Below are positions 1-64,000 of a stretch of 64,000 bases of DNA, piece after piece. The translations under genes and the position numbers were made by a program. The notes beneath the pieces were generated by a model, which saw nothing but the letters and a program-made list of their open reading frames with translations, was not told where the DNA came from and made no database searches. Source of the DNA: Alphaproteobacteria bacterium (GTDB lineage Bacteria; Pseudomonadota; Alphaproteobacteria; SP197); NCBI GenBank assembly GCA_964291265.2, contig OZ219747.1, positions 896,001-960,000 on the forward strand, read 5' to 3'. Position 1 is the first letter of the stretch; the number at the start of each line of letters is the position of its first letter.

Positions 1-65
1 GGAAGAAGGGCCGCGGACACAGGCGCCAGACTGATCGGCACGATGCGATACTTCAACCTTCTCAT
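1..65 (-). CDS. 5' end of a probable exported protein running off the window
   Basis: Minus-strand ATG at 65 reads MRRLKYRIVPISLAPVSAALL, a basic then hydrophobic signal-peptide-like start. Confidence 0.3.
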   Translation of the reverse strand, partial: MRRLKYRIVPISLAPVSAALL

Positions 66-361
66 CACGCAGTCCGTTGACGAAAGACGGTCAACACCAG
101 CATCCTTGAATGAAGCCAATAGTGCACAGATGAGCCAAGTTTTCAGCATGCATTCAGGCGGCAAGGGTCTGTCCCTCCCGGAGTCCTGAGGGGCTTGTAG
201 CGTTGACTGAAGGGCTCGTGCCACCAGTCTCCGACCCGTTTCACGGATCATCGGGGTGCCTGGCGGCAACGCTCCATCCCCGTGCAGATGCGCCAGTCCC
301 GTCTTCGGCCAGGCGCGCGATTGTGTGCCTCCCCCGTCGATGCCTGGTGCGGTGATCCGGA

Positions 362-526
362 CTACATGCGGATGAGGATGCCGAGGAGAGCGACAGCGGC
401 GATCATCAGGCCGACCATGGTGACGATCAGGCGTGTTTCCCGCTTCGCTGCGTCTTCAGCCAGACGCGCGATGTCGGTCTTGTACTCGGCATGCCGGGTG
501 TTCATCCGCTCCTCCAGTGTCGCCAT
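362..526 (-). CDS. Small coiled-coil protein with C-terminal TM helix (DUF1640-like), 54 aa
   Basis: Manual translation MATLEERMNTRHAEYKTDIARLAEDAAKRETRLIVTMVGLMIAAVALLGILIRM; below the ORF track cutoff; paralogous to 796-1047. Confidence 0.6.
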   Translation of the reverse strand: MATLEERMNTRHAEYKTDIARLAEDAAKRETRLIVTMVGLMIAAVALLGILIRM

Positions 527-542
527 CTTCGCGACGAGCGGA

Positions 543-806
543 TCAGGGGATGAACTTCAGGACCGTAACAATCAGTCCACCGACACCGACCTGGAGGCCG
601 GCCATGCGCCAGGTCAGGCGTGTCTCCATGGCAACGAGACGTGCTTCCATGGCGGCGAGGCGAACCTCCAGGTTGGCCTTCTTGGCCAAGTGCTCCTGGC
701 GGTGATCAACCGCGGTCTGGATCGCAGCCGCGTGAGCCTCCGCCACGCTGCGCTCGACACCTGCCGCCTCCAGGAGGTGAACGATCGCCAGTGTGTCAGC
801 CGCCAT
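543..806 (-). CDS. DUF1640/CCDC90 family coiled-coil membrane-anchored protein
   Basis: DTLAIVHLLEAAGV..AEAHA N-terminus, coiled coil, C-terminal hydrophobic helix. Confidence 0.75.
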   Translation of the reverse strand: MAADTLAIVHLLEAAGVERSVAEAHAAAIQTAVDHRQEHLAKKANLEVRLAAMEARLVAMETRLTWRMAGLQVGVGGLIVTVLKFIP

Positions 807-1047
807 TGGGTGTCTCTCCCATTGATACCTCGTGCGGTGATCTGGACCATATGCTCATCTGGATGAGGATGCCGTGCATGTTGTTGAGGAGAACGACAGC
901 GATTGCGATGCCAACGAGCGTGATGCCGATCTGCCATCGCAGACCGTTGCGGATTTTGCGTTCGAGGCGCGCCTCCCGCTCGGCCTGCCGGGTGTTGATG
1001 CGCTTCTCCAGTGCCGCCATCTTCGCGGCGAGATCACTGTCCATCAT
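796..1047 (-). CDS. Small coiled-coil/TM protein, paralogue of 362-526
   Basis: MMDSDLAAKMAALEKRINTRQAE...WQIGITLVGIAIAVVLL; start overlaps higA stop. Confidence 0.55.
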   Translation of the reverse strand: MMDSDLAAKMAALEKRINTRQAEREARLERKIRNGLRWQIGITLVGIAIAVVLLNNMHGILIQMSIWSRSPHEVSMGETPNGG

Positions 1048-1319
1048 GCCGGCTGGTGGCGCCGCACATGGATCTCGTCGATCCGCGCGCGCATCTGGGT
1101 CGCATCGTACCATGCCCGCATCCGCAGCAGTAGATCCATGCTGATGCCGAACGCCTTCTCTACCCGCATCGCCATTTCGGGCGAAAGCGTCGCACGGCGC
1201 ACGCCGAGAATCCGCGCCGCCGCCGAAACGCTCAACCCGAACTCCTCGAGGGCCTCGATCCGGATGAAGGCTCCGGGATGCGGGGGCGCCATCCCCATCT
1301 TGATGCCGGGGATGTTCAT
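1044..1319 (-). CDS. higA: HigA family antitoxin (HTH appears internally deleted)
   Basis: PPHPGAFIR...GLSVSAAARILGVRRATLSPEMAMRVEKAFG. Confidence 0.8.
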   Translation of the reverse strand: MNIPGIKMGMAPPHPGAFIRIEALEEFGLSVSAAARILGVRRATLSPEMAMRVEKAFGISMDLLLRMRAWYDATQMRARIDEIHVRRHQPA

Positions 1320-1610
1320 CAATGGTAGTCCTCCAGGTTGACTCGCTCGATTCCGCCGTCCCGTTCCTCGAAGGTGATCCGCCAGTTCCCCGACACCGAC
1401 ACGCTCCACTCGTTGCGGCGCTCGCCGGACATCCGGTGGACGCGCCATCCGGGAGCCGCCTCGCGGATGACACCCTCCATGGTCTCTGCCATGGCCAAGC
1501 GCCGCCAGGATGCCGCGTACGCGCTCAACGAGGTCCTGTTTCAGCAGCCGGGACGAATTGTTCTCGTAGAGCTGGCGCAGTCCCCGATGACGACTGGAGC
1601 GGACGATCAT
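1319..1610 (-). pseudogene. higB: HigB/RelE family toxin, frameshifted
   Basis: MIVRSSRHRGLRQLYE in one frame, PGWRVHRMSGERRNEWSVSVSGNWRITF...LEDYH in another; directly upstream of higA. Confidence 0.8.
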
Positions 1611-1656
1611 GTGGCGTGTGTGTGTACGGCAATACCGTACAATTTGCATGAGGCCT

Positions 1657-1881
1657 TCAGCGCCGCCGGCGGGTCAACCGGTGGAGCTGCTGACGGCAAC
1701 GGTTGCTGCAGGTCAGGGCCTGCGGGCGGTTGAGATCCGCGCCGCAGATGACGCAGGCGATGCCGGGCCGGAGCGGCCCGCGGCGGATCTTCTCGGCGCA
1801 CTCCGGGCAGATCGCGGGTGGGTGCCCAGGTCGACCGGCATGGCGAATCTCGCCGCGACAAGAGCGGCAGGTGGCGGGCAA
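1657..1881 (-). CDS. Small Cys-rich zinc-ribbon protein
   Basis: CRSC, CPEC, CVIC, CSNRC motifs with basic tail. Confidence 0.5.
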   Translation of the reverse strand: MPATCRSCRGEIRHAGRPGHPPAICPECAEKIRRGPLRPGIACVICGADLNRPQALTCSNRCRQQLHRLTRRRR

Positions 1882-2171
1882 AAGCGAGCCTCACGCAATA
1901 GAGTAACGATTTTGCCAGACCACGCCGCCGCAATCAAGAGCGGACCGGGACCACCGCCGATGTGGCGGCCATGATCGCCCGACGTCGACCAGCTCGAGCT
2001 TGAGCTGGCGAGCCTTGGCCTGATCGGTGTCATGTGTCTTGCGGAGCAGGTGCGTGCCGATGGTCGGATCATGTAATACCGTGCACCGCAGACGGAACAG
2101 CGGGCTCAAGTCCTCTTTCTCACGCGATGCCTCTCGTCGGTCCGAGGCATGGCCTCATTGGGATTGTGTGT

Positions 2172-3149
2172 TCATCGCAGCAAGACGGCAGTTTCATCGG
2201 CCTTGAGGGGGGAAGATCGGGGCGTGACGGTCCATCGTGCATGATCGGACTCGGCCCTGACCACCTGTCGGATCAGTCGTGCGGCCTCGCGCCAGAGAGC
2301 GGACACCGGCCGGTTCCTGGCGATGGCGAGCGAAAGTGTCCTCGCCATGACGGGCTCGATGATCCTGGAGGCGCCGAGGGTTGCGGGCTTTCGGCGGACA
2401 AGGCTGAAGGGCAGGATGGCGAAGCCTTCACCGGCCTCGACGAGGTCGATCAGCGGACCGTTGGCGTCTATCTCGATGGCGACATCGGGGATGAGGCCGC
2501 TTGATGCGAAGGCCTTGTCCATCACCGCCCGGAAGCTGCCGGGAAGGGCGTTGAGGATGAGCGGCAGCCGGGCCACTTCGTCGAGCGTGATCATCGGGCG
2601 CTCCGTCTCCGGCGCATCCGCTGGCCCGACAAGGTAGAATTCCTCGGTGAACAGCGCCTCGACATTGCCGGCTGGCCGTGGATGGGTGTCGGCGACGATG
2701 CCGAGATCGGCGACGCCGGTGCCGAGCATGCCGGGAATGCTGGAACTGTGGGCGGCGATGGTGCGCACGGCAGCTTTCCCGTGGCGTTCCCGGAACTGTT
2801 TCACGAGCGGCGCGAAGATGACGGAGCCGACGCTTTCGGGGGCGGCGAGCCGGACCTCGCCGACAAGTGTCTTCCGCAGTGTCTGGAGTTCATCGAGAGC
2901 GTGGTCATGGAGGCGGAGAACCTGCTCGGCATTCTCGAGGAAGTGCTGCCCGGCGATGGTCAGGGAAACGCCGCGGCCGGAACGGATGAGCAGAGCGGTG
3001 TCGGCGAGGACTTCAAGGCGCTTCACGAGACGACTGACGGCTGGCTGAGGCAGCGACAGAGCGTTCGCAGCCCCCGTCACGCTCCCGTGCCTCGCGACGG
3101 CGACAAAGCCCCGCAGCTGGTTGAACGTGATATCGGGCCGGCGCGGCAT
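2172..3149 (-). CDS. LysR family transcriptional regulator
   Basis: N-terminal HTH (QLRGFVAVARHGSVTGAA..QPAVSR), LysR substrate domain; divergent from the dioxygenase. Confidence 0.95.
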   Translation of the reverse strand: MPRRPDITFNQLRGFVAVARHGSVTGAANALSLPQPAVSRLVKRLEVLADTALLIRSGRGVSLTIAGQHFLENAEQVLRLHDHALDELQTLRKTLVGEVRLAAPESVGSVIFAPLVKQFRERHGKAAVRTIAAHSSSIPGMLGTGVADLGIVADTHPRPAGNVEALFTEEFYLVGPADAPETERPMITLDEVARLPLILNALPGSFRAVMDKAFASSGLIPDVAIEIDANGPLIDLVEAGEGFAILPFSLVRRKPATLGASRIIEPVMARTLSLAIARNRPVSALWREAARLIRQVVRAESDHARWTVTPRSSPLKADETAVLLR

Positions 3150-3301
3150 GGTGGAGGAGTGACCGTGACGCCAAGCTGTCCAAGGAAGTCGTGGCGAACC
3201 ACCATACCCTCAACGGCATCGTGAATATACCTCCGAGGACAGATGCAAGTGTGTCGATTGCGGGCTTGACTGTTGCCATCCGGAAAGGGAATGGAGCAGT
3301 C

Positions 3302-4516
3302 ATGGGCACCGACGCGCATTCCGGTCCCGGTGACGTGTCCGAAGACTCCCTGCGCATCGGCGGACTTTCTCGCGGGGAGCGCGGGCTCATCCTGCGCTGG
3401 CAGGACGGTTCGGAGAGTTTCTTTCACCACATTTGGCTTCGCGATTGCTGTCACTGCCCGGCATGCGGCGACTGCTACTCGAGCAACCGCTGGATGGTGC
3501 CGTGCGATGTTCCGCTCGACATCACCCCCCGCGGCGTGCGAATCGATGCTGGCGGCGGTCTCGTTGTGGAATGGGAACCGGACGGTCATGTTTCCCGCTA
3601 TGCGGGCCACTGGCTCCATGAGAACCGGTACGATCGTTCCGCGAGGGAACGTCGTCGCTTCCGGCCGGTGCTGTGGGACAGCCGGACCCAGGGTCAGCCG
3701 CCCACGTTCGATTTCGCCGGTGTGAGGGATTCGGACGTGACACGCCTCGCCCTCTATCGGGCGCTGCGTGATTGCGGCTGTGCCTTCATCACGAATGGTC
3801 CTTGCCGGCCGGGCGCCGTCGAGGATGTGGCGTCACTGGCGGGTGGACTCGGGGAGTCGGCCTACGGCCCGATCTTCGATCTCTCGCCGAAGGGGAATGT
3901 CCGCACCGCCGGAAACACCACGAGACCGGTTCCGCCGCATACCGACGAGGCGTATCGCTATTCACCTCCCGGGCTGATGGTCCTTGGTTGCGTGCACCAG
4001 GCAAGCGAGGGGGGTGACACCGTCCTGGTCGATGGTTTCCGGATCGCGGCGGTGCTGAAGGACGAGGATCCGGACGCGTTTTCGCTGCTGGTTCGCCATG
4101 AACAGAACTTTGTCCGGATTCACGAAGGGGCGCTGAACCAGCAGGTGCGAGCGCCGATGATTGCACTCGACAGCGATGGCGAGGTCTGCGGTGTGAGGAT
4201 TCACACGCGGTCGTCGGGACCTCTGGACCTCCCCGCTGATCTGGTGGAGCCCTACTATGCAGCCTACCGCCATCTCACCCGGTTGATGATGGCGCCCGAA
4301 CATCAGGTGCGTCGCGTCCTCGCTGCCGGCGACTTCGTCATGTTCGACAATCACCGCACGCTGCATGCACGCACGGGCTTTGCCGATACCAGAAGACACT
4401 TGCAGATTTGCAACGTTCCGCGCGAGGCGCTCCATGAACGCCTGCGTCTTCTGGCGGCGGCGAACGGTTGTGGCGATGAGGCGCGGATGGCTCTCCCGGC
4501 CGGCGCCGTTCGCTGA
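3302..4516 (+). CDS. TauD/TfdA family 2-oxoglutarate dioxygenase, gamma-butyrobetaine hydroxylase-like
   Basis: WLRDCCHCPAC zinc domain, HTD iron motif, FDNHRTLHAR; ATG 3302 follows GGAG (ORF track start 3191). Confidence 0.9.
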   Translation: MGTDAHSGPGDVSEDSLRIGGLSRGERGLILRWQDGSESFFHHIWLRDCCHCPACGDCYSSNRWMVPCDVPLDITPRGVRIDAGGGLVVEWEPDGHVSRYAGHWLHENRYDRSARERRRFRPVLWDSRTQGQPPTFDFAGVRDSDVTRLALYRALRDCGCAFITNGPCRPGAVEDVASLAGGLGESAYGPIFDLSPKGNVRTAGNTTRPVPPHTDEAYRYSPPGLMVLGCVHQASEGGDTVLVDGFRIAAVLKDEDPDAFSLLVRHEQNFVRIHEGALNQQVRAPMIALDSDGEVCGVRIHTRSSGPLDLPADLVEPYYAAYRHLTRLMMAPEHQVRRVLAAGDFVMFDNHRTLHARTGFADTRRHLQICNVPREALHERLRLLAAANGCGDEARMALPAGAVR

Positions 4517-4562
4517 CGTTCGAAGACCTGGGGCGCCCTGCCGTTTGATCGTCCCTGTCCGG

Positions 4563-5804
4563 TCAGGCATCGCAGCAACGCCGGCCCGGAAGTGGTGACC
4601 CGGACGGGTTCCGGGCGGCCTCTTCGAGCGCCGTGCCGAGGAAGCGGATGGCCTCGTCCACGCCGCCTTCGCCGTGGTCCACCTTCAGCGCGGCCATCGC
4701 GGTTTCGATCACCGAAAGCGTCCCGAGCACCATCGGGGCATTGACATGACCCATGTGGGCGATACGGAACGCACGGCCCGAGAGTTCGGGCCCGATGCCG
4801 ATGCCTATGGTGACGCCGCAGACATCGCGGCAGAAGGCGATCAGGGGTGCCGGGTCCATGTCGATTGTGCGCACGGTTGTGACGGAATTCGCGCGTTCGC
4901 CGGGCTCGGTGACGTTGAACTCGAGAACATCGCTGCGGCACCACCGGGCAACCGCCGTCCTCACGGTTTCGGCGAGCAGGCGATGTCGTTCGATGACGTT
5001 CGCAAGTCCCTCCTCGAAGAGCATTGTCAGGGACTCATCCAGGCCGAAGAGGAGGTGTTCGGGCGCCGTGCCGCAGTATTTCATGTAGTGCTCGGGTCCG
5101 TCGCGGAACTCCCAGTCCCAGTAGCGTGTGACGAGGCCGGCGGTGCGGCGGCGGTCCCTGGCCCTGCTGCCGACACCGTTGAACGCCAGGCCCGGCGGGG
5201 TCATCAGTCCCTTCTGCGATCCGGCCACCGCGACATCAACGCCCCAGGCATCCATCTCGAACGGCATGGAGCCCAGTGAAGCGATCGTGTCGACCATGAG
5301 AAGGGCATCGTGGCCAGCCATGTCCATGGCCCGGCGAAGCGCCGGAATGTCGTTGACGACACCGGAGGCGGTGTCGACCTGCACCGTGAGCACTGCCTTG
5401 ATGCTGTTCGATGGGTCGTTGCGGAGCCTTTGTTCGAGGGCGTCGGCATCGACGGCCCGTCGCGGGTGCCCGGACATCACCTCGACCTCGATTCCCAGGA
5501 CCTCGGCCATGCCTCCCCAGGTGACGGCAAAGAGGCCGCACTCGAGAACGAGAATCCTGTCGCCGGCGCTCAGGCAATTGCTGAGGGCCGCTTCCCAGGC
5601 GCCGTGGCCGTTGGCGGCGTAGATGTAGGCATTGCCCGTGGTGCCCAGTACCGCGCGCAGGCCCTCCAGGCAGTTCTTGGTAATGTTCAGCAGCTCCCCG
5701 TCGTAGATGTCGACGGCCGGACGGTGCATGGCGGCAAGGACCCGGTCCGGGACGGTGGTGGGGCCTGGAATACTCAGGAATTCGCGGCCGTTGCGAACGC
5801 TCAT
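4563..5804 (-). CDS. Class V PLP aminotransferase (serine-glyoxylate/alanine-glyoxylate type)
   Basis: IPGPT, VDTIASLG, GSQKGLMTPPGL, FRIAHMG. Confidence 0.92.
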   Translation of the reverse strand: MSVRNGREFLSIPGPTTVPDRVLAAMHRPAVDIYDGELLNITKNCLEGLRAVLGTTGNAYIYAANGHGAWEAALSNCLSAGDRILVLECGLFAVTWGGMAEVLGIEVEVMSGHPRRAVDADALEQRLRNDPSNSIKAVLTVQVDTASGVVNDIPALRRAMDMAGHDALLMVDTIASLGSMPFEMDAWGVDVAVAGSQKGLMTPPGLAFNGVGSRARDRRRTAGLVTRYWDWEFRDGPEHYMKYCGTAPEHLLFGLDESLTMLFEEGLANVIERHRLLAETVRTAVARWCRSDVLEFNVTEPGERANSVTTVRTIDMDPAPLIAFCRDVCGVTIGIGIGPELSGRAFRIAHMGHVNAPMVLGTLSVIETAMAALKVDHGEGGVDEAIRFLGTALEEAARNPSGSPLPGRRCCDA

Positions 5805-5929
5805 GACCAGCCTCCCTCCGTTCGCGAATCGTGCCAGCGACCGTCGATGATATCATGACGTCCCGGACGGGTCTGCATGGCGCGGTGACCGCCCAAGGCC
5901 TTCCCACGCTGGAATTCGCTTGATTTCAC

Positions 5930-7530
5930 TTGACGTCAGGCGTTCGTATGTTGCACGCGCGCGGACATTTTCCGCTGGCCATCCCGCTTGGGATGTGCGA
6001 CGGTCCGGTCATGTTGTCGATTCGCAAGCGCATGGAAGCTGTCCCGATCCATCAGGAAGCTCCTGAAGGTTTTTCCCTGTCTGAGGTTGAGGTTCGCCTG
6101 ACGAGGCCGGAGGAGCGTCCGCTGTGGGACGCGCTGATGAACAAGCACCACTATCTCGGCTTCCGTCGCCTGGCGGGTCGCGGTCTGCGCTACCTTGCGA
6201 CCTTCAGGGGCCATTGGCTGGGTCTGGCGGCGTGGCAGAACGGCGCCTTCAAGTGCGCTCCCCGCGACCAGTGGACCGGCTGGAAGCCGGAGCAGCAGTT
6301 CCAGCGGCTCTCGATGGTGGCCAACAACACGCGGTTCTTGCTTCTCTCCAAGCCCGGGGTGTTTGCGAACCTTGCTTCTGAGTTTCCTTGCGTGCATGAC
6401 GCGCCGGCTCTGTGACGACTGGCTGAAGGTGCACGGCCACGGGGTGCTGCTGGCGGAGACGTTGAAGCGATCCGGAGATCTTTGCCGGCACGATGTTGAA
6501 GGCTGCGGGCTGGACGTGTCTGGGTGAGACCAAGGGGTTTGCCCGCTCCAACGGGCGTTATACCGATCCCCACGGCAAGCCCAAGGATATCTACGTTACG
6601 GCACTGAGGCGCGATGCCCGGGCGCTGCTGTCGAGCCCGCTGCCGCTTCCCCCCGACGTGGCGCCGCCCTCATGCCCCGAACTGGCGCCCCGGGACCCCA
6701 AGGTGCTGCGCTCGCTCTACGCTTAAGCGCGGCCATTCCCGACTTCCGCCGGGCGCAGGGAAGGAAGCATACCGCGGCATCGGTGCTCACCGTGCACGTG
6801 CTCGCCGAGTTCGCCAACATGAAGGGCTGTGTCGCCGCCGCGCAGTTCGCGCGGTCCCTGTCCCAAGAGGAGTTGGAGGCCATCGGCGCCTGGCTTAACC
6901 CGAAGACGGGGCTTCGCGAGCCCGTCTCCAAGTCCACCATCCACCGGGTTATCCAGTCGATCGACACCGAGGCTCTGGAGGATGTGCTCGCCCGCTGGTC
7001 CCGGCCGCGGCTTCACCTCGCCCGTGCACTCGCCGCCGACGGCAAGCGCATCCGAGGCGCCAACCGCAACGGCGATGGCCGTCTGAGAGACCGTGGCCCT
7101 TGTCGACCATGAGACCGGCGCGCCCTTTTCCCTCCTGAACTTCAACGACGAAGGCGGCGAACTGGCGGCCATGCACGATCTCCTGGAGCGCAGCGACATC
7201 GGCGGCAAGGTGATCACCCTCGACGCACTGCAGACGACACGCCATACCGCAAAGCTGATCACACAACGCGCGGATTACGTCTTCGTCGTCAAGGGCAACG
7301 CTCCGGAGACCTTCGCCATCCTCGATGAGCATCAATTGGCAAAAAGACGCTACCGGCCACTTCACGGAGCCGTTCGACAAGGCGCACGGTCGACTGGAGC
7401 AGCGTTCGATCAGCGTCCTCGTCCCGCCCGCACGGTCTGATCAACTATCCGGGCGTCCGTCAGGTCGCCCGCATCACCCGCTATCGGGAGCCGTGGAAGA
7501 AAGGCTCCGGCGATACCGGGAAGGGGATCC
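5930..7530 (+). pseudogene. ISAs1 family transposase with N-terminal DUF4338 domain, multiply frameshifted and truncated
   Basis: HHYLGFRRLAGRGLRY..ANNTRFL..GWTCLGETKGFAR (DUF4338); PDFRRAQGRKH, LAADGKRIRGA, ITLDALQT, DYVFVVKGN, DKAHGRLEQR (ISAs1 DDE). Confidence 0.85.
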
Positions 7531-7880
7531 CGGAACGCTGCCAGAACATCAAGAACCAGGCATCCGGGCCGAAAACGCTGCCGGTGTCGCCATGCGGGCG
7601 GCACTGAAGCCACGGAATCCGTCCAGGACATCCCGATTCGGCCTCGATTCGTCGGCCTCGCGAAAGATCAGATGGCCGATTCGGGCGCGATTCATCGGCT
7701 TCCCGAAAAATCAGCCGTAGCATAGGAAAGTCCTGGTGACCGCCCGCCCTCTCCCTGAAACAAGGGAGCTCCCGGAAGGAAGGTGGTCTGCCATGTCGAT
7801 CCCGCCACGAAACGACGAGCTGCCATGACGGTATCCTCCCGATACACCACCACCTTCGTTCCGCGGAGCACACCTAGCTC

Positions 7881-9094
7881 GTGCCCGCCCGGAAATGCCC
7901 GTTTCGGCCGACCTTTCGGCGAAGCTTCGGGTTTGATCGTCTCCCGGAGCCGCCGAGCGCTCCGTTTTCGAGGCTTGTTCCTGCCGATTCACGGCGGCAT
8001 CGGGGCGAGCGGATCCGTTCCCGCTTGAGCGGGCTTCGTGCGGATAGGGTCTATTGTCGAGCTGCCGTCAGGCGGCGCGTCTTCGTCGTCGTCGGGACCG
8101 GGCCCGGACTTCCCTGTGCAGCAGCAGCCCGATGCGGTGGACATTGAAGGCTACCATGGACAGCGCCACCATCCGCGCAAAGCCGTCCGCTCCATAGGAT
8201 GAGGACCCGGTCCATGCCGCGTTGCTCGAGATTGTTGATCGCGGCACCCACGGCCGGATGCTGCCGGCGCATCTCCCGGAACGTCGTCTCAGCTTCCCGT
8301 TCCCGGTCCGCCCGAGAGAGCTTCCCCTTCTTCGCAAGCACGTTGTGATCCAGCAGTGCGTCCAGGGCGACCCGGTTGGAAGGGCTGTGGAACCCCTTGT
8401 CGAAACTGCACAGGCGCAGATCCGGGAAGCGCGCCTGCGCTTCCCGGATCACGGGTACGGCATGGTCCACGTCACTGCCTTCCCACAGGATCCGGTGGTG
8501 CAGGAGAAAGCCGTGCTGATCCTCCAGCACGGCCACCGGCACACCGAGTTCCACCGGCACACCGGTCTTGCCCTTCACGCACCAGCGCGTGTGCTCCTCG
8601 AAGATCGAGAACACCTTCTCGTTCTGCGGAATCGTCTCGCCTTTCAGCAGGCGCTGGTCCACCTGGTCGATCCGCCGGCGGGCATGCTCGAGGTGCGACT
8701 CGATCCTGATAACCGCGGGGCCCCCGACGCCGCGCTCCACAAGCAACGGAATCGTCTCCTGCGCCCGCCGGACCAACTCCCGGCCGGTGTCAAGGTACGC
8801 CTCGACATCCTCCGAAGAGGCCCGACGGGTCGCCGTACACGCGCTGAATTCCGCGCAGCATCGGCGGAATGTGGTCCCGCGGATGCTCGGTGAAATCGAT
8901 CTCCTCGATCGCAACCTGTCCCACCTCCAGCTGAGGGTGGACGACGTCTCGCATGGCCATTATCGCGAAGTTTTCCGAAAATCCGGCTGATTCGAGACCA
9001 AACCGGACGATTCCCGTCCCAAAGCGGGATTCTTCGTCTCCTATCCACAATTCAGGTATTCCAGTCAAATGGTTGCACTTTCTCGGGCAGGCAC
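7881..9094 (-). mobile_element. Internally deleted ISNCY-type (ISDol1-like) insertion sequence
   Basis: Imperfect terminal IRs GTGCCCGCCCGGAAA / GTGCCTGCCCGAGAAA; transposase pieces MRDVVHPQLEVGQ.. and KVFSIFEEHTRW..KGK..VELG..FDKGFHS; near-identical to 34708-35432. Confidence 0.75.
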
Positions 9095-9097
9095 GAA

Positions 9098-9179
9098 TTA
9101 CCAGCACTTTCTCAGACGATTGTCAGGAAGCCCCAAAACCAACCAAAATCAGCCATCATCGCACGGCCGAACGCTTGCC
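9098..9179 (-). mobile_element. Isolated left-end remnant of the DUF4338-type IS66
   Basis: Matches 59680-59759 and the reverse complement of 31480-31560. Confidence 0.75.
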
Positions 9180-9674
9180 GGCATGGTGCGGGCCTGGAAG
9201 CGGTTGAGTACGGTGGAACGCGCCTTCCGCAGCCTCAAACCCGTGGATCTGAAGGTCCGCCCCGTCTGTCACCGCACCGAACCCCGGGTCCGCGCCCACG
9301 TCTTCCTGTGCATGCTCGCCTACTACGTTGAATGGCACATGCGCCAGAAACTGAAGCCCATGCTGTTCGACGACGAGGATGCCGAAGGCGCCGAGGCCCG
9401 GCGGTCTTCCGTCGTGGCGCCGGCAGAAGTCTCGATAAGCGCCCGGGCCAGGGCGGCAACCAAGAGGACGCCCGGAGGTGATCCGGTGCACGGCTTCTCC
9501 ACCCTCATCGGCGATCTCGCGACCATTACCCGCAACACCGTGGCGCCTCGCCTTGCGGGCGCCAAACCCTTCCAGGTCGCCACGCGGCCCACGTCGCTCC
9601 AGAAAAGGTCTTGGACGACCTCGGCGTGCGCCTGTAGTGTTCCCAAGCGGACAGGTTTTGCGCTGACAGCTTGA
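9180..9674 (+). pseudogene. IS1634 family transposase C-terminal fragment
   Basis: VERAFRSLKPVDLKVRPVCHRTEPRVRAHVFLCMLAYYVEWHMR. Confidence 0.85.
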
Positions 9675-9685
9675 GGGAAACCATC

Positions 9686-12600
9686 ATGAGTGGAAGGACA
9701 ATCTGGGGAACTGGCAGCGACGACGCGCTGGTCGGCGGTGCCGACGACGACACACTATACGGCCGTGAAGGCGATGATACGCTGGAAGGCGAAGCTGGCG
9801 ACGACACGCTCGAAGGTGGCGCCGGCGACGACATGCTCGACGGTGGCGCCGGCGACGATGTGCTGGAAGGCGAAGCTGGCGACGACGAACTGCAAGGCTC
9901 CGCTGGTGACGACACGCTGAAAGGCGGTGAAGGCGACGACGAACTGTGGGGCGATGCCGGCGCCGACACGATTGTCGGCGGTGCCGGCGACGACACCTTT
10001 GCGTTTCGCGTCGGCGACGGCCGAGACGTGATTGCCGACTTCGCGGATGGCGACATCATTCGATTTTACGGTGTTCGTTTCGGGTTTGACGATCTGGACA
10101 TTCGGCAGGACGGCAACGATGCCGTGATTTACTACGGCGGCGGTGACAGGATCACGCTGTCCAATGTGAAGGCCTCTTCCCTGGATGCGGGCGATTTCCG
10201 GTTTACCCGTGATAGTCTTTACGGCGGCGGCGGCGACGACACGCTGGTCGGCGATGCCGGCGACGACACGCTATACGGTGACGCCGGCAACGACATGCTC
10301 GATGGCGGTGAAGGCGACGACTGGCTGAGCGGCGATGCCGGCGACGACGAACTGTGGGGCGATGCCGGCGCCGACACGCTGGTCGGCGGTACCGGCGACG
10401 ACACCTTTGTGTTTCGCGTCGGCGACGGCCGAGACGTGATTGCCGACTTCGCGGATGGCGACATCATTCGATTTGATGGCGTTCGTTTCGGGTATGGTGA
10501 TCTGGACATCCGTCAGGACGGCAAGGACACCTTGGTTTCCTACGGCGGCGGCGATGACAGGATCACGTTGTCCAATGTGAAGGCCTCTTCCCTGGACGCG
10601 GGTGATTTCCGGTTCATCGGTGTCAGGCTGTCCGGCACTGAAGGCGACGACACCTTGTCCGGCGGCGCCGGCGACGACGTGCTGTCCGGTGGTGCTGGCG
10701 ACGATCGGCTGGAAGGCGGCGGCGGCGACGACTGGCTGTATGGCGATGCTGGCGACGATGAACTGTACGGTGGTACCGGCGACGACAAGCTTTACGGCGA
10801 TGCTGGCGACGATGAACTGTACGGTGGTGCCGGGGACGACAAGCTTTACGGCGATGCTGGCGACGACACCTTTGCGTTTCGCGTCGGCGACGGCCGAGAC
10901 GTGATTGCCGACTTCGCGGATGGCGACATCATTCGATTTGATGGCGTTCGTTTCGGGTATGGTGATCTGGACATCCGGCAGGACGGCAATGACGCCTTGG
11001 TTTCCTATGGCGGCGATGACAGGATCACGCTGTCCAATGTGAATGCCTCATACCTGGGTGCGGGCGATTTCCGGTTCATCGGTGTCAAGCTGTCCGGTAC
11101 TGAAGGCAACGACACGCTGCGCGGCGGCGCGAGCGACGACACACTGTCTGGTGGTGCCGGCCAGGACGAACTGTTCGGCGGTGCCGGCGACGACATGCTC
11201 GATGGCGGTGAAGGCGACGACACGCTGCGCGGCGGCGCGGACGACGACACGCTGTCTGGTGGTGCCGGCCAGGACGAACTGTACGGTGGTGCCGGCGACG
11301 ACACGCTGTCCGGTGGTGCCGGCGACGACACCTTTGCGTTTCACGTCGGCGACGGCCGGGACGTGATTGCCGACTTCGCGGATGGCGACGTCATTCGATT
11401 TGATGGTGTTCGTTTCGGGCATGGCTATCTGGACATTCGGCAGGACGGCAAGGATGCCGTGATTTCCTACGGCGATGACAGGATCACGCTGTCCAATGTG
11501 AAGGCACCTTCCCTGGATGCGGGCGATTTCCGATTCATCGGTGTCAGTCTGTCCGGCACTGAAGGCGACGACAGGCTGTCCGGCGGTGTCGGCGACGACA
11601 CGCTGTCCGGTGGTGCCGGCGACGACACGCTGATCGGCAAGGACGGCGACGACACGCTGTCCGGCGGTGCCGGCGACGACATCTTTGCGTTTCACGTCGG
11701 CGACGGCCGAGACGTGATTGCCGACTTCGCGGATGGCGACATCATTCGACTTTATGGCGTTCGTCCCGGGCATGACGGTCTGGACATCCGGCAGGACGGC
11801 AAGGATGCCGTGATTTACTACGGCGGCGATGACAGGATCACGCTGTCGAACGTGAAGGCCTCTTCCCTGGATGCGGACGATTTCCGGTTTACCGGTGTCA
11901 GTCTGTACGGCGGCGCCGGCGACGACACGCTGTCCGGTAGCGCCTTCGACGACACGCTGATTGGCGAAGCCGGCGACGACACGCTGTCCGGCGAGGCCGG
12001 CGACGACATGCTGTACGGCGGCGCCGACGACGACACCTTCGTGCTTCGCGTCGGCGACGGCCGGGACGTGATTGCCGACTTCGCGGATGGTGATGTCATT
12101 CGATTTGATGGCGTTCGTTTCGGGTATGACGATCTGGACATCCGGCAGGACGGCAGGGACGTCTTGGTTTCCTACGGCGGCGGCGATGACAGGATCACGC
12201 TGTCCAATGTGAAGGCCTCTTCCCTGGATGCGGGCGATTTCCGGTTCATCGGTGTCAGACTGTCCGGCACTGAAGGCAACGACACGCTGCGCGGTGGCGC
12301 GAACGACGACACGCTGTCTGGTGGTGCTGGCCAAGACATACTGCACGGCGGCGCCGGCGACGACACGCTGAAAGGCGGCAAATGGAACGACTGGCTGTAC
12401 GGCGATGCCGGCGACGACACGCTGACTGGTGGTGCTGGCCGAGACGAACTGTACGGCGGTGCCGGGGACGACACGCTGGACGGCGGTTCCGGCTACGACT
12501 GGCTGGAGGGCGATGCTGGCGTTGACACGCTGGAAGGCGGCGGCGGCGACGATGATCTGGAAGGCGGCGACGGCGACGACGAACTGTACGGTGGTGCCGG

Positions 12601-13573
12601 GGACGACACGCTGTGGGGCGACGCCGGCGACGACTTGCTGTTCGGCGGCACCGGCAACGACTGGTGGATGTACGGCGGCGCCGGCGACGACGAACTGCAA
12701 GGCGGTGCCGGCAAAGACTCGCTGGAAGGCGGCACCGGCGACGACTGGCTGGAGGGTGGCACCGGCGACGACAAGCTGTACGGCGGCGTCAAAGACGGAG
12801 AGCCGCTGTCCGGCGGCACGGGCGACGACACCTTTGTATTTCGCGTCGGCGACGGCCGAGACGTGATTGTCGACTTCGCGGATGGCGATGTCATTCGATT
12901 TGATGGCGTTGGTTTCGGGTATGACGATCTGGACATCCGGTGGGACGGCAAGGATGCCGTGATTTACTATGGCGACGACGACAGGATCACGCTGAAGGGC
13001 GTGAAGGCTTCTTCCATGGACGCGGACGATTTCCGGTTTTCCGCCGGCATTGACCTGAGCGGCGGGGCGGACCACGACACGCTCCGCGGCGGCGTCGGCA
13101 ATGACACGCTGACGGGCGGCGACGGCAACGACAGGCTCAGTGGCGGCGAGGGCGCCGACACGATCAACGGCGATGCCGGCGACGACACGCTCCGCGGCGG
13201 CGTCGGCAATGACACGCTGACGGGCGGCGACGGCAGCGACATGCTCAGTGGCGGCGAGGGCGCCGACACGATCAACGGCGATGCCGGCGACGACACGCTC
13301 CGCGGCGGCGTCGGCAATGACACGCTGACGGGCGGCGACGGCAACGACAGGCTCAATGGCGGTGACGGCAATGACACGCTGACGGGCGGCGACAGCAATG
13401 ACAGGCTGTTTGGCGGCGTCGGCAATGACACGCTGACCGGTGGCGCCGGCGACGACTGGCTCCAGGGCGGTGCGGGAACCGACATGATGACCGGCGGAGC
13501 CGGCAACGACACCTTCCTCTACAACGGATGGGGCGATGACACCATCTCGGACTTCGCTGCGGAGGAACATTGA
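9686..13573 (+). CDS. Large RTX/hemolysin-type calcium-binding repeat protein, likely T1SS substrate; C-terminus out of frame
   Basis: Dozens of GGxGDDxLx nonapeptides alternating with about eight copies of a FRVGDGRDVIADFADGD..ITLSNVKASSLDAGDFRF module. Confidence 0.93.
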   Translation: MSGRTIWGTGSDDALVGGADDDTLYGREGDDTLEGEAGDDTLEGGAGDDMLDGGAGDDVLEGEAGDDELQGSAGDDTLKGGEGDDELWGDAGADTIVGGAGDDTFAFRVGDGRDVIADFADGDIIRFYGVRFGFDDLDIRQDGNDAVIYYGGGDRITLSNVKASSLDAGDFRFTRDSLYGGGGDDTLVGDAGDDTLYGDAGNDMLDGGEGDDWLSGDAGDDELWGDAGADTLVGGTGDDTFVFRVGDGRDVIADFADGDIIRFDGVRFGYGDLDIRQDGKDTLVSYGGGDDRITLSNVKASSLDAGDFRFIGVRLSGTEGDDTLSGGAGDDVLSGGAGDDRLEGGGGDDWLYGDAGDDELYGGTGDDKLYGDAGDDELYGGAGDDKLYGDAGDDTFAFRVGDGRDVIADFADGDIIRFDGVRFGYGDLDIRQDGNDALVSYGGDDRITLSNVNASYLGAGDFRFIGVKLSGTEGNDTLRGGASDDTLSGGAGQDELFGGAGDDMLDGGEGDDTLRGGADDDTLSGGAGQDELYGGAGDDTLSGGAGDDTFAFHVGDGRDVIADFADGDVIRFDGVRFGHGYLDIRQDGKDAVISYGDDRITLSNVKAPSLDAGDFRFIGVSLSGTEGDDRLSGGVGDDTLSGGAGDDTLIGKDGDDTLSGGAGDDIFAFHVGDGRDVIADFADGDIIRLYGVRPGHDGLDIRQDGKDAVIYYGGDDRITLSNVKASSLDADDFRFTGVSLYGGAGDDTLSGSAFDDTLIGEAGDDTLSGEAGDDMLYGGADDDTFVLRVGDGRDVIADFADGDVIRFDGVRFGYDDLDIRQDGRDVLVSYGGGDDRITLSNVKASSLDAGDFRFIGVRLSGTEGNDTLRGGANDDTLSGGAGQDILHGGAGDDTLKGGKWNDWLYGDAGDDTLTGGAGRDELYGGAGDDTLDGGSGYDWLEGDAGVDTLEGGGGDDDLEGGDGDDELYGGAGDDTLWGDAGDDLLFGGTGNDWWMYGGAGDDELQGGAGKDSLEGGTGDDWLEGGTGDDKLYGGVKDGEPLSGGTGDDTFVFRVGDGRDVIVDFADGDVIRFDGVGFGYDDLDIRWDGKDAVIYYGDDDRITLKGVKASSMDADDFRFSAGIDLSGGADHDTLRGGVGNDTLTGGDGNDRLSGGEGADTINGDAGDDTLRGGVGNDTLTGGDGSDMLSGGEGADTINGDAGDDTLRGGVGNDTLTGGDGNDRLNGGDGNDTLTGGDSNDRLFGGVGNDTLTGGAGDDWLQGGAGTDMMTGGAGNDTFLYNGWGDDTISDFAAEEH

Positions 13574-13636
13574 TGGGGTCACCGCGTTCGGCGACATCAC
13601 CGTTGATTCCACGGAAGGCGGCTTCGAGATCTCCTT

Positions 13637-13795
13637 CGGTGACGGCAGCGCCGACATCCTGACCGTCACGTCCAGCTTGCAGGCACTCGAAGCCGACTTC
13701 CCTTGAGGACACCACACGGTGACGGCAGCGCCGACATCCTGACCGTCACGTCCAGCTTGCAGGCACTCGAAGCCGAACACTTCGACTTCCCTTGA
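13637..13795 (+). repeat. Direct duplication (~60 bp) of the RTX C-terminal coding segment
   Basis: CGGTGACGGCAGCGCCGACATCCTGACCGTCACGTCCAGCTTGCAGGCACTCGAAGCCGA at 13637 and 13717. Confidence 0.9.
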
Positions 13796-13844
13796 TGCGT
13801 TTCGTGCGCAGGGCCGCTCCCGTCGCCTGCCCATAGTCACAAAT

Positions 13845-13920
13845 TCAGACATCCTGACCTCGTCCAACGTCAAGTGAAACGATTTTGGAGTGTGGCGCCG
13901 TGGATGTTGGACGAAGGCCG
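13845..13920. mobile_element. Solo end of the small TIR element seen at 34395-34659
   Basis: TCAGACATCCTGACCTCGTCCAACGTCAA shared with 34396 onward. Confidence 0.65.
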
Positions 13921-14139
13921 AGGTTTGTTCCCGGATAGACGGTCCTGGTTTGGTTGAGGGTGCCACGGCGAGCGAATGCTCGCAACGCTCGAAGCAGGCA
14001 CTCCGGCGATGGCACGGGCCTGCCACGATGTCGAGGGGCGCCTGTCGGCTTCCACGGGGGGGGATGATGGAGGAAGCCTCTCCCCGCTTCGACACGAAGG
14101 CTCTTGCGGTCGAGAGGCGGGGTCCTTGCGGCCCTGCCG

Positions 14140-14322
14140 ATGTTGCTGCGGGACGACAAGAGTTTCCCGCACATCCCGATCGCGCGGGACCACGAATGGC
14201 CGTGCATCCTCAAGTACCGGGGCGCACGCTCGCGGCTGGGCGAATATCTCGGCCCCTTCGCCTCGGCGGTTGCGGTGAACCGGACCCTGACCGCGCTCCA
14301 GCGCGCCTTCCTGCTCAGATCC
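14140..14322 (+). pseudogene. uvrC: Internal fragment of excinuclease ABC subunit C
   Basis: [60 protein letters not shown]. Confidence 0.8.
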
Positions 14323-14520
14323 ACCGGATCGTCACAGCGGAAGGTGTCGATCGCCCGGCGGTTGAGATCTATGCCGATGCTGTGCAGCGTCGGCGGTAAG
14401 CGCTCCATGATCGCCCCGCCTCCCAGGTGCAACTCGATGGACACGTCATGCGGCGGCATGGCCGCGACGATCACCTGGCTTGAGACCCGTCGTTGCCTTC
14501 GATCCGTACCATGCCGCCAT
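14320..14520 (-). pseudogene. 5' fragment of the IS66-associated adenine methyltransferase
   Basis: [47 protein letters not shown]; highly similar to 52840-53040. Confidence 0.8.
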
Positions 14521-14800
14521 CAACGCCTCCGATCACCCCGACGGTCAGCCCATGGAATGTCACTCCTGCACTACAGTGAGATCGAGCGCCGCCGCGGATG
14601 CCTGCATCGTGGACTTCCTCGAGGCACTGCAGGAACACTGGGATCCACCCGAAGACGATGGCTGGCCCGAGCTCGATACCGCGAATGCCTGGATCGTGGG
14701 CGGTCCGGACCCGTGCTGCTTCGGCATCGCCCGGGACCGGGGTCGGACGAAACGCGGTGAACGAGGAGCGCCAAGGGAAGGTCGAAGGGACGAGGTGTCC

Positions 14801-15922
14801 TCACGCGGGCCGGGCCGCGGCCAGATGATTGTCCCAATGACAGGGTTCGGGGAAGCCGGTGGGGAACTCTTGCCGGGTGTGCCGGTCCAGCATGAACACT
14901 CCTCCCTCGCCGCCGCTTGCCAGGAATTCCCCGTCCCGTGTGCCCGGGGCGAGGCCGCAGCCGTCCCTCAAGCACACGGAATGGAGAAATTTCCCTTCCA
15001 TGCCGTCCCAGAGGGTCACGAGGTTGCCGCGTGGGGCGCTGACGGCAAACCGGACACCTGCCCTGTCGAAGCACACGTCGCCGCAATGGTGCTTCATGGC
15101 GGCGAGGACCGGCGCCGGGGCTTCCAGCAGGAGGAGGGAGCTTGCGGACCGGCAAAGGGCGACCAGCGGCACCCTGTCTCCCGCGGGCCCTTCATACTGC
15201 ATGGCGACTGCCACCTGGCCCCCTTCGCTCACGGCGAGATGGCGAATGCCGAGAAAACGCAGGTCGCCCGCGAGGTCGAGGCGTTGCTGCAGGTCGCCCG
15301 TCTGGCTGTCGACGAAGCAGAGTGACGGCTCCATCGCCGGAAGGTTGAGCTTCGCCCTCGGATAGTCGGGGTGGGTGTGGATGCCTCCGTTGGCGACCGC
15401 CAGGGTCCTTCCGTCGGGCAACAGCCGGATGTCGTGCGGGCCGATGCCATGAGAGGAGAGTTCCCCGAGCCGATCGAATCCGGAGCGGGCATCATAGATG
15501 CCGACGGCGCCGCGCCCGGCTGCAAAATCGTTCTCGGTGGCGTAGAGCAGGCGTCCGTCGGCACTGAAGACGCCATGGCCCTGGAAGCGGCGGTCTGCCG
15601 GAGGCGCGAACCAGTGCATCACAAGACCGCGTCCGGGATCGAGTGCAAGCGCGAATTCCCCGGGGCGCCTGGCGAAGTGCACGGCCCGGCGGTTGTCGGG
15701 GCTGACGGCAAAGGCGTGCCCGCGCGCCGGGAGCGCGTGGTCGAACAGCACCTCTCCGGTCACCGAAAAGGCGCGCAGGCGATAGCGGCCGGGTGCCGTG
15801 GCGGCCGCTGAAAGGTAGACATCTCCCGCTGCCCCGGCGGCAGCCCTCGTCTCGACAGGCGCCGCGAGACCGGCGGCGAGCAGCCGCAGCACCCCGCGCC
15901 GGTCAATCACCGTCGAGGGCAT
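14801..15922 (-). CDS. DUF1513 family protein with twin-arginine signal
   Basis: DRRGVLRLL, RGHAFA, FARRPG, GHGVFSADGRLLYATEND, GIGPHD, WDNHL. Confidence 0.9.
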   Translation of the reverse strand: MPSTVIDRRGVLRLLAAGLAAPVETRAAAGAAGDVYLSAAATAPGRYRLRAFSVTGEVLFDHALPARGHAFAVSPDNRRAVHFARRPGEFALALDPGRGLVMHWFAPPADRRFQGHGVFSADGRLLYATENDFAAGRGAVGIYDARSGFDRLGELSSHGIGPHDIRLLPDGRTLAVANGGIHTHPDYPRAKLNLPAMEPSLCFVDSQTGDLQQRLDLAGDLRFLGIRHLAVSEGGQVAVAMQYEGPAGDRVPLVALCRSASSLLLLEAPAPVLAAMKHHCGDVCFDRAGVRFAVSAPRGNLVTLWDGMEGKFLHSVCLRDGCGLAPGTRDGEFLASGGEGGVFMLDRHTRQEFPTGFPEPCHWDNHLAAARPA

Positions 15923-17003
15923 TGAAGCCGATGGGGAGATCAAGGGCCGTGGTCAGGCGGTTGCGCACGATCTGGCGAAGGGCCCGTACCCGGATCAGGA
16001 GCTTCTCCACGAGGCCGCGCCGCGCCGGGTCGGCGGCCGCTTCCTCCAGCGGCCCCTCGATCGACCGGGCCGTTTCGAGGATGGCGCGGAACCCCTTGCG
16101 AATCAGCTTCTCGAGCCTGTCTTCCGATTCCGGCAGCAGAGAGCCCAGGCCGGGTCCGGATCCACCCGTGTAGAGGTCGTGGAGCGCTTCGAGATTGAGG
16201 ACAATGTTCCGCAGTGCCCGGGCGCTGAGACGGGATTCCGCCAGGCGGGGACGGGCAGCGTCGATGTCATGGCCGACAACCGGCGCGAGCTTCAGATCGG
16301 CGATTCTCTGCAGTCCGCCGTGGAGGCTCGAGAGCAGCGTCAGGGATGCCTCGTCGTGGCTTGCGTAGTACGGGTTGTCGGAGCCGGGCCCGACAAAGAG
16401 CGTGACAAACGAGCGTTCACCTCTCCACCAGTCCCTGTCCATTCCTTCGGCCATTGTCCGCATGTTGACGGCAATGGCTCGCAGAAGACGACATCCGGTG
16501 GCGGATCCTCGCGGTTCCGATTCCGTGGCCTCCTGCCCGAAGAGCAGCGCTTCCGCGGCCATCAGCCCCTGGCCTGCCGCACTCGCGTCCTCGATGCGTG
16601 ATGGCGAGATGTCGGCCCCATCTGTCAGCAGCCCGGCCACGACCTTGTCCACCTTGCCGCGCGCTTCGGGCCAGAAATGGAACCTGCTGGTGCGCAGGAA
16701 CAGTTCGGCTGGTCCGAAACGGAGATGCTCGACATCCATCCATGCGTCCATGAGGGCATGAAACGCCGACCGCGCTTCATGCATGGTCATCGGTCCGGGC
16801 CGCGTGCAAAGGCGCTCGGCTGCGCCCTCGAACTCCGTCGCCCGCAACAGGAGAGTGCCGTAGCGGGGACGTACGTGGTTGTCGGCGAGTGCCGCATTGA
16901 CGTGTGCGAAGGACTCCGGCGATGGCCTGTCATCGGAAGCGGCGGGGACGCAGCTGACGGCAATCGCCAGTGCCATGGCTGGAAGAGTGGACGTGTGTGG
17001 CAC
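15903..17003 (-). CDS. Imelysin-like (M75) iron-regulated protein
   Basis: Signal peptide, AWMDVEHLRFGP, FWPEARG, C-terminal IGFNALDGD. Confidence 0.88.
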   Translation of the reverse strand: MPHTSTLPAMALAIAVSCVPAASDDRPSPESFAHVNAALADNHVRPRYGTLLLRATEFEGAAERLCTRPGPMTMHEARSAFHALMDAWMDVEHLRFGPAELFLRTSRFHFWPEARGKVDKVVAGLLTDGADISPSRIEDASAAGQGLMAAEALLFGQEATESEPRGSATGCRLLRAIAVNMRTMAEGMDRDWWRGERSFVTLFVGPGSDNPYYASHDEASLTLLSSLHGGLQRIADLKLAPVVGHDIDAARPRLAESRLSARALRNIVLNLEALHDLYTGGSGPGLGSLLPESEDRLEKLIRKGFRAILETARSIEGPLEEAAADPARRGLVEKLLIRVRALRQIVRNRLTTALDLPIGFNALDGD

Positions 17004-17027
17004 CCCTTGACCTCCGGTTTCGTTGCC

Positions 17028-18491
17028 TCACAGGGAACGCAGAAACGCCAGAAGCGCTTCGCGTTCCCCGTCGGTCATGCGCACGACCGCGCGTTTCGCA
17101 TTCTCCGCTTCACCACCATGCCAGAGCACGGCCTCGAGAAGGCCGCGTGCGCGGCCATCGTGGAGAAACAGGCGATGGCCATTCACGGTGTGCGTGAGTC
17201 CGATGCCCCACAGCGGCGCAGTCCGCCATTCGCGCCCGGTCGCTTCGCCTTCGGGCCGGTCATCGGCGAGGCCCGGGCCCATGTCGTGGAGCAGCAGGTC
17301 CGTATAGGGCCAGATCAGCTGAAACGACTGCTCCGGCCCGAGGGAATCACGGCGGGTCACGAACTTGGGCCTATGGCAGGCGGTGCAGCCCGCTTCGTAG
17401 AACAGGCGCTTGCCGCGCAGGACCTCGGGATCGTCCACGTGGCGCCGGGCCGGTACGGCAAGGTTCCGGGCATAGAAGGCAAGGACATCGAAGAGGATTT
17501 CACCTGCTTCGACGCCCGTATCGTGGTCGTCGCCGTCTCCGTGAGGAGCGTCGAGACAGGCTGTCTGCGCCGGTGTGCAGTCGCCATGGGGCACTGGATA
17601 GAGCGGCGTCGAGATGCCGATATCGTTGCGAAACGCCGCGGCAGCCTGCTGGGAGACCGTCGGCTGGCCGGCCTTCCAGCCGAACCGTCCAATCATGAAG
17701 CGCCGGTGTTCGTCGCTCCACACCCGGTTCGGCCGCCCCGAGACTCCGTCGCCGTCCCGGTCATCCGGGTCGGCATGGGCGAGGATGTCATCGGCGAGCA
17801 CCGCTTCAAGCAGGCCGACGCCGATCATGGCTGGGGCCGTACGCGGTGATATCCGCAGGTCCGGGGCATGTGGCCCGTAGCCCGGATCGGTGATGCCGTA
17901 GCGGGGCTGACGCAACCATGCCGTGCTGCCGCCGGCCAGACGTACGGGAATCTCCTCCCATTCGACGGTCATCCGGCCCTCGGCCGGCACTCCCTGTACC
18001 GAGTGATTCTGAAGCTGGCTTCCGTACACCGGGTCCGGGTCGCGTCCGTCCGGTCCCGTGGCGAGGCGAAGAACCATGGAGACCGCCTGATTTCCAGGCG
18101 CCGGTGGCCGTCCTCGACCGTCCTTGACGTGACAGCTCTGGCAGGACCGCGCGTTGAACAGGGGACCAAGTCCGTCAGACGAACGGGTCGAACTCGGAGA
18201 GGAGACCCAGATCCTGACGAACACGCCGTCGCCAACCTCGAAGTCGAGTCGTCGTTCGAAGGACATGTTTGCAGACGGATGCGAAAAGGCGTCGCGGTTC
18301 GGCGTTGCGAACGACGTTGCGGCTCCAGCGGAGCGCCGTTCATGGGGCTCCGCAGCGGAGAAGTCGGATGTCAGGCGTGTCACCGCCTCCGCTCGTGCGC
18401 GGTCTGCACCGTCCTCGACGGGCTGCACGATGTCCGGGACGCACAGGACCAGAATCGCAACCGCAACGGCACAGAACCTGAAACCGGTCAT
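17028..18491 (-). CDS. Di-haem oxidoreductase (DUF1111)
   Basis: GLGPLFNARSCQSCH, GRFGWKA, CTACH, YTDLLLHDMG, WRTAPLWG. Confidence 0.92.
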   Translation of the reverse strand: MTGFRFCAVAVAILVLCVPDIVQPVEDGADRARAEAVTRLTSDFSAAEPHERRSAGAATSFATPNRDAFSHPSANMSFERRLDFEVGDGVFVRIWVSSPSSTRSSDGLGPLFNARSCQSCHVKDGRGRPPAPGNQAVSMVLRLATGPDGRDPDPVYGSQLQNHSVQGVPAEGRMTVEWEEIPVRLAGGSTAWLRQPRYGITDPGYGPHAPDLRISPRTAPAMIGVGLLEAVLADDILAHADPDDRDGDGVSGRPNRVWSDEHRRFMIGRFGWKAGQPTVSQQAAAAFRNDIGISTPLYPVPHGDCTPAQTACLDAPHGDGDDHDTGVEAGEILFDVLAFYARNLAVPARRHVDDPEVLRGKRLFYEAGCTACHRPKFVTRRDSLGPEQSFQLIWPYTDLLLHDMGPGLADDRPEGEATGREWRTAPLWGIGLTHTVNGHRLFLHDGRARGLLEAVLWHGGEAENAKRAVVRMTDGEREALLAFLRSL

Positions 18492-18514
18492 CGAAAAACT
18501 TTCCGCGACAGGGG

Positions 18515-18550
18515 TTGACAGTCGGCATGATAATAGGAATGGTTCGCATT
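18515..18550 (+). promoter_or_regulatory. Divergent promoter with TTGACA and a Fur-box-like operator
   Basis: TTGACA at 18515-18520; AATAGGAATGGTTCGCATT at 18532-18550 resembles the iron-box palindrome; lies between iron-uptake genes. Confidence 0.55.
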
Positions 18551-18577
18551 CGCAACAACTGTCAGTGGAGTGAGTCC

Positions 18578-19885
18578 ATGAAGAATCAGGGAATGCTGGC
18601 CGCGCCGCTCGGCGTTTGTCTCCTCGTGACGGGCCTGGTGGCGACGATGGTCGCAGGCACCACGAGGGCCGCAGCGGACACCGCGAGCCCGGAGGGCGAC
18701 GTACTCTCGCACTATGCGGCGATGGCCCATGCGGTCTACGAGGATTCGCTGATCACCGCTCAGGCGCTGTCACATGCGGTGGACAGGCTGATTGCCGCGC
18801 CCTCCCGGGACACGCTCTCCGAGGCGCGTGCCGCATGGCGGGCTTCCCGGGTGCCGTATCAGCAAAGCGAGGTCTATCGCTTTGGCAACGCCGTGGTGGA
18901 TGACTGGGAAGGCAGGGTCAACGCCTGGCCGCTCGACGAGGGCCTGATCGACTACGTCGACGCGAGTTATGGCGACGCGTCCGACGAGAATCCCGGATAC
19001 GGTGCGAATGTCATTGCCAATGCGGTGTTCACGTTCTCGGGCGAGGACATCGATGCGTCCGTGATCGACGCCGCGCTGCTTGCCGACAGGCTTCATGAAC
19101 TCGGAGGCGTGGAGGCGAATGTCGCAACCGGTTATCACGCCATCGAGTTTCTTCTCTGGGGCCAGGACCTGAACGGCACCGGACCCGGTGCCGGAGCGCG
19201 TCAGGCCAGCGATTTCGACACCGCCAACTGTACCGGCGGACACTGCGATCGCCGCGCTTCCTATCTCGAGGCTGCCGTGGACCTGCTGTTGGATGACCTG
19301 ACCTGGATGACGGCGCAATGGGCGCCCGACGGGCCTGCCTCCGGGGCGTTGACGGAAGGCGGCATGGCCGAAGGCCTTGCGACCATCATCACGGGCATGG
19401 GCAGCCTTTCCTACGGGGAACTCGCCGGCGAACGCATGAAACTGGGTCTGCTGCTGCACGATCCCGAAGAGGAGCATGACTGCTTCAGCGACAACACCCA
19501 CAACTCGCACTACTACAACGCGCTGGGCATCAGGAACATCTATCTCGGCGAGTACACGCGGACAGACGGCACCATGGTTGCGGGCCCCGGTCTTTCGTCG
19601 CTGGTTGCGGCCGTTTCACCGGAAGCCGACATGGAATTGCGGGAGCGGCTTGACGCCACCATGGCGGCCATGGGCGCCATGGTTGAAGCGGCCCGGGGAG
19701 GCGAGGCCTACGATCAGATGATCGCAGAGAACAATGCGGCGGGCAATGCGCTCGTCGAGGCCGCCATCAATGCGCTGACCGAGCAGACCGACGCGATCAC
19801 ACATGCCGCCGGAGCACTCGAGCTGACGGCCCTGGAGTTCGAAGGGTCCGACAGTCTCGATGACCCGGAGGCCGTATTCCAGTAA
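18578..19885 (+). CDS. Imelysin family iron-regulated protein (IrpA-like)
   Basis: VNAWPLDEGLIDYV, TGYHAIEFLLWGQD, EEEHDCFSDNTH. Confidence 0.92.
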   Translation: MKNQGMLAAPLGVCLLVTGLVATMVAGTTRAAADTASPEGDVLSHYAAMAHAVYEDSLITAQALSHAVDRLIAAPSRDTLSEARAAWRASRVPYQQSEVYRFGNAVVDDWEGRVNAWPLDEGLIDYVDASYGDASDENPGYGANVIANAVFTFSGEDIDASVIDAALLADRLHELGGVEANVATGYHAIEFLLWGQDLNGTGPGAGARQASDFDTANCTGGHCDRRASYLEAAVDLLLDDLTWMTAQWAPDGPASGALTEGGMAEGLATIITGMGSLSYGELAGERMKLGLLLHDPEEEHDCFSDNTHNSHYYNALGIRNIYLGEYTRTDGTMVAGPGLSSLVAAVSPEADMELRERLDATMAAMGAMVEAARGGEAYDQMIAENNAAGNALVEAAINALTEQTDAITHAAGALELTALEFEGSDSLDDPEAVFQ

Positions 19886-20092
19886 CGGCAGGGGGTCTCT
19901 CCTCCTAGCCACCCCTTGCCGCTGGAGCATGGACGGCGCGACCGCACCTGCGCCGTCCATGCATTTTCTGCCATCGGGTCAGCCCGTCAGCGTTTCGGCG
20001 TGGCGCCGCAGGCCTGCCGGAATGTCCTTGATAGCGGGTTTGCCGACGGTGATGATGACCCCGGTTTCTGACCCGCCGGAGAGGATCACACC

Positions 20093-21751
20093 ATGCGCCA
20101 TGCACCCAACGCGCCTGTTCTGGCTCCACGGGGGCCGGAGCTCAACACGAAGGGCTGGCCCCAGGAGACCGCCTATCGGCTGCTGATGAACAACCTGGAG
20201 GTGGCCGAGGACTGGAAACGGCTCATCGTCTACGGCGGTCGCGGCAAGGCGGCGCGCGACTGGGACTCCTATTTTTGCATCGTCGACATGCTCGAGACCC
20301 TGGAAGGCGACGAGACCCTTGTCGTGCAGTCGGGCAAGCCGGTCGCCATTTGGCCGACCCATGAGTGGGCGCCCCGGGTGCTGATCTCGAATTCCATGCT
20401 GGTGCCTCACTGGAGCACGCTCGAGCACTTCAACGAACTCGAGGCGAAGGGTCTCATGATGTACGGGCAGATGACGGCGGGCTCGTGGTGCAACATCGGC
20501 TCCCAGGGCATCGTCCAGGGGACCTACGAGACCTTCGCCACGCTTGCTAGGATGAAGTTCGGCGGCACGCTGGAAGGGCGCGTCACGATCACCGGCGGGC
20601 TCGGCATGTTCAGCGGCATCATGCCGCACTGCATCACGCTCAATGGCGGTGTGAGCATCGGTGTCGAGATCGACCCGGAACGAATAGCCCGCCGCCTCGA
20701 TCTCGGGTTTGTTCACGAGGTCCTGGATGACCCGGACATCGCCTGGCAGAGGGCGAGGGAGTGTGCCGACCGGGGTGAAGCCCGCGCCTTCGCCCTCCAC
20801 GGCAACATGTCCGATGTCCTGAACGGCTACCTCGAGAACGGGGTCCCCTTCGACATCGTGACCGACCAGACGTCGGCCCACGACATGCTCGAAGGTTATG
20901 TTCCCGGTGGCATGACGCTGGCCGAGGCGCTCGACCTGCGCCGGAAGGACCCCGCCACCTACATCGAGCGGGCCCGCGACACGGCGGTCCGCCAGGTCCG
21001 CGCCATGGTCGAGTACCAGAGACGCGGCGCCATGGTGTTCGACTACGGCAACAACATCCGCCAGGAGGCCTACAATCACGGCTGCAAGGATGCCTTCGCC
21101 TTCCCGGGGTTCGTGGAAGCGTTCATCCGGCCCCTGTTCTGCGTGGGACGCGGTCCCTTCCGCTGGATCTGTCTTTCCGGGGAGGAAGGCGACCTGCGCA
21201 AGACAGAGGAAGCGGCCCTTGACGAGTTCGGCGACGACGAGGTGTTCGCCAACTGGGTGCGCCTTGCTTCCCAACACCAGCCCATCGAGGGCCTGCCGGC
21301 GCGCCTCGGCTACCTGGGATACGGACAGCGTGCCCGCTTCGGCCGGATTCTGAACGACATGGTGCGCTCCGGCGAGCTTGCCGGGCCTGTTGCAATGAGC
21401 CGCGACCATCTCGACACCGGTTCCGTGGCTTCGCCGAACCGGGAGACCGAGGGCATGATGGATGGCAGCGATGCGGTGGCCGACTGGCCCATCCTCAACG
21501 CCCTGCTCAACACCGCCTGCGGCGCCACCTACGTGGCGGTCCACAACGGCGGCGGCGTGGGTATCGGCTATGCGACCCACGCCGGACTGGTGGTTCTGGC
21601 TGATGGCACGGACCTCGCCGAACGCAAGATCGAACGCTGTCTCACCGTGGATCCGGGCATGGGGATCGTGCGCCACGCGGACGCCGGCTACGACCTGGCG
21701 AAGGATGCCGCGCGCAGGCACGGTCTGCGCATGCCCATGCTTGAGACCTAG
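20093..21751 (+). CDS. hutU: Urocanate hydratase
   Basis: YGGRGKAARDW, YGQMTAGSW, TDQTSAHD, GRGPFRW, RDHLDTGSVASPNRETE. Confidence 0.95.
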   Translation: MRHAPNAPVLAPRGPELNTKGWPQETAYRLLMNNLEVAEDWKRLIVYGGRGKAARDWDSYFCIVDMLETLEGDETLVVQSGKPVAIWPTHEWAPRVLISNSMLVPHWSTLEHFNELEAKGLMMYGQMTAGSWCNIGSQGIVQGTYETFATLARMKFGGTLEGRVTITGGLGMFSGIMPHCITLNGGVSIGVEIDPERIARRLDLGFVHEVLDDPDIAWQRARECADRGEARAFALHGNMSDVLNGYLENGVPFDIVTDQTSAHDMLEGYVPGGMTLAEALDLRRKDPATYIERARDTAVRQVRAMVEYQRRGAMVFDYGNNIRQEAYNHGCKDAFAFPGFVEAFIRPLFCVGRGPFRWICLSGEEGDLRKTEEAALDEFGDDEVFANWVRLASQHQPIEGLPARLGYLGYGQRARFGRILNDMVRSGELAGPVAMSRDHLDTGSVASPNRETEGMMDGSDAVADWPILNALLNTACGATYVAVHNGGGVGIGYATHAGLVVLADGTDLAERKIERCLTVDPGMGIVRHADAGYDLAKDAARRHGLRMPMLET

Positions 21752-21799
21752 CCCGGTTCCGTCACCCAAGGGCGCCCCTCCACATTCGTTCGTAAGCCC

Positions 21800-21809
21800 A
21801 CACCACGGG
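21800..21809. other. Putative attachment core at the integrase-proximal end of tandem-integrase element copy 1
   Basis: ACACCACGGG is 9/10 identical to the core duplicated at 40295 and 57026; identity to copy 2 begins here. Confidence 0.6.
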
Positions 21810-21929
21810 ACGCACCTGTGGTGCTAAACAACTGAACTAACGCCGTATTTTCTCTCTCGATCCTGCAACTGCGGGCGATTGCGCGAACGGAATCTCCCGT
21901 TCCTGCAACTCGCATTCGAGGGAGACTCC

Positions 21930-23057
21930 ATGGCTGCAAAACATCTCACCGAGAGCCGCATCAAGGCCCTTCGTCCTCGCAGGACTGCCCGGGACACCCG
22001 TGACGCCCATCTCAAGGGATTCGGCATCCGTGTCTACCCATCGGGGCGCAAGCGCTACTTCATCCATACCCAGCATGATGGACAGAGGATCTGGAAGATC
22101 GTCGGTGACGCTGCCGGGATCGGTCTCGCCGAGGCCAGACAACGCGCACAAGCCATGCTGACCGCCATCAGAAGCGACGCTCCCGCTTCATCCGACGAAA
22201 CCCTGTTCGAAACGGTCGCCGAGGAGGTCTTTCGCCGGTACGGGCGAACATGGAAGTCCAGCACACTCGAGGTCAACCGGAACTACTACCGCAATCAGAT
22301 CCTGCCGTGGTTCCGTGGACGCCAGATCGCGGAGATCGTGCGCGGCGACGTTCAGGAGTGGTTCGCCTCCCTGCACGCGACGCCGGTCGCGGCCGACCGG
22401 TCGGCTCCGGTTCTCTCCGTCATCATGGCCCGTGCCGAGGACTACGGATACCGGCCTGAAGGCAGCAATCCGTGCCGGAGCATCAGGCGTTATCGACGGC
22501 AGGGACGGGAACGTTTCTGTTGCGTGGAGGAGGTCCGCCGGCTCGGGCGCGTGCTGCAGGACCATGAAGCGCACTTCCCGGCACAGGTAGCGATCATCCG
22601 CCTCCTGCTCCTCACCGGGTGCCGAAGCCAGGAGATCCTGTCGCTGCGCTGGGCGGACTACCGCGAGGGTCATCTCCATCTCGCGGATTCCAAGACGGGG
22701 CCACGCATGGTCTGGCTGTCGGCTCCCGCCCGGAAGATCCTGACAACGTTGCCTCGTCGTTCGCCTTGGATGTTTCCATCGCCAAGGACCACCGCCAGGT
22801 CCATCTCGCAAGGCGCCATCGGATACTTCTGGATGCGTGTGCGCTCCGCAGCGGGCCTGGAGGATGTGCGCCTTCACGACCTGCGTCACACCTACGCCTC
22901 CCTTGCCGTCATGCACGGAGAGAACATTCTCACCGTCGGTCGACTGCTCGGTCACAACGATCCCGCCACCACTCTCAAGTACACGCATCTCGCCGACGGC
23001 ATGATGGCTGAAGCGGCAGAGGCCGTGGGCTCCGTTCTCGGAAGGACTGACGCATGA
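21930..23057 (+). CDS. Tyrosine recombinase/integrase A (copy 1)
   Basis: Arm-binding N-terminus (GFGIRVYPSGRKRY), LLTGCRSQEI, HDLRHTYAS, LLGH, Y; ATG 21930 after GGGAG. Confidence 0.92.
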   Translation: MAAKHLTESRIKALRPRRTARDTRDAHLKGFGIRVYPSGRKRYFIHTQHDGQRIWKIVGDAAGIGLAEARQRAQAMLTAIRSDAPASSDETLFETVAEEVFRRYGRTWKSSTLEVNRNYYRNQILPWFRGRQIAEIVRGDVQEWFASLHATPVAADRSAPVLSVIMARAEDYGYRPEGSNPCRSIRRYRRQGRERFCCVEEVRRLGRVLQDHEAHFPAQVAIIRLLLLTGCRSQEILSLRWADYREGHLHLADSKTGPRMVWLSAPARKILTTLPRRSPWMFPSPRTTARSISQGAIGYFWMRVRSAAGLEDVRLHDLRHTYASLAVMHGENILTVGRLLGHNDPATTLKYTHLADGMMAEAAEAVGSVLGRTDA

Positions 23058-24193
23058 ACCGCAGGAAGAAGCTGACAGATACCCTCGTGCGCAACCTCAA
23101 GCCGCGACCCCGGGAGTACACGCTTCGCGATACCTTCGTTCCCTCTCTCGGGGTTCGCGTCCACCCGTCGGGAGGCCGCGGCTTCGTCCACATCGACGGC
23201 GGAAGAAGGACATCGCTTGGTCCGGTCGCCTTCAAGACGGTCAAGGTGGCCCGCAGGGAGAGCCTCGAAAGACTGGCAGCCGGTCACGACGACAGGACTT
23301 CGGCCCCGTTGTTCAGGGACTTTGCTGTCGGCGCATGGCGCGACTCCTGGATCCATCGGTGCAAGCCCGGGACGATCCAGTGGCGCGACAGGTACCTTCA
23401 ATCCCGCCTGTTGCCGACATTTGGTTCCCGATGCCTGGACCAGATCACACCCGCCATGGTGCACCGCTGGTTCGACGACTACAGCAGAACGGCGCCCGGC
23501 GGGGCCAATTCATGCCTGAAGGTCCTTCGCCACATCCTCAATCACGCCATGGCCTGCGGCCACATCACAGCGAACCCGGCAAGGTCGGTGAAACCCAACC
23601 CGCGCAGGAAGCTCACCCGCTTCCTCTCGCGCGAGGAACTTCATCGGCTGCATGGCGTGCTGGACCGCCACGACAATCTCCAGGGGATCAGTCGATCACG
23701 CCGAATGCAGATCGACATCATCCGGCTTCTCATGCTTACCGGGTGTCGCAAGAACGAGATCGTCCGCCTGCAGAAGCAGGAGGTGCTCGGCGACAGTCTC
23801 CGGCTCCGCAACAGCAAGGTCGGACCGCGTACGGTCGTTCTGAATGCCCCGGCCCGGGCCATCATCGAGCGCCGTCTTCCCGGCGACAGCGCATTTGTCT
23901 TCCCGTCCCCCCGCGATCCCGGACGGGCGCTCAACGACGACCTCCCACTGTGGTACGTCGTCCGCAGGGAGGCCGGCATCGAGGATGTCAGGCTCCATGA
24001 TCTGCGCCATACATTCGCCAGCCATGCCGTCATGCAGGGAACGCCGCTTCCCGTCGTCGCAAGGCTTCTCGGTCACGCGCAGACGACCATGACCCTGCGC
24101 TACGCCCACACGGGTGATCGCGAAACCGAAGTCGCCGCCGAGCGGATCGGAACGGCAATCTCGGACATGCTCGGGTTGGACGCGACTGCCTGA
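23054..24193 (+). CDS. Tyrosine recombinase/integrase B (copy 1)
   Basis: LMLTGCRKNEI, HDLRHTFAS, LLGH..TLRY; coupled to integrase A. Confidence 0.92.
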   Translation: MNRRKKLTDTLVRNLKPRPREYTLRDTFVPSLGVRVHPSGGRGFVHIDGGRRTSLGPVAFKTVKVARRESLERLAAGHDDRTSAPLFRDFAVGAWRDSWIHRCKPGTIQWRDRYLQSRLLPTFGSRCLDQITPAMVHRWFDDYSRTAPGGANSCLKVLRHILNHAMACGHITANPARSVKPNPRRKLTRFLSREELHRLHGVLDRHDNLQGISRSRRMQIDIIRLLMLTGCRKNEIVRLQKQEVLGDSLRLRNSKVGPRTVVLNAPARAIIERRLPGDSAFVFPSPRDPGRALNDDLPLWYVVRREAGIEDVRLHDLRHTFASHAVMQGTPLPVVARLLGHAQTTMTLRYAHTGDRETEVAAERIGTAISDMLGLDATA

Positions 24194-24217
24194 CAATCAT
24201 GGGGTCTGCGCCATCGT

Positions 24218-24345
24218 CAAGTCCGGTCTGCCAGAGACCCGAGCACCCCGAGGACCATGTCAGCTGCTTGCTCAACTTCCATGTCTGTTGAGAATCAACC
24301 GAAACAGAAGCGGATCGATTCATCACACTCCATCGCATCAAGGCC
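24218..24345 (-). pseudogene. 3' remnant of a cysteine desulfurase (IscS/DndA-like)
   Basis: ESIRFCFG*FSTDMEVEQAADMVLGVLGSLADRT; homologous to 54510-54622. Confidence 0.55.
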
Positions 24346-24699
24346 AATGGCAGTTAAGCATATGCGACGGTTAAGCATGAGCAGGACGTGCCGATAACGG
24401 TGCAGCGTGAAGCAGGAATACCGTGCAGTTTCAACCGTGCTCGATTGAAAGACGTCCTGTCAAGACGTCCCAAGAGTCTTTCAGAAGCTTGGTAGTCTTC
24501 CGATCAATGCCTTCGAACTTTCTGAACACTAAACATAGTTTCGCATGAACCCCAACAACTCGTCGATCCACCGGAAGGATCCCTCCACACCACTCAATTG
24601 ACTTTACTTCGGCTTCGTGACATAAAGGCCGGTCTCCGACGCTAGGCAAAACCGTAAACCGTTTACCCTCCACCGTCTGAACCAAGCCAAGGCTCTCTC

Positions 24700-27600
24700 A
24701 TGGACCGCTCTCTCGCCCCCGCCGAAATCATAGAATCGACCATCGAAGACTATTCATCCGGATTGATGGACTGTAGCACTGCCAGAAAAAGGATACGCCA
24801 CACCTTGCTTCAGTTAGCTGAGATGCCGGATGACACGTCTCTTTCCTTCTCCAACATTTTTGAGCGCCTCGCAACGACAACGTCTTTGCCAAGAATCAAG
24901 GAATTCAGCACACTCACTATCCGCCTTGTCTCATGCAACGGCCTACTGCCGGAATCCATCGAGAGGTCGGCCAATCGACACTTGGTGAAACTCATCGAGC
25001 AGGGCAACGATACAATTACCGAGATCTTGCCTGACGGAAAGAAGTCGCTAAACCACGCGCGCCTTGCTGCCTACGCAAGATTCCACTCCGATGCGTGCCA
25101 GAGCCTGCAGATCCTGATTCAACCGATCTCGGGACTTCACGATCTAGTCGGCCGCCGCCAGTCCCTTATGCAGACGTTGAACCACGGCCATCTCAAGTCG
25201 TATCTCAACCCTCTCGGATTTCAGGCCCCAATCACGTCAGTCAACAGCATTCTCAAGCTTGTCGATCAAACCGATAAATCACATGGCAGAGAGCTTCAGA
25301 CCAACCTGCAAAATTTGTTGGAAACAGTAAGTGAGGAAATTGACCAACTCGAACTCAACCCAGTTTTTTTGTTAGACACTTTATTCTGCCTTTTCTGCGT
25401 AATGTTCAAATGGCAATCGACTTGCATCGATCTAACATGGCAGAAAAATTCGATTGCGTCATTGCTCCACCCGCCCACCTTTACGAGATACCAAAGAAAT
25501 ATCCCTTGCATGTTGTCAATAAGCCGTTCGAGCTCCACATCCCCCTGGAGAAAACAGGACCAGGCGTGGCCCTCAACGTACGCGCTTGCTGTATCGCGGA
25601 CAATTGCGAGGTCCTTACTGACGATACCAATCTCGGGGACATCGACTCAGACTCATTCATCCTGACACTACATCTCTCTCTCGATGCTCCCACCGACGGC
25701 TTGGAGGTTGATGTCAGCATCGAATGGGACGTTCTCGGCAAAACTGCGACCCGAACCTGCGATTTCACCTTACGCGTTCTGGCCCAGCGGACAGACCTCG
25801 ACTGGAAGGCGCTGTCCCAAATGCAACCATACCGTCTAGAGGTTGCCCATGACGAGCACTTCTACGGCCGCCGAGACGCCCTACGTAGATTGATGCACAG
25901 CTTGGATCCCCACTCCATGCAGTCCTGCTACATCACGGGCCAGAAACGGGTCGGCAAGAGTTCCCTAGCCCGTGCAGTCGAGGCAGGGATAAAGAACGCT
26001 CCGCACGATGGCGCGTATGAGTATGATGTCCTTTACTTGGAGTGCGGTGAAATCCGCCACGCCACCGGACCAGATACACTCCAGGAGCTCGGACAGCGAC
26101 TGGAGGTTTTCCTGTCAAATTTGTTGCCACGCCACGTCGAATGGGCTAATCAAAACTACTCTTCATCGCTAGTACCCCTCAATCGTCTCCTTCTTTCTCT
26201 GAACCGCGAAGTACCCGATGTCCGCGCGGTCGTCATTCTCGACGAATTCGACGAAATAAACGAAGACTTGTATCGCTATGGGGAACTAGCCAATACGTTC
26301 TTTTTAAATCTGCGCACCTTGTCCTCGAAATCAAACATTGCGTTCATTTTAGTAGGTGCAGAAAAAATGCCTTATGTAATGTCGTCGCAAGGTGATAAAT
26401 TAAACCGCTTTGCGCGCGAATCCCTTGACAGCTTTGATATGTCGTCGGAATGGACTGATTATCGTGACTTGGTTGAAAAACCTATCGCATCCAGTATCAA
26501 AGTGCATGAGGCCGCCATTCGCAAGCTTTTCGAATTGACCAATGGACACCCATATTTCACAAAAGTTCTGTGCAATGCCTTGTACGAACGAGCAGTCCAG
26601 CACAACGATGCCGAGATCTCCCGTGCCGAGGTGGACAAAGCCGCGGAACGCATAATAGACGGGATCGACATCAACTCTTTCGCCCACTACTGGCGCGACG
26701 GCATAAGAGGCGGTGCAACCGACGTGGAAATCGTATCTTTGAACCGCTGTCGCCTCCTTGTTGCCTGGGCGAGAGCTGCAAGAGCAGGATTATCTCCTAC
26801 TCACGAAAACATTTCGAGGAACCTTTACTCAAGCCAATTGCCAACCGGCGATGTGCTGCCTCTGCTAGATGACTTCTGCCGACGCAACGTGCTTCGACAG
26901 AAGGACGATGCCTACTGTCCAACCGTCAGCCTGTTTGCAGACTGGTTGCGCGAGGGCGGATTTTCCAAACTGGTTAGCGACCAGCTCGGCGACGAACTGG
27001 CAGCCGCAAAACAAAGCCGCGAAGACAAGGCGTATGTCCATGCGCATGAGATCAAAACATTGGTCGATCGCTGGGATTTGTATCAAGGCCGTCAGATTAC
27101 TTCTGATGACGTAAGAGCCTGGTTCGAACAGGTGGACAGCAATGTGGATCGGCGAATACTGTTCAAGATACTTCAAAATGTAAGATTTCTGCGGGAACTT
27201 GAAATCAGAGAAAAACTTGCACAGGCACATCGGCGAATCCGTTCGAAGCTGCCTGACTTCGTAAAACGGTCCCGGGCGCAGCGGCGTGACGATATTTTTG
27301 TTACATATGGCGATAACCTCGGAAAAAGCGGTGCTCACTATGCAAGCATGTATGCAGCCGTGAATGAAATCGCCACCTCCAATATCGTGATACCAGGGGA
27401 AGTCGTGTCTGCCGTAAGCTCGGTAAAGTTAAACAAACAAGTTGGTGTCGTCCTGGTCGATGACATGCTTGGCACCGGCAACAATATGATCGAGAGACTG
27501 TCCAACCTGAGCGATACCTTTCAGGACGGCGGGATTGGGACGAAGGTTCCCTTGTCGGTAGTGGTCTTGTGCGGAACGTCGAACGGCGAGGCCGCTGTGA

Positions 27601-27905
27601 GAGCTCTTTTGGAACGTGAGATGGAGAACGCCGATCTGGAAGTTTGCGAGACCATCGGTGAGGATAGCTTTGCGTTCCCGGATGGGCTCGGATTCTGGGA
27701 GTCCAATGAGGAAAAGAGCACGGCCAAAACTCTAGCGCGCAACCTTGGGGCGCGCGTTCAAAAAAGAGCCCCCCTAGGATACGGAGAACAAGGCCTACTA
27801 GTGACTTTTTCACGAAATTGTCCCAACAATTCACTGCCAATTCTTCACGGCACAGGTAGGGGTGAGACAAACTGGCATCCAATTTTTCCTCGTCAGATTT
27901 CATAG
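24700..27905 (+). CDS. Large defence-type protein: helical N-terminus, STAND/AAA ATPase, C-terminal PRTase-like domain; split by one frameshift near 25360
   Basis: Walker A GQKRVGKSS, Walker B VILDEFDE, TNGHPY; VLVDDMLGTG and LGYG..CPNNSLPIL; low GC; ORFs 24700-25665 and 25410-27905 join as ..ELNPSFFVRHFILPFL.. Confidence 0.75.
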
Positions 27906-28588
27906 GGCAAGACCGTTTGCGCTTTTGCGGTATGTATCTGTCAGGGCGAGGGAGCGATTCTCATACGGGGTAATTTTGTTTAATGTTTCCCAAGTGTTTC
28001 ATCATATGGACCATGCCGCCGTCCTTCCCGGAAACATCTATGTAAGTGCCTCATAAATGGCTTTTTTACAGTCATCGGAACACCTTTGAACCAATAGTGA
28101 TGATGAAACGTAGCCGTGATAGCAACCACCGGTATGGGTCAAATTAAGTCCGAATATGCGTCCAATTCCTGAATTTTGATACAGCACTCAGAACAACGTG
28201 GGCAGATACTCGGCAGAGTGCGTACGTTCCAAGTACATAAGAGGTACTAACGATGAACATGTTACCCCGTATGAGAACCACACCCCAGGGCGATCTGCTG
28301 AGATACTGCCGAAGTCGTTCAATCCTGGTTGCGCTTACAGTCGATGTGGATGGTCCTGACGAACACCTTGGCGAGGTCTTCGGGTGTGTCTTCGGCAAAC
28401 TCTACCTCTTCCTTGAACACGGCTTTCGACGGCTGATAGATTGACTTAACAAGTGTAACTCGTAATGGCTCTTTGCGTTTTTGGTTAGTCACGGAGGCTC
28501 TCCGTTGCTGCGGTTGTAGTGAGTGGGACTACATGCTCGGCGGAATCAACCCGCGATTTAGATGTCGCTCTTCTTGTTGGTCATGGCA

Positions 28589-29457
28589 TTACCTCTGGCG
28601 AATATGCCCAAGTGTTGCTATACGCTCATCAACGGTCAGCCGGGTTGCGTCAAGCATGGATCGAATGGCGTTCAGGAGGTGCTCAAGCACATCCACGTAG
28701 ATAGGGTTTGTTGCGGTACCGGTTTTTTCCGGCGCTGCTTGCGGAGAACATAGATGTTATCGATGTCGGTGGTTTCGATGTCCACGTCCTTGCTGACATC
28801 GTAGGTCTCCGTCACCAAGAAAAACAAGCAGTACGGATTGCCTGTCTTAATCTTTGTTGCCGTGGCAACACTGCCTTCGTACATCGTCTTGTCGAGATAC
28901 GTCTTGCACTCAATGCAGACAATAGGGATTGAGATTCGGTGTGCCCCGCCAGTGCTACTGGTCAGCATTTCTTCTTTATAGATGCCAACGTCTTGATCTT
29001 TGACGTTCAGTTTAATCTCGACCCCTTCCTTGAAAGCCGCCTTGTCGGTGTAGGAGAAATACAAGCTGCTGTAAGCTGACACGGAGCCGTACTGCAGCAC
29101 GTCATTCCCAAACTCGTGTTTCAATATCCTGCAAAGGAACTCCTCAATAATCGTGGGGGCAAATTTCGATTGAGATGAGTAAACATTGTGCTCTTCTACG
29201 TAGTCCTTGTAACGATTCAGCGCGTCAACGGCGACTTTCAACCATTGGCGACTTCCATTCGGTTTCGCCGATGCCCGCTGAGCATCACCGATTTCCCCAG
29301 TAATGCCGCCTATGGCGTCGCTAAAACTCATGTACTCACCAATGAAATTGCTAATCCGCGGGTCCTCCTGCTTGCGTAGGATGTTGCTGGCATGACGTCC
29401 ACCAGCCTTCTTGATGCCCTCCAGATAGTCGATTTGTGCGCGGTCTAAATAAGACAT
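28589..29457 (-). CDS. Bpu10I-like type II restriction endonuclease, frameshifted near the 3' end
   Basis: DQDVGI..IECKTYLDKTMYEG; true tail ..NPIYVDVLEHLLNAIRSML.. lies in another frame after an A6 run at ~28725. Confidence 0.75.
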
Positions 29458-30332
29458 CTCTTGATCCTGTCTCGCGCGACTCTGTTGTACTTGGCTGACA
29501 AATCAATCCCGAGATACCGCCTGTTGTTCTGATGCGCAAGAAGAGTCGTGGTCCCCACGCCGTTGAATGGGTCCAGCACAACATCCCCGCGGAAACTGAA
29601 CAACTGGATTACTCGTCTTGCCAGCTCTTCGGGGAAGACGGAGGGGTGATCAAACTCCTTCATGCGCCTTTCTGGTGCGATCGACCACTTGGCATAGACC
29701 CATTTCTTGAAGTCGTCTCCTGATATATCGGCATTTTCTGCGCAGCCTTTTTTCTTAACGGATCCCTTGCAGAAAACCTCGACAAATTCCCATGTGTATT
29801 TGAGGTAGGGACTAGAAGGACTTTTCCAGCTACCCCAAGCAGTATATTTGCAGTTGTAGTTGTTCTTCTCCCACAGTATCTCCCCCTTCCAAATCAGCCC
29901 TCTGTCAAACAGATGGTGGGAGATTACATGGTGACTGGGGATGTAATCGGAGAAAAGCGGCTGCACATTGATGATTAGCCGCCCACCGTGTTTGAGGACA
30001 CGAATGCACTCATCGAGGATGCTGAACAACTGTGCAAAAAAATCCTTCCAAACGACTGTGTCGTCCTCCGCCTCGTAGTCCAGACCAAAGTTGTAGGGCG
30101 GCGAGGTAAACACTAAGTCGATGCAGTTGTCCGGTAGTTTCTTGAGTACGACAAGACTATCCGCCGTAATGATCTTGTTCTGGAACTTCTCAGGTAGTGG
30201 ATTGATCTCCGACGTAAACACATTGGCGTAGTGGTGCTTGCCTCTTTTCGTTTCCTTTTCCTTCCGACCGGTGACCTTTCTTTCTTTGTTTAGTTCGGCA
30301 TGTCTCGGGAAAGGTACTCCGACAGGAGCCAT
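29445..30332 (-). CDS. N4-cytosine/N6-adenine DNA methyltransferase (beta class)
   Basis: FTSPPYN before VLDPFNGVGTT; overlaps the REase start. Confidence 0.9.
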   Translation of the reverse strand: MAPVGVPFPRHAELNKERKVTGRKEKETKRGKHHYANVFTSEINPLPEKFQNKIITADSLVVLKKLPDNCIDLVFTSPPYNFGLDYEAEDDTVVWKDFFAQLFSILDECIRVLKHGGRLIINVQPLFSDYIPSHHVISHHLFDRGLIWKGEILWEKNNYNCKYTAWGSWKSPSSPYLKYTWEFVEVFCKGSVKKKGCAENADISGDDFKKWVYAKWSIAPERRMKEFDHPSVFPEELARRVIQLFSFRGDVVLDPFNGVGTTTLLAHQNNRRYLGIDLSAKYNRVARDRIKRCLI

Positions 30333-31165
30333 TACAATCGCGCTCCGTTGTCGAGACCGTTTAATGCGATCAAGTCCTCATACCGGACACGCTTGCCCTC
30401 CATGCCGGATGCAACCGTGGCCATGATGTTGACGGTGTGTTTCTCGCGCAGGTTGTGCTTGACCGCGAACACCTGAACGTAACGGTCCAGGTGCTTCGCG
30501 GACAACTTGTGGCATGTGCCTTTGTGCGCCCTCTTGAGCATCGCCCAGAAGGAGTCGATGTCGTTCGTATATGCCTGCCCCCGGACGTATTCGGAGACGT
30601 CATGCTCGGCCGCCTCATGGCCGAAGGTCTGGGTTAGTCCAATATAGGCACTGGCGTCGTCCGTGTAGACCATCGCCCCCTTCTCCAAGTTATCACGCAC
30701 GAAACCTAGCAACGTCTTGGCGGCGGTGTCATCCACAGCTTTGGCCGTGACCTTGTTGGTGTCTCGGTCCTTCGTGTCCACCACGGCAGTCTTGACGACT
30801 GCGCCACGGCCCGTGAGCTGCTTGCGCTTGCTCTTTGGCATGTTCTTGCGGATACCGCCTACATAGGTTTCGTTGACCTCAACCGGCCCGGAGAACAGCG
30901 GGTTCTTGCTGCCATAGGCGGTGCGGAGCCGGTGCATAAGGTGCCATGCCGACTTCTGCCTGATCTCCAAGTCGCGGTGCAACTTCATCGAAGACACAGA
31001 CTTGAAGCACGTCATCGAGAGATAGATGGCTTTGGCCCAAGTCTGATAGCCGAGGTTGCTGACTTCCATGACCGTGCGGGTCTTGGCCGAGAACCGCTTG
31101 CCGTATTATACTTCTCGCGGCACCGGAAGCGCATGGTCTTGTGCTTCGCACCCGACTGGACGTTC
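30332..31165 (-). pseudogene. IS1595 family transposase, 5' truncated and degenerate
   Basis: SSMKLHRDL, GPVEVNETYVGG, YTDDA, TNDIDSFWAMLKR, KHLDRYV. Confidence 0.85.
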
Positions 31166-31565
31166 CCCCTTGATGGCTGTCATAGCAAAGGAGTGTCGAC
31201 TGAAAAGGCCCTGTAGGCTGAGCGAAAGCCTCGTCGTGGGCATTGCGGCCTTCGCGCCAGCGCGAGACGGTCATGAACCCTCCCCGGCCTCGACGGCTAT
31301 GATCGCCGCCAGCACTTGCCAGACGTTCCCCCGGCGGCATGGCCTCGTAGCGCCGGCCCCAGTTGGCCGCCTTGCGCTTGATGCGCTGGCGGGCGGTGAA
31401 GTTCCGCCCCGCGTAGCGCGACCAGTGCACCCGGTCGGGAGCAAAGTTGAACCATACCACCTCGGTCCGCACCTGGGCCGTAAGCGTTCGGCCGTTCGGT
31501 GATGGCTGATTTTGGTTGGTTTGGGTCTTGCTGACTATCGTCTGAGAAAGTGCTGGTAAACTCGT

Positions 31566-33362
31566 TTGGTCTCGATTATGGTCGAGGCCATGAAGACTTT
31601 TGCCGAGACGCGCGGAGCGACACAGCAGCTGACGGGAGGTGGTGACGGCCTATGTCGGGCGTCAGTGGCCTTGTCATGCGAGGCGCCTGACTGGCGTGCG
31701 CTCTATGAGACGGAGCGGGTTCGTGCGGATGCGGCGGAAGCGCGTATGCGTGACCTGCGCCGTGCGAAGAATTCTGCCCGTGCCCGTGCGGGCACATTCA
31801 AGTTTCATCTCGACCGCACTCGTGATCAGCTCAAGGAGGCTCGCCGGGAGGTGAAGCGTGGACAGGCCCGAGCGGAGGCGCTGGAGCAGGAAAGGGACGC
31901 TCTGAAGCTCAAGAACGCTGAACAGGCGAGCGAGCTGAGGAATCTCCGCGGGACGCGTGCCAAGCACGCGACGGCGCGCTTCGGGTCGAAGAGCGAGAAA
32001 CGGAAGAAGAAGGAAGGCACCGGGAACAAGCGGGGTCAGCAACCCGGCAAGAGCGGCCACGGGCGCACTCCGCGTCCGAAGCTCAAGGAGAAGCACGAAC
32101 GCCATGATCCACCGGCATCGCAGCGCACGTGCCCGTGTTGCGGCGAGCCCTATGTGGCCAACGGCAGCCACGAGACCTCGATCATGGAGGTCCATGTCAA
32201 GGCTCATATCCGGCGGATTGAACGTGGGCGTTGGCGCCGTGGTTGTCAGTGTTCGTCGGCGCCTGCGGAGATCATCGCGCCGCCACCTTTGCGCTTGCTT
32301 GCGAATACCCCCTTCGGCATCAGTGTCTGGGAATGCGTGCTCTATGAGCGCTTCGCCTGCTTGCGTCCCCTGCGCCGGGTCTCGCGATGGCTGGAAGACC
32401 AGGGACTGCCGATGGCGCCGGGAACGATCGCTGGCGGCATGAAGAAGATGACGCCGATGTTCGCGCCTCTCGCGCAGGCCATCCTCGATCATCAGAACCG
32501 GCTGACGGTGCGCCACGGCGACGAGACCAGCTGGCGCATCCAGTCCCTCAAGGCCTCGGGGCGCTCGCAGAAGGCCTGGCTGTGGACCGCGGTCAGCGCC
32601 GACTCCGTCTTCTTCCTCATCGATCCGTCACGCAGCGCCCGGGTGGCCATGGTGCTGTTCGCCTCCACCAAAGGTGTCGTCTTCCTTGTTTGCGACCGTC
32701 ACGCGGCCTACAAGAAACTGGAGCGCGTGCTCGATGGCAAGGTGATCCTCTGCTTTTGCTGGGTGCACTCCAGGCGCGATGTGATCGAGGCTGCGGCAGG
32801 CCAAGAGGGGCTGGAAGAGTGGTGCGACAAGTGGCTCGACAGGATCGCGCTGATCTACACACTGAATGGGCAACGGCTGAAGCACTACGATCCCGCACGC
32901 AAGCGTCAGTCAGCGAGGTTCAATGCCCTGCAGAAGGACCTTCGTGCGGCTGTCGAGGCGCTGTTCAGGCAGGCTCAGGAGGAACTCGACGCCTTGCCCG
33001 AGGGTGCACGCGAAGCGAAGCCCTTGCGTTCCCTGATCCGTCACCGCGAGGGACTGTGCGTCTTTGTCGACCATCCCCAGGTGCCCATGGACAACAACTT
33101 TGCCGAGAGAGCCCTCCGGGGTGCGGTGACCGCGAGAAAGCTGAACTTCGGCTCCGACAGCGAGGAAGGCGCCGCCTTCACCGCCATCATGTACTCGGTC
33201 ATCGGCACCCTTGCCATGAACAACATCAATGTTCGGCGCTGGCTTCATGAGTGGCTTGAGGCCTGCGCGCAGAACGGCGGCAAGCCGCCGGATGACCTCG
33301 ACCCGTGGCTGCCATGGTCGATGACCCCGGAGCGTCGAAGGGACCTCATGGAACCGGGGTGA
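31566..33362 (+). CDS. tnpC: IS66 family transposase
   Basis: Coiled coil, FGSKSEK, CPCC, HGDETSW, VCDRH, CWVHSRR, MDNNFAERALR. Confidence 0.93.
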   Translation: MVSIMVEAMKTFAETRGATQQLTGGGDGLCRASVALSCEAPDWRALYETERVRADAAEARMRDLRRAKNSARARAGTFKFHLDRTRDQLKEARREVKRGQARAEALEQERDALKLKNAEQASELRNLRGTRAKHATARFGSKSEKRKKKEGTGNKRGQQPGKSGHGRTPRPKLKEKHERHDPPASQRTCPCCGEPYVANGSHETSIMEVHVKAHIRRIERGRWRRGCQCSSAPAEIIAPPPLRLLANTPFGISVWECVLYERFACLRPLRRVSRWLEDQGLPMAPGTIAGGMKKMTPMFAPLAQAILDHQNRLTVRHGDETSWRIQSLKASGRSQKAWLWTAVSADSVFFLIDPSRSARVAMVLFASTKGVVFLVCDRHAAYKKLERVLDGKVILCFCWVHSRRDVIEAAAGQEGLEEWCDKWLDRIALIYTLNGQRLKHYDPARKRQSARFNALQKDLRAAVEALFRQAQEELDALPEGAREAKPLRSLIRHREGLCVFVDHPQVPMDNNFAERALRGAVTARKLNFGSDSEEGAAFTAIMYSVIGTLAMNNINVRRWLHEWLEACAQNGGKPPDDLDPWLPWSMTPERRRDLMEPG

Positions 33363-33667
33363 TCGAGTGCCGTTACGACGGCCGTGACTTCACCGCGCAC
33401 GAGATGGCGCTGTTGCGCTCCCTGATCACCCAGCACCCCACCCGTGCGGCCATCGCCCGCGCCTTCTGCCGCAAGACCGGCTGGTACAAGCCCGACGGCG
33501 GCCTCAAGAACATGATGGCGAGTGTCACCTTCCTGGCCATGCACCGCGACGGCCTCATCACCCTGCCGCCACCCCAACGACGAGCAACCCGACCCGGACC
33601 CATCGTCTTCGGACCCAACAGCGAACCGCCACGTGGTGCGCCTCCCAAACGCATCCTCAACCGGTGA
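33359..33667 (+). pseudogene. DUF4338 protein, internally deleted
   Basis: RYDGRDFT..CRKTGWYKPDGGLK..MHRDGLITLPPP fused to the terminal ILNR; GTGA overlap with tnpC. Confidence 0.7.
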
Positions 33668-34394
33668 ATATCACCAACAATCACCGCGTGGCCGAACGCT
33701 TACCCTGGGCCTGGGTCGCCACCTGCAGCGCCACCCGGCGCCAGCCCGCCAGAAGATCGTCATAGAGCGCAGACGGGTGGCCCGAGACCATCACCTGGCA
33801 GGGCAGGCCCTTGAGCAGTTCAAGGAGCGCAACATGGTCCGCCTCCTCGTACTCGAAGCGGTAGCGCCGCGACGAACGCCGCGTCGCGTGCAGCCAGGGC
33901 GGATCGCTGTAGACCAGCTCCGGACCCAGAAACGGGAACGAAGCCAGGAAGGAGTGAGCACAGCCGTGCACCAACTCCACCGGATAAGCGCACTCAAAGG
34001 CCTCAAGCGCACGCTCATCACGGTCAATCCCGATCGAGCGCACAGACGCAGGCTTGCGCTTCATCAGCGCGCCGCCCCCCAGATGGCTCTCAATGTAGAC
34101 AGAGTGCGGCGGCATCAGCGCAATCAGCGCCTGGCACAAACCCGGCGTCGCCTTCGATCCGAAATACCCCAACGGCCGCTCCCCTCATGACAAAGAGCAA
34201 CTCATAGACTCACGTGTCTATCAAGTCAAACCGCGCAGAATCAACAAACTAACGATACCAACGTCACCACAGACTCAGACATGACAGGGTACCCGGGGAG
34301 TTACCTCCGGCGTACTATCTTGGTCAGGAATGGTGGATTAGCGATACTGATCAAGCGTTGAGAGGCACCGTTGCGGATGTTGAGTGAAAGCAGA

Positions 34395-34659
34395 CTCAGA
34401 CATCCTGACCTCGTCCAACGTCAATGAGACGATTTTGTTGTGTTGCGCCGTCGATGTCGTAGACGATGGTGTGGCATGGGCGGGCTGGAGCGGTAGGGAG
34501 GGTGCCATGGGGAGCTAAAATTGGAACATGCGATATTGGACGTATTTATCGCCACATGTCAAGCAGAATCCGCGCTGAAACAGGCAGAAACACAGGAAAA
34601 CCGTGGGTTTCCTGAGCGGTGCGATATGCCCCTCAGAAGAGCAGGTCAGGATGTCTGAG
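34395..34659. mobile_element. 265-bp MITE-like element with perfect 17-bp TIRs
   Basis: CTCAGACATCCTGACCT (34395-34411) and AGGTCAGGATGTCTGAG (34643-34659). Confidence 0.7.
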
Positions 34660-34707
34660 ACTATAGAGGATTGGGGCTGTGACAAGTGTTGACTTGTTTG
34701 TTGGTGC

Positions 34708-35432
34708 GTGAAGGGCAAGGCCGGTGTGCCGGTGGAACTCGGTGTGCCGGTCGCCGTGCTGGAGGATCAGCACGGCTTTCTCCTGCACCACCGGATCCTG
34801 TGGGAAGGCAGTGACGTGGACCATGCCGTACCCATGATCCGGGAAGCGCAGGCCCGCTTCCCGGATCTGCGCCTGTGCAGTTTCGATAAGGGGTTCCACA
34901 GCCCTTCCAACCGGGTCGCACTGGACGCACTGCTGGATCACAACGTGCTTCCGAAGAAGGGGAAGCTCTCTCGGGCGGACCGGGAACGGGAAGCTGAGAC
35001 GACGTTCCGGGAGATGCGCCAGCAGCATCCGGCCGTGGAGTCCGCGATCAACAATCTCGAGCAACGCGGCATGGACCGGGTTCTGTCCTATGGAGCGGAC
35101 GGCTTTGCGCGGATGGTGGCGCTGTCCATGGTGGCCTTCAATGTCCACCGCATCGGGCTGCTGCTGCACAGGGAAGCCCGGGCCCGGGCCCGACGACGAC
35201 GAAGACGCGCCGCCTGACGGCAGCTCCCAAGACCCTATCCGCAACGAAACCCGCTCAAGCGGGAACGGAGCCGCTTGCCCTGATGTCTGGATTCTTGCCT
35301 GGGATAGCCCTGATGCCGCCATGAATCGGCAGGAACAAGCCTCGAAAACGGAGCGCTCGGCGGCTCCGGAGGGCGATCAAACCCGAAGATTTGCCGAAAG
35401 GTCAGCCGAAACGGGCATTTCCGGGCGCGCAC
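34708..35432 (+). mobile_element. ISNCY-type transposase 3' fragment and right end
   Basis: KGKAGVPVELG..FDKGFHS..VESAINNLE; inverted near-copy of 7881-8580. Confidence 0.8.
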
Positions 35433-35615
35433 TAGTTACGAACTTCTTTGCCTTCATCTGCGACCAACCTCCCTCTGCTGTCCTGTATGCGGTCAAGATA
35501 GAATGGAACAAAAAGCGAACAATCTCAACATCTGAACGCGGAAAACGCGCAGGAGTGCAGAATCACAGGCCGCGTGAGGCATCCTCCATGTGATCTTGCG
35601 AACCAGTATGACGCC

Positions 35616-36536
35616 TCACCTCCACGGACCGCCCGCGTTCCATGTCCCATCGAAGGGCTTACCAGCCACAAGAGCATGGACGGGCGGTAGAACGAACGCG
35701 GCCACCGTGGCCTGCAACTCGGCAAAGGGACCAGGGGCCATGGCGATCGCGGTCCGGCGCAGGAACCCCTGCCACTGCGCCTGTTTCGCGGCGTCATCGG
35801 CAAAGGCCGGCGTCAGGGCGATAGGCGTATCCGTGGGGATGTCCGTGCGGCGGCGATCGAAGGTCACGGCGATAGCTTGCGCGAGGATCGGTCCGCTGAA
35901 GGAAAACGTCTCCGAGATCGCCCAGAGGTCGAAGAAATCCTTCATACGGCTGTTGAGCATGCCGAGTGCGACCAGCGCCTGGAACTTCTCGGCCACGACC
36001 GTCTCGGGCGGATAGGCACGTAGCCGGGGCGCGGGCATGTCGAGCAGCGAGGGATGGTCGATTTCCTGCACGGCCGGAGTCACAGCATCGCCAAATCCGA
36101 TGTCGATCTGAATGGGCAGGCGCGCGCCGGCGATCTCGGCGGTCATGGTGATCCGGACGCCGCTATATTCGTCTTCAGCCCGAGCCGGCTCGGCCCGCAG
36201 GGTATCCGGCTTGAAGACCACGCCATCGTCCTCGACGTCGATCCCGCAAATTTCGCGGAAGACCGCAGCGATCCGCTCCGGCGCCGCGTCGCCGTACCCT
36301 AGAAGATCGAGATCGCCGGTGGCCCGATAAGGCGTGGGCGTCCAGAGGCTGAACAGCATGGCGCCCTTCAGCACGAATTGATCTTTGTGGGGCGACAGAC
36401 TCAGCCGGTAGAGAAGCCGCTCGATGGCGAAGCGGGTAAGCGCAAGCTGGACGTTCTCCTTGCGCTCGCTTGCGCGCCGGGTGAGTCGAGCCCGGACCGA
36501 GGCGCCGACATTCTTCAGGGGCGGTTTCGGGGTCAT
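35616..36536 (-). CDS. AbiEii/AbiGii nucleotidyltransferase toxin (type IV TA)
   Basis: ERLLYRLS..FVLKGAML..RATGDLDL..IDIGFGD..AEKFQA..NSRMKDFFD. Confidence 0.92.
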   Translation of the reverse strand: MTPKPPLKNVGASVRARLTRRASERKENVQLALTRFAIERLLYRLSLSPHKDQFVLKGAMLFSLWTPTPYRATGDLDLLGYGDAAPERIAAVFREICGIDVEDDGVVFKPDTLRAEPARAEDEYSGVRITMTAEIAGARLPIQIDIGFGDAVTPAVQEIDHPSLLDMPAPRLRAYPPETVVAEKFQALVALGMLNSRMKDFFDLWAISETFSFSGPILAQAIAVTFDRRRTDIPTDTPIALTPAFADDAAKQAQWQGFLRRTAIAMAPGPFAELQATVAAFVLPPVHALVAGKPFDGTWNAGGPWR

Positions 36537-37147
36537 ACCGTGGCCTCGATATAGGGCCGCATGACGTTCTGCACGCGGTCGATGGCGGCGAACCGCCAGA
36601 GGTCGTCGACCGTGGCGCGGCGGCTTCGGAGACAGTCTCTCAGCGCCTCGATGGCGACATCGAGACCGACTTGGCTGCGGTATTTGAAACAATCAGCGAC
36701 CGTCTTGGCCGGATTGGTGATAGGCACTTCCACCTGCTCGATTGTGTGCCGCTCCACCCCGGCGGTCAGGGCGTCGCCGGTGGCGCGGATGATGCGCAGG
36801 GACACTGGAGGATTCTTGGGCGCCCACTTTTTGTGACCGATCAGCATCCAGACCTGATGCGGCAGTTGGGTGGTGAGTTCGTGGAATCTGAGCGCGGAGA
36901 GCAGGCAGATAACACCGTGGGGCACGGCCCGAGCGGCTTCGGCAAGGCTGTGGGACTCGGACCATTCCGCATCGGCAAGCTGATAGAGGCCGCGCCCCAT
37001 ACGCACCAGAAGCCCTTCGTCCTGCAGTCTCCGCAGGTAGGTGCGCGGAATGCCCGCCGCATCGAAATCGCGCGCGCGCACGATACCGCGCTCCCTGGCG
37101 ACGGTGATCGCACGATCCTTCAGCGTTCCTTGAGCCGTTCCTGCCAT
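36533..37147 (-). CDS. AbiEi family antitoxin (type IV TA)
   Basis: RMGRGLY..ICLLSALRFHELTTQLP..KTVADCFKYRSQVGLDVAIEAL; ATGA-coupled to the toxin. Confidence 0.92.
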   Translation of the reverse strand: MAGTAQGTLKDRAITVARERGIVRARDFDAAGIPRTYLRRLQDEGLLVRMGRGLYQLADAEWSESHSLAEAARAVPHGVICLLSALRFHELTTQLPHQVWMLIGHKKWAPKNPPVSLRIIRATGDALTAGVERHTIEQVEVPITNPAKTVADCFKYRSQVGLDVAIEALRDCLRSRRATVDDLWRFAAIDRVQNVMRPYIEATV

Positions 37148-37256
37148 GTTCCATATGCTCGGCAATAGTACACAAATGCCGAGACTTTGTATCGCGTCCC
37201 CTGACCCCCTGCAACCGGAACTAAACAACTTGACCACGAGTATGGCGCTCATGCTG

Positions 37257-37436
37257 CTACTGTTCCCGCCGCCTGTTCCAGACGAGCTGCGCCCGATCAC
37301 CCTCCTCGGAGGGGAACAGGGCCGCGGTGAAGGGCTCGGGAAGGCTCGGATCGTCGAGACGGACGCGGAGATAGTATTTCGGGTTGTCGCCATTCGTCCG
37401 AGCATCCCAGGCGTCACCGATGCGGGCGTTGCCGAC
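37257..37436 (-). pseudogene. DUF736 family protein, 3' half
   Basis: Manual translation IGDAWDARTNGDNPKYYLRVRLDDPSLPEPFTAALFPSEEGDRAQLVWNRRREQ*. Confidence 0.75.
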
Positions 37437-38882
37437 ACTGGCATACGTGTGCGGGCAGGAATTCGATCGACCGCCAGCGCATCAAGCGCCTCGCAGAGAG
37501 CTGGGCGCGGCGCTATCGGACGATGCCCGAAGGCGAGCGGCTCGCCGTGCTGGCGGCTGTCATGGCGGTGGAGGCGTCGTCATGGCGAGCGTGAACGGCA
37601 CGTCTGTGCGCCAGGAGACCGACGCCCTCCAGAAGCAGTTCCAGGATCTCCGCAAGCAAGGCAAGGTCAACCAGGAGTGCGAGGCGCTCATCCGCAGCCT
37701 GCTGATGCTGGTACAGCTGTTGCTGACCGTGCTCATGGAGAAGATCACACGCAAGCCGGAACTCCGGTCTGCCGCCATCGCAGACTGACAAGGACGAGAG
37801 CGCGAGGCGCACCGGGAGCAACGGCAAGGGCCCGAAGCCGAACCAGCAGACGGGCGACAACCTGCGCACGACCACCATCGAGGAGACGATCACCGTCGAT
37901 GCCTGCGACGCCTGCGGCGCCGACCTCCACGATGTCGACCCCGTCGACCGGGAGTGCCGCGTCCTCTACGACATCGTGTTCGAAGTCGTCGAGCGCCGCG
38001 TCGAAGCCGAGATCAAGGAATGCCCGAAGTGCCGGACCCGGACCAAGGGCCGGTTCCCAGACAACATGCCGGGGCCCCTGCAGTACGGCGTCAGCATCCA
38101 GGCCCTCGTCATCAACCTGCTGATCGCCCAGATGCTGTCCCTGCGTCGTGCCGTCTCGCTCGTGCACGCGATCTCCGGCATCAAGCTCTCCGAGGCGACC
38201 TGCCTCGGCTATGTCCGGCGCTTTCACGATGCGCTCGCATCATGGGAGGAGGCCGCCGTGGCCCATCTCCTGCAACAACCGGCCCTGCATGTCGACGAGA
38301 CCGGCTTCCGGGTCGCCGGCAAGACCCAATGGCTCCATGTCGTCACCGACGGCACCCTGACGTGCAAGTTCCCGCACCCCAAGCGCGGCCGGGAGGCGAT
38401 CGAAGAGATCGGCATCATCCCGCGCTACAAGGGCGTCCTGATCCACGACTGCTGGGCTGCCTACATGGGCTACGATCAGTGCCGCCACCAACTGTGCGGC
38501 AGCCACCTGCTGCGCGAACTGACCTTCGTCGTCGAGTCCAACGGCTACCGCTGGGCGCGACTGATGAAAAGCCTGCTGCGCGAGGTCTCCCGCAGGGTCA
38601 ACAAGAGCGCATCCAAGACCTTGAACGAGGCCGACCGCCGGGCGCAAGCGCTACCGCACCATCCTCACCCAGGGCGCCAGGGAACTGCCCGACATCCCGC
38701 CACGGACGAAGGGAAAACGGGGACGCATCGCAAAGTCCGACGCGCACAACCTGCATGAACGTCTCGTGAAACACGAGAAGTCCGTCCTGCGCTTCATGAA
38801 GGACCCCAACGTCAGCTTCACAAATAATACCGGAGAGCAGAAGATCGTAAGCGTTCGGTCGCGCAGTGATTGTTGGTGATAT

Positions 38883-39230
38883 TCACCGGTTGAGGATGAG
38901 TTTCCAGTCTTTGCGGAGAGGCCTCAGCCAGATGTCCTTTTTTTGGTTTGTCGAGTTTCCTGTGCGTATCGTAGCGTCCGCGCCCCTTGGTGGTGCCGAC
39001 ATGGATCCAACCCGACGCCTTGTAGACGGCGCCTGTGTAGCGCGGTGCGTGGCCAGGAAGGTGACACTCGCCATCATGTTCTTGAGGCCGCCGTCGGGCT
39101 TGTACCAGCCGGTCTCGCGGCAGAAGGCGCGGGCGATGGCCGCACGGGTGGGGTGCTGGGTGATCAGGGAGCGCAACAGCTCCATCTCGTGCGCGGTGAA
39201 GTCACGGCCGTAGTAACGGCACTCGATCAC
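38883..39230 (-). pseudogene. DUF4338 protein, internally deleted (different deletion from 33359-33667)
   Basis: RYYGRDFT.. joined to ..KKDIWLRPLRKDWKLILNR. Confidence 0.7.
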
Positions 39231-40054
39231 CCCGGTTCCGTGAGGTCCCGTCGGCGCTCCGGGGTCATCGACCATGGCAGCCACGGGTCGAGGTCATCCG
39301 GCGGCTTGCCGCCGTTCTGCGCGCAGGCCTCAAGCCACTCATGAAGCCAGCGCCGAACATTGATGTTGTTCATGGCAAGGGTGCCGATGACCGAGTACAT
39401 GATGGCGGTGAAGGCGGCGCCCTCCTCACTGTCGGAGCCGAAGTTCAGCTTTCTCGCGGTCACCGCACCCCGGAGGGTTCTCTCGGCCAGGTTGTTGTCC
39501 ATGGGCACCTGGGGATGATCGACGAAGACACACAGTCCCTCGCGGTGACGGATCAGGGAGCGCAAGGGCTTCGCTTCGCGTGCACCCTCGGGCAAGGCGT
39601 CGAGTTCCTCCTGAGCCTGCCTGAACAGCGCCTCGACAGCCGCACGAAGGTCTTTCTGCAGGGCATTGAACCTCGCTGACTGACGCTTCCGTGCGGGATC
39701 GTAGTGCTTCAGCCGTTGCCCATTCAGTGTGTAGATCAGCGCGATCCTGTCGAGCCACCTGTCGCACCACTCTTCCAGCCCCTCCTGGCCTGCCGCAGCC
39801 TCGATCACATCGCGCCTGGAGTGCGCCCAGCAAAGGCAGAGGATCACCTTGCCATCAAGCTCGCGCTCCAGTTTCCTGTAGACCACGTAGCGGTCGCAAA
39901 CAAGGAAGACGACACCTTTGGTGGAGGCGAACAGCACCATGGCCACCCGGGCGCTGCGTGACGGATCGATAAGGAAGAAGACGGAGTCGGCGCTGACCGC
40001 GGTCCACAGCCAGGCCTTTTGCGAGCGCCCCGAGGCCTTGAGGGACTGGATGCG
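39227..40054 (-). pseudogene. tnpC: IS66 tnpC 3' half
   Basis: Begins RIQSLKASGRSQKAWLW exactly where the 5' half (58705-59673) ends at HGDETSW. Confidence 0.92.
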
Positions 40055-40304
40055 GTGTGCCAGGCGAACTGGCGGAAGGTAGGGGGTGAAAGTCCCCTGA
40101 AACGAAGGAGTAACCAAACCACGTTTCTCCGCGAGCCGTGCGTCGGTTCCCGCGAGGGGGCAGGCGAAGCGTCGGTAGCGGTACGGATGGGCAGGGCTAA
40201 TGAGCACCGAAAAGCCCGTTGTTCGGGGTGCCGAGGCTTTCGCATCGGTCGAAGGCAACATCGCAGGCATCGATTTGGTGAGATGTCGGCGAGCCCCGCG
40301 GTGT
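40055..40304 (+). ncRNA. Group II intron 5' part (domain I)
   Basis: Starts GTGTG; loop CGCATC (40241-40246) is complementary to the upstream exon GATGCG (40049-40054). Confidence 0.85.
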
Positions 40305-40650
40305 AACGCCAAAATCCGGTTAACAAGCCTGTACTACAATACTGCCCCACGACGCGTCTCTCTTTATCCACGTGTAACTAGACCGGAATAACCGGCATGT
40401 CAAGCCCCTCCCGCGACATAGCGTGTGTGCTAACCCAACGTTCAATGACAGCACAGTTGCATTCGAGGAAGTAATCGATAACATTCACGGCATGCACCAG
40501 AAGTCGAGGAACACCGATGATCTATGCAGAACACCAACAACTGACACACATGAGGACCATGGGGTTTTGTGTGATGGCGTTCGATGAGTCAACGGCTGAA
40601 TCACGTCATCGCCAGGCCCTTCTGTCGTCCCAGCCCCAGGGACTGAACCC

Positions 40651-41004
40651 ATGATGGAGGCGGAGGACACGAGACGCAAGGCACGCACCATCATGGCCTC
40701 CGACTCCGAGTGGGCACGGATCCGCGAGCGTGCGAAGGCTCTCGACATGCCCATCTCGCGTTTCGTCGTGCACCATCTTCTCGGCGCCACGGACGTATCT
40801 CGGCACGACACCGGAACGACACCGCCGGACCTTCCGGCCGACCTGCAGTGGCGTCTTGCCCACCACGTCATGGTGCTGGCCCGCCTCGAACGGTACCGCT
40901 TCGAGAGCGCCGGCCACGGCGAGGCCTGGGAGGCGATCGAGGAGGAGATCGACGCCCTGCTCGAGGCGGAGGGGCTGCTGGCCGGGAGGGGAGGACGGCG
41001 ATGA
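40651..41004 (+). CDS. Ribbon-helix-helix MobC/TrwA-like protein 1
   Basis: RTIMASDSEWARIRERAKALDMPISRFVV. Confidence 0.75.
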   Translation: MMEAEDTRRKARTIMASDSEWARIRERAKALDMPISRFVVHHLLGATDVSRHDTGTTPPDLPADLQWRLAHHVMVLARLERYRFESAGHGEAWEAIEEEIDALLEAEGLLAGRGGRR

Positions 41005-41318
41005 GGCGCAACCAGCAGTTCAGCGTCAGCTGCCGTCCCAGCGACTGGGAGGCGATCCGTCAGCGTGCGGAGGAGGCCGGGATGTCGATCTCGCGCTTCA
41101 TCGTCGCCTGCGCCCTGGAGGACGAGGACGACATGCGCCTCGTGATCTCGGAGACCGAGCAGCGCGATCTCCTCAACCGGGTGAACCGGATCCTTCTGGT
41201 TCTCGAGGACCTGGCGGCGCCGCTGCCGGGCAGCGACGTCACGGCCATGGAGGCCCTGTCGTTCCTCCATCTCGCGGCCTTGGAGTTTCGCAGCGGGCGC
41301 CGGGAGTCTGAGCGATGA
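41001..41318 (+). CDS. Ribbon-helix-helix MobC/TrwA-like protein 2
   Basis: FSVSCRPSDWEAIRQRAEEAGMSISRFIVACAL; ATGA-coupled. Confidence 0.75.
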   Translation: MRRNQQFSVSCRPSDWEAIRQRAEEAGMSISRFIVACALEDEDDMRLVISETEQRDLLNRVNRILLVLEDLAAPLPGSDVTAMEALSFLHLAALEFRSGRRESER

Positions 41319-41755
41319 CCGGCCGCCGCGTCGACGAGAGGGTCACCATGCACTCGATCTCGTGCAGCCGCCTGGAGAGGGAGCGCATCCGCGCCTGTGC
41401 GGAACGCGAGGGCGTGTCGATGTCGCAGTTTCTCGTCGACCGGGCCCTGAAGCGCAATCCGCCGGCGAAAGTGAAGAACCCGCCGCGCCTCGTCATCACG
41501 CCGGAGGAACAGCGGACCCTGGTGGAGACGGTCCGGGCCGTGGCCGAGACCGTGCGGACCCTGGAGGGGACGGATGAGACGCCGGGCTTCGTCGAGGCCC
41601 TGCGGGTGCTCTTCGAGGTCAGGCTCGACGCCATGACCCGCAGCGGGCATCACGGCGCCATGACCCGCTGGCTGGAGACGGTGCTGCAGGACAGCCGTGC
41701 GGCCCGCATGGAGGAGGAGGTCTACCGGCGCACCCGGTCTACAGGCGCCAGCTGA
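41315..41755 (+). CDS. Ribbon-helix-helix MobC/TrwA-like protein 3
   Basis: HSISCSRLERERIRACAEREGVSMSQFLVDRAL; ATGA-coupled. Confidence 0.75.
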   Translation: MTGRRVDERVTMHSISCSRLERERIRACAEREGVSMSQFLVDRALKRNPPAKVKNPPRLVITPEEQRTLVETVRAVAETVRTLEGTDETPGFVEALRVLFEVRLDAMTRSGHHGAMTRWLETVLQDSRAARMEEEVYRRTRSTGAS

Positions 41756-44700
41756 TCCTGCGGTCGGGACGGGTCCACCTGACCTGCCGCTCGTCGTGGC
41801 GCGCCACGACATCCTTCATGAACTGCCGTTCGGCTTCGGTGACGCCGATGCTCTCCAGGTTCTCCCGGAACCACGTCACCATGTCGCCGGCCTGGTGCAG
41901 ACCGAGCGGGTCCTTCCCCTCGGCCTCGGCCCTCGCCACCAGGCGCCTCCACGCGGTGCGTCGTTCGAGGAAGGCCCTGCGGGCCTCCGCCATGTCGGCA
42001 TGGTCGGCAAGCCAGGATGCCACCGCCTGGCGGGAGGGAGCACGCAGGCTCGCGGTGTTTGCCAGCCGGCGTGCCTCTTTCACGAGGTCCTCGTGGCCGG
42101 GCTGGTCCGTCACGTGGCGGCCCCTCGATGCGGCGTCAACCGCATGGTTCCGGCAGGCCGTCTGCCAGTCGCCGAAGGTCTCATGGGCGGCGAGACGCTG
42201 GCGGGCAAGGCGAACCGCCTCCTCCAGGCGACGGCGGGCGGGGGCTGCGAGATGGGGATCTCTCGCCGCCTCGTCCGCATCGACGATTCCGTGGCCCAGC
42301 CGGCCACGGGCGAGGTGCGCCTCCCAGTCCTCCAGCCGGCGATGGGCGGCCTCGGCCCTCTGGCGTGCCTGGTTTGCGTCCTCGCGGGCCTTTTCGCGCC
42401 GCGCCTCGCGTTCCCTCTCGTCCTCTGCCGACAGCGCAGGCGCGGCGGGGGTTGGCTCAACCGGCCGCTCGGGCGCCACCGGGTTGGCCGGTGTTGCATC
42501 CCTGATGGCAGCCCTTCTGGTGGCAGCCCTTGTCGTCTCCGGGGCGACGGTCGCAGGCGCCACCCGTGTCAGGCGGTCGTGGCGGTCGATGGCCAGCGTG
42601 AGGCGGGATGTCATCGCCGACGGCAGGGCCGGATCGGCGACGAGCGCCCGGGCTTCCCCGATCGCGGCCTCGGCGGCGGCGCCCGAGGGCTGGCGTTCCT
42701 CCCACGAGGCGAGCCACGCTTGAGCCTTTCTCCGGGCCTCGGCGCGGGCCTCGAAGGCCCCGACCAGGCCCGCGATCCGCTGCCGGTGGTCCTCTCCCAG
42801 GTCCGGGTCCCGAAGGAGCCTCCGGGCGTTCTGCATGAGCCCGGCCGCGTCACCGTGATCGTGGACCGGCAGGCCCGCCTCGCCGGCGTCACCCTCCAGG
42901 CTCGACCAGCGCGCCTCCCAGGCCTCGGCATGATCCGCGGTCGCCTGCTGAGCAAGGACACGATCATCCTCGGCCAGGATGGCCTCGGCGCGTTGCACCA
43001 GTTCCATAAGGTCCGGCGCCCAGGCCAGGTCCACCAACGCCCGTGCCGCGGTGAGGCTTGAATCTACCTGGAAGCGCCAGCCCGCGTCGTCGTCCGGATC
43101 GACGCTCTCGCCCACCCTGCGAAGATCCGGCCGGCGTTCAAGCACATCCATGAGGCGTGTCTCGACGTGGCGGACCGCACGGGCGCTCTCGCCGGTCCAC
43201 TCGGCAGAAGCCCACTCCGCGGTCCGCCGGTCGGACGACCCCGTCATGACGGCAAGCGCCTCGAGATGCTCGATGGCCTCGGGCTCGTCGGGCGCCAGGT
43301 CGGGCTTTCTCGCGCGTTTCCAGCGCCCGACCTCCAGGGGCTCGACGGCGAGATCGCCGACGTTCTCCTTTTCCGGAATGGCGGCGGTGATCTCCGCCGC
43401 ATCGAGGCGCTCGTCCACCGCCTCCAGGGCGGTGAGGACCTCGCCGGTGTTCTCCTCCAGGGTCTCGGCCAACTGCTCCCGGTTGTCGGTGATGATGATC
43501 GCCTCGTCGCGGGCCCGGCTGATCTCGACGTAGAAGGTCTGCTGGTTGGCCAGCGGCCCGTGGCCCGAATCGAGAACCGCGATCACCTTGTCCCGGGTGA
43601 GGCCCTGGGCCGCATGCACCGTCGTCGCGTAGGCATGCGCGATGTGGCGCAGCCGGGGATCGTCGAGATCCATCTTCAGCCGACGATCGTCGTCGGTGAC
43701 GAGAACGAGTGACGTCGTCCCGATCGTCTCGATTACCGCGGTGGCCCCGTTGACGAGGTGGCTCGGGTTGTGGTTGCGCGTCCAGCGGATGCGGTCGCCG
43801 GCCCGCAGGTCGATCGAGTCGGTCTCGAAGACATCGTAGCGGAAGCGCACGTCGCTGTCGGGCTTGACATGACGCGGCTTGCCGTCGTGGTGTCCGAGGG
43901 CAAGGCGCTCGCCGTCGATGCCCGTGATGGGACAGGCGTCTCCAGACTTCACCCGGTAGTGGTAGAGGTCGTTGTGGAAGACGACGACATCTCCCTCGCG
44001 GTAGTTGCGGATCTCGCGCTTCTGGGCCCGCGTCATGGAGAGGTTGACGAGAACCGGCAGGGTGACGCTGCGCCCGTGAAGGGCGCCCTCGGCCTCGAGG
44101 CCCTCCCTCACTCGTGCGTTGATCTCCCGGCGCAGGACATGGGTGGGCGCCATCAGCGCCGTCTCCTCGCGGTCCTCCGCCTCGAGGGCAAGCCAGATGC
44201 GGGCCGCGCTGTTGCCGAGGTCCGCGTGGTCCACCTCGAGGACATCGGCGCCCAGCCGCGTCAGGGCCGCGGCAGGCTTGCCGGCGATGGCGTCGAGAAC
44301 GGCCGCCTTGAGACCCGGATTGCGCTGGCGGCGGATGTCGTCCATGACCGCCGTCGCCATCCCGGCCTGCTGCAGCTGGCGGAAGGGCTGACCCGCATCG
44401 ACCGCACGCAGCTGCCGGCTGTCGCCCACCATCACAAGACGCGCCACGCCCAGGTGCTCGGCGCTTCGCATGAGGGACCTCACCTGCTCGGTGCTGGCAA
44501 GCGACATCTCGTCCACCACCAGCACCTTGCCGGCGAAGGAGCCGGCCGTCTGGGGCGAAGGCTCCCCATGACGCGTCAGGAACCACTGCAGGGTCCGCGT
44601 CGCGATGTTGGCCTCGCGGCCCAGCGTGCGGGCCGCGCTCGACGAGGGCGCAAGGCCGATGATGGCGTCGGCCCCGGCAAGCTCCACCACCTGGCGCAGC

Positions 44701-46049
44701 ATCGTCGTCTTGCCCGTGCCGGCGAACCCCTGCACGCCGATGACCGCATCGCCTTCGCCGAGAATGAGACTGAGCGCCGCCTGCTGGCCCGCCGTGAGAG
44801 TGGCGCCCGCGAGCTTCTCGCGGACAGCCGAAGCCGGCACGATCGCCCGCGTCCGGCCCACACCCTCCTTCATGCGGCGGATGACCTCGCGCTCGGCCCG
44901 CAAGGCCCTGTCCGTGACGATCGAGGGACCGCCGCGCGAACGGATGGCGTCGACGAGGTGGCCGTCCCGGCGCAGCTGGTTAATGGCCGCGTGAATGTCC
45001 TCGAGGCCGTGGCGTCCCGGCGCATGGGCCAGGGCGCCCGCCACAAGATCGCGCACCGCGATGACCGACTGGCGTTCCTCGAGGTGCTCGGCAACGCGCG
45101 ACACGATGTCGAGCGCCGAGGGCGCCGGGCGCGGCGTCACACGCTTCGGCCGGCGGCGGGTGAGGTCGATGCCCATCTCGCTGGCGCGCTCGCGCCACAT
45201 GCCGGTCAGCACCTCGCGGTGGGGCTCGCTCTTGCGCCGCCGCGTGGCGAGCGCCGCCGCCTGGGCCGCCGCCGCATTGTAATCCCAGCCCTTTGCGTCG
45301 ACATGATCGACGATCTCCTGACGCCGCGTCGAGAAGGCGTCCAGCGTCGCCTTCGACCAGCCGGCAATCTCGAACCCTTGCACCGGTCCGATCATCGTCT
45401 CTTCGAGTTCGTAACCGAGATCAAGCAGGCGCTTCGCCAGTTCGTTGCGGTAGTGGGCGCCGATCAGCAGGCGATGGGAATGCAGCCGGCCCGTGTCGAG
45501 GCTGCGCCAGGAGCCGTCAGGACCCCGGGTCATGTTGGCGACCACACTGTGGGTGTGAAGCTGCGGGTCGAGATTGCGGCTGGCGAGATGCCGGAAGGTG
45601 CCGGCCACCATGCCCTGCGCCCGCCGCCGCTCGCGCTTGCCCGTCGCCGGGTTGTGGACCCGCGTGACGAGAAGATCCCGCTCGATCATGTCGAGCGTCG
45701 CCCGCACCGCCTCGTCGTGGGCCCTGATCACCCGCTCGTCGCCCCTCACAAGGGCCTGGAGCGACACCGACTTCGGCGCCGAGAAGGTGATGTCGACGCC
45801 CGGGCGATGCTGGTGCTCGCCGCCGCGCGCCCGGCCCAGGCGCTGGTCGGCGCCGGGGACATGGCCGGCAAGGATGGATTCGAAGACCTTCGGCTTGACG
45901 TGGCGGCCAAGACCGAGATCCCGGGCTGCCTTGCCGTGCCAGAAGCTCGCCTGGCGGTGCTCCGGTGCGTTCTTCGCGTAGTATCCGTCCTTCTCGAAGT
46001 AGCGCACCGTCCCCGAGGCGGACGTGATGGCGGTGACCGTGGCGACCAT
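41739..46049 (-). CDS. MobF family relaxase-helicase (TrwC/TraI-like) with long helical C-terminus
   Basis: YFEKDGYY, DITFSAPKSVS, HLASRNLDPQLHTH, GFAGTGKTT, VVDEMS, HAYATTVHAAQG. Confidence 0.93.
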   Translation of the reverse strand: MVATVTAITSASGTVRYFEKDGYYAKNAPEHRQASFWHGKAARDLGLGRHVKPKVFESILAGHVPGADQRLGRARGGEHQHRPGVDITFSAPKSVSLQALVRGDERVIRAHDEAVRATLDMIERDLLVTRVHNPATGKRERRRAQGMVAGTFRHLASRNLDPQLHTHSVVANMTRGPDGSWRSLDTGRLHSHRLLIGAHYRNELAKRLLDLGYELEETMIGPVQGFEIAGWSKATLDAFSTRRQEIVDHVDAKGWDYNAAAAQAAALATRRRKSEPHREVLTGMWRERASEMGIDLTRRRPKRVTPRPAPSALDIVSRVAEHLEERQSVIAVRDLVAGALAHAPGRHGLEDIHAAINQLRRDGHLVDAIRSRGGPSIVTDRALRAEREVIRRMKEGVGRTRAIVPASAVREKLAGATLTAGQQAALSLILGEGDAVIGVQGFAGTGKTTMLRQVVELAGADAIIGLAPSSSAARTLGREANIATRTLQWFLTRHGEPSPQTAGSFAGKVLVVDEMSLASTEQVRSLMRSAEHLGVARLVMVGDSRQLRAVDAGQPFRQLQQAGMATAVMDDIRRQRNPGLKAAVLDAIAGKPAAALTRLGADVLEVDHADLGNSAARIWLALEAEDREETALMAPTHVLRREINARVREGLEAEGALHGRSVTLPVLVNLSMTRAQKREIRNYREGDVVVFHNDLYHYRVKSGDACPITGIDGERLALGHHDGKPRHVKPDSDVRFRYDVFETDSIDLRAGDRIRWTRNHNPSHLVNGATAVIETIGTTSLVLVTDDDRRLKMDLDDPRLRHIAHAYATTVHAAQGLTRDKVIAVLDSGHGPLANQQTFYVEISRARDEAIIITDNREQLAETLEENTGEVLTALEAVDERLDAAEITAAIPEKENVGDLAVEPLEVGRWKRARKPDLAPDEPEAIEHLEALAVMTGSSDRRTAEWASAEWTGESARAVRHVETRLMDVLERRPDLRRVGESVDPDDDAGWRFQVDSSLTAARALVDLAWAPDLMELVQRAEAILAEDDRVLAQQATADHAEAWEARWSSLEGDAGEAGLPVHDHGDAAGLMQNARRLLRDPDLGEDHRQRIAGLVGAFEARAEARRKAQAWLASWEERQPSGAAAEAAIGEARALVADPALPSAMTSRLTLAIDRHDRLTRVAPATVAPETTRAATRRAAIRDATPANPVAPERPVEPTPAAPALSAEDEREREARREKAREDANQARQRAEAAHRRLEDWEAHLARGRLGHGIVDADEAARDPHLAAPARRRLEEAVRLARQRLAAHETFGDWQTACRNHAVDAASRGRHVTDQPGHEDLVKEARRLANTASLRAPSRQAVASWLADHADMAEARRAFLERRTAWRRLVARAEAEGKDPLGLHQAGDMVTWFRENLESIGVTEAERQFMKDVVARHDERQVRWTRPDRRISWRL

Positions 46050-46116
46050 GATGGCCGAGTGTAGCGCAACATCGAGGCCACGGGCATCGTCCCGCAGACG
46101 TGATCAGGAGGCATCG

Positions 46117-47010
46117 ATGACACCTGAAGATCCCGAATCCCGGCGCATCGCCGACGAACTGAAGCGCCGCGAACGCCAGCGCCCCGCGACCGGGGCGTCG
46201 GTGGACCCCGACACCCTCAAGGCCATGCTCGAACAGTACACGGACGCTGTCGTGAAGCTCGTCGGACCGATCGAGAAGACCCTGGCGAAGAAGATCGACA
46301 CCCTCGCGGAAGCCCAGGGGGGCGTCGCCGAAAGCCTGCGCCACGAGATCAAACAGGTCCGCAAGGGTGGCGATACGGACAAGGCCGCGGCGCTGGAACG
46401 GCAGTTGTGGAAAGAGCAGCGTGCCGCCATGGAGGGGTTGTCGAACGAATTGAAGCAGAAGCTGGATACCCTGACAGAATCCCTCGACAAACGGGAGGGC
46501 GGGGTCTTCGCCGGAATTGACGACGTCGCCGAGAGCGTCAGGCCGGCAGCGCACGCACTCAAGGAGTTGCAAGAGGCCGTTGCCAGCACAGCCGCAGTCG
46601 CCGGTGATGTCGCGGCCATCCGCAAGGTGCTGGCCGGTGGAGTCCGTGTGCTCGACGATGTGGCGACCATCAGGGAGACCGTCACCCGCAACAGCAACAC
46701 CATCAATGACGTGGTGAAGATGAAGCCGGTGCTCGACGGGATTCAGACGAGCATCGGCACCTGGTCCAGGAGCATGCGCAGGCTGCGCTGGCTTGGATGG
46801 GTCGGGCTCATCCTCATCGCCCTCCTGTTCTCTGCCGGCGGAGTCGCACTGCAGAGGGAAACCGGCATCTGGACGCCGCTGGCCGACGTGGAGAACCGGG
46901 ACCGCGACGAAGTCTGGGAACGCTACGGCGAGCAGATCATCACCTGCCGCGACGCAGCACGCAAACGCAAACGGGCCATGGCCTGCACGATCGTGGACAT
47001 GGATCCCTGA
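46117..47010 (+). CDS. Coiled-coil protein with C-terminal TM helix, divergent from the relaxase
   Basis: AGGAGG RBS; long heptads; WLGWVGLILIALLFSAGGVAL. Confidence 0.7.
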   Translation: MTPEDPESRRIADELKRRERQRPATGASVDPDTLKAMLEQYTDAVVKLVGPIEKTLAKKIDTLAEAQGGVAESLRHEIKQVRKGGDTDKAAALERQLWKEQRAAMEGLSNELKQKLDTLTESLDKREGGVFAGIDDVAESVRPAAHALKELQEAVASTAAVAGDVAAIRKVLAGGVRVLDDVATIRETVTRNSNTINDVVKMKPVLDGIQTSIGTWSRSMRRLRWLGWVGLILIALLFSAGGVALQRETGIWTPLADVENRDRDEVWERYGEQIITCRDAARKRKRAMACTIVDMDP

Positions 47011-47033
47011 TGAAGGAGGAACGTCCGAAAGCG

Positions 47034-47528
47034 TCAGGGGGCGTCCGGAAAGAAAGGCCACGGCGCCAGGGCGCCATCGACGTGCTTGCCTTTCCAGTAG
47101 ATGAGGACGCCAAGCGGCGTGCCATTCCTGGCGACGCTGACCTCGCCGTGGACCTCGTCATCCACGTACGGTACCAACGCCTCGACGCCATTGGGCCACG
47201 AGATGGTCACGATCCCGTCAAACACGCCATCTCTGACAGGACCCGCCATCCGGTAGCCGTTGCCATCCCGACGTTCCCATGGACCGTGCAGGCTTCCGTC
47301 CTCAAACGTCACGACATAGAACCGGTCGTCCGCCAGATCGAAGGTCCATCGCCCATGAAAGACGCCACCAACATGGCTCTCCACGATGACACTGCCATCG
47401 GCAAGGGTTGCCTCCCACCGTCCCTCCTTCAGACCTTCAACGAGGCGTCCTTCGGCGCGGTTGCCCCGGTCGTCAGACAGGACACCGTCCCCATGCGCCG
47501 TGCCGCCCCAACAGTCGCCCGTCGTCAT
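47034..47528 (-). CDS. MORN-like repeat protein, probably 5' truncated
   Basis: Repeated GxxxxGxxxGxW units (GLKEGRW, GVFHGRW, GSLHGPW, GVFDG). Confidence 0.65.
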   Translation of the reverse strand: MTTGDCWGGTAHGDGVLSDDRGNRAEGRLVEGLKEGRWEATLADGSVIVESHVGGVFHGRWTFDLADDRFYVVTFEDGSLHGPWERRDGNGYRMAGPVRDGVFDGIVTISWPNGVEALVPYVDDEVHGEVSVARNGTPLGVLIYWKGKHVDGALAPWPFFPDAP

Positions 47529-47857
47529 CCAGGATTGTCATCGACATCGACCTGCTGTCCTCCGGTTACGTGATCATGCTCTGTTTGTGTCAAAACCTGC
47601 GTCATGCCTCGAGCACCAGACGCTACTTCATTCATTCCCAGCACGAAGGCCGGAGAATTTAAGGACCACATACTTGACTTAAAAATCCATGTGTCCGATC
47701 ACTTGTCATGTTTCCTTATGTTCCGTCTTTTCAAGCTTGTCGATGCGATGTCGTGTGAGTGCGAGGGCCACCTGTTCGGGTGTCGCGCCCTCGTAGCGGG
47801 TGTTGCGAACTCTGATGTCGGGTGGTCGCGGGACTTGGCGCTTGTGCTTGTCTTCGG

Positions 47858-48469
47858 TCATGGTGCGACTCCGATTAGGACCAAGGGGACGGCAGGCACC
47901 CCACGCCCCTGCCGAATGACGTTCAGCAAATCGCGTTCGTAATACGGAACCCCGGAAGACATCTCTCGTTCAAGTTCCTTCATCGGCAGTATCTCTATCC
48001 CCACGTCGATGATGTCAGACACGTAGAAGCTCAAGTGCTTGACGAATAAGTCATGTGCCACAAAAGCATATTTGCCGAACTGAACTTCGACGGCCACTCG
48101 ATCCTTCACAAAATCTGTTTGGTTGTAGGACATGATCGGCTCATGCCCTGCCTCCTGGATTGCGGTCTTTTGTTCCTGTTCGGACCTTCCGTATATTGTG
48201 CGGAGCAGTTTTTCGTCAGATGTAACCCAGAAAGTGTGTCGGCGTTGTTCCCACCCATAGAACTCGAAATGTCTCTTGAAATCGGTGTTCATGTCGGTGG
48301 GCGAGAACAGGGCGGCGCCCTTCATGTTTCGCTCTTTGGACACCTTGGTCCTATTCACGTGTGCATCCACCTTCTCGATAACACGGCGCACTTCTTCCCA
48401 CAAGTTCGGCTTGTGAACCAGAAGGTACTCTTCGCCATTCAGGTGTGAGTATCGGGCCTCAATTCGCAT
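47858..48469 (-). CDS. BglII/BstYI family type II restriction endonuclease
   Basis: NQTDFVKDRVAVEVQFGKYAFVAHDLFVKH..MSSGVPYYE. Confidence 0.9.
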   Translation of the reverse strand: MRIEARYSHLNGEEYLLVHKPNLWEEVRRVIEKVDAHVNRTKVSKERNMKGAALFSPTDMNTDFKRHFEFYGWEQRRHTFWVTSDEKLLRTIYGRSEQEQKTAIQEAGHEPIMSYNQTDFVKDRVAVEVQFGKYAFVAHDLFVKHLSFYVSDIIDVGIEILPMKELEREMSSGVPYYERDLLNVIRQGRGVPAVPLVLIGVAP

Positions 48470-49299
48470 CAGTGTCCTCCATTTGGCAACGCCGGATCAT
48501 AAATTGGCTTTCCCATTGGCCGGGTTTTCAACGTGCCGTCACGGAGCTTCTGGAGGCGCTCGTGGGCAATGTCCACGTAGTCTTGCACGGTATCGCATCC
48601 GAAGACATTGCGACCATGCCTCACCGCCGCGATCGCGGATGATCCGACGCCCATGTGTGGATCCAGAACTGCGTCTCCCTCGTCCGTCATAGACAGCACA
48701 AGCCTTTCGACCAACTCAACGGGGAACTGGCACGGATGGTCTGTTTTCTCGGGGTGGTTGTTCTTGACGTTCGGAAACACCCACACATCGGATGGGTTCT
48801 TGCCGTTCGGGTTGCCGGACAACTGTCCCGCCTTCGGACCCTTGAAGTGCTTCTTGCCGGGGTATTTTGCGGGCACACGGATGGCGTCCAGGTGCCAAGT
48901 GTAATTTTCATTTTTAGTCCACCAACTGATCGTCTCGTAGCGGCCTGACAGGCGTTTCGTGCAGTGCAAGCCGTGCCCGAAGTGCCAGACAATCCGATTG
49001 CGAAGTTTCAAGCCATGCGCACGAAAGACCGGATATAGGATCGTGTCCAGCGGAACGATCTCGCCGTTATCGACGTAATTCCCCACTTGCCAGCAAATCG
49101 AGCCTTGAGGATGCAGAAGGCGGACACAATCGGCAATGACCTTTTCCTGCCATTGTAGATAGTCATCCAATGATGACCGCGATTCGTAGTCCTTGCCGAG
49201 ATTGTAGGGCGGCGACGTGACGATCAATTTGAACGCGCCGTCTTTGTGCTTTGACATGAATGCAAGATTGTCCTCGCACTCGATAACGGAACGCGACAT
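48469..49299 (-). CDS. N4-cytosine DNA methyltransferase (M.BglII-like, beta class)
   Basis: IVTSPPYNLGK, KNPSDVW, HPCQFP, VLDPHMGVGSS. Confidence 0.9.
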   Translation of the reverse strand: MSRSVIECEDNLAFMSKHKDGAFKLIVTSPPYNLGKDYESRSSLDDYLQWQEKVIADCVRLLHPQGSICWQVGNYVDNGEIVPLDTILYPVFRAHGLKLRNRIVWHFGHGLHCTKRLSGRYETISWWTKNENYTWHLDAIRVPAKYPGKKHFKGPKAGQLSGNPNGKNPSDVWVFPNVKNNHPEKTDHPCQFPVELVERLVLSMTDEGDAVLDPHMGVGSSAIAAVRHGRNVFGCDTVQDYVDIAHERLQKLRDGTLKTRPMGKPIYDPALPNGGH

Positions 49300-50297
49300 C
49301 ACCGCGCACCACTATCGAGATCGTTCGACGCGAACAGGTCCTGATACATCAGGGATCTCCCGGCTATGCCCGCAACCGCGGCGCCCATCTGTTCGATGGC
49401 GTCCAGTTCACGGACGTTGTGACGCCCTGCAAACTCGTGGACGTCACGATCAAAATGCTTGGCACTGATCTTGTGATAGACGCCCTTGCGGGCCCGCTGG
49501 AGCATCGACCAGAAGGATTCGATTCCGTTGGTGTACGCCATGCTGCGCACGTACTCTCCGACGCCTTGGTTGACCGCTTCGCGTCCGAAGTCGCCTGCCA
49601 GTCCTCGGTAGCCGTAAGCCTCGTTTGTGTAGACTATCGCGCCTGTTTCCGTGTTCTCCCTCACGAAGCCTTGCAGGGTCGGTGCCGTGGTGTCACTGAA
49701 AACCTTCGCCAGAACGCTGTTTGATCCACGATCCTTCACGTCGTCAACCACAGTCTTGCCCACTGAACCACGCCCTGAAAGCTCTTTCCGGATCGATTTG
49801 GGCATGTTCTTGCGGAGACCGCCCATGTAGGTCTCGTCGGCCTCGACCGGGCCGGTGAAGGACGCGGCCTCGATCTTCCATGCCTCGCGGATGCGGTGAA
49901 GCATGAACCACGCCGTCTTCTGCGTGACCTTGATATCCCGATGAAGCTTCATCGAGGACACACCCTTCAGGTTTGTCATTTCGAGGTAGATGGCCAAGAC
50001 CCACTTGCGGAACGAGACCTTGGACCGTTGAAGCGCGGTGCCGGTCCTGACTGAAAAGGTCTTCCGGCAACCCCTACAGTAGTAGGGCAGGCCCGACGTG
50101 GCAGATGCCTGCATGGTCTCCGTGGAGCCACAACGGGGGCAATGACGGCCTTCCGGCCAGATCACCGCCTCGAACCACGCCGCCGCGCCGTCTTCATCAG
50201 GGAAGATGTCCCCAAGCTCCAAGATGGAGATGCCCTCGCGATGTGACTTGCCCGGTTCCTTCTGTGCCACTTCCGAATCCAATTCGTTGTTTCCCAC
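49299..50297 (-). CDS. IS1595 family transposase
   Basis: CPRCGS..CRGCRK zinc ribbon, VEADETYMGG, TNGIESFWSML; second catalytic D appears as N (YTNEA). Confidence 0.9.
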   Translation of the reverse strand: MGNNELDSEVAQKEPGKSHREGISILELGDIFPDEDGAAAWFEAVIWPEGRHCPRCGSTETMQASATSGLPYYCRGCRKTFSVRTGTALQRSKVSFRKWVLAIYLEMTNLKGVSSMKLHRDIKVTQKTAWFMLHRIREAWKIEAASFTGPVEADETYMGGLRKNMPKSIRKELSGRGSVGKTVVDDVKDRGSNSVLAKVFSDTTAPTLQGFVRENTETGAIVYTNEAYGYRGLAGDFGREAVNQGVGEYVRSMAYTNGIESFWSMLQRARKGVYHKISAKHFDRDVHEFAGRHNVRELDAIEQMGAAVAGIAGRSLMYQDLFASNDLDSGAR

Positions 50298-50339
50298 TGA
50301 ACATGATCGATGTCCTGATTTCCGTCAAGTATATAGCCC

Positions 50340-50860
50340 CAAGAATCTGGAAGACCTCCGACGACACCGGCGCCGTGACCGTGGCGCAAGCGCGTCAACG
50401 GGCACGCGCCATGCTGGCGGCGTACAGGAACTGTGGCTCCGCAGAGCCCGGGATCGAGAATGACGCACTCTTCGAGACCGTCGCACGGGAAGTCCTTGTC
50501 CACCACGAACGGCTCTGGAAACCCGGCACCCTCGAGGTCAACCGGAAACATCTTCGCAGACAGACCCTGCCCTTCTTTGCCGGCCGCATGATCAGCGCCA
50601 CTACCCGGCAGGATGTCGCAGCATGGTTCCGCTCCCTCCATGCAACGGCGGCGGCGGCAAACCGGTCTGCGCCGGTCCTTTCTGTCATCACGCAGAAGGC
50701 CGAGGCCTGGGCTTACAGGCCGGAGAACAGCAACCTCTGTGCCGGTATCCGCCGCTACCGCGAGACCAGGCGCGAACGGATCCTCCTGCCGGAGGAGTAT
50801 CGCATTCTTGCAGATGTTCTGGCACCCCACCAGTCAAGGTGTCCCTTGCAAACTGATGCC
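50340..50860 (+). pseudogene. Internal fragment of a third, diverged integrase A paralogue
   Basis: ARQRARAMLA..LFETVAREV..WKPGTLEVNR..WFRSLHAT..ANRSAPVLSVI. Confidence 0.8.
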
Positions 50861-50899
50861 ATGCTGATGTCAGTCTCGCGGAAAAGGAATTGCAACTAC

Positions 50900-52378
50900 T
50901 CACCCCTTGTTGGGGTCTGGTTGTCCGTAGTGCTCGTTGAGGATGTCTGCGGCCTTTCCGTCGAGGGCGATGTGGATGGCGACGTGAGGGTTGTAGCCGA
51001 GTGCGTCCATGGTGGTGAGGTAGCTTGAGCCTCGGCACCATGCCTTGGCGTGGGGCATGGTGCGGAAACATCCGGACACCTTGATCTTGACCTTTGTCAT
51101 CCTGATCTTCTGCTCTCCGGTATTATTTGTGAAACTGACATTGGGGTCCTTCATGAAGCGCAGGACGGACTTCTCGTGTTTCACGAGACGTTCATGCAGG
51201 TTGTGCGCGTCGGACTTTGCGATGCGTCCCCGTTTTCCTTTCGTCCGTGGCGGGATGTCGGGCAGTTCCTTGGCGCCCTGGGTGAGGATGGTGCGGTAGC
51301 GCTTGCGCACGGCCCGGCGGTCGGCCTCGTTCAAGGTCTTGGATGCGCTCTTGTTGACCCTGCGGGAGACCTCGCGCAGCAGGCTTTTCATCAGTCGCGC
51401 CCAGCGGTAGCCGTTGGACTCGACGACGAAGGTCATCTTGCGCAGCAGGTGGCTGCCGCACAGTTGGTGGCGGCACTGATCGTAGCCCATGTAGGCAGCC
51501 CAGCAGTCGTGGATCAGGACGCCCTTGTAGCGCGGGATGATGCCGATATCTTCGATCGCCTCCCGGCCGCGCTTGGGGTGCGGGAACTTGCACGTCAGGG
51601 TGCCGTCGGTGACGACATGGAGCCATTGGGTCTTGCCGGCGACCCGGAAGCCGGTCTCGTCGACATGCAGGGCCGGTTGTTGCAGGAGATGGGCCACGGC
51701 GGCCTCCTCCCATGATGCGAGGGCATCGTGAAAGCGCCGGACATAGCCGAGGCAGGTCGCCTCGGAGAGCTTGATGCCGGAGATCGCGTGCACGAGCGAG
51801 ACGGCACGACGCAGGGACAGCATCTGGGCGATCAGCAGGTTGATGACGAGGGCCTGGATGCTGACGCCGTACTGCAGGGGGCCCGGCATGTTGTCTGGGA
51901 ACCGGCCCTTGGTCCGGGCCCGGCACTTCGGGCATTCCTTGATCTCGGCTTCGACGCGGTGCTCGACGACTTCGAACACGATGTCGTAGAGGACGCGGCA
52001 CTCCCGGTCGACGGGGTCGACATCGTGGAGGTCGGCGCCGCAGGCGTTGCAGGCATCGACGGTGATCGTCTCCTCGATGGTGGTCGTGCGCAGGTTGTCG
52101 CCCGTCTGCTGGTTCGGCTTCGGGCCCTTGCCGTGGCTCCCGGTGCGCCTCGCGCTCTCGTCCTTGTCAGTCTGCGATGGCGGCAGACCGGAGTTCCGGC
52201 TTGTCTTACGTGTGATCTTCTCCATGAGCACGGTCAGCAACAGCTTTATCAGCATCAGCATGCCGCGGAAGAGCTCCTCGCACTCCTGGTTGACCTTGCC
52301 CTGCTTGCGGAGATCCTGGAACTGCTTCTGGAAGATGTCGGCCTCCTGGCGCACAGACGTGCCGTTCACGCTCGCCAT
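50900..52378 (-). CDS. tnpC: IS66 family transposase (single-ORF ISBst12-like)
   Basis: SRNSGLPPSQ, CNAC/CPKC, HVDETG, IHDCW, QLCGSHLLR, FTNNTGEQKIR..KVSGCFR. Confidence 0.92.
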   Translation of the reverse strand: MASVNGTSVRQEADIFQKQFQDLRKQGKVNQECEELFRGMLMLIKLLLTVLMEKITRKTSRNSGLPPSQTDKDESARRTGSHGKGPKPNQQTGDNLRTTTIEETITVDACNACGADLHDVDPVDRECRVLYDIVFEVVEHRVEAEIKECPKCRARTKGRFPDNMPGPLQYGVSIQALVINLLIAQMLSLRRAVSLVHAISGIKLSEATCLGYVRRFHDALASWEEAAVAHLLQQPALHVDETGFRVAGKTQWLHVVTDGTLTCKFPHPKRGREAIEDIGIIPRYKGVLIHDCWAAYMGYDQCRHQLCGSHLLRKMTFVVESNGYRWARLMKSLLREVSRRVNKSASKTLNEADRRAVRKRYRTILTQGAKELPDIPPRTKGKRGRIAKSDAHNLHERLVKHEKSVLRFMKDPNVSFTNNTGEQKIRMTKVKIKVSGCFRTMPHAKAWCRGSSYLTTMDALGYNPHVAIHIALDGKAADILNEHYGQPDPNKG

Positions 52379-53043
52379 GACGACGCCTCCACCGCCATGA
52401 CTGCCGCCAGCACGGCGAGCCGCTCGCCTTCGGGCATCGTCCGGTAGCGCCGCGCCCAGCTCTCTGCGAGGCGCTTGATGCGCTGGCGGTCGATCGAGTT
52501 CCTGCCCGCACACGTATGCCAGTGCGGTCGGCCCGGTGCGAAGTTGAACCACAGCTTCTCGGTGACAACGCAGGCCTGGTTGTTGACCTGGACCTCGGCC
52601 GAGCGCCAGCCGGCGAGGTGCGTGTCGTAGAGCCGCGAGGGATAGCCGGAGATCATCACCTGGCAGGGCAGCGACGTCAGGATGTCGAGGAGCGCAACAT
52701 GGTCATCGTCCGTGCAGTCGAAGCGGTAGCGGCGCTGCGACCGGCGCGTCGACTGCACGTAAGGCGGGTCGCAGTAGACCAGCTCGCGGCCCTGGAAGGC
52801 GAAGGTCTCGAGAAAACGCAGGGCGCAGCCTTGGTGAAGCTCCACCGGATAGTCACAGCGGAAGGTGTCGATCGCCCGGCGGTTGAGGTCAATGCCGATG
52901 CTGCGTAGCGCCGGAGGCTTGCGCTTCATGATCGCGCCGCCCCCAAGGAACGCCTCGATGTACACGTCATGCGGCGGCATGGCCGCGACAATCGCCTGGC
53001 TCAGACCCGTCGTCGCCTTCGATCCATACCATGCCGCCATCAA
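52366..53043 (-). CDS. Compact D12/Dam-class adenine methyltransferase
   Basis: YGSK, YIEAFLGGG, IGIDLN, YCDPPY, MISGY, TEKLWFNF, plus basic helical tail overlapping the tnpC start. Confidence 0.88.
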   Translation of the reverse strand: MMAAWYGSKATTGLSQAIVAAMPPHDVYIEAFLGGGAIMKRKPPALRSIGIDLNRRAIDTFRCDYPVELHQGCALRFLETFAFQGRELVYCDPPYVQSTRRSQRRYRFDCTDDDHVALLDILTSLPCQVMISGYPSRLYDTHLAGWRSAEVQVNNQACVVTEKLWFNFAPGRPHWHTCAGRNSIDRQRIKRLAESWARRYRTMPEGERLAVLAAVMAVEASSWRA

Positions 53044-53074
53044 TATCTCCGACGCAATCCGCCCCGATGGCCTG

Positions 53075-53103
53075 CATGTAGAGCGCCCCTCCTACAATGT
53101 CAA
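53075..53103 (-). promoter_or_regulatory. Putative sigma70 promoter of the IS66 methyltransferase with an inverted repeat in the spacer
   Basis: TTGACA-17-TACATG; GTAG-N10-CTAC at 53078-53095. Confidence 0.45.
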
Positions 53104-53383
53104 GCGCATATCTCCAGAGGATTGGAAAGGCAGCCAACGGAACACGCTCCACCGGACAGAACGGTTGACACGCAACCTCGGCGCGGGGTGCCGGATCACG
53201 TCGCAGCCCCCTCCCCATAAGGCCGGAACGTGGAGCTGAAGCCGAAGATCGATCCGCTTCTTGTCAGTCGGAACACGCACATCCGATCATCGGCAGCGAG
53301 CCAGTGAAGGCGGCAAGAGAAAATGCCGGATCCGAACTCGTCAGGAAAAACCATTCGTCATCAGTAGGGGGGTGAGTAGTTAC

Positions 53384-54139
53384 AAGGAATCTTCACAAGG
53401 GCACGACCAGAATAATCGCTCCACAGCACACCATCAAAGCCGCACAAACTTGGTTGATTAAGAACAATCTGATACAGCATCTCCCGCACTTCAGAACACT
53501 CAACAGGGGGATAGCAGTTCAACAACAGCAACCACCGTTCAACGAAGTTTCCGTCCTCCCAAGGGAACTTCTTGCACTTGGTCTCCAAAGCTCGTTCCAA
53601 CATGCTTGAAGTCGCCGAGAGGATCTCCGATACTCCAGGGCTGGTGTAAATTTTCCAGGAACATTCTGGACCACCTGGTTTGAGCATAATGCCAGGACGC
53701 TTCAGCGTTTTATCACCATTTCTTTCAATATGTTGGCAAACAAGTGCCCTCGTTTTAGTCTTCCATTTTTATCGAAAAGTACTGCATTTTGATTCAGGGG
53801 ATCATCTGGCTCAGGCCCGAGAAGGCCGAGAAATAAGATGTAGTCACGCGTACGCTGATTGCGTGTTATTCTATCAAGTTCTTCCCCGTATTGGCGAAGC
53901 GGAACAATCAAGTCTTTTGATGACATGATCTTTTCTTTATTATAACCCATGGCCTCTTGGTAAACCCTGGTTACCTCAACACCCCATCGATCACCATTTT
54001 TCATTTTTACCACAATATCCGGTGGATCATTCGGGTGCACTCGCACTTGAAATCCGGACAATTCTTGGGCCTCCAGGTATTTGCGCAACAACTCGCAGGA
54101 AAATTCTTCGTCCGAAATACCTTCTTCTTCGTCCGACAT
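53384..54139 (-). pseudogene. PD-(D/E)XK-like hypothetical nuclease, frameshifted, 3' tip displaced by IS66
   Basis: NDPPDIVV..WGVEVTR; low GC; ORFs 53702-54139 and 53361-53687; last codons (IPFPRD*) at 50870-50891. Confidence 0.55.
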
Positions 54140-54509
54140 ACCTTCGTATCCTCCTCGTAATTAGTAACCCTTGCTCTCCGACAATCCATGCCACGGCACT
54201 CTGGTAGGATCAACCGGTTGTCACCACTTCCATACCATGAAGACTTGCCTTTGGTCAATAGGATGCGATGAATAGTGTTCAAGCAAGGAGAATTTCATCC
54301 AACGTGACGTTCTTCCGCTCTGCCAGAATACAGGCCAAGTGACGTAGTGCCCGTGTCGTCGACACTTTGAAGTGGGTGCGGGTCTCGTACAGGATAATGT
54401 GTTTTTCGGTAATGCCCTTGTGTCTTGCAATGTTCGCAGTTTGTTAGGAATCCACCCACCTTTTTTCGTGCACCCCGCCGGTTGGCGCCTGACGATCCGA
54501 CAACACGGT

Positions 54510-54622
54510 TTCCGTCGTGCTCTGTGCGCTTCAGTTTCGGTCGATACTCGACAGACACGGAAATCGAGCAAGAAGCTGACATGGCCCTCGGGGTGCTCGA
54601 GTCCCTGGCAGACCGGACTTGA
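54510..54622 (+). pseudogene. 3' remnant of a cysteine desulfurase (IscS/DndA-like)
   Basis: CSVRFSFGRYSTDTEIEQEADMALGVLESLADRT*. Confidence 0.6.
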
Positions 54623-54644
54623 CGATGGCGCAGCCCCATGACTG

Positions 54645-55781
54645 TCAGGCAGTCGCGTCCAACCCGAGCATGTCCGAGATTGCCGTTGCGATCCGCTCGG
54701 CAGCGGCTTCGGTTTCCCGGTCGCCCGTGTGGGCGTAGCGCAGGGTCATGGTCGTCTGCGCGTGACCGAGGAGCCTTGCGACGACGGGAAGCGGCGTTCC
54801 CTGCATGACGGCATGGCTGGCGAATGTATGGCGCAGATCATGGAGCCTGACATCCTCGATGCCGGCCTCCCTGCGGACGACGTACCACAGTGGGAGATCG
54901 TCGTTGAGCGGCCGTCCGGGATCGCGGGGGGACGGGAAGACGAATGCGCTGTCGCCGGGAAGACGGCGCTCGATGATGGCCTGGGCCGGGGCATTCAGGA
55001 CGACCGTGCGCGGACCGACCTTGCTGTTCCGGAGCCGGAGACTGTTGCCGAGCACCTCCTGCTTCTGCAGGCGGACGATCTCGTTCTTGCGACACCCGGT
55101 AAGCATGAGAAGCCGGATGATGTCGATCTGCATTCGCCGTGATCGACTGATCCCCTGGAGATTGTCGTGGCGGTCCAGCACGTCATGCAGCCGATGAAGT
55201 TCCTCGCGCGAGAGGAAGCGGGTGAGTTTCCTGCGCGGGTTGGGTTTCACCGACCTTGCCGGGTTCGCTGTGATGTGGCCGCAGGCCATGGCGTGATTGA
55301 GGATGTGTCGAAGGACCTTCAGGCATGAATTGGCCCCGCCGGGCGCCGTTCTGCTGTAGTCGTCGAACCAGCGGTGCACCATGGCGGGCGTGATCTGGTC
55401 CAGGCATCGGGAACCGAATGTCGGCAACAGGCGGGCTTGAAGGCACCTGTCGCGCCACTGGATCGTTCCGGGCTTGCACCGACGGACCCAGGAATCGCGC
55501 CATGCGACAGCAAAGTCCCTGAACAACGGGACCGAAGCCCTGTCGTCGTGACCGGCTGCCAGTCTTTCGAGGCTCTCCTTGCGGGCCACCTTGACCGTCT
55601 TGAAGGCGACCGGACCAAGCGATGTCCTTCTTCCGCCGTCGATGTGAACGAAGCCGCGGCCTCCCGACGGGTGGACCCGAACCCCGAGAGAGGGAACGAA
55701 GGTATCGCGAAGCGTGTACTCCCGGGATCGCGGCTTGAGGTTGCGCACGAGGGTATCTGTCAGCTTCTTCCTGCGGTTCAT
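54645..55781 (-). CDS. Tyrosine recombinase/integrase B (copy 2)
   Basis: Near-identical to 23054-24193. Confidence 0.92.
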   Translation of the reverse strand: MNRRKKLTDTLVRNLKPRSREYTLRDTFVPSLGVRVHPSGGRGFVHIDGGRRTSLGPVAFKTVKVARKESLERLAAGHDDRASVPLFRDFAVAWRDSWVRRCKPGTIQWRDRCLQARLLPTFGSRCLDQITPAMVHRWFDDYSRTAPGGANSCLKVLRHILNHAMACGHITANPARSVKPNPRRKLTRFLSREELHRLHDVLDRHDNLQGISRSRRMQIDIIRLLMLTGCRKNEIVRLQKQEVLGNSLRLRNSKVGPRTVVLNAPAQAIIERRLPGDSAFVFPSPRDPGRPLNDDLPLWYVVRREAGIEDVRLHDLRHTFASHAVMQGTPLPVVARLLGHAQTTMTLRYAHTGDRETEAAAERIATAISDMLGLDATA

Positions 55782-56905
55782 GCATCAGTCCTTCCGAGAA
55801 CGGAGCCCACGGCCTCTGCCGCTTCGGCCATCATGCCGTCGGCGAGATGCGTGTACTTGAGAGTGGTGGCGGGATCGTTGTGACCGAGCAGTCGACCGAC
55901 GGTGAGAATGTTCTCTCCGTGCATGACGGCAAGGGAGGCGTAGGTGTGACGCAGGTCGTGAAGGCGCACATCCTCCAGGCCCGCTTCGGAGCGCACACGC
56001 ATCCAGAAGTATCCGATGGCGCCTTGCGAGATGGACCTGGCTGTGGTCCTTGGCGATGGAAACATCCAAGGCGAACGACGAGGCAACGTTGTCAGGATCT
56101 TCCGGGCGGGAGCCGACAGCCAGACCATGCGTGGCCCCGTCTTGGAATCCGCGAGATGGAGATGGCCCTCGCGGTAGTCCGCCCAGCGCAGCGACAGGAT
56201 CTCCTGGCTTCGGCACCCGGTGAGGAGCAGGAGGCGGATGATCGCCACCTGTGCCGGAAAGTGCGCTTCATGGTCCTGCAGCACGCGCCCGAGCCGGCGG
56301 ACCTCCTCCACGCAACAGAAGCGCTCCCGTCCCTGCCGTCGATAGCGCCTGATGCCCCGGCACGGATTGCTGCCTTCAGGCCGGTATCCGTAGTCCTCGG
56401 CACGGGCCATGATGACCGAGAGAACCGGCGCCGACCGGTCGGCTGCGACCGGCGTCGCGTACAGGGAGGCGAACCACTCCTGAACGTCACCGCGCACGAT
56501 CTCCGCGATCTGGCGTCCACGGAACCACGGCAGGATCTGATTGCGGTAGTAGTTCCGGTTGACCTCGAGTGTGCTGGACTTCCATGTTCGCCCGTACCGG
56601 CGAAAGACCTCCTCGGCGACCGTTTCGAACAGGGTTTCGTCGGATGAAGCGGGAGCGTCGCTTCTGATGGCGGTCAGCATGGCTTGTGCGCGTTGTCTGG
56701 CCTCGGCGAGACCGATCCCGGCAGCGTCACCGACGATCTTCCAGATCCTCTGTCCATCATGCTGGGTATGGATGAAGTAGCGCTTGCGCCCCGATGGGTA
56801 GACACGGATGCCGAATCCCTTGAGATGGGCGTCACGGGTGTCCCGGGCAGCCCTGCGCGGACGAAGGGCCTTGATGCGGCTCTCGGTGAGATGTTTTGCA
56901 GCCAT
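55778..56905 (-). CDS. Tyrosine recombinase/integrase A (copy 2)
   Basis: Near-identical to 21930-23057. Confidence 0.92.
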   Translation of the reverse strand: MAAKHLTESRIKALRPRRAARDTRDAHLKGFGIRVYPSGRKRYFIHTQHDGQRIWKIVGDAAGIGLAEARQRAQAMLTAIRSDAPASSDETLFETVAEEVFRRYGRTWKSSTLEVNRNYYRNQILPWFRGRQIAEIVRGDVQEWFASLYATPVAADRSAPVLSVIMARAEDYGYRPEGSNPCRGIRRYRRQGRERFCCVEEVRRLGRVLQDHEAHFPAQVAIIRLLLLTGCRSQEILSLRWADYREGHLHLADSKTGPRMVWLSAPARKILTTLPRRSPWMFPSPRTTARSISQGAIGYFWMRVRSEAGLEDVRLHDLRHTYASLAVMHGENILTVGRLLGHNDPATTLKYTHLADGMMAEAAEAVGSVLGRTDA

Positions 56906-57035
56906 GGAGTCTCCCTCGAATGCGAGTTGCAGGAACGGGAGATTCCGTTCGCGCAATCGCCCGCAGTTGCAGGATCGAGAGAGAAAATACAGCGTTAGTT
57001 CAGTTGTTTAGCACCACAGGTGCGTCCCGCGGTGT

Positions 57036-58704
57036 CGGAGAACCCATGCACGTCCGCACGCCTTCTGTTGGGACCCTGGGAGGTCTTCGAACTATCCCGC
57101 CTGTCGTGGCGGGACCGTGTAGGGAAAGGAGAAAGCCGAAGCCTATGAGGAACGGTTTGAAGAAGTCGGATGGGGCCGTAAGACCGGTGAAGGCGGCGAA
57201 CAAGGGAGCGTCAGCTTCTGCGGAGTCGCTGGAGGAAAGGGCCTCAACCAAGGGGAATCCGGGACGCCAAAGCACGCACCGAACGCAGTGTCGGGCAAGT
57301 GTGCCACAGGCGGCGGACCGGATACGGGAAGCTGCAGAGAGGAACCCGAAGGAGCGTCTCACTGCACTCTTCCATCACATTACGCCGGACGCGCTCCGGG
57401 CGGCCTACTTCGGTTTGAAGAAGGAAGCCTCGGCAGGTGTCGACGGCGTGACGTGGGCGGCGTATGGCGAGGGTCTGGACGAGCGCTTGCTTGATCTGCA
57501 CTCGCGCCTGCATCGTGGGGGAGCGTACCGGGCGCCGCCGGTTCGGCGGGTTGAGATACCCAAGCCGGACGGCGGGACACGACCGCTCGGGATTGCCGCA
57601 CTGGAGGACAAGATCGTCCAGAAGGCGGTTGTGGATGTGATCCTGACACCGATTTATGAGGTGGAGTTCCTTGGCTTCAGCTACGGGTTCCGACCGGGCC
57701 GAGGGGCGCATGACGCTCTCGACGCCCTGGCGTTCGGGATCGAGCGGCGCAAGGTCAACTGGATAGTCGACGCGGACATTCAGGGGTACTTCGACACAAT
57801 CCCGAGGGATTGGTTGATCAAGTTCCTGGAGCATCGCATTGGCGACAGGCGGGTGATCCGTCTGATCCGCAAGTGGCTGAACGCTGGCGTCATGACCGAC
57901 GGATCATGGAGCGACACCGGTGCGGGCACGCCTCAGGGCGCCATTGTCAGCCCCTGCCTGGCGAACGTGTTTCTGCACTACGTGCTCGATCTGTGGTTTC
58001 ACAAGGCATGGCGTCCGAAGGTTCCGAACGGTAAAGCGATCATTGTCCGCTACGCGGACGATATTGTGGTCGGGTTCCAGCATAAGCGGGATGCGGAGAC
58101 ATACCTTCGCGACGTTCGGGAGAGGCTGGACCGCTTTGGTCTCACCCTTCACCCGGACAAGACCCGTCTCGTTGAGTTTGGACGGTTTGCCAAGGCGAAC
58201 CGGCGATCTCGCGGGGCGGGCAGGCCGGAGACGTTCGACTTCCTGGGCTTCACGCACTTCTGCACGGAGACCCGGAGAGGACGCTTCAGGCTTGGTCGCA
58301 AGCCGGTCGCAAAACGGGTCGCAAGGACCCTGGCGCGCATCGAGGAGGTGCTTCGCAATCGACGGCATCACGACATATGGGAGGTCGGCATGTGGCTTGG
58401 GCGAGTTGTCAATGGCTGGTCCAACTACTTCGCCGTTCCGGGGTCGACCCGATGGCTGCGCACGTTCCGCCAAAGGCTGCAACGCCTATGGCTGCGAGCG
58501 ATCCGCCGCCGCTCCCAGCGCCACTGCTTTGACTGGAAGCGATTGGAGCGCATGACCGAGCTTCTTTGGCCGCGCGTCTCCATCCGCCACCCATGGCCGG
58601 ACCAGCGGTTTACCGTCAAGCACCCGAGGTAGGAGCCGGATGGATTAACGTCCATGTCCGGATCTGTGCGGGGGGTGCGCAGCAATGCGCATCCCTACCG
58701 CGAC
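57036..58704 (+). ncRNA. Group II intron 3' part (end of domain I through domain VI)
   Basis: Domain V GAGCCGGATGGATTAACGTCCATGTCCGGATC, domain VI ending CCCTACCGCGAC, followed by exon CCAGCTGGTCTCGTC. Confidence 0.92.
57145..58632 (+). CDS. ltrA: Group II intron reverse transcriptase/maturase without endonuclease domain (class E-like)
   Basis: AGVDG, IPKPDGGTRPLGI, YGFRPGR, GTPQG, YADD, FDFLGF, domain X; start uncertain. Confidence 0.93.
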   Translation: MRNGLKKSDGAVRPVKAANKGASASAESLEERASTKGNPGRQSTHRTQCRASVPQAADRIREAAERNPKERLTALFHHITPDALRAAYFGLKKEASAGVDGVTWAAYGEGLDERLLDLHSRLHRGGAYRAPPVRRVEIPKPDGGTRPLGIAALEDKIVQKAVVDVILTPIYEVEFLGFSYGFRPGRGAHDALDALAFGIERRKVNWIVDADIQGYFDTIPRDWLIKFLEHRIGDRRVIRLIRKWLNAGVMTDGSWSDTGAGTPQGAIVSPCLANVFLHYVLDLWFHKAWRPKVPNGKAIIVRYADDIVVGFQHKRDAETYLRDVRERLDRFGLTLHPDKTRLVEFGRFAKANRRSRGAGRPETFDFLGFTHFCTETRRGRFRLGRKPVAKRVARTLARIEEVLRNRRHHDIWEVGMWLGRVVNGWSNYFAVPGSTRWLRTFRQRLQRLWLRAIRRRSQRHCFDWKRLERMTELLWPRVSIRHPWPDQRFTVKHPR

Positions 58705-59673
58705 CCAGCTGGTCTCGTCGCCGTGGCGCACCGTCAGCCGGTTCTGATGATCGAGGATGGCCTGAGCGAGAGGCGCGAACATCGGCGTCATCTTCTTCAT
58801 GCCGCCAGCGATCGTTCCCGGCGCCATCGGCAGTCCCTGGTCTTCCAGCCATCGCGAGACCCGGCGCAGGGGACGCAAGCAGGCGAAGCGCTCATAGAGC
58901 ACGCATTCCCAGACACTGATGCCGAAGGGGGTATTCGCAAGCAAGCGCAAAGGTGGCGGCGCGATGATCTCCGCAGGCGCCGACGAACACTGACAACCAC
59001 GGCGCCAACGCCCACGTTCAATCCGCCGGATATGAGCCTTGACATGGACCTCCATGATCGAGGTCTCGTGGCTGCCGTTGGCCACATAGGGCTCGCCGCA
59101 ACACGGGCACGTGCGCTGCGATGCCGGTGGATCATGGCGCTCGTGCTTCTCCTCGAGCTTCGGACGCGGGGTGCGCCCGTGGCCGCTCTTGCCAGGTTGC
59201 TGACCCCGCTTGTTCCCTGTGCCTGCCTTCTTCTTCCGCTTCTCGCTCTTCGACCCGAAGCGCGCCTTCGCGTGCTTTTCACGCGTCTCGCGCAGCTTCG
59301 ACAGCTCGTTCTCCTGTTCAGCGTTCTTACGCTTCAGAGCGTTCCTTTCCCGCTCCAGCGCCTCCGCCAGGTCCTGTACCCGCTTCACCTCCCGGCGAGC
59401 CTTCTTGAGCTGATCACGAGTGCGGTCGAGATGAAACTTGAATGTGCCCGCACGGGCACGGGCAGAATTCTTCGCACGGCGCAGGTCACGCATGCTCGCT
59501 TCCGCCGCATCCGCACGAACCCGCTCCGCCTCATAGAGCGCACGCCAGTCAGGCGCCTCGCATGACAAGGCCGCTGACGCCCGACATAGGCCGTCACCAC
59601 CTCCCGTCAGCTGCTGTGTCGCTCCGCGCGTCTCGGCAAAAGTCTTCATGGCCTCGACCATAATCGAGACCAA
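58705..59673 (-). pseudogene. tnpC: IS66 tnpC 5' half
   Basis: Near-identical to 31566-32535; ends at HGDETSW. Confidence 0.92.
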
Positions 59674-60023
59674 ACGAGTTTACCAGCTCTTTCTCAGACG
59701 ATAGTCAGCAAGACCCAAACCAACCAAAATCAGCCATCACCGCACGGCCGAACGCTTACAGAAGATCAGGATGACAAAGGTCAAGATCAAGGTGTCCGGA
59801 TGTTTCCGCACCATGCCCCACGCCAAAGCATGGTGCCGAGGCTCAAGCTACCTCACCACCATGGACGCACTCGGCTACAACCCTCACGTCGCCATCCACA
59901 TCGCCCTCGACGGAAAGGCCGTAGACATCCTCAACCAGCACTACGGACAACCAGACCCCAACAAGGGGTGAGTAGATACATTTGAGACTGGTAACGCGAT
60001 CTGACATGCGCTAGCTTCCGCGC

Positions 60024-61690
60024 ATGACGAATCGCGGACACGCCGTTCGGGCGCACCTGTCGTTGGTCGAAGGACCGGATGGTCCATCGTCTGTTCCTCC
60101 TGACACAGAGCCTTGCGAGGCGCCGGATTGGCCGTCGCTGCTTGAACGTGAGCGCGCTCGGGCCGAAGCGGCCGAAGCGCGCGTAGAAGAGCTGCGGCTG
60201 GCGGAAATCGATGCCCGTTCCCGGGCCGGCAGCCTGCAGTGGCAGCTCGACGCGAGCCGGACCAGGTTGAAGGCGGCCGTCGAGGAGACGAAGCAGGTCC
60301 GCCGCACGGCGAAGGACGCCCTCTCCCTGGAGACCGAGGTCGCCCGTCTGACGAAGTTGCTTGCCGAGGCCGGCGTCGAGACCGGCAAGCGAGGTTCGGC
60401 CATCTCCCTGCGCCAGGACGTCCGCCGGCTGCGCAGGGACATCGATGCGCTGCGCGAGGAAAACAAGCGGCTGGGCAAGGAGGCCGCCCGGCTGGGCAGG
60501 GCGGAACGGAAGACCGAAACCCTGACGGCGACGGTCGCGTTGCTCCGCGAAGAGAACGCCGGATTGCGCAAGGCGGCACGGGCGGCGGAGGCCGGGAAGG
60601 CCACCATCGCAACGCTGCGCGACAAGAACACCGCGCTGCGGCTGCTTCGCAGGGCACAGACCGCGCTGGAGAAGGAGCTGGGGACGCTTCGCAACGCGCA
60701 GGCTGCCAAGCACATCATCGCGTCGGTAAGCGAGGAGAACGCCCGGCTTCGCACCGAGGCCCGGGACCTGAGGGCGGAAAGAACCGAGCTCGCCTCCCGC
60801 GTCGAGACGCTGGAGAAAACGGTTGCCGAGCTTCGCGCGACCCGCGCCGTCCTGTCGAAGGCGCTGTTCGGCAGCAAGAGCGAGCAGCAGGAGAAGCCGC
60901 GATCCAGACGTCAGCGCGGCCAGCAGCCCGGCGCCGCCGGCCATGGCCGGACCGACCGGCCCGAACTCGAGGAACGCACGGAAGAGCGCAATCCGCCGGC
61001 CGATGCCTGCGTCTGCGGAGAGTGCGGGCAGCCCTATGTGCAGAATGGCGCCGAGGAATCCACCCTCCTTGAGATCGAAGTCTGCGCCCACAAGCGCGTC
61101 ATCCGCCGCCCGCGCTGGCGCCGGACCTGCCAATGCGCGTCCTCGCCCAAGGAGGTGTCGGCGCCCCCGGCGCCGCGCCTGTTCCCCAGAACCCCCTACG
61201 GAACCACCGTGTGGGCGCGCTTCCTGTTCGAGCGCTACGCCTGCCTGCGGCCCATGAACCGGGTCGCGGTATGGCTGTCGGACCAGGGATTGCCGATCGC
61301 GGCCGGGACCCTGGGAGACAGCGTGCATCGCTTCGTGCCGCTGTTCGACCCGGTGACGCAGGCAATCATCGACCACCAGAACGAGGCCGCCGTGCGCCAT
61401 GGCGACGAGACGGGCTGGCGCATCCAGTCGCTGAGCGAGGCAGGCCGCTCCACCCGCGCCTGGCTGTGGACCTCGGTCAGCGCGGACGCGGTCTACTTCC
61501 ACATCGATCCCTCGCGCAGCGCCGAGGTCGCGAAGACGCTGTTCGGCGACGCCGGTTGCACCCTGTTCCTGGTCTGCGACCGCCACAGCGCCTACAAGAA
61601 GATGGCGCGCGAACTCGACGGCGCGGTCGTCCTCGCTTTGTGCTGGGTGCATCAGCGCCGCGACTTCATCAAGTGCGCCGCCGGCCATGT
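60024..61690 (+). pseudogene. tnpC: Third IS66 transposase type with long coiled coil, 3' truncated
   Basis: LFGSKSEQ, CGEC, HGDETGW, VCDRH, CWVHQRR, then fused to ISKra4 sequence; end GTAAC at 59991. Confidence 0.88.
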
Positions 61691-62725
61691 GCCGGCACGC
61701 CGGTACCATCGAGACCGAGGTAGAGGGTGGGGGTATCGCCGAACTCGGGTTCGATGACGCGGTGTTCGTCGCCTGCTCTCTCACGTCCGAGAGCCTCGGC
61801 GTGGCGTTCCACCGTCTTCGGTGCGACGGCGAGGCCGGCCAACTCGCGCAACAGGGCGCTGGAGCCCTCGAAGCTGATCCTGGCGGCAGCGATGCCGATC
61901 ATGCGCAGCGACGCCGGCGACAGGAAGGTGTTCTCCATGCCAAGAGCGCGGTCGCGCGGGCTGAAGCCTGAGTGACAGCCGTCGCAGTGATACCAGGCCC
62001 GTTCCAGCGTCATCGGGCCCAAGGCGGTGATGAAGGTCTTGGGCCGGCGGCCGGCGAAGCGAGCTTTGCCGCCGCACCCGCACAGGCAGGGGCCCTGATC
62101 GTCGGAATGATCGGCGTTGAGCTTCGCGGCGACCGCCTGCCCCATGATCTGCCATGCCACCCGCCGGGCCTCAGTCTCGATCGCCTGGAAGTCGTCAAGC
62201 ACGCCGACACCGATCAGGCTCGCCGCTTCGCTGACGATCTCGTGGCGGACTTCCGGTTCGAGCGCCGCGACGAAGTGTTTTTTGGAATCGCCTTGATGGC
62301 GTCGAGTTGTGCGTCGCACATCCGGGTGCTGACCTCGAACAGTTCACGCATAAGAGCACGGGCGCGCTGATACTCGGCAATCTGCGCCTGGGTTTCCTCG
62401 ACCGCCTCGGCGGGGATGATCCGGGTTTGGGTCTTGCCCTCGACAGACCAGGTCAACGACCAGCTCGGTCCGTGACCGGGGTCTCCCTGGGCGGCACAGT
62501 GGCAGGTGGGCTTGCCGCACTTGCGGAAACGCGGCGTCAGCGAGCCGGGGCGCAGGTCGCCAAGGTCGGCAAGCTGGTTCTGGATGTCGCGGCGCCTGAG
62601 GTTGAGCTCGGACAATTCGGGGGGGCAGTGTCATCGGGGCCTCCATACTGACTGCCTAATACACTGTCAGAACAATACCTAAAAACGACCGCAGACCGCA
62701 CGCTTTGTTCAAATCTCACAATCCC
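61690..62725 (-). mobile_element. ISKra4 family element, 3' truncated (DUF6788 ORF 62214-62615 plus transposase 61690-62290)
   Basis: RPGSL..RKCGKPTCHC..GHGP; CLCGCGG..LERAWYHCDGC..YLGLDGTGVP; left end GGGATTGTGAGATTTGAAC. Confidence 0.85.
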
Positions 62726-63285
62726 GACGTACACCCGACGCCGATCCGCCGCTTGAGGGCTGCAATGAGATCTTCGAGATTCTGCGTGCGATGTCCTTCT
62801 ACAACAACTTCATTGACCATTACGAGAACCGGCCCGAGTTGCTCGGACCCAACCTGGTCGCCAACATGGAACAGGCGTTCGGCTATTCCTTCGCTGATGC
62901 AGCCTTCGCGCTGGCCCGGCAGACCCGGCTCTACCGCGATTTCCTCGACTTCATGGAGGAGTTCGACATCCTCCTGTCTCCGACCGCGGCCGTGCCGCCT
63001 TTCCCCGTCGAACAACTCTACCCGACCCACATCGACGGCGAGGAACTGAGGAGCTATTTCCACTGGCTGGGCCTCACCTACGGCGTTACCCTGACCGCGC
63101 ATCCGGCAGTGACGTTGCCATGTGGTCTCGACCCGACCGGCGCGCCCTTCGGGTTGCAGATCTCGGGCAAACGTCATGGCGACCGCCAGTTGCTCGGCGT
63201 TGCTGCGGCGCTTGAGCGCCACATGGCCGACAACCTGCCCGGCCGGCGCAGGCCGCATCCGAGACTCGTGGACCTGATGGCATAG
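62726..63285 (+). pseudogene. Amidase family protein, C-terminal part only
   Basis: FDILLSPTAAVPPF..TAHPAVTLPCGLDPTGAPFGLQISG..DRQLLGVAAALE. Confidence 0.8.
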
Positions 63286-63664
63286 CGACAGCGCCGGAAG
63301 AGGCGTCCGGGCGCCTCCCTTCGTGCCGGTCGTGCAGGCGTTGACGCGCGCTTCCCGCCGGACATGGCGCTTGTCGCGGGTTTCGCTGCCGATAACTCAT
63401 ACCAATACCGTCACCGGTACGACGAAGACCGTTGTCGGAATGCATGCGGCAGAAGGGCTCAAGCGGCGTTGCCGAACAAGAGATCGGACAATGGTCGAGG
63501 CCAGTGGTCGGCTGCCTGAAGCAGGTGTTCCCTTGCGGCCGAAACACCTGTGGGGCATGGGCAGCCCTGCCGGTCGCCACCCGAATGCCGCTTGTGATCG
63601 CAGTGTCGTCGGTGAAGGGTCTCACCCTGCCGTTCGAGCCATTGCTGCGTCCGGCTGTGCCGGC

Positions 63665-64000
63665 CTACAGCAGCGCCGTCTCGAACGGCATGTCGGAGAG
63701 GAGCTCGATGCCGTCCTCTTTCACCAGAACCTGCTGTTCGAGCTTGACGCCCTCCTTCCCCCGGGCTTGCCGGCGTAGCTTTCGATGCAGAGGACCATGC
63801 CCGCCTCGACCATGCCCTCGTGTCCTCTCTCCCCGTGGCGGGAGGCATGGAGGACGATCGGGTACTCGTTGACGAGGCCGACGCCGTGGGCGACAGCCGG
63901 TATCTGGTACTCCGAGAACCCCCCGGCAGGGCGAAGGCCCTGCCGGCGATCTCGCCGAAGGTCGTCCCTGGACGGAAGAGCTCCTGATTGCGCATCACCT
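63665..64000 (-). CDS. M24 (Xaa-Pro peptidase fold) protein C-terminus, partial, with apparent frameshifts
   Basis: AHGVGLVNEYP..GMVLCIESYAG..EGVKLEQQVLV..LLSDMPFE. Confidence 0.8.

Follow-up and report, generated by a model that had tools for sequence, protein, structure and literature searches.

A mobilisable element with paired tyrosine integrases in a group II intron, and the resemblance of its attachment site to a MOBF nick site

Described systems closest to the locus

MTnPi1-3, the 'Tyr duo' integrative mobilisable elements (IMEs) of Prevotella intermedia, carry two tandem tyrosine integrases, both suspected to be necessary, and use a short attachment site (att) with a variable central N5 that offers many sites per genome (PMC4755523, PMC5704250). 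The element described here is likewise mobilisable, with tandem integrases and a short variable core, but its integrases are 36% identical paralogues whereas those of MTnPi have no significant homology to each other, and its core is N5-GGTGT instead of TTAC-N5-AA in AT-rich DNA. MTnPi elements further carry a primase and belong to Bacteroidetes, and the accessible parts of these reports draw no link to nic sites (PMC4755523, PMC5704250). The IME_oriT of streptococci, also integrative and mobilisable with a relaxase of their own, target the nick site within the oriT of other elements, and some of them other chromosomal sites (PMC7563843). As far as the accessible text of that report goes, they use MobT/Rep_trans relaxases in Firmicutes ICE hosts, in contrast to the MOBF relaxase and integrase pair found here. 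Our copy lies in an intron and not in another element's oriT; its plasmid relatives, situated between two nic-like copies, match IME_oriT at the sequence level only, and its lineage appears to have left oriTs for any N5-GGTGT.

The nic site in the oriT of R388, cut by TrwC, reads GCACC-GAAA-GGTGC-GTATTGTCT^purine, in which the +1 purine is required and the stretch from hairpin to nick must be nearly invariant (PMC4176350). Judged by the portions of the R388 reports at hand (PMC4176350, PMC3264647), one end of our element shares with it the 5-bp stem, the G and T that follow, G-T-N-T before the cut and a purine after it, but here the motif sits at an attachment site, TrwB and a type IV secretion system (T4SS) are missing, and the spacer is 2-3 nt longer and variable. 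SEs, GInts, RIT and Tn554 also carry consecutive tyrosine recombinase genes, and GInt excision varies the att sequence (PMC9345347, PMC10214605, PMC5385486). Their accessible descriptions give three or four recombination genes (Tfp/GinC, Srap/GinD, TnpC), a 6-bp footprint and no mobilisation genes, whereas here, in place of a four-gene module without mobilisation genes, two full-length recombinases occur together with a relaxase and with overlaps that match. IntA has the N-terminal DUF4102 arm-binding domain of the IntSXT subgroup, whose named members occur singly in ICEs, islands and phages, with no tandem arrangement in the accessible text (PMC8138268). Our search of the openly accessible literature found no description of this two-integrase family.

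The insert, its genes and the host intron

In the window (the whole 64-kb stretch of DNA analysed), an insert of 16,731 bp (~16.7 kb) splits a group II intron and is bounded on both sides by CCCGCGGTGT, which occurs exactly twice in the window (Table 1). The intron was recognised both by its ribozyme domain (Rfam group-II-D1D4-6, RF02005, positions 40089-40317, 152 bits) and by its reverse transcriptase (RT)/maturase, an intact ORF at 57145-58632 that scores above the TIGR04416 cut-off, and the left core occupies the 3' strand of a helix in domain I. Joined across the insert, the flanks give the sequence seen at 27 other junctions in the genome at which the intron is uninterrupted, which represent the empty site. 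The 10-bp direct repeat in domain I, the intact RT ORF and the rejoinable intron had all been anticipated in the original prediction, and these results bear them out.

Table 1. Positions of features in and around the insert, numbered from the first base of the window
Feature	Position	Strand	Basis
IS66-family transposase gene, 3' part	39227..40054	-	interrupted by antisense intron
Group II intron, 5' part (most of domain I)	40055..40304	+	RF02005 match; boundary from contig joint
Left core (N5=CCCGC + GGTGT), then purine A	40295..40304	+	sequence
CTCTC-type motif, ~55 bp inside left end; candidate integrase arm site	40357..40363	+	motif; putative function
Three ribbon-helix-helix (RHH; NikA-like) genes; candidate relaxosome accessory proteins	40651..41755	+	profile
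MOBF relaxase-helicase (TrwC-like)	41739..46049	-	PF08751 E 4e-79, NF041492
Two hypothetical genes (46114-47010 +, 47034-47528 -)	46024..47528	.	no family above cut-off
Type II restriction-modification (R-M) pair (BglII-like endonuclease, N4/N6 methylase), cargo	47858..49302	-	profile
IS1595-family transposase	49299..50297	-	profile
Remnant of second, divergent IntA gene, opposite orientation	50282..50851	+	sequence comparison
IS66 composite (multicopy) carrying a D12-class methylase; later insertion	50884..53383	-	profile, copies
IntB tyrosine recombinase, intact RKHRHY	54645..55781	-	Phage_integrase match
IntA tyrosine recombinase, DUF4102 arm-binding domain, intact RKHRHY	55778..56905	-	Phage_integrase match
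CTCTC-type motif, ~50 bp inside right end; candidate arm site	56977..56984	-	motif; putative function
Hairpin GCACC-ACA-GGTGC then G,T	57011..57025	+	matches IR2 and next two bases of R388 nic site
Right core (N5=CCCGC + GGTGT)	57026..57035	+	sequence
Group II intron, 3' part, with intact RT/maturase ORF	57036..58704	+	identical to other copies
IS66 transposase gene (interrupted), 5' part	58705..59673	-	ORF + contig joint

As the intron lies antisense within an IS66-family transposase gene, it is not needed by any host gene; a joint 40054->58705 found in contigs sets its limits, and the rejoined transposase frame matches an intact copy at 31566-33362. The genome holds 16 near-identical full-length RT copies, two intron copies carry elements at the identical position, and contigs of a second sequencing run contain a variant left arm at the intron site. 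Another element variant may be present there in run X2, whose contigs contain the joint 40304->54527, which was set aside. Folding of the rejoined intron 3' stretch gave a z of -0.34.

At the end opposite the integrases lie the RHH trio and the MOBF relaxase, in agreement with the original prediction and with profile matches, RHH1 being below the profile cut-off; the relaxase has the tyrosines and HUH motif, and its closest solved structure is TrwC. As also predicted, no T4SS or coupling protein was detected among the 17 proteins of the insert that were scanned. A search of the genome returned no TrwB, VirB4 or TraG-type match, and PF02534 only as a 154-aa fragment, so that no helper conjugation system was found in it, a point against the reading favoured below. 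Like other IMEs, the insert thus combines its own integrases, att repeats with a restorable empty site and a relaxase without its own T4SS. The remaining genes include the R-M pair, the IS1595 transposase, the IS66 composite, which is missing in a second run (joint 50883->53384), and the IntA remnant, which is 49% identical to IntA and 89.5% identical at the DNA level to the element at C2:1.765 Mb.

The stop and start of IntA and IntB overlap, in line with the two coupled arm-type integrases of the original prediction, and both proteins retain R-K-H-R-H-Y; of the two, only IntA exceeds the cut-off of PF13356 (DUF4102), IntB having no match and a relative's IntB one below cut-off. R, R and Y are kept in 90/90 IntA and 70/90 IntB sequences, the remaining IntB being truncations except one. 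IntA and IntB may plausibly act as a single two-subunit enzyme. The left CTCTC-type motif is inverted relative to the right-end copy. A 654-aa protein joining IntA and IntB in a single frame (P0102) was rejected as a fusion: it lacks the IntB catalytic end and is likely a frameshift. A second integrase pair, 99% identical, is present at 21.8 kb of the window; its far end was not found within 83 kb.

The family core and the choice of target

Both ends were delimited in 29 elements, 28 of the left ends via RHH1 and the arm motif, with the repeat not used, and one by repeat search. N5 is the same at the two ends in 24, differs by one mismatch in four and is unrelated in one, so that homologous integrase pairs, too, lie between copies of a short direct repeat. 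The match is sharp, with positions -5, -4 and -3 agreeing in 28/28 and -6 in 13/28. For 17 of the 46 ends that have a hairpin, the 99% identical pair among them, the far end was missing in the fetched stretch, which weighs against the favoured reading. The family core is N5-GGTGT, with CGTGT instead in one clade, and 76 kinds of N5 occur among 85 sites. The original prediction of an IME with a conserved recombinase pair and relaxed targeting therefore survives, but not its fixed CCCG(C/T)GGTGT target, which we reject because N5 varies across elements: this is the core of the present sub-lineage only, and the family invariant is GGTGT. A rearrangement is suspected at G013:2.136 Mb, the element with unrelated ends, since its left N5 also occurs in a second element of that genome.

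Ends at least 95% identical but at different sites differ by at most one base in N5 in 6 of 13 pairs, which are not independent, as against 68 of 3032 distant pairs. The remaining seven differ by 2-3 bases, which counts against the reading we favour below. Once IntA identity drops under 90%, N5 is close to random. Since N5 is the same at both ends and often common to near-identical ends at unrelated sites, we infer a heritable, slowly drifting crossover. Relaxase domains that are 98-100% identical carry unrelated N5, indicating that the relaxase does not read it. Among the mismatch cases, the host allele equals the left end once (in a porin gene) and the right end once, one match per polarity as heteroduplex resolution predicts. 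The empty allele for the mismatch element at G013:389 kb was found in 0/5 genomes, the insertion site at C2:1.73 Mb is single-copy, and the two allele types of the host IS at C2:3.68 Mb both differ from the core of the element there.

Genome sites matching N5+GGTGT number a median of 7 per N5. For N5=CCCGC the intron supplies 29 of the 41 matching sites in the genome, which would explain why this sub-lineage lands mostly in the intron. The intron is thus likely just the commonest matching target and as a location is itself ordinary; relatives are inserted in helicase, IS, methylase and porin genes.

The attachment end as a possible nick site, and alternative readings

The integrase end follows the pattern GCACC-N3-GGTGC-G-(T)-N5-GGTGT, with a purine next in the predicted circle; its nic likeness formed no part of the original prediction. 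The hairpin is present in 56/62 integrase-anchored ends (same stem in 49, a compensatory pair in two) with a free loop, the +1 position is a purine in 28/28 left ends versus 19/28 host flanks, and 25/29 elements carry a relaxase domain. The 5-bp stem, G-T-N-T before the cut and the +1 purine are features of MOBF nic sites, but the distance from hairpin to cut is 11-12 nt with a variable N5, where MOBF sites have a nearly invariant 9 nt; this longer, variable spacer counts against the reading we favour. The plasmid relatives do have the 9-nt spacing, as does the C2:3.749 Mb element. Searching the insert for a nic-like pattern returned four matches, of which the only noncoding one with a hairpin is the integrase end itself. 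In R388 the accessory gene is on the hairpin side of the nick; that the RHH genes here lie 3' of the proposed nick is a further point against. As the insertion core resembles a plasmid oriT nick site, integration and transfer likely depend on one and the same short site.

MOBF plasmids of Shewanella, Aliivibrio and sphingomonads carry integrase pairs orthologous by tree, which are located beside tra genes and flanked by two nic-like copies. In 10/13 of these pairs GC-N-N3-GGTGT, which has canonical MOBF spacing and often a hairpin of different but paired sequence, lies 107-223 bp before the first integrase; a second nic-like copy marks the far end in 6 of 13, five of them toward traI or other tra genes. 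The family likely descended from islands targeting the nic site of MOBF plasmids, although the motif appears in only 2/17 chromosomal stretches fetched, which counts against it. Hairpin-less loci form one clade that keeps both integrases and has MobF or RHH1 nearby in 0/6; these relaxase-free relatives use the same core, and from its sequence the clade looks like a porin shufflon with inverted porin cassettes, whose island far ends were not found in 40 kb.

We consider it probable that excision and reinsertion are integrase-driven, by crossover in N5-GGTGT, and that the circle junction doubles as transfer origin. IntA and IntB, bound at arm sites of both ends, would recombine the cores into a circle that retains N5; its junction, hairpin-G-(T)-N5-GGTGT^purine, would be nicked by the element's own MOBF relaxase with the RHH proteins. 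Transfer would depend on a helper T4SS and coupling protein, both missing from this genome, and the integrases would then insert where N5+GGTGT matches. Occasional mismatches would be tolerated, so that N5 drifts between lineages. Against this, no circle junction appeared among the 15 of 23 joints listed from two contig-only runs, one of which (X1) may stem from the source sample; contigs drop rare forms. More tentatively, at somewhat under even chances, the elements may form an undescribed family of MOBF-nick-site parasites with the oriT 5' half as an end: one lineage would have gained a TrwC-like relaxase and stretched the nic spacer into an unconstrained 5-bp crossover, making att an oriT completed on excision and the target a heritable, drifting DNA 'address', and another would have lost hairpin and relaxase and been domesticated as the porin shufflon.

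Integrase-driven movement would also hold if the hairpin were left over from oriT-targeting ancestors or served the integrase as a core-binding site, with the working oriT elsewhere in the element. The departure from the R388 spacer fits this, as do host left flanks with a weak likeness to the proximal arm (G at -12 in 10/15, G at -9 in 11/15, C at -7 in 10/13), as expected if integrase binds there; we nevertheless regard it as unlikely, since the stem is kept by compensatory changes around a free loop, one clade lost the hairpin and MobF together while retaining both integrases, and no other nic-like match in the insert is both noncoding and hairpin-bearing. Very unlikely, in our judgement, is a true target-site duplication in which GGTGT is recognised and the target's five upstream bases are copied, as by a transposon. 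The diversity of N5 and its near randomness among distant IntA would suit such copying, and in the intron, a D12 methylase and one further repeat target the host allele is the same as both ends, but near-identical ends at unrelated sites share N5 far above chance, two elements that differ in their left ends and have relaxases 53% identical chose the same intron position among 10,319 GGTGT sites, single mismatches fall at positions 4-5 in both polarities, and tyrosine recombinases exchange overlaps and do not duplicate them.

TrwC can integrate at minimal nic-like targets, according to the accessible part of its description (PMC3264647), and the invariant target motif GTGT with a +1 purine bias (69/85) would be in keeping with a relaxase that integrates the incoming single strand at GTGT^, the integrases only excising or being passengers. 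This is highly improbable given that N5 does not follow relaxase sequence, that strand transfer at GTGT^ cannot place the host allele at the right end as in one mismatch case, that relaxase-free relatives use the same core and that both integrases are conserved. Scarcely credible is a selected on/off switch for the intron, the role assigned to the insertion by the original prediction: an intron whose RT is intact would re-form on excision, two copies are occupied at the same position and the second run has a variant left arm there, but the RT copies and uninterrupted junctions make any one copy immaterial, target abundance explains repeated insertion, and other family members lie in unrelated genes. 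On RT copy number and target abundance, and with the intron antisense in an IS66 gene, we reject the switch.

A recombinase pair with five exchangeable bases plus GGTGT as target might be developed into a retargetable integration tool, and it lends itself to asking why certain elements require two integrases. Almost no oriT is known for relaxase-bearing IMEs (bioRxiv 10.64898/2026.01.13.699239); if att and oriT coincide, this would account for IMEs without a findable oriT beside the relaxase, and the idea can be tested in the relatives that cultured Shewanella and sphingomonads carry. The family, which carries defence and other cargo, is abundant: IntA matches occur in 14/22 same-genus genomes, with up to 25 per genome, and 4,694 related proteins were found at E<=1e-40 among 8,000 candidates.

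The element and its intron site

The 10-mer CCCGCGGTGT occurs exactly twice in the window, once at each boundary of the element, and falls within a group II intron (match to Rfam RF02005), in its domain I, which upholds the original observation of a 10-bp direct repeat in this domain. Removal of the 16,731-bp insert yields a junction identical to that of 27 uninterrupted intron copies elsewhere in this genome; 13 of them belong to the RT-bearing type, whereas the other 14 are shorter. The element is real; it encodes three ribbon-helix-helix proteins (the first, RHH1, at the left end), a MOBF relaxase-helicase (1,436 aa), a restriction-modification pair and two adjoining tyrosine recombinases, IntA and IntB, at the right end, along with an IS1595 insertion, an IS66 insertion and an IntA remnant. 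Comparison of two sequencing runs, both from one study and one of them probably the source, revealed that in the second run the IS66 composite is missing from the insert and that a variant left arm occupies the same intron site; no circle joint was seen among the joints listed for the contigs of these runs.

The genome holds a median of seven sites for each N5-GGTGT core (N5 being the five bases before GGTGT), and 29 of the 41 distinct CCCGC-GGTGT sites are intron copies, which explains why another intron copy is occupied, at the corresponding position, by a second element (IntA 96% identical, left end and relaxase different). The proposal that the insertion acts as an on/off switch for the intron is thus dispensable, since site abundance accounts for the position. 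We conclude that the intron context is incidental and that the attachment/origin design and the plasmid relatives deserve work. The genome also contains 16 near-identical full RT copies, and at least 14 short copies without most of the RT ORF lie on its contig C2, presumably mobilised in trans; IS66 genes are repeated antisense targets of the intron there.

A family defined by a matched core

IntA has 10 matches in the window's genome, each paired with IntB, and is matched in 14 of 22 same-genus genomes (18 of 41 of all genomes searched). From stretches of up to 40 kb, fetched for part of the IntA-bearing genomes (chiefly the long-contig G002, G004, G005, G009, G011, G012, G013 and G015), we recovered GCACC-N3-GGTGCG-N5/6-(G/C)GTGT in 46 of 52 IntA-anchored ends, the other six being without the hairpin. 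The catalytic R, R and Y are kept in 90/90 IntA and 70/90 IntB proteins, the remaining 20 IntB being truncated or, in one case, frameshifted. A metagenome pattern scan returned 120 loci, with IntA beside the motif in 72.

Using RHH1 and the CTCTC motif (a candidate arm site ~50-55 bp inside the element ends), and not the repeat, to find left ends, we located both ends of 29 of the 46 hairpin elements: N5 was identical in 24, differed by one base in four (always at position 4 or 5) and was unrelated in one. The match forms a sharp block, with positions -5 to -3 agreeing in 28/28 elements and position -6 in 13/28. Motif hits, after a filter dropped 63 of 168 and duplicates were collapsed, gave 85 end-site pairs with 76 distinct N5, followed by GGTGT in 74 and by CGTGT in 11, the latter being the mark of one integrase clade among the genome loci. 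In 13 pairs of ends at least 95% identical at different host sites, N5 was the same in three, one off in three, two off in one and three off in six; among distant end pairs it differed by at most one base in 68 of 3,032. The pairs in this comparison are not independent. Mean N5 mismatch rose from 1.0 at IntA identities of at least 95% (two pairs, one event) to 2.7 (90-95%), 3.2 (85-90%) and ~3.6 (lower), and relaxase domains 98-100% identical accompany unrelated N5. In one mismatch element it is the left end that agrees with the host allele, in another the right end. This pattern fits tyrosine recombination over a short overlap, in which N5 would be matched rather than duplicated, a near-match being needed and drift arising when it is imperfect.

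A third pair, 99% identical and located at 21.8 kb of the window, has the core CCCGT-GGTGT after hutU; its far end was searched for and not found within 83 kb. The cargo beyond it, to ~36 kb, comprises what we take to be a large ATPase whose C-terminus resembles a PRTase, along with an AbiE-like pair and a restriction-methylase pair. Elsewhere, a 52-kb member carries an intron copy with another member inside (three-level nesting), two elements in G013 share a core in opposite orientation, possibly through a large rearrangement between family members, and locus L127 may be a tandem or circle relic.

Coordinates and arrangement of the elements, sites and islands (G, genomes, G000 holding the window; C, contigs; L, fetched loci or plasmid stretches)
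Feature	Location	Arrangement	Remarks
Direct repeat	window 40295-40304; 57026-57035		
Group II intron	window 40055-58704	antisense within IS66 transposase gene	sequence; joint in run contigs
Short intron copy	G000:C2:377180-376772		example
Third integrase pair	window 21800-24312		
52-kb member	G000:C2:2108116-2160229	inner member at 2129340-2142636	
Core-sharing elements	G013:C1:2136500-2164223; G013:C1:4798	left core of one = right core of the other	
Possible relic	L127:10001-10050	integrase end, ~15 bases like a left end, unrelated DNA	
Distant-clade element	G000:C2:3749386-3778753	hairpin; each end with a nic-like site of canonical spacing	29 kb
Shewanella baltica, two MOBF plasmids		pair and variable cargo between two copies of one 13-mer	far copy with long hairpin, adjoins traI
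S. oneidensis		same two 13-mer copies as S. baltica	
Aliivibrio		imperfect nic-like copies ahead of traI	
Sphingorhabdus		16-bp repeat	tra genes on far side
Aurantiacibacter		two tandem units bracketed by three nic-like sites	
Relaxase-free islands	L213, L221, L211 (Shewanella plasmids); L222; L219; L214/L217	bracketed by two MOBF nic-like copies	tra genes adjoining
Hairpin-less porin-like loci	G000:C2:4026109-4035894; G004:C1 ~1.096-1.100 Mb; G011:C1 ~2.517-2.522 Mb; L003:4140-13628		

Likeness of the integrase end to a MOBF nick site

Among relaxases of solved structure, TrwC of R388 comes closest to that of the element; its nick-site (nic) substrate, according to PMC4176350, is GCACC-GAAA-GGTGC followed by GTATTGTCT, cut ahead of a required purine. 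Of 62 integrase-anchored ends, 56 share the likeness to this site and 49 have the very stem of R388; the loop is free, and two variants of the stem are compensatory. The base following GGTGT is a purine in 28/28 left ends versus 19/28 host flanks, and it is the left-end base that a circle would present. A relaxase domain is present in 25 of 29 elements, and neither MobF nor RHH1 lies near any of the six hairpin-less loci. Against reading the attachment site as a nick site stands the spacer, which varies among the element ends and exceeds that of R388 by 2-3 nt, whereas TrwC tolerates little change there, as described in that same text (PMC4176350). We propose that IntA and IntB, acting as a heteromer, would release a circle by crossover within N5, that the circle junction would complete a nick site for the element's own relaxase, that a helper system (none was found in this genome) would transfer the circle, and that the integrases would reinsert it at a matching N5-GGTGT. 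Of this scheme, the boundaries, the core rule and the conservation are established by the data.

An integrase duo with an N5 attachment site is already known from Prevotella MTnPi1-3, and oriT targeting from streptococcal IMEs, as PMC4755523 and PMC7563843 describe, and according to a 2017 review none of the canonical IMEs known at that time carried a MOBF relaxase. The gene sets of SEs, GInts, RIT and Tn554 differ from that of the element, which lacks defining traits of each named family and yet probably works like an IME. The literature searched yielded no description of this two-integrase family.

Relatives at probable plasmid origins and a porin-like locus

Integrase pairs ~40% identical are present on plasmids, whose first-integrase genes all fall in one clade with IntA (support 0.96; 0.999 for those of Shewanella/Vibrionaceae). 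Among 12 plasmids (13 pairs) taken from the best 25 matches listed, GC-N-N3-GGTGT, the canonical MOBF spacing, precedes the first integrase in 10 of 13 pairs and is absent there in Vibrio europaeus, Paracoccus and Novosphingobium THN1. Judged from motif and position, these copies are probably the plasmids' own nick sites. The Photobacterium island abuts traI too, and no far nic-like copy was found for it. The relaxase-free islands could be excisable by the host plasmid's relaxase. Among 17 chromosomal stretches fetched (16 distant matches and one close), two have the motif. The distant-clade element in the window's genome contains no MOBF match.

In four of the five genomes with the hairpin-less clade (G000, G004, G011 and G012), the integrase pair lies between an intact gene with a signal peptide, labelled porin-like from sequence features and not from a family scan, and an inverted cassette without one; the gene and all inverted cassettes begin at a common CCACT-GGTGT core. 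G012 has one further cassette, and in G013 the cassette adjoins the pair, but an island is inserted on the other side. This arrangement suggests that the hairpin-less clade is a domesticated candidate porin shufflon, with putative inversion, derived from the two-integrase family. At the porin-like locus of the window's genome, an IS66 lies between IntA and the core.
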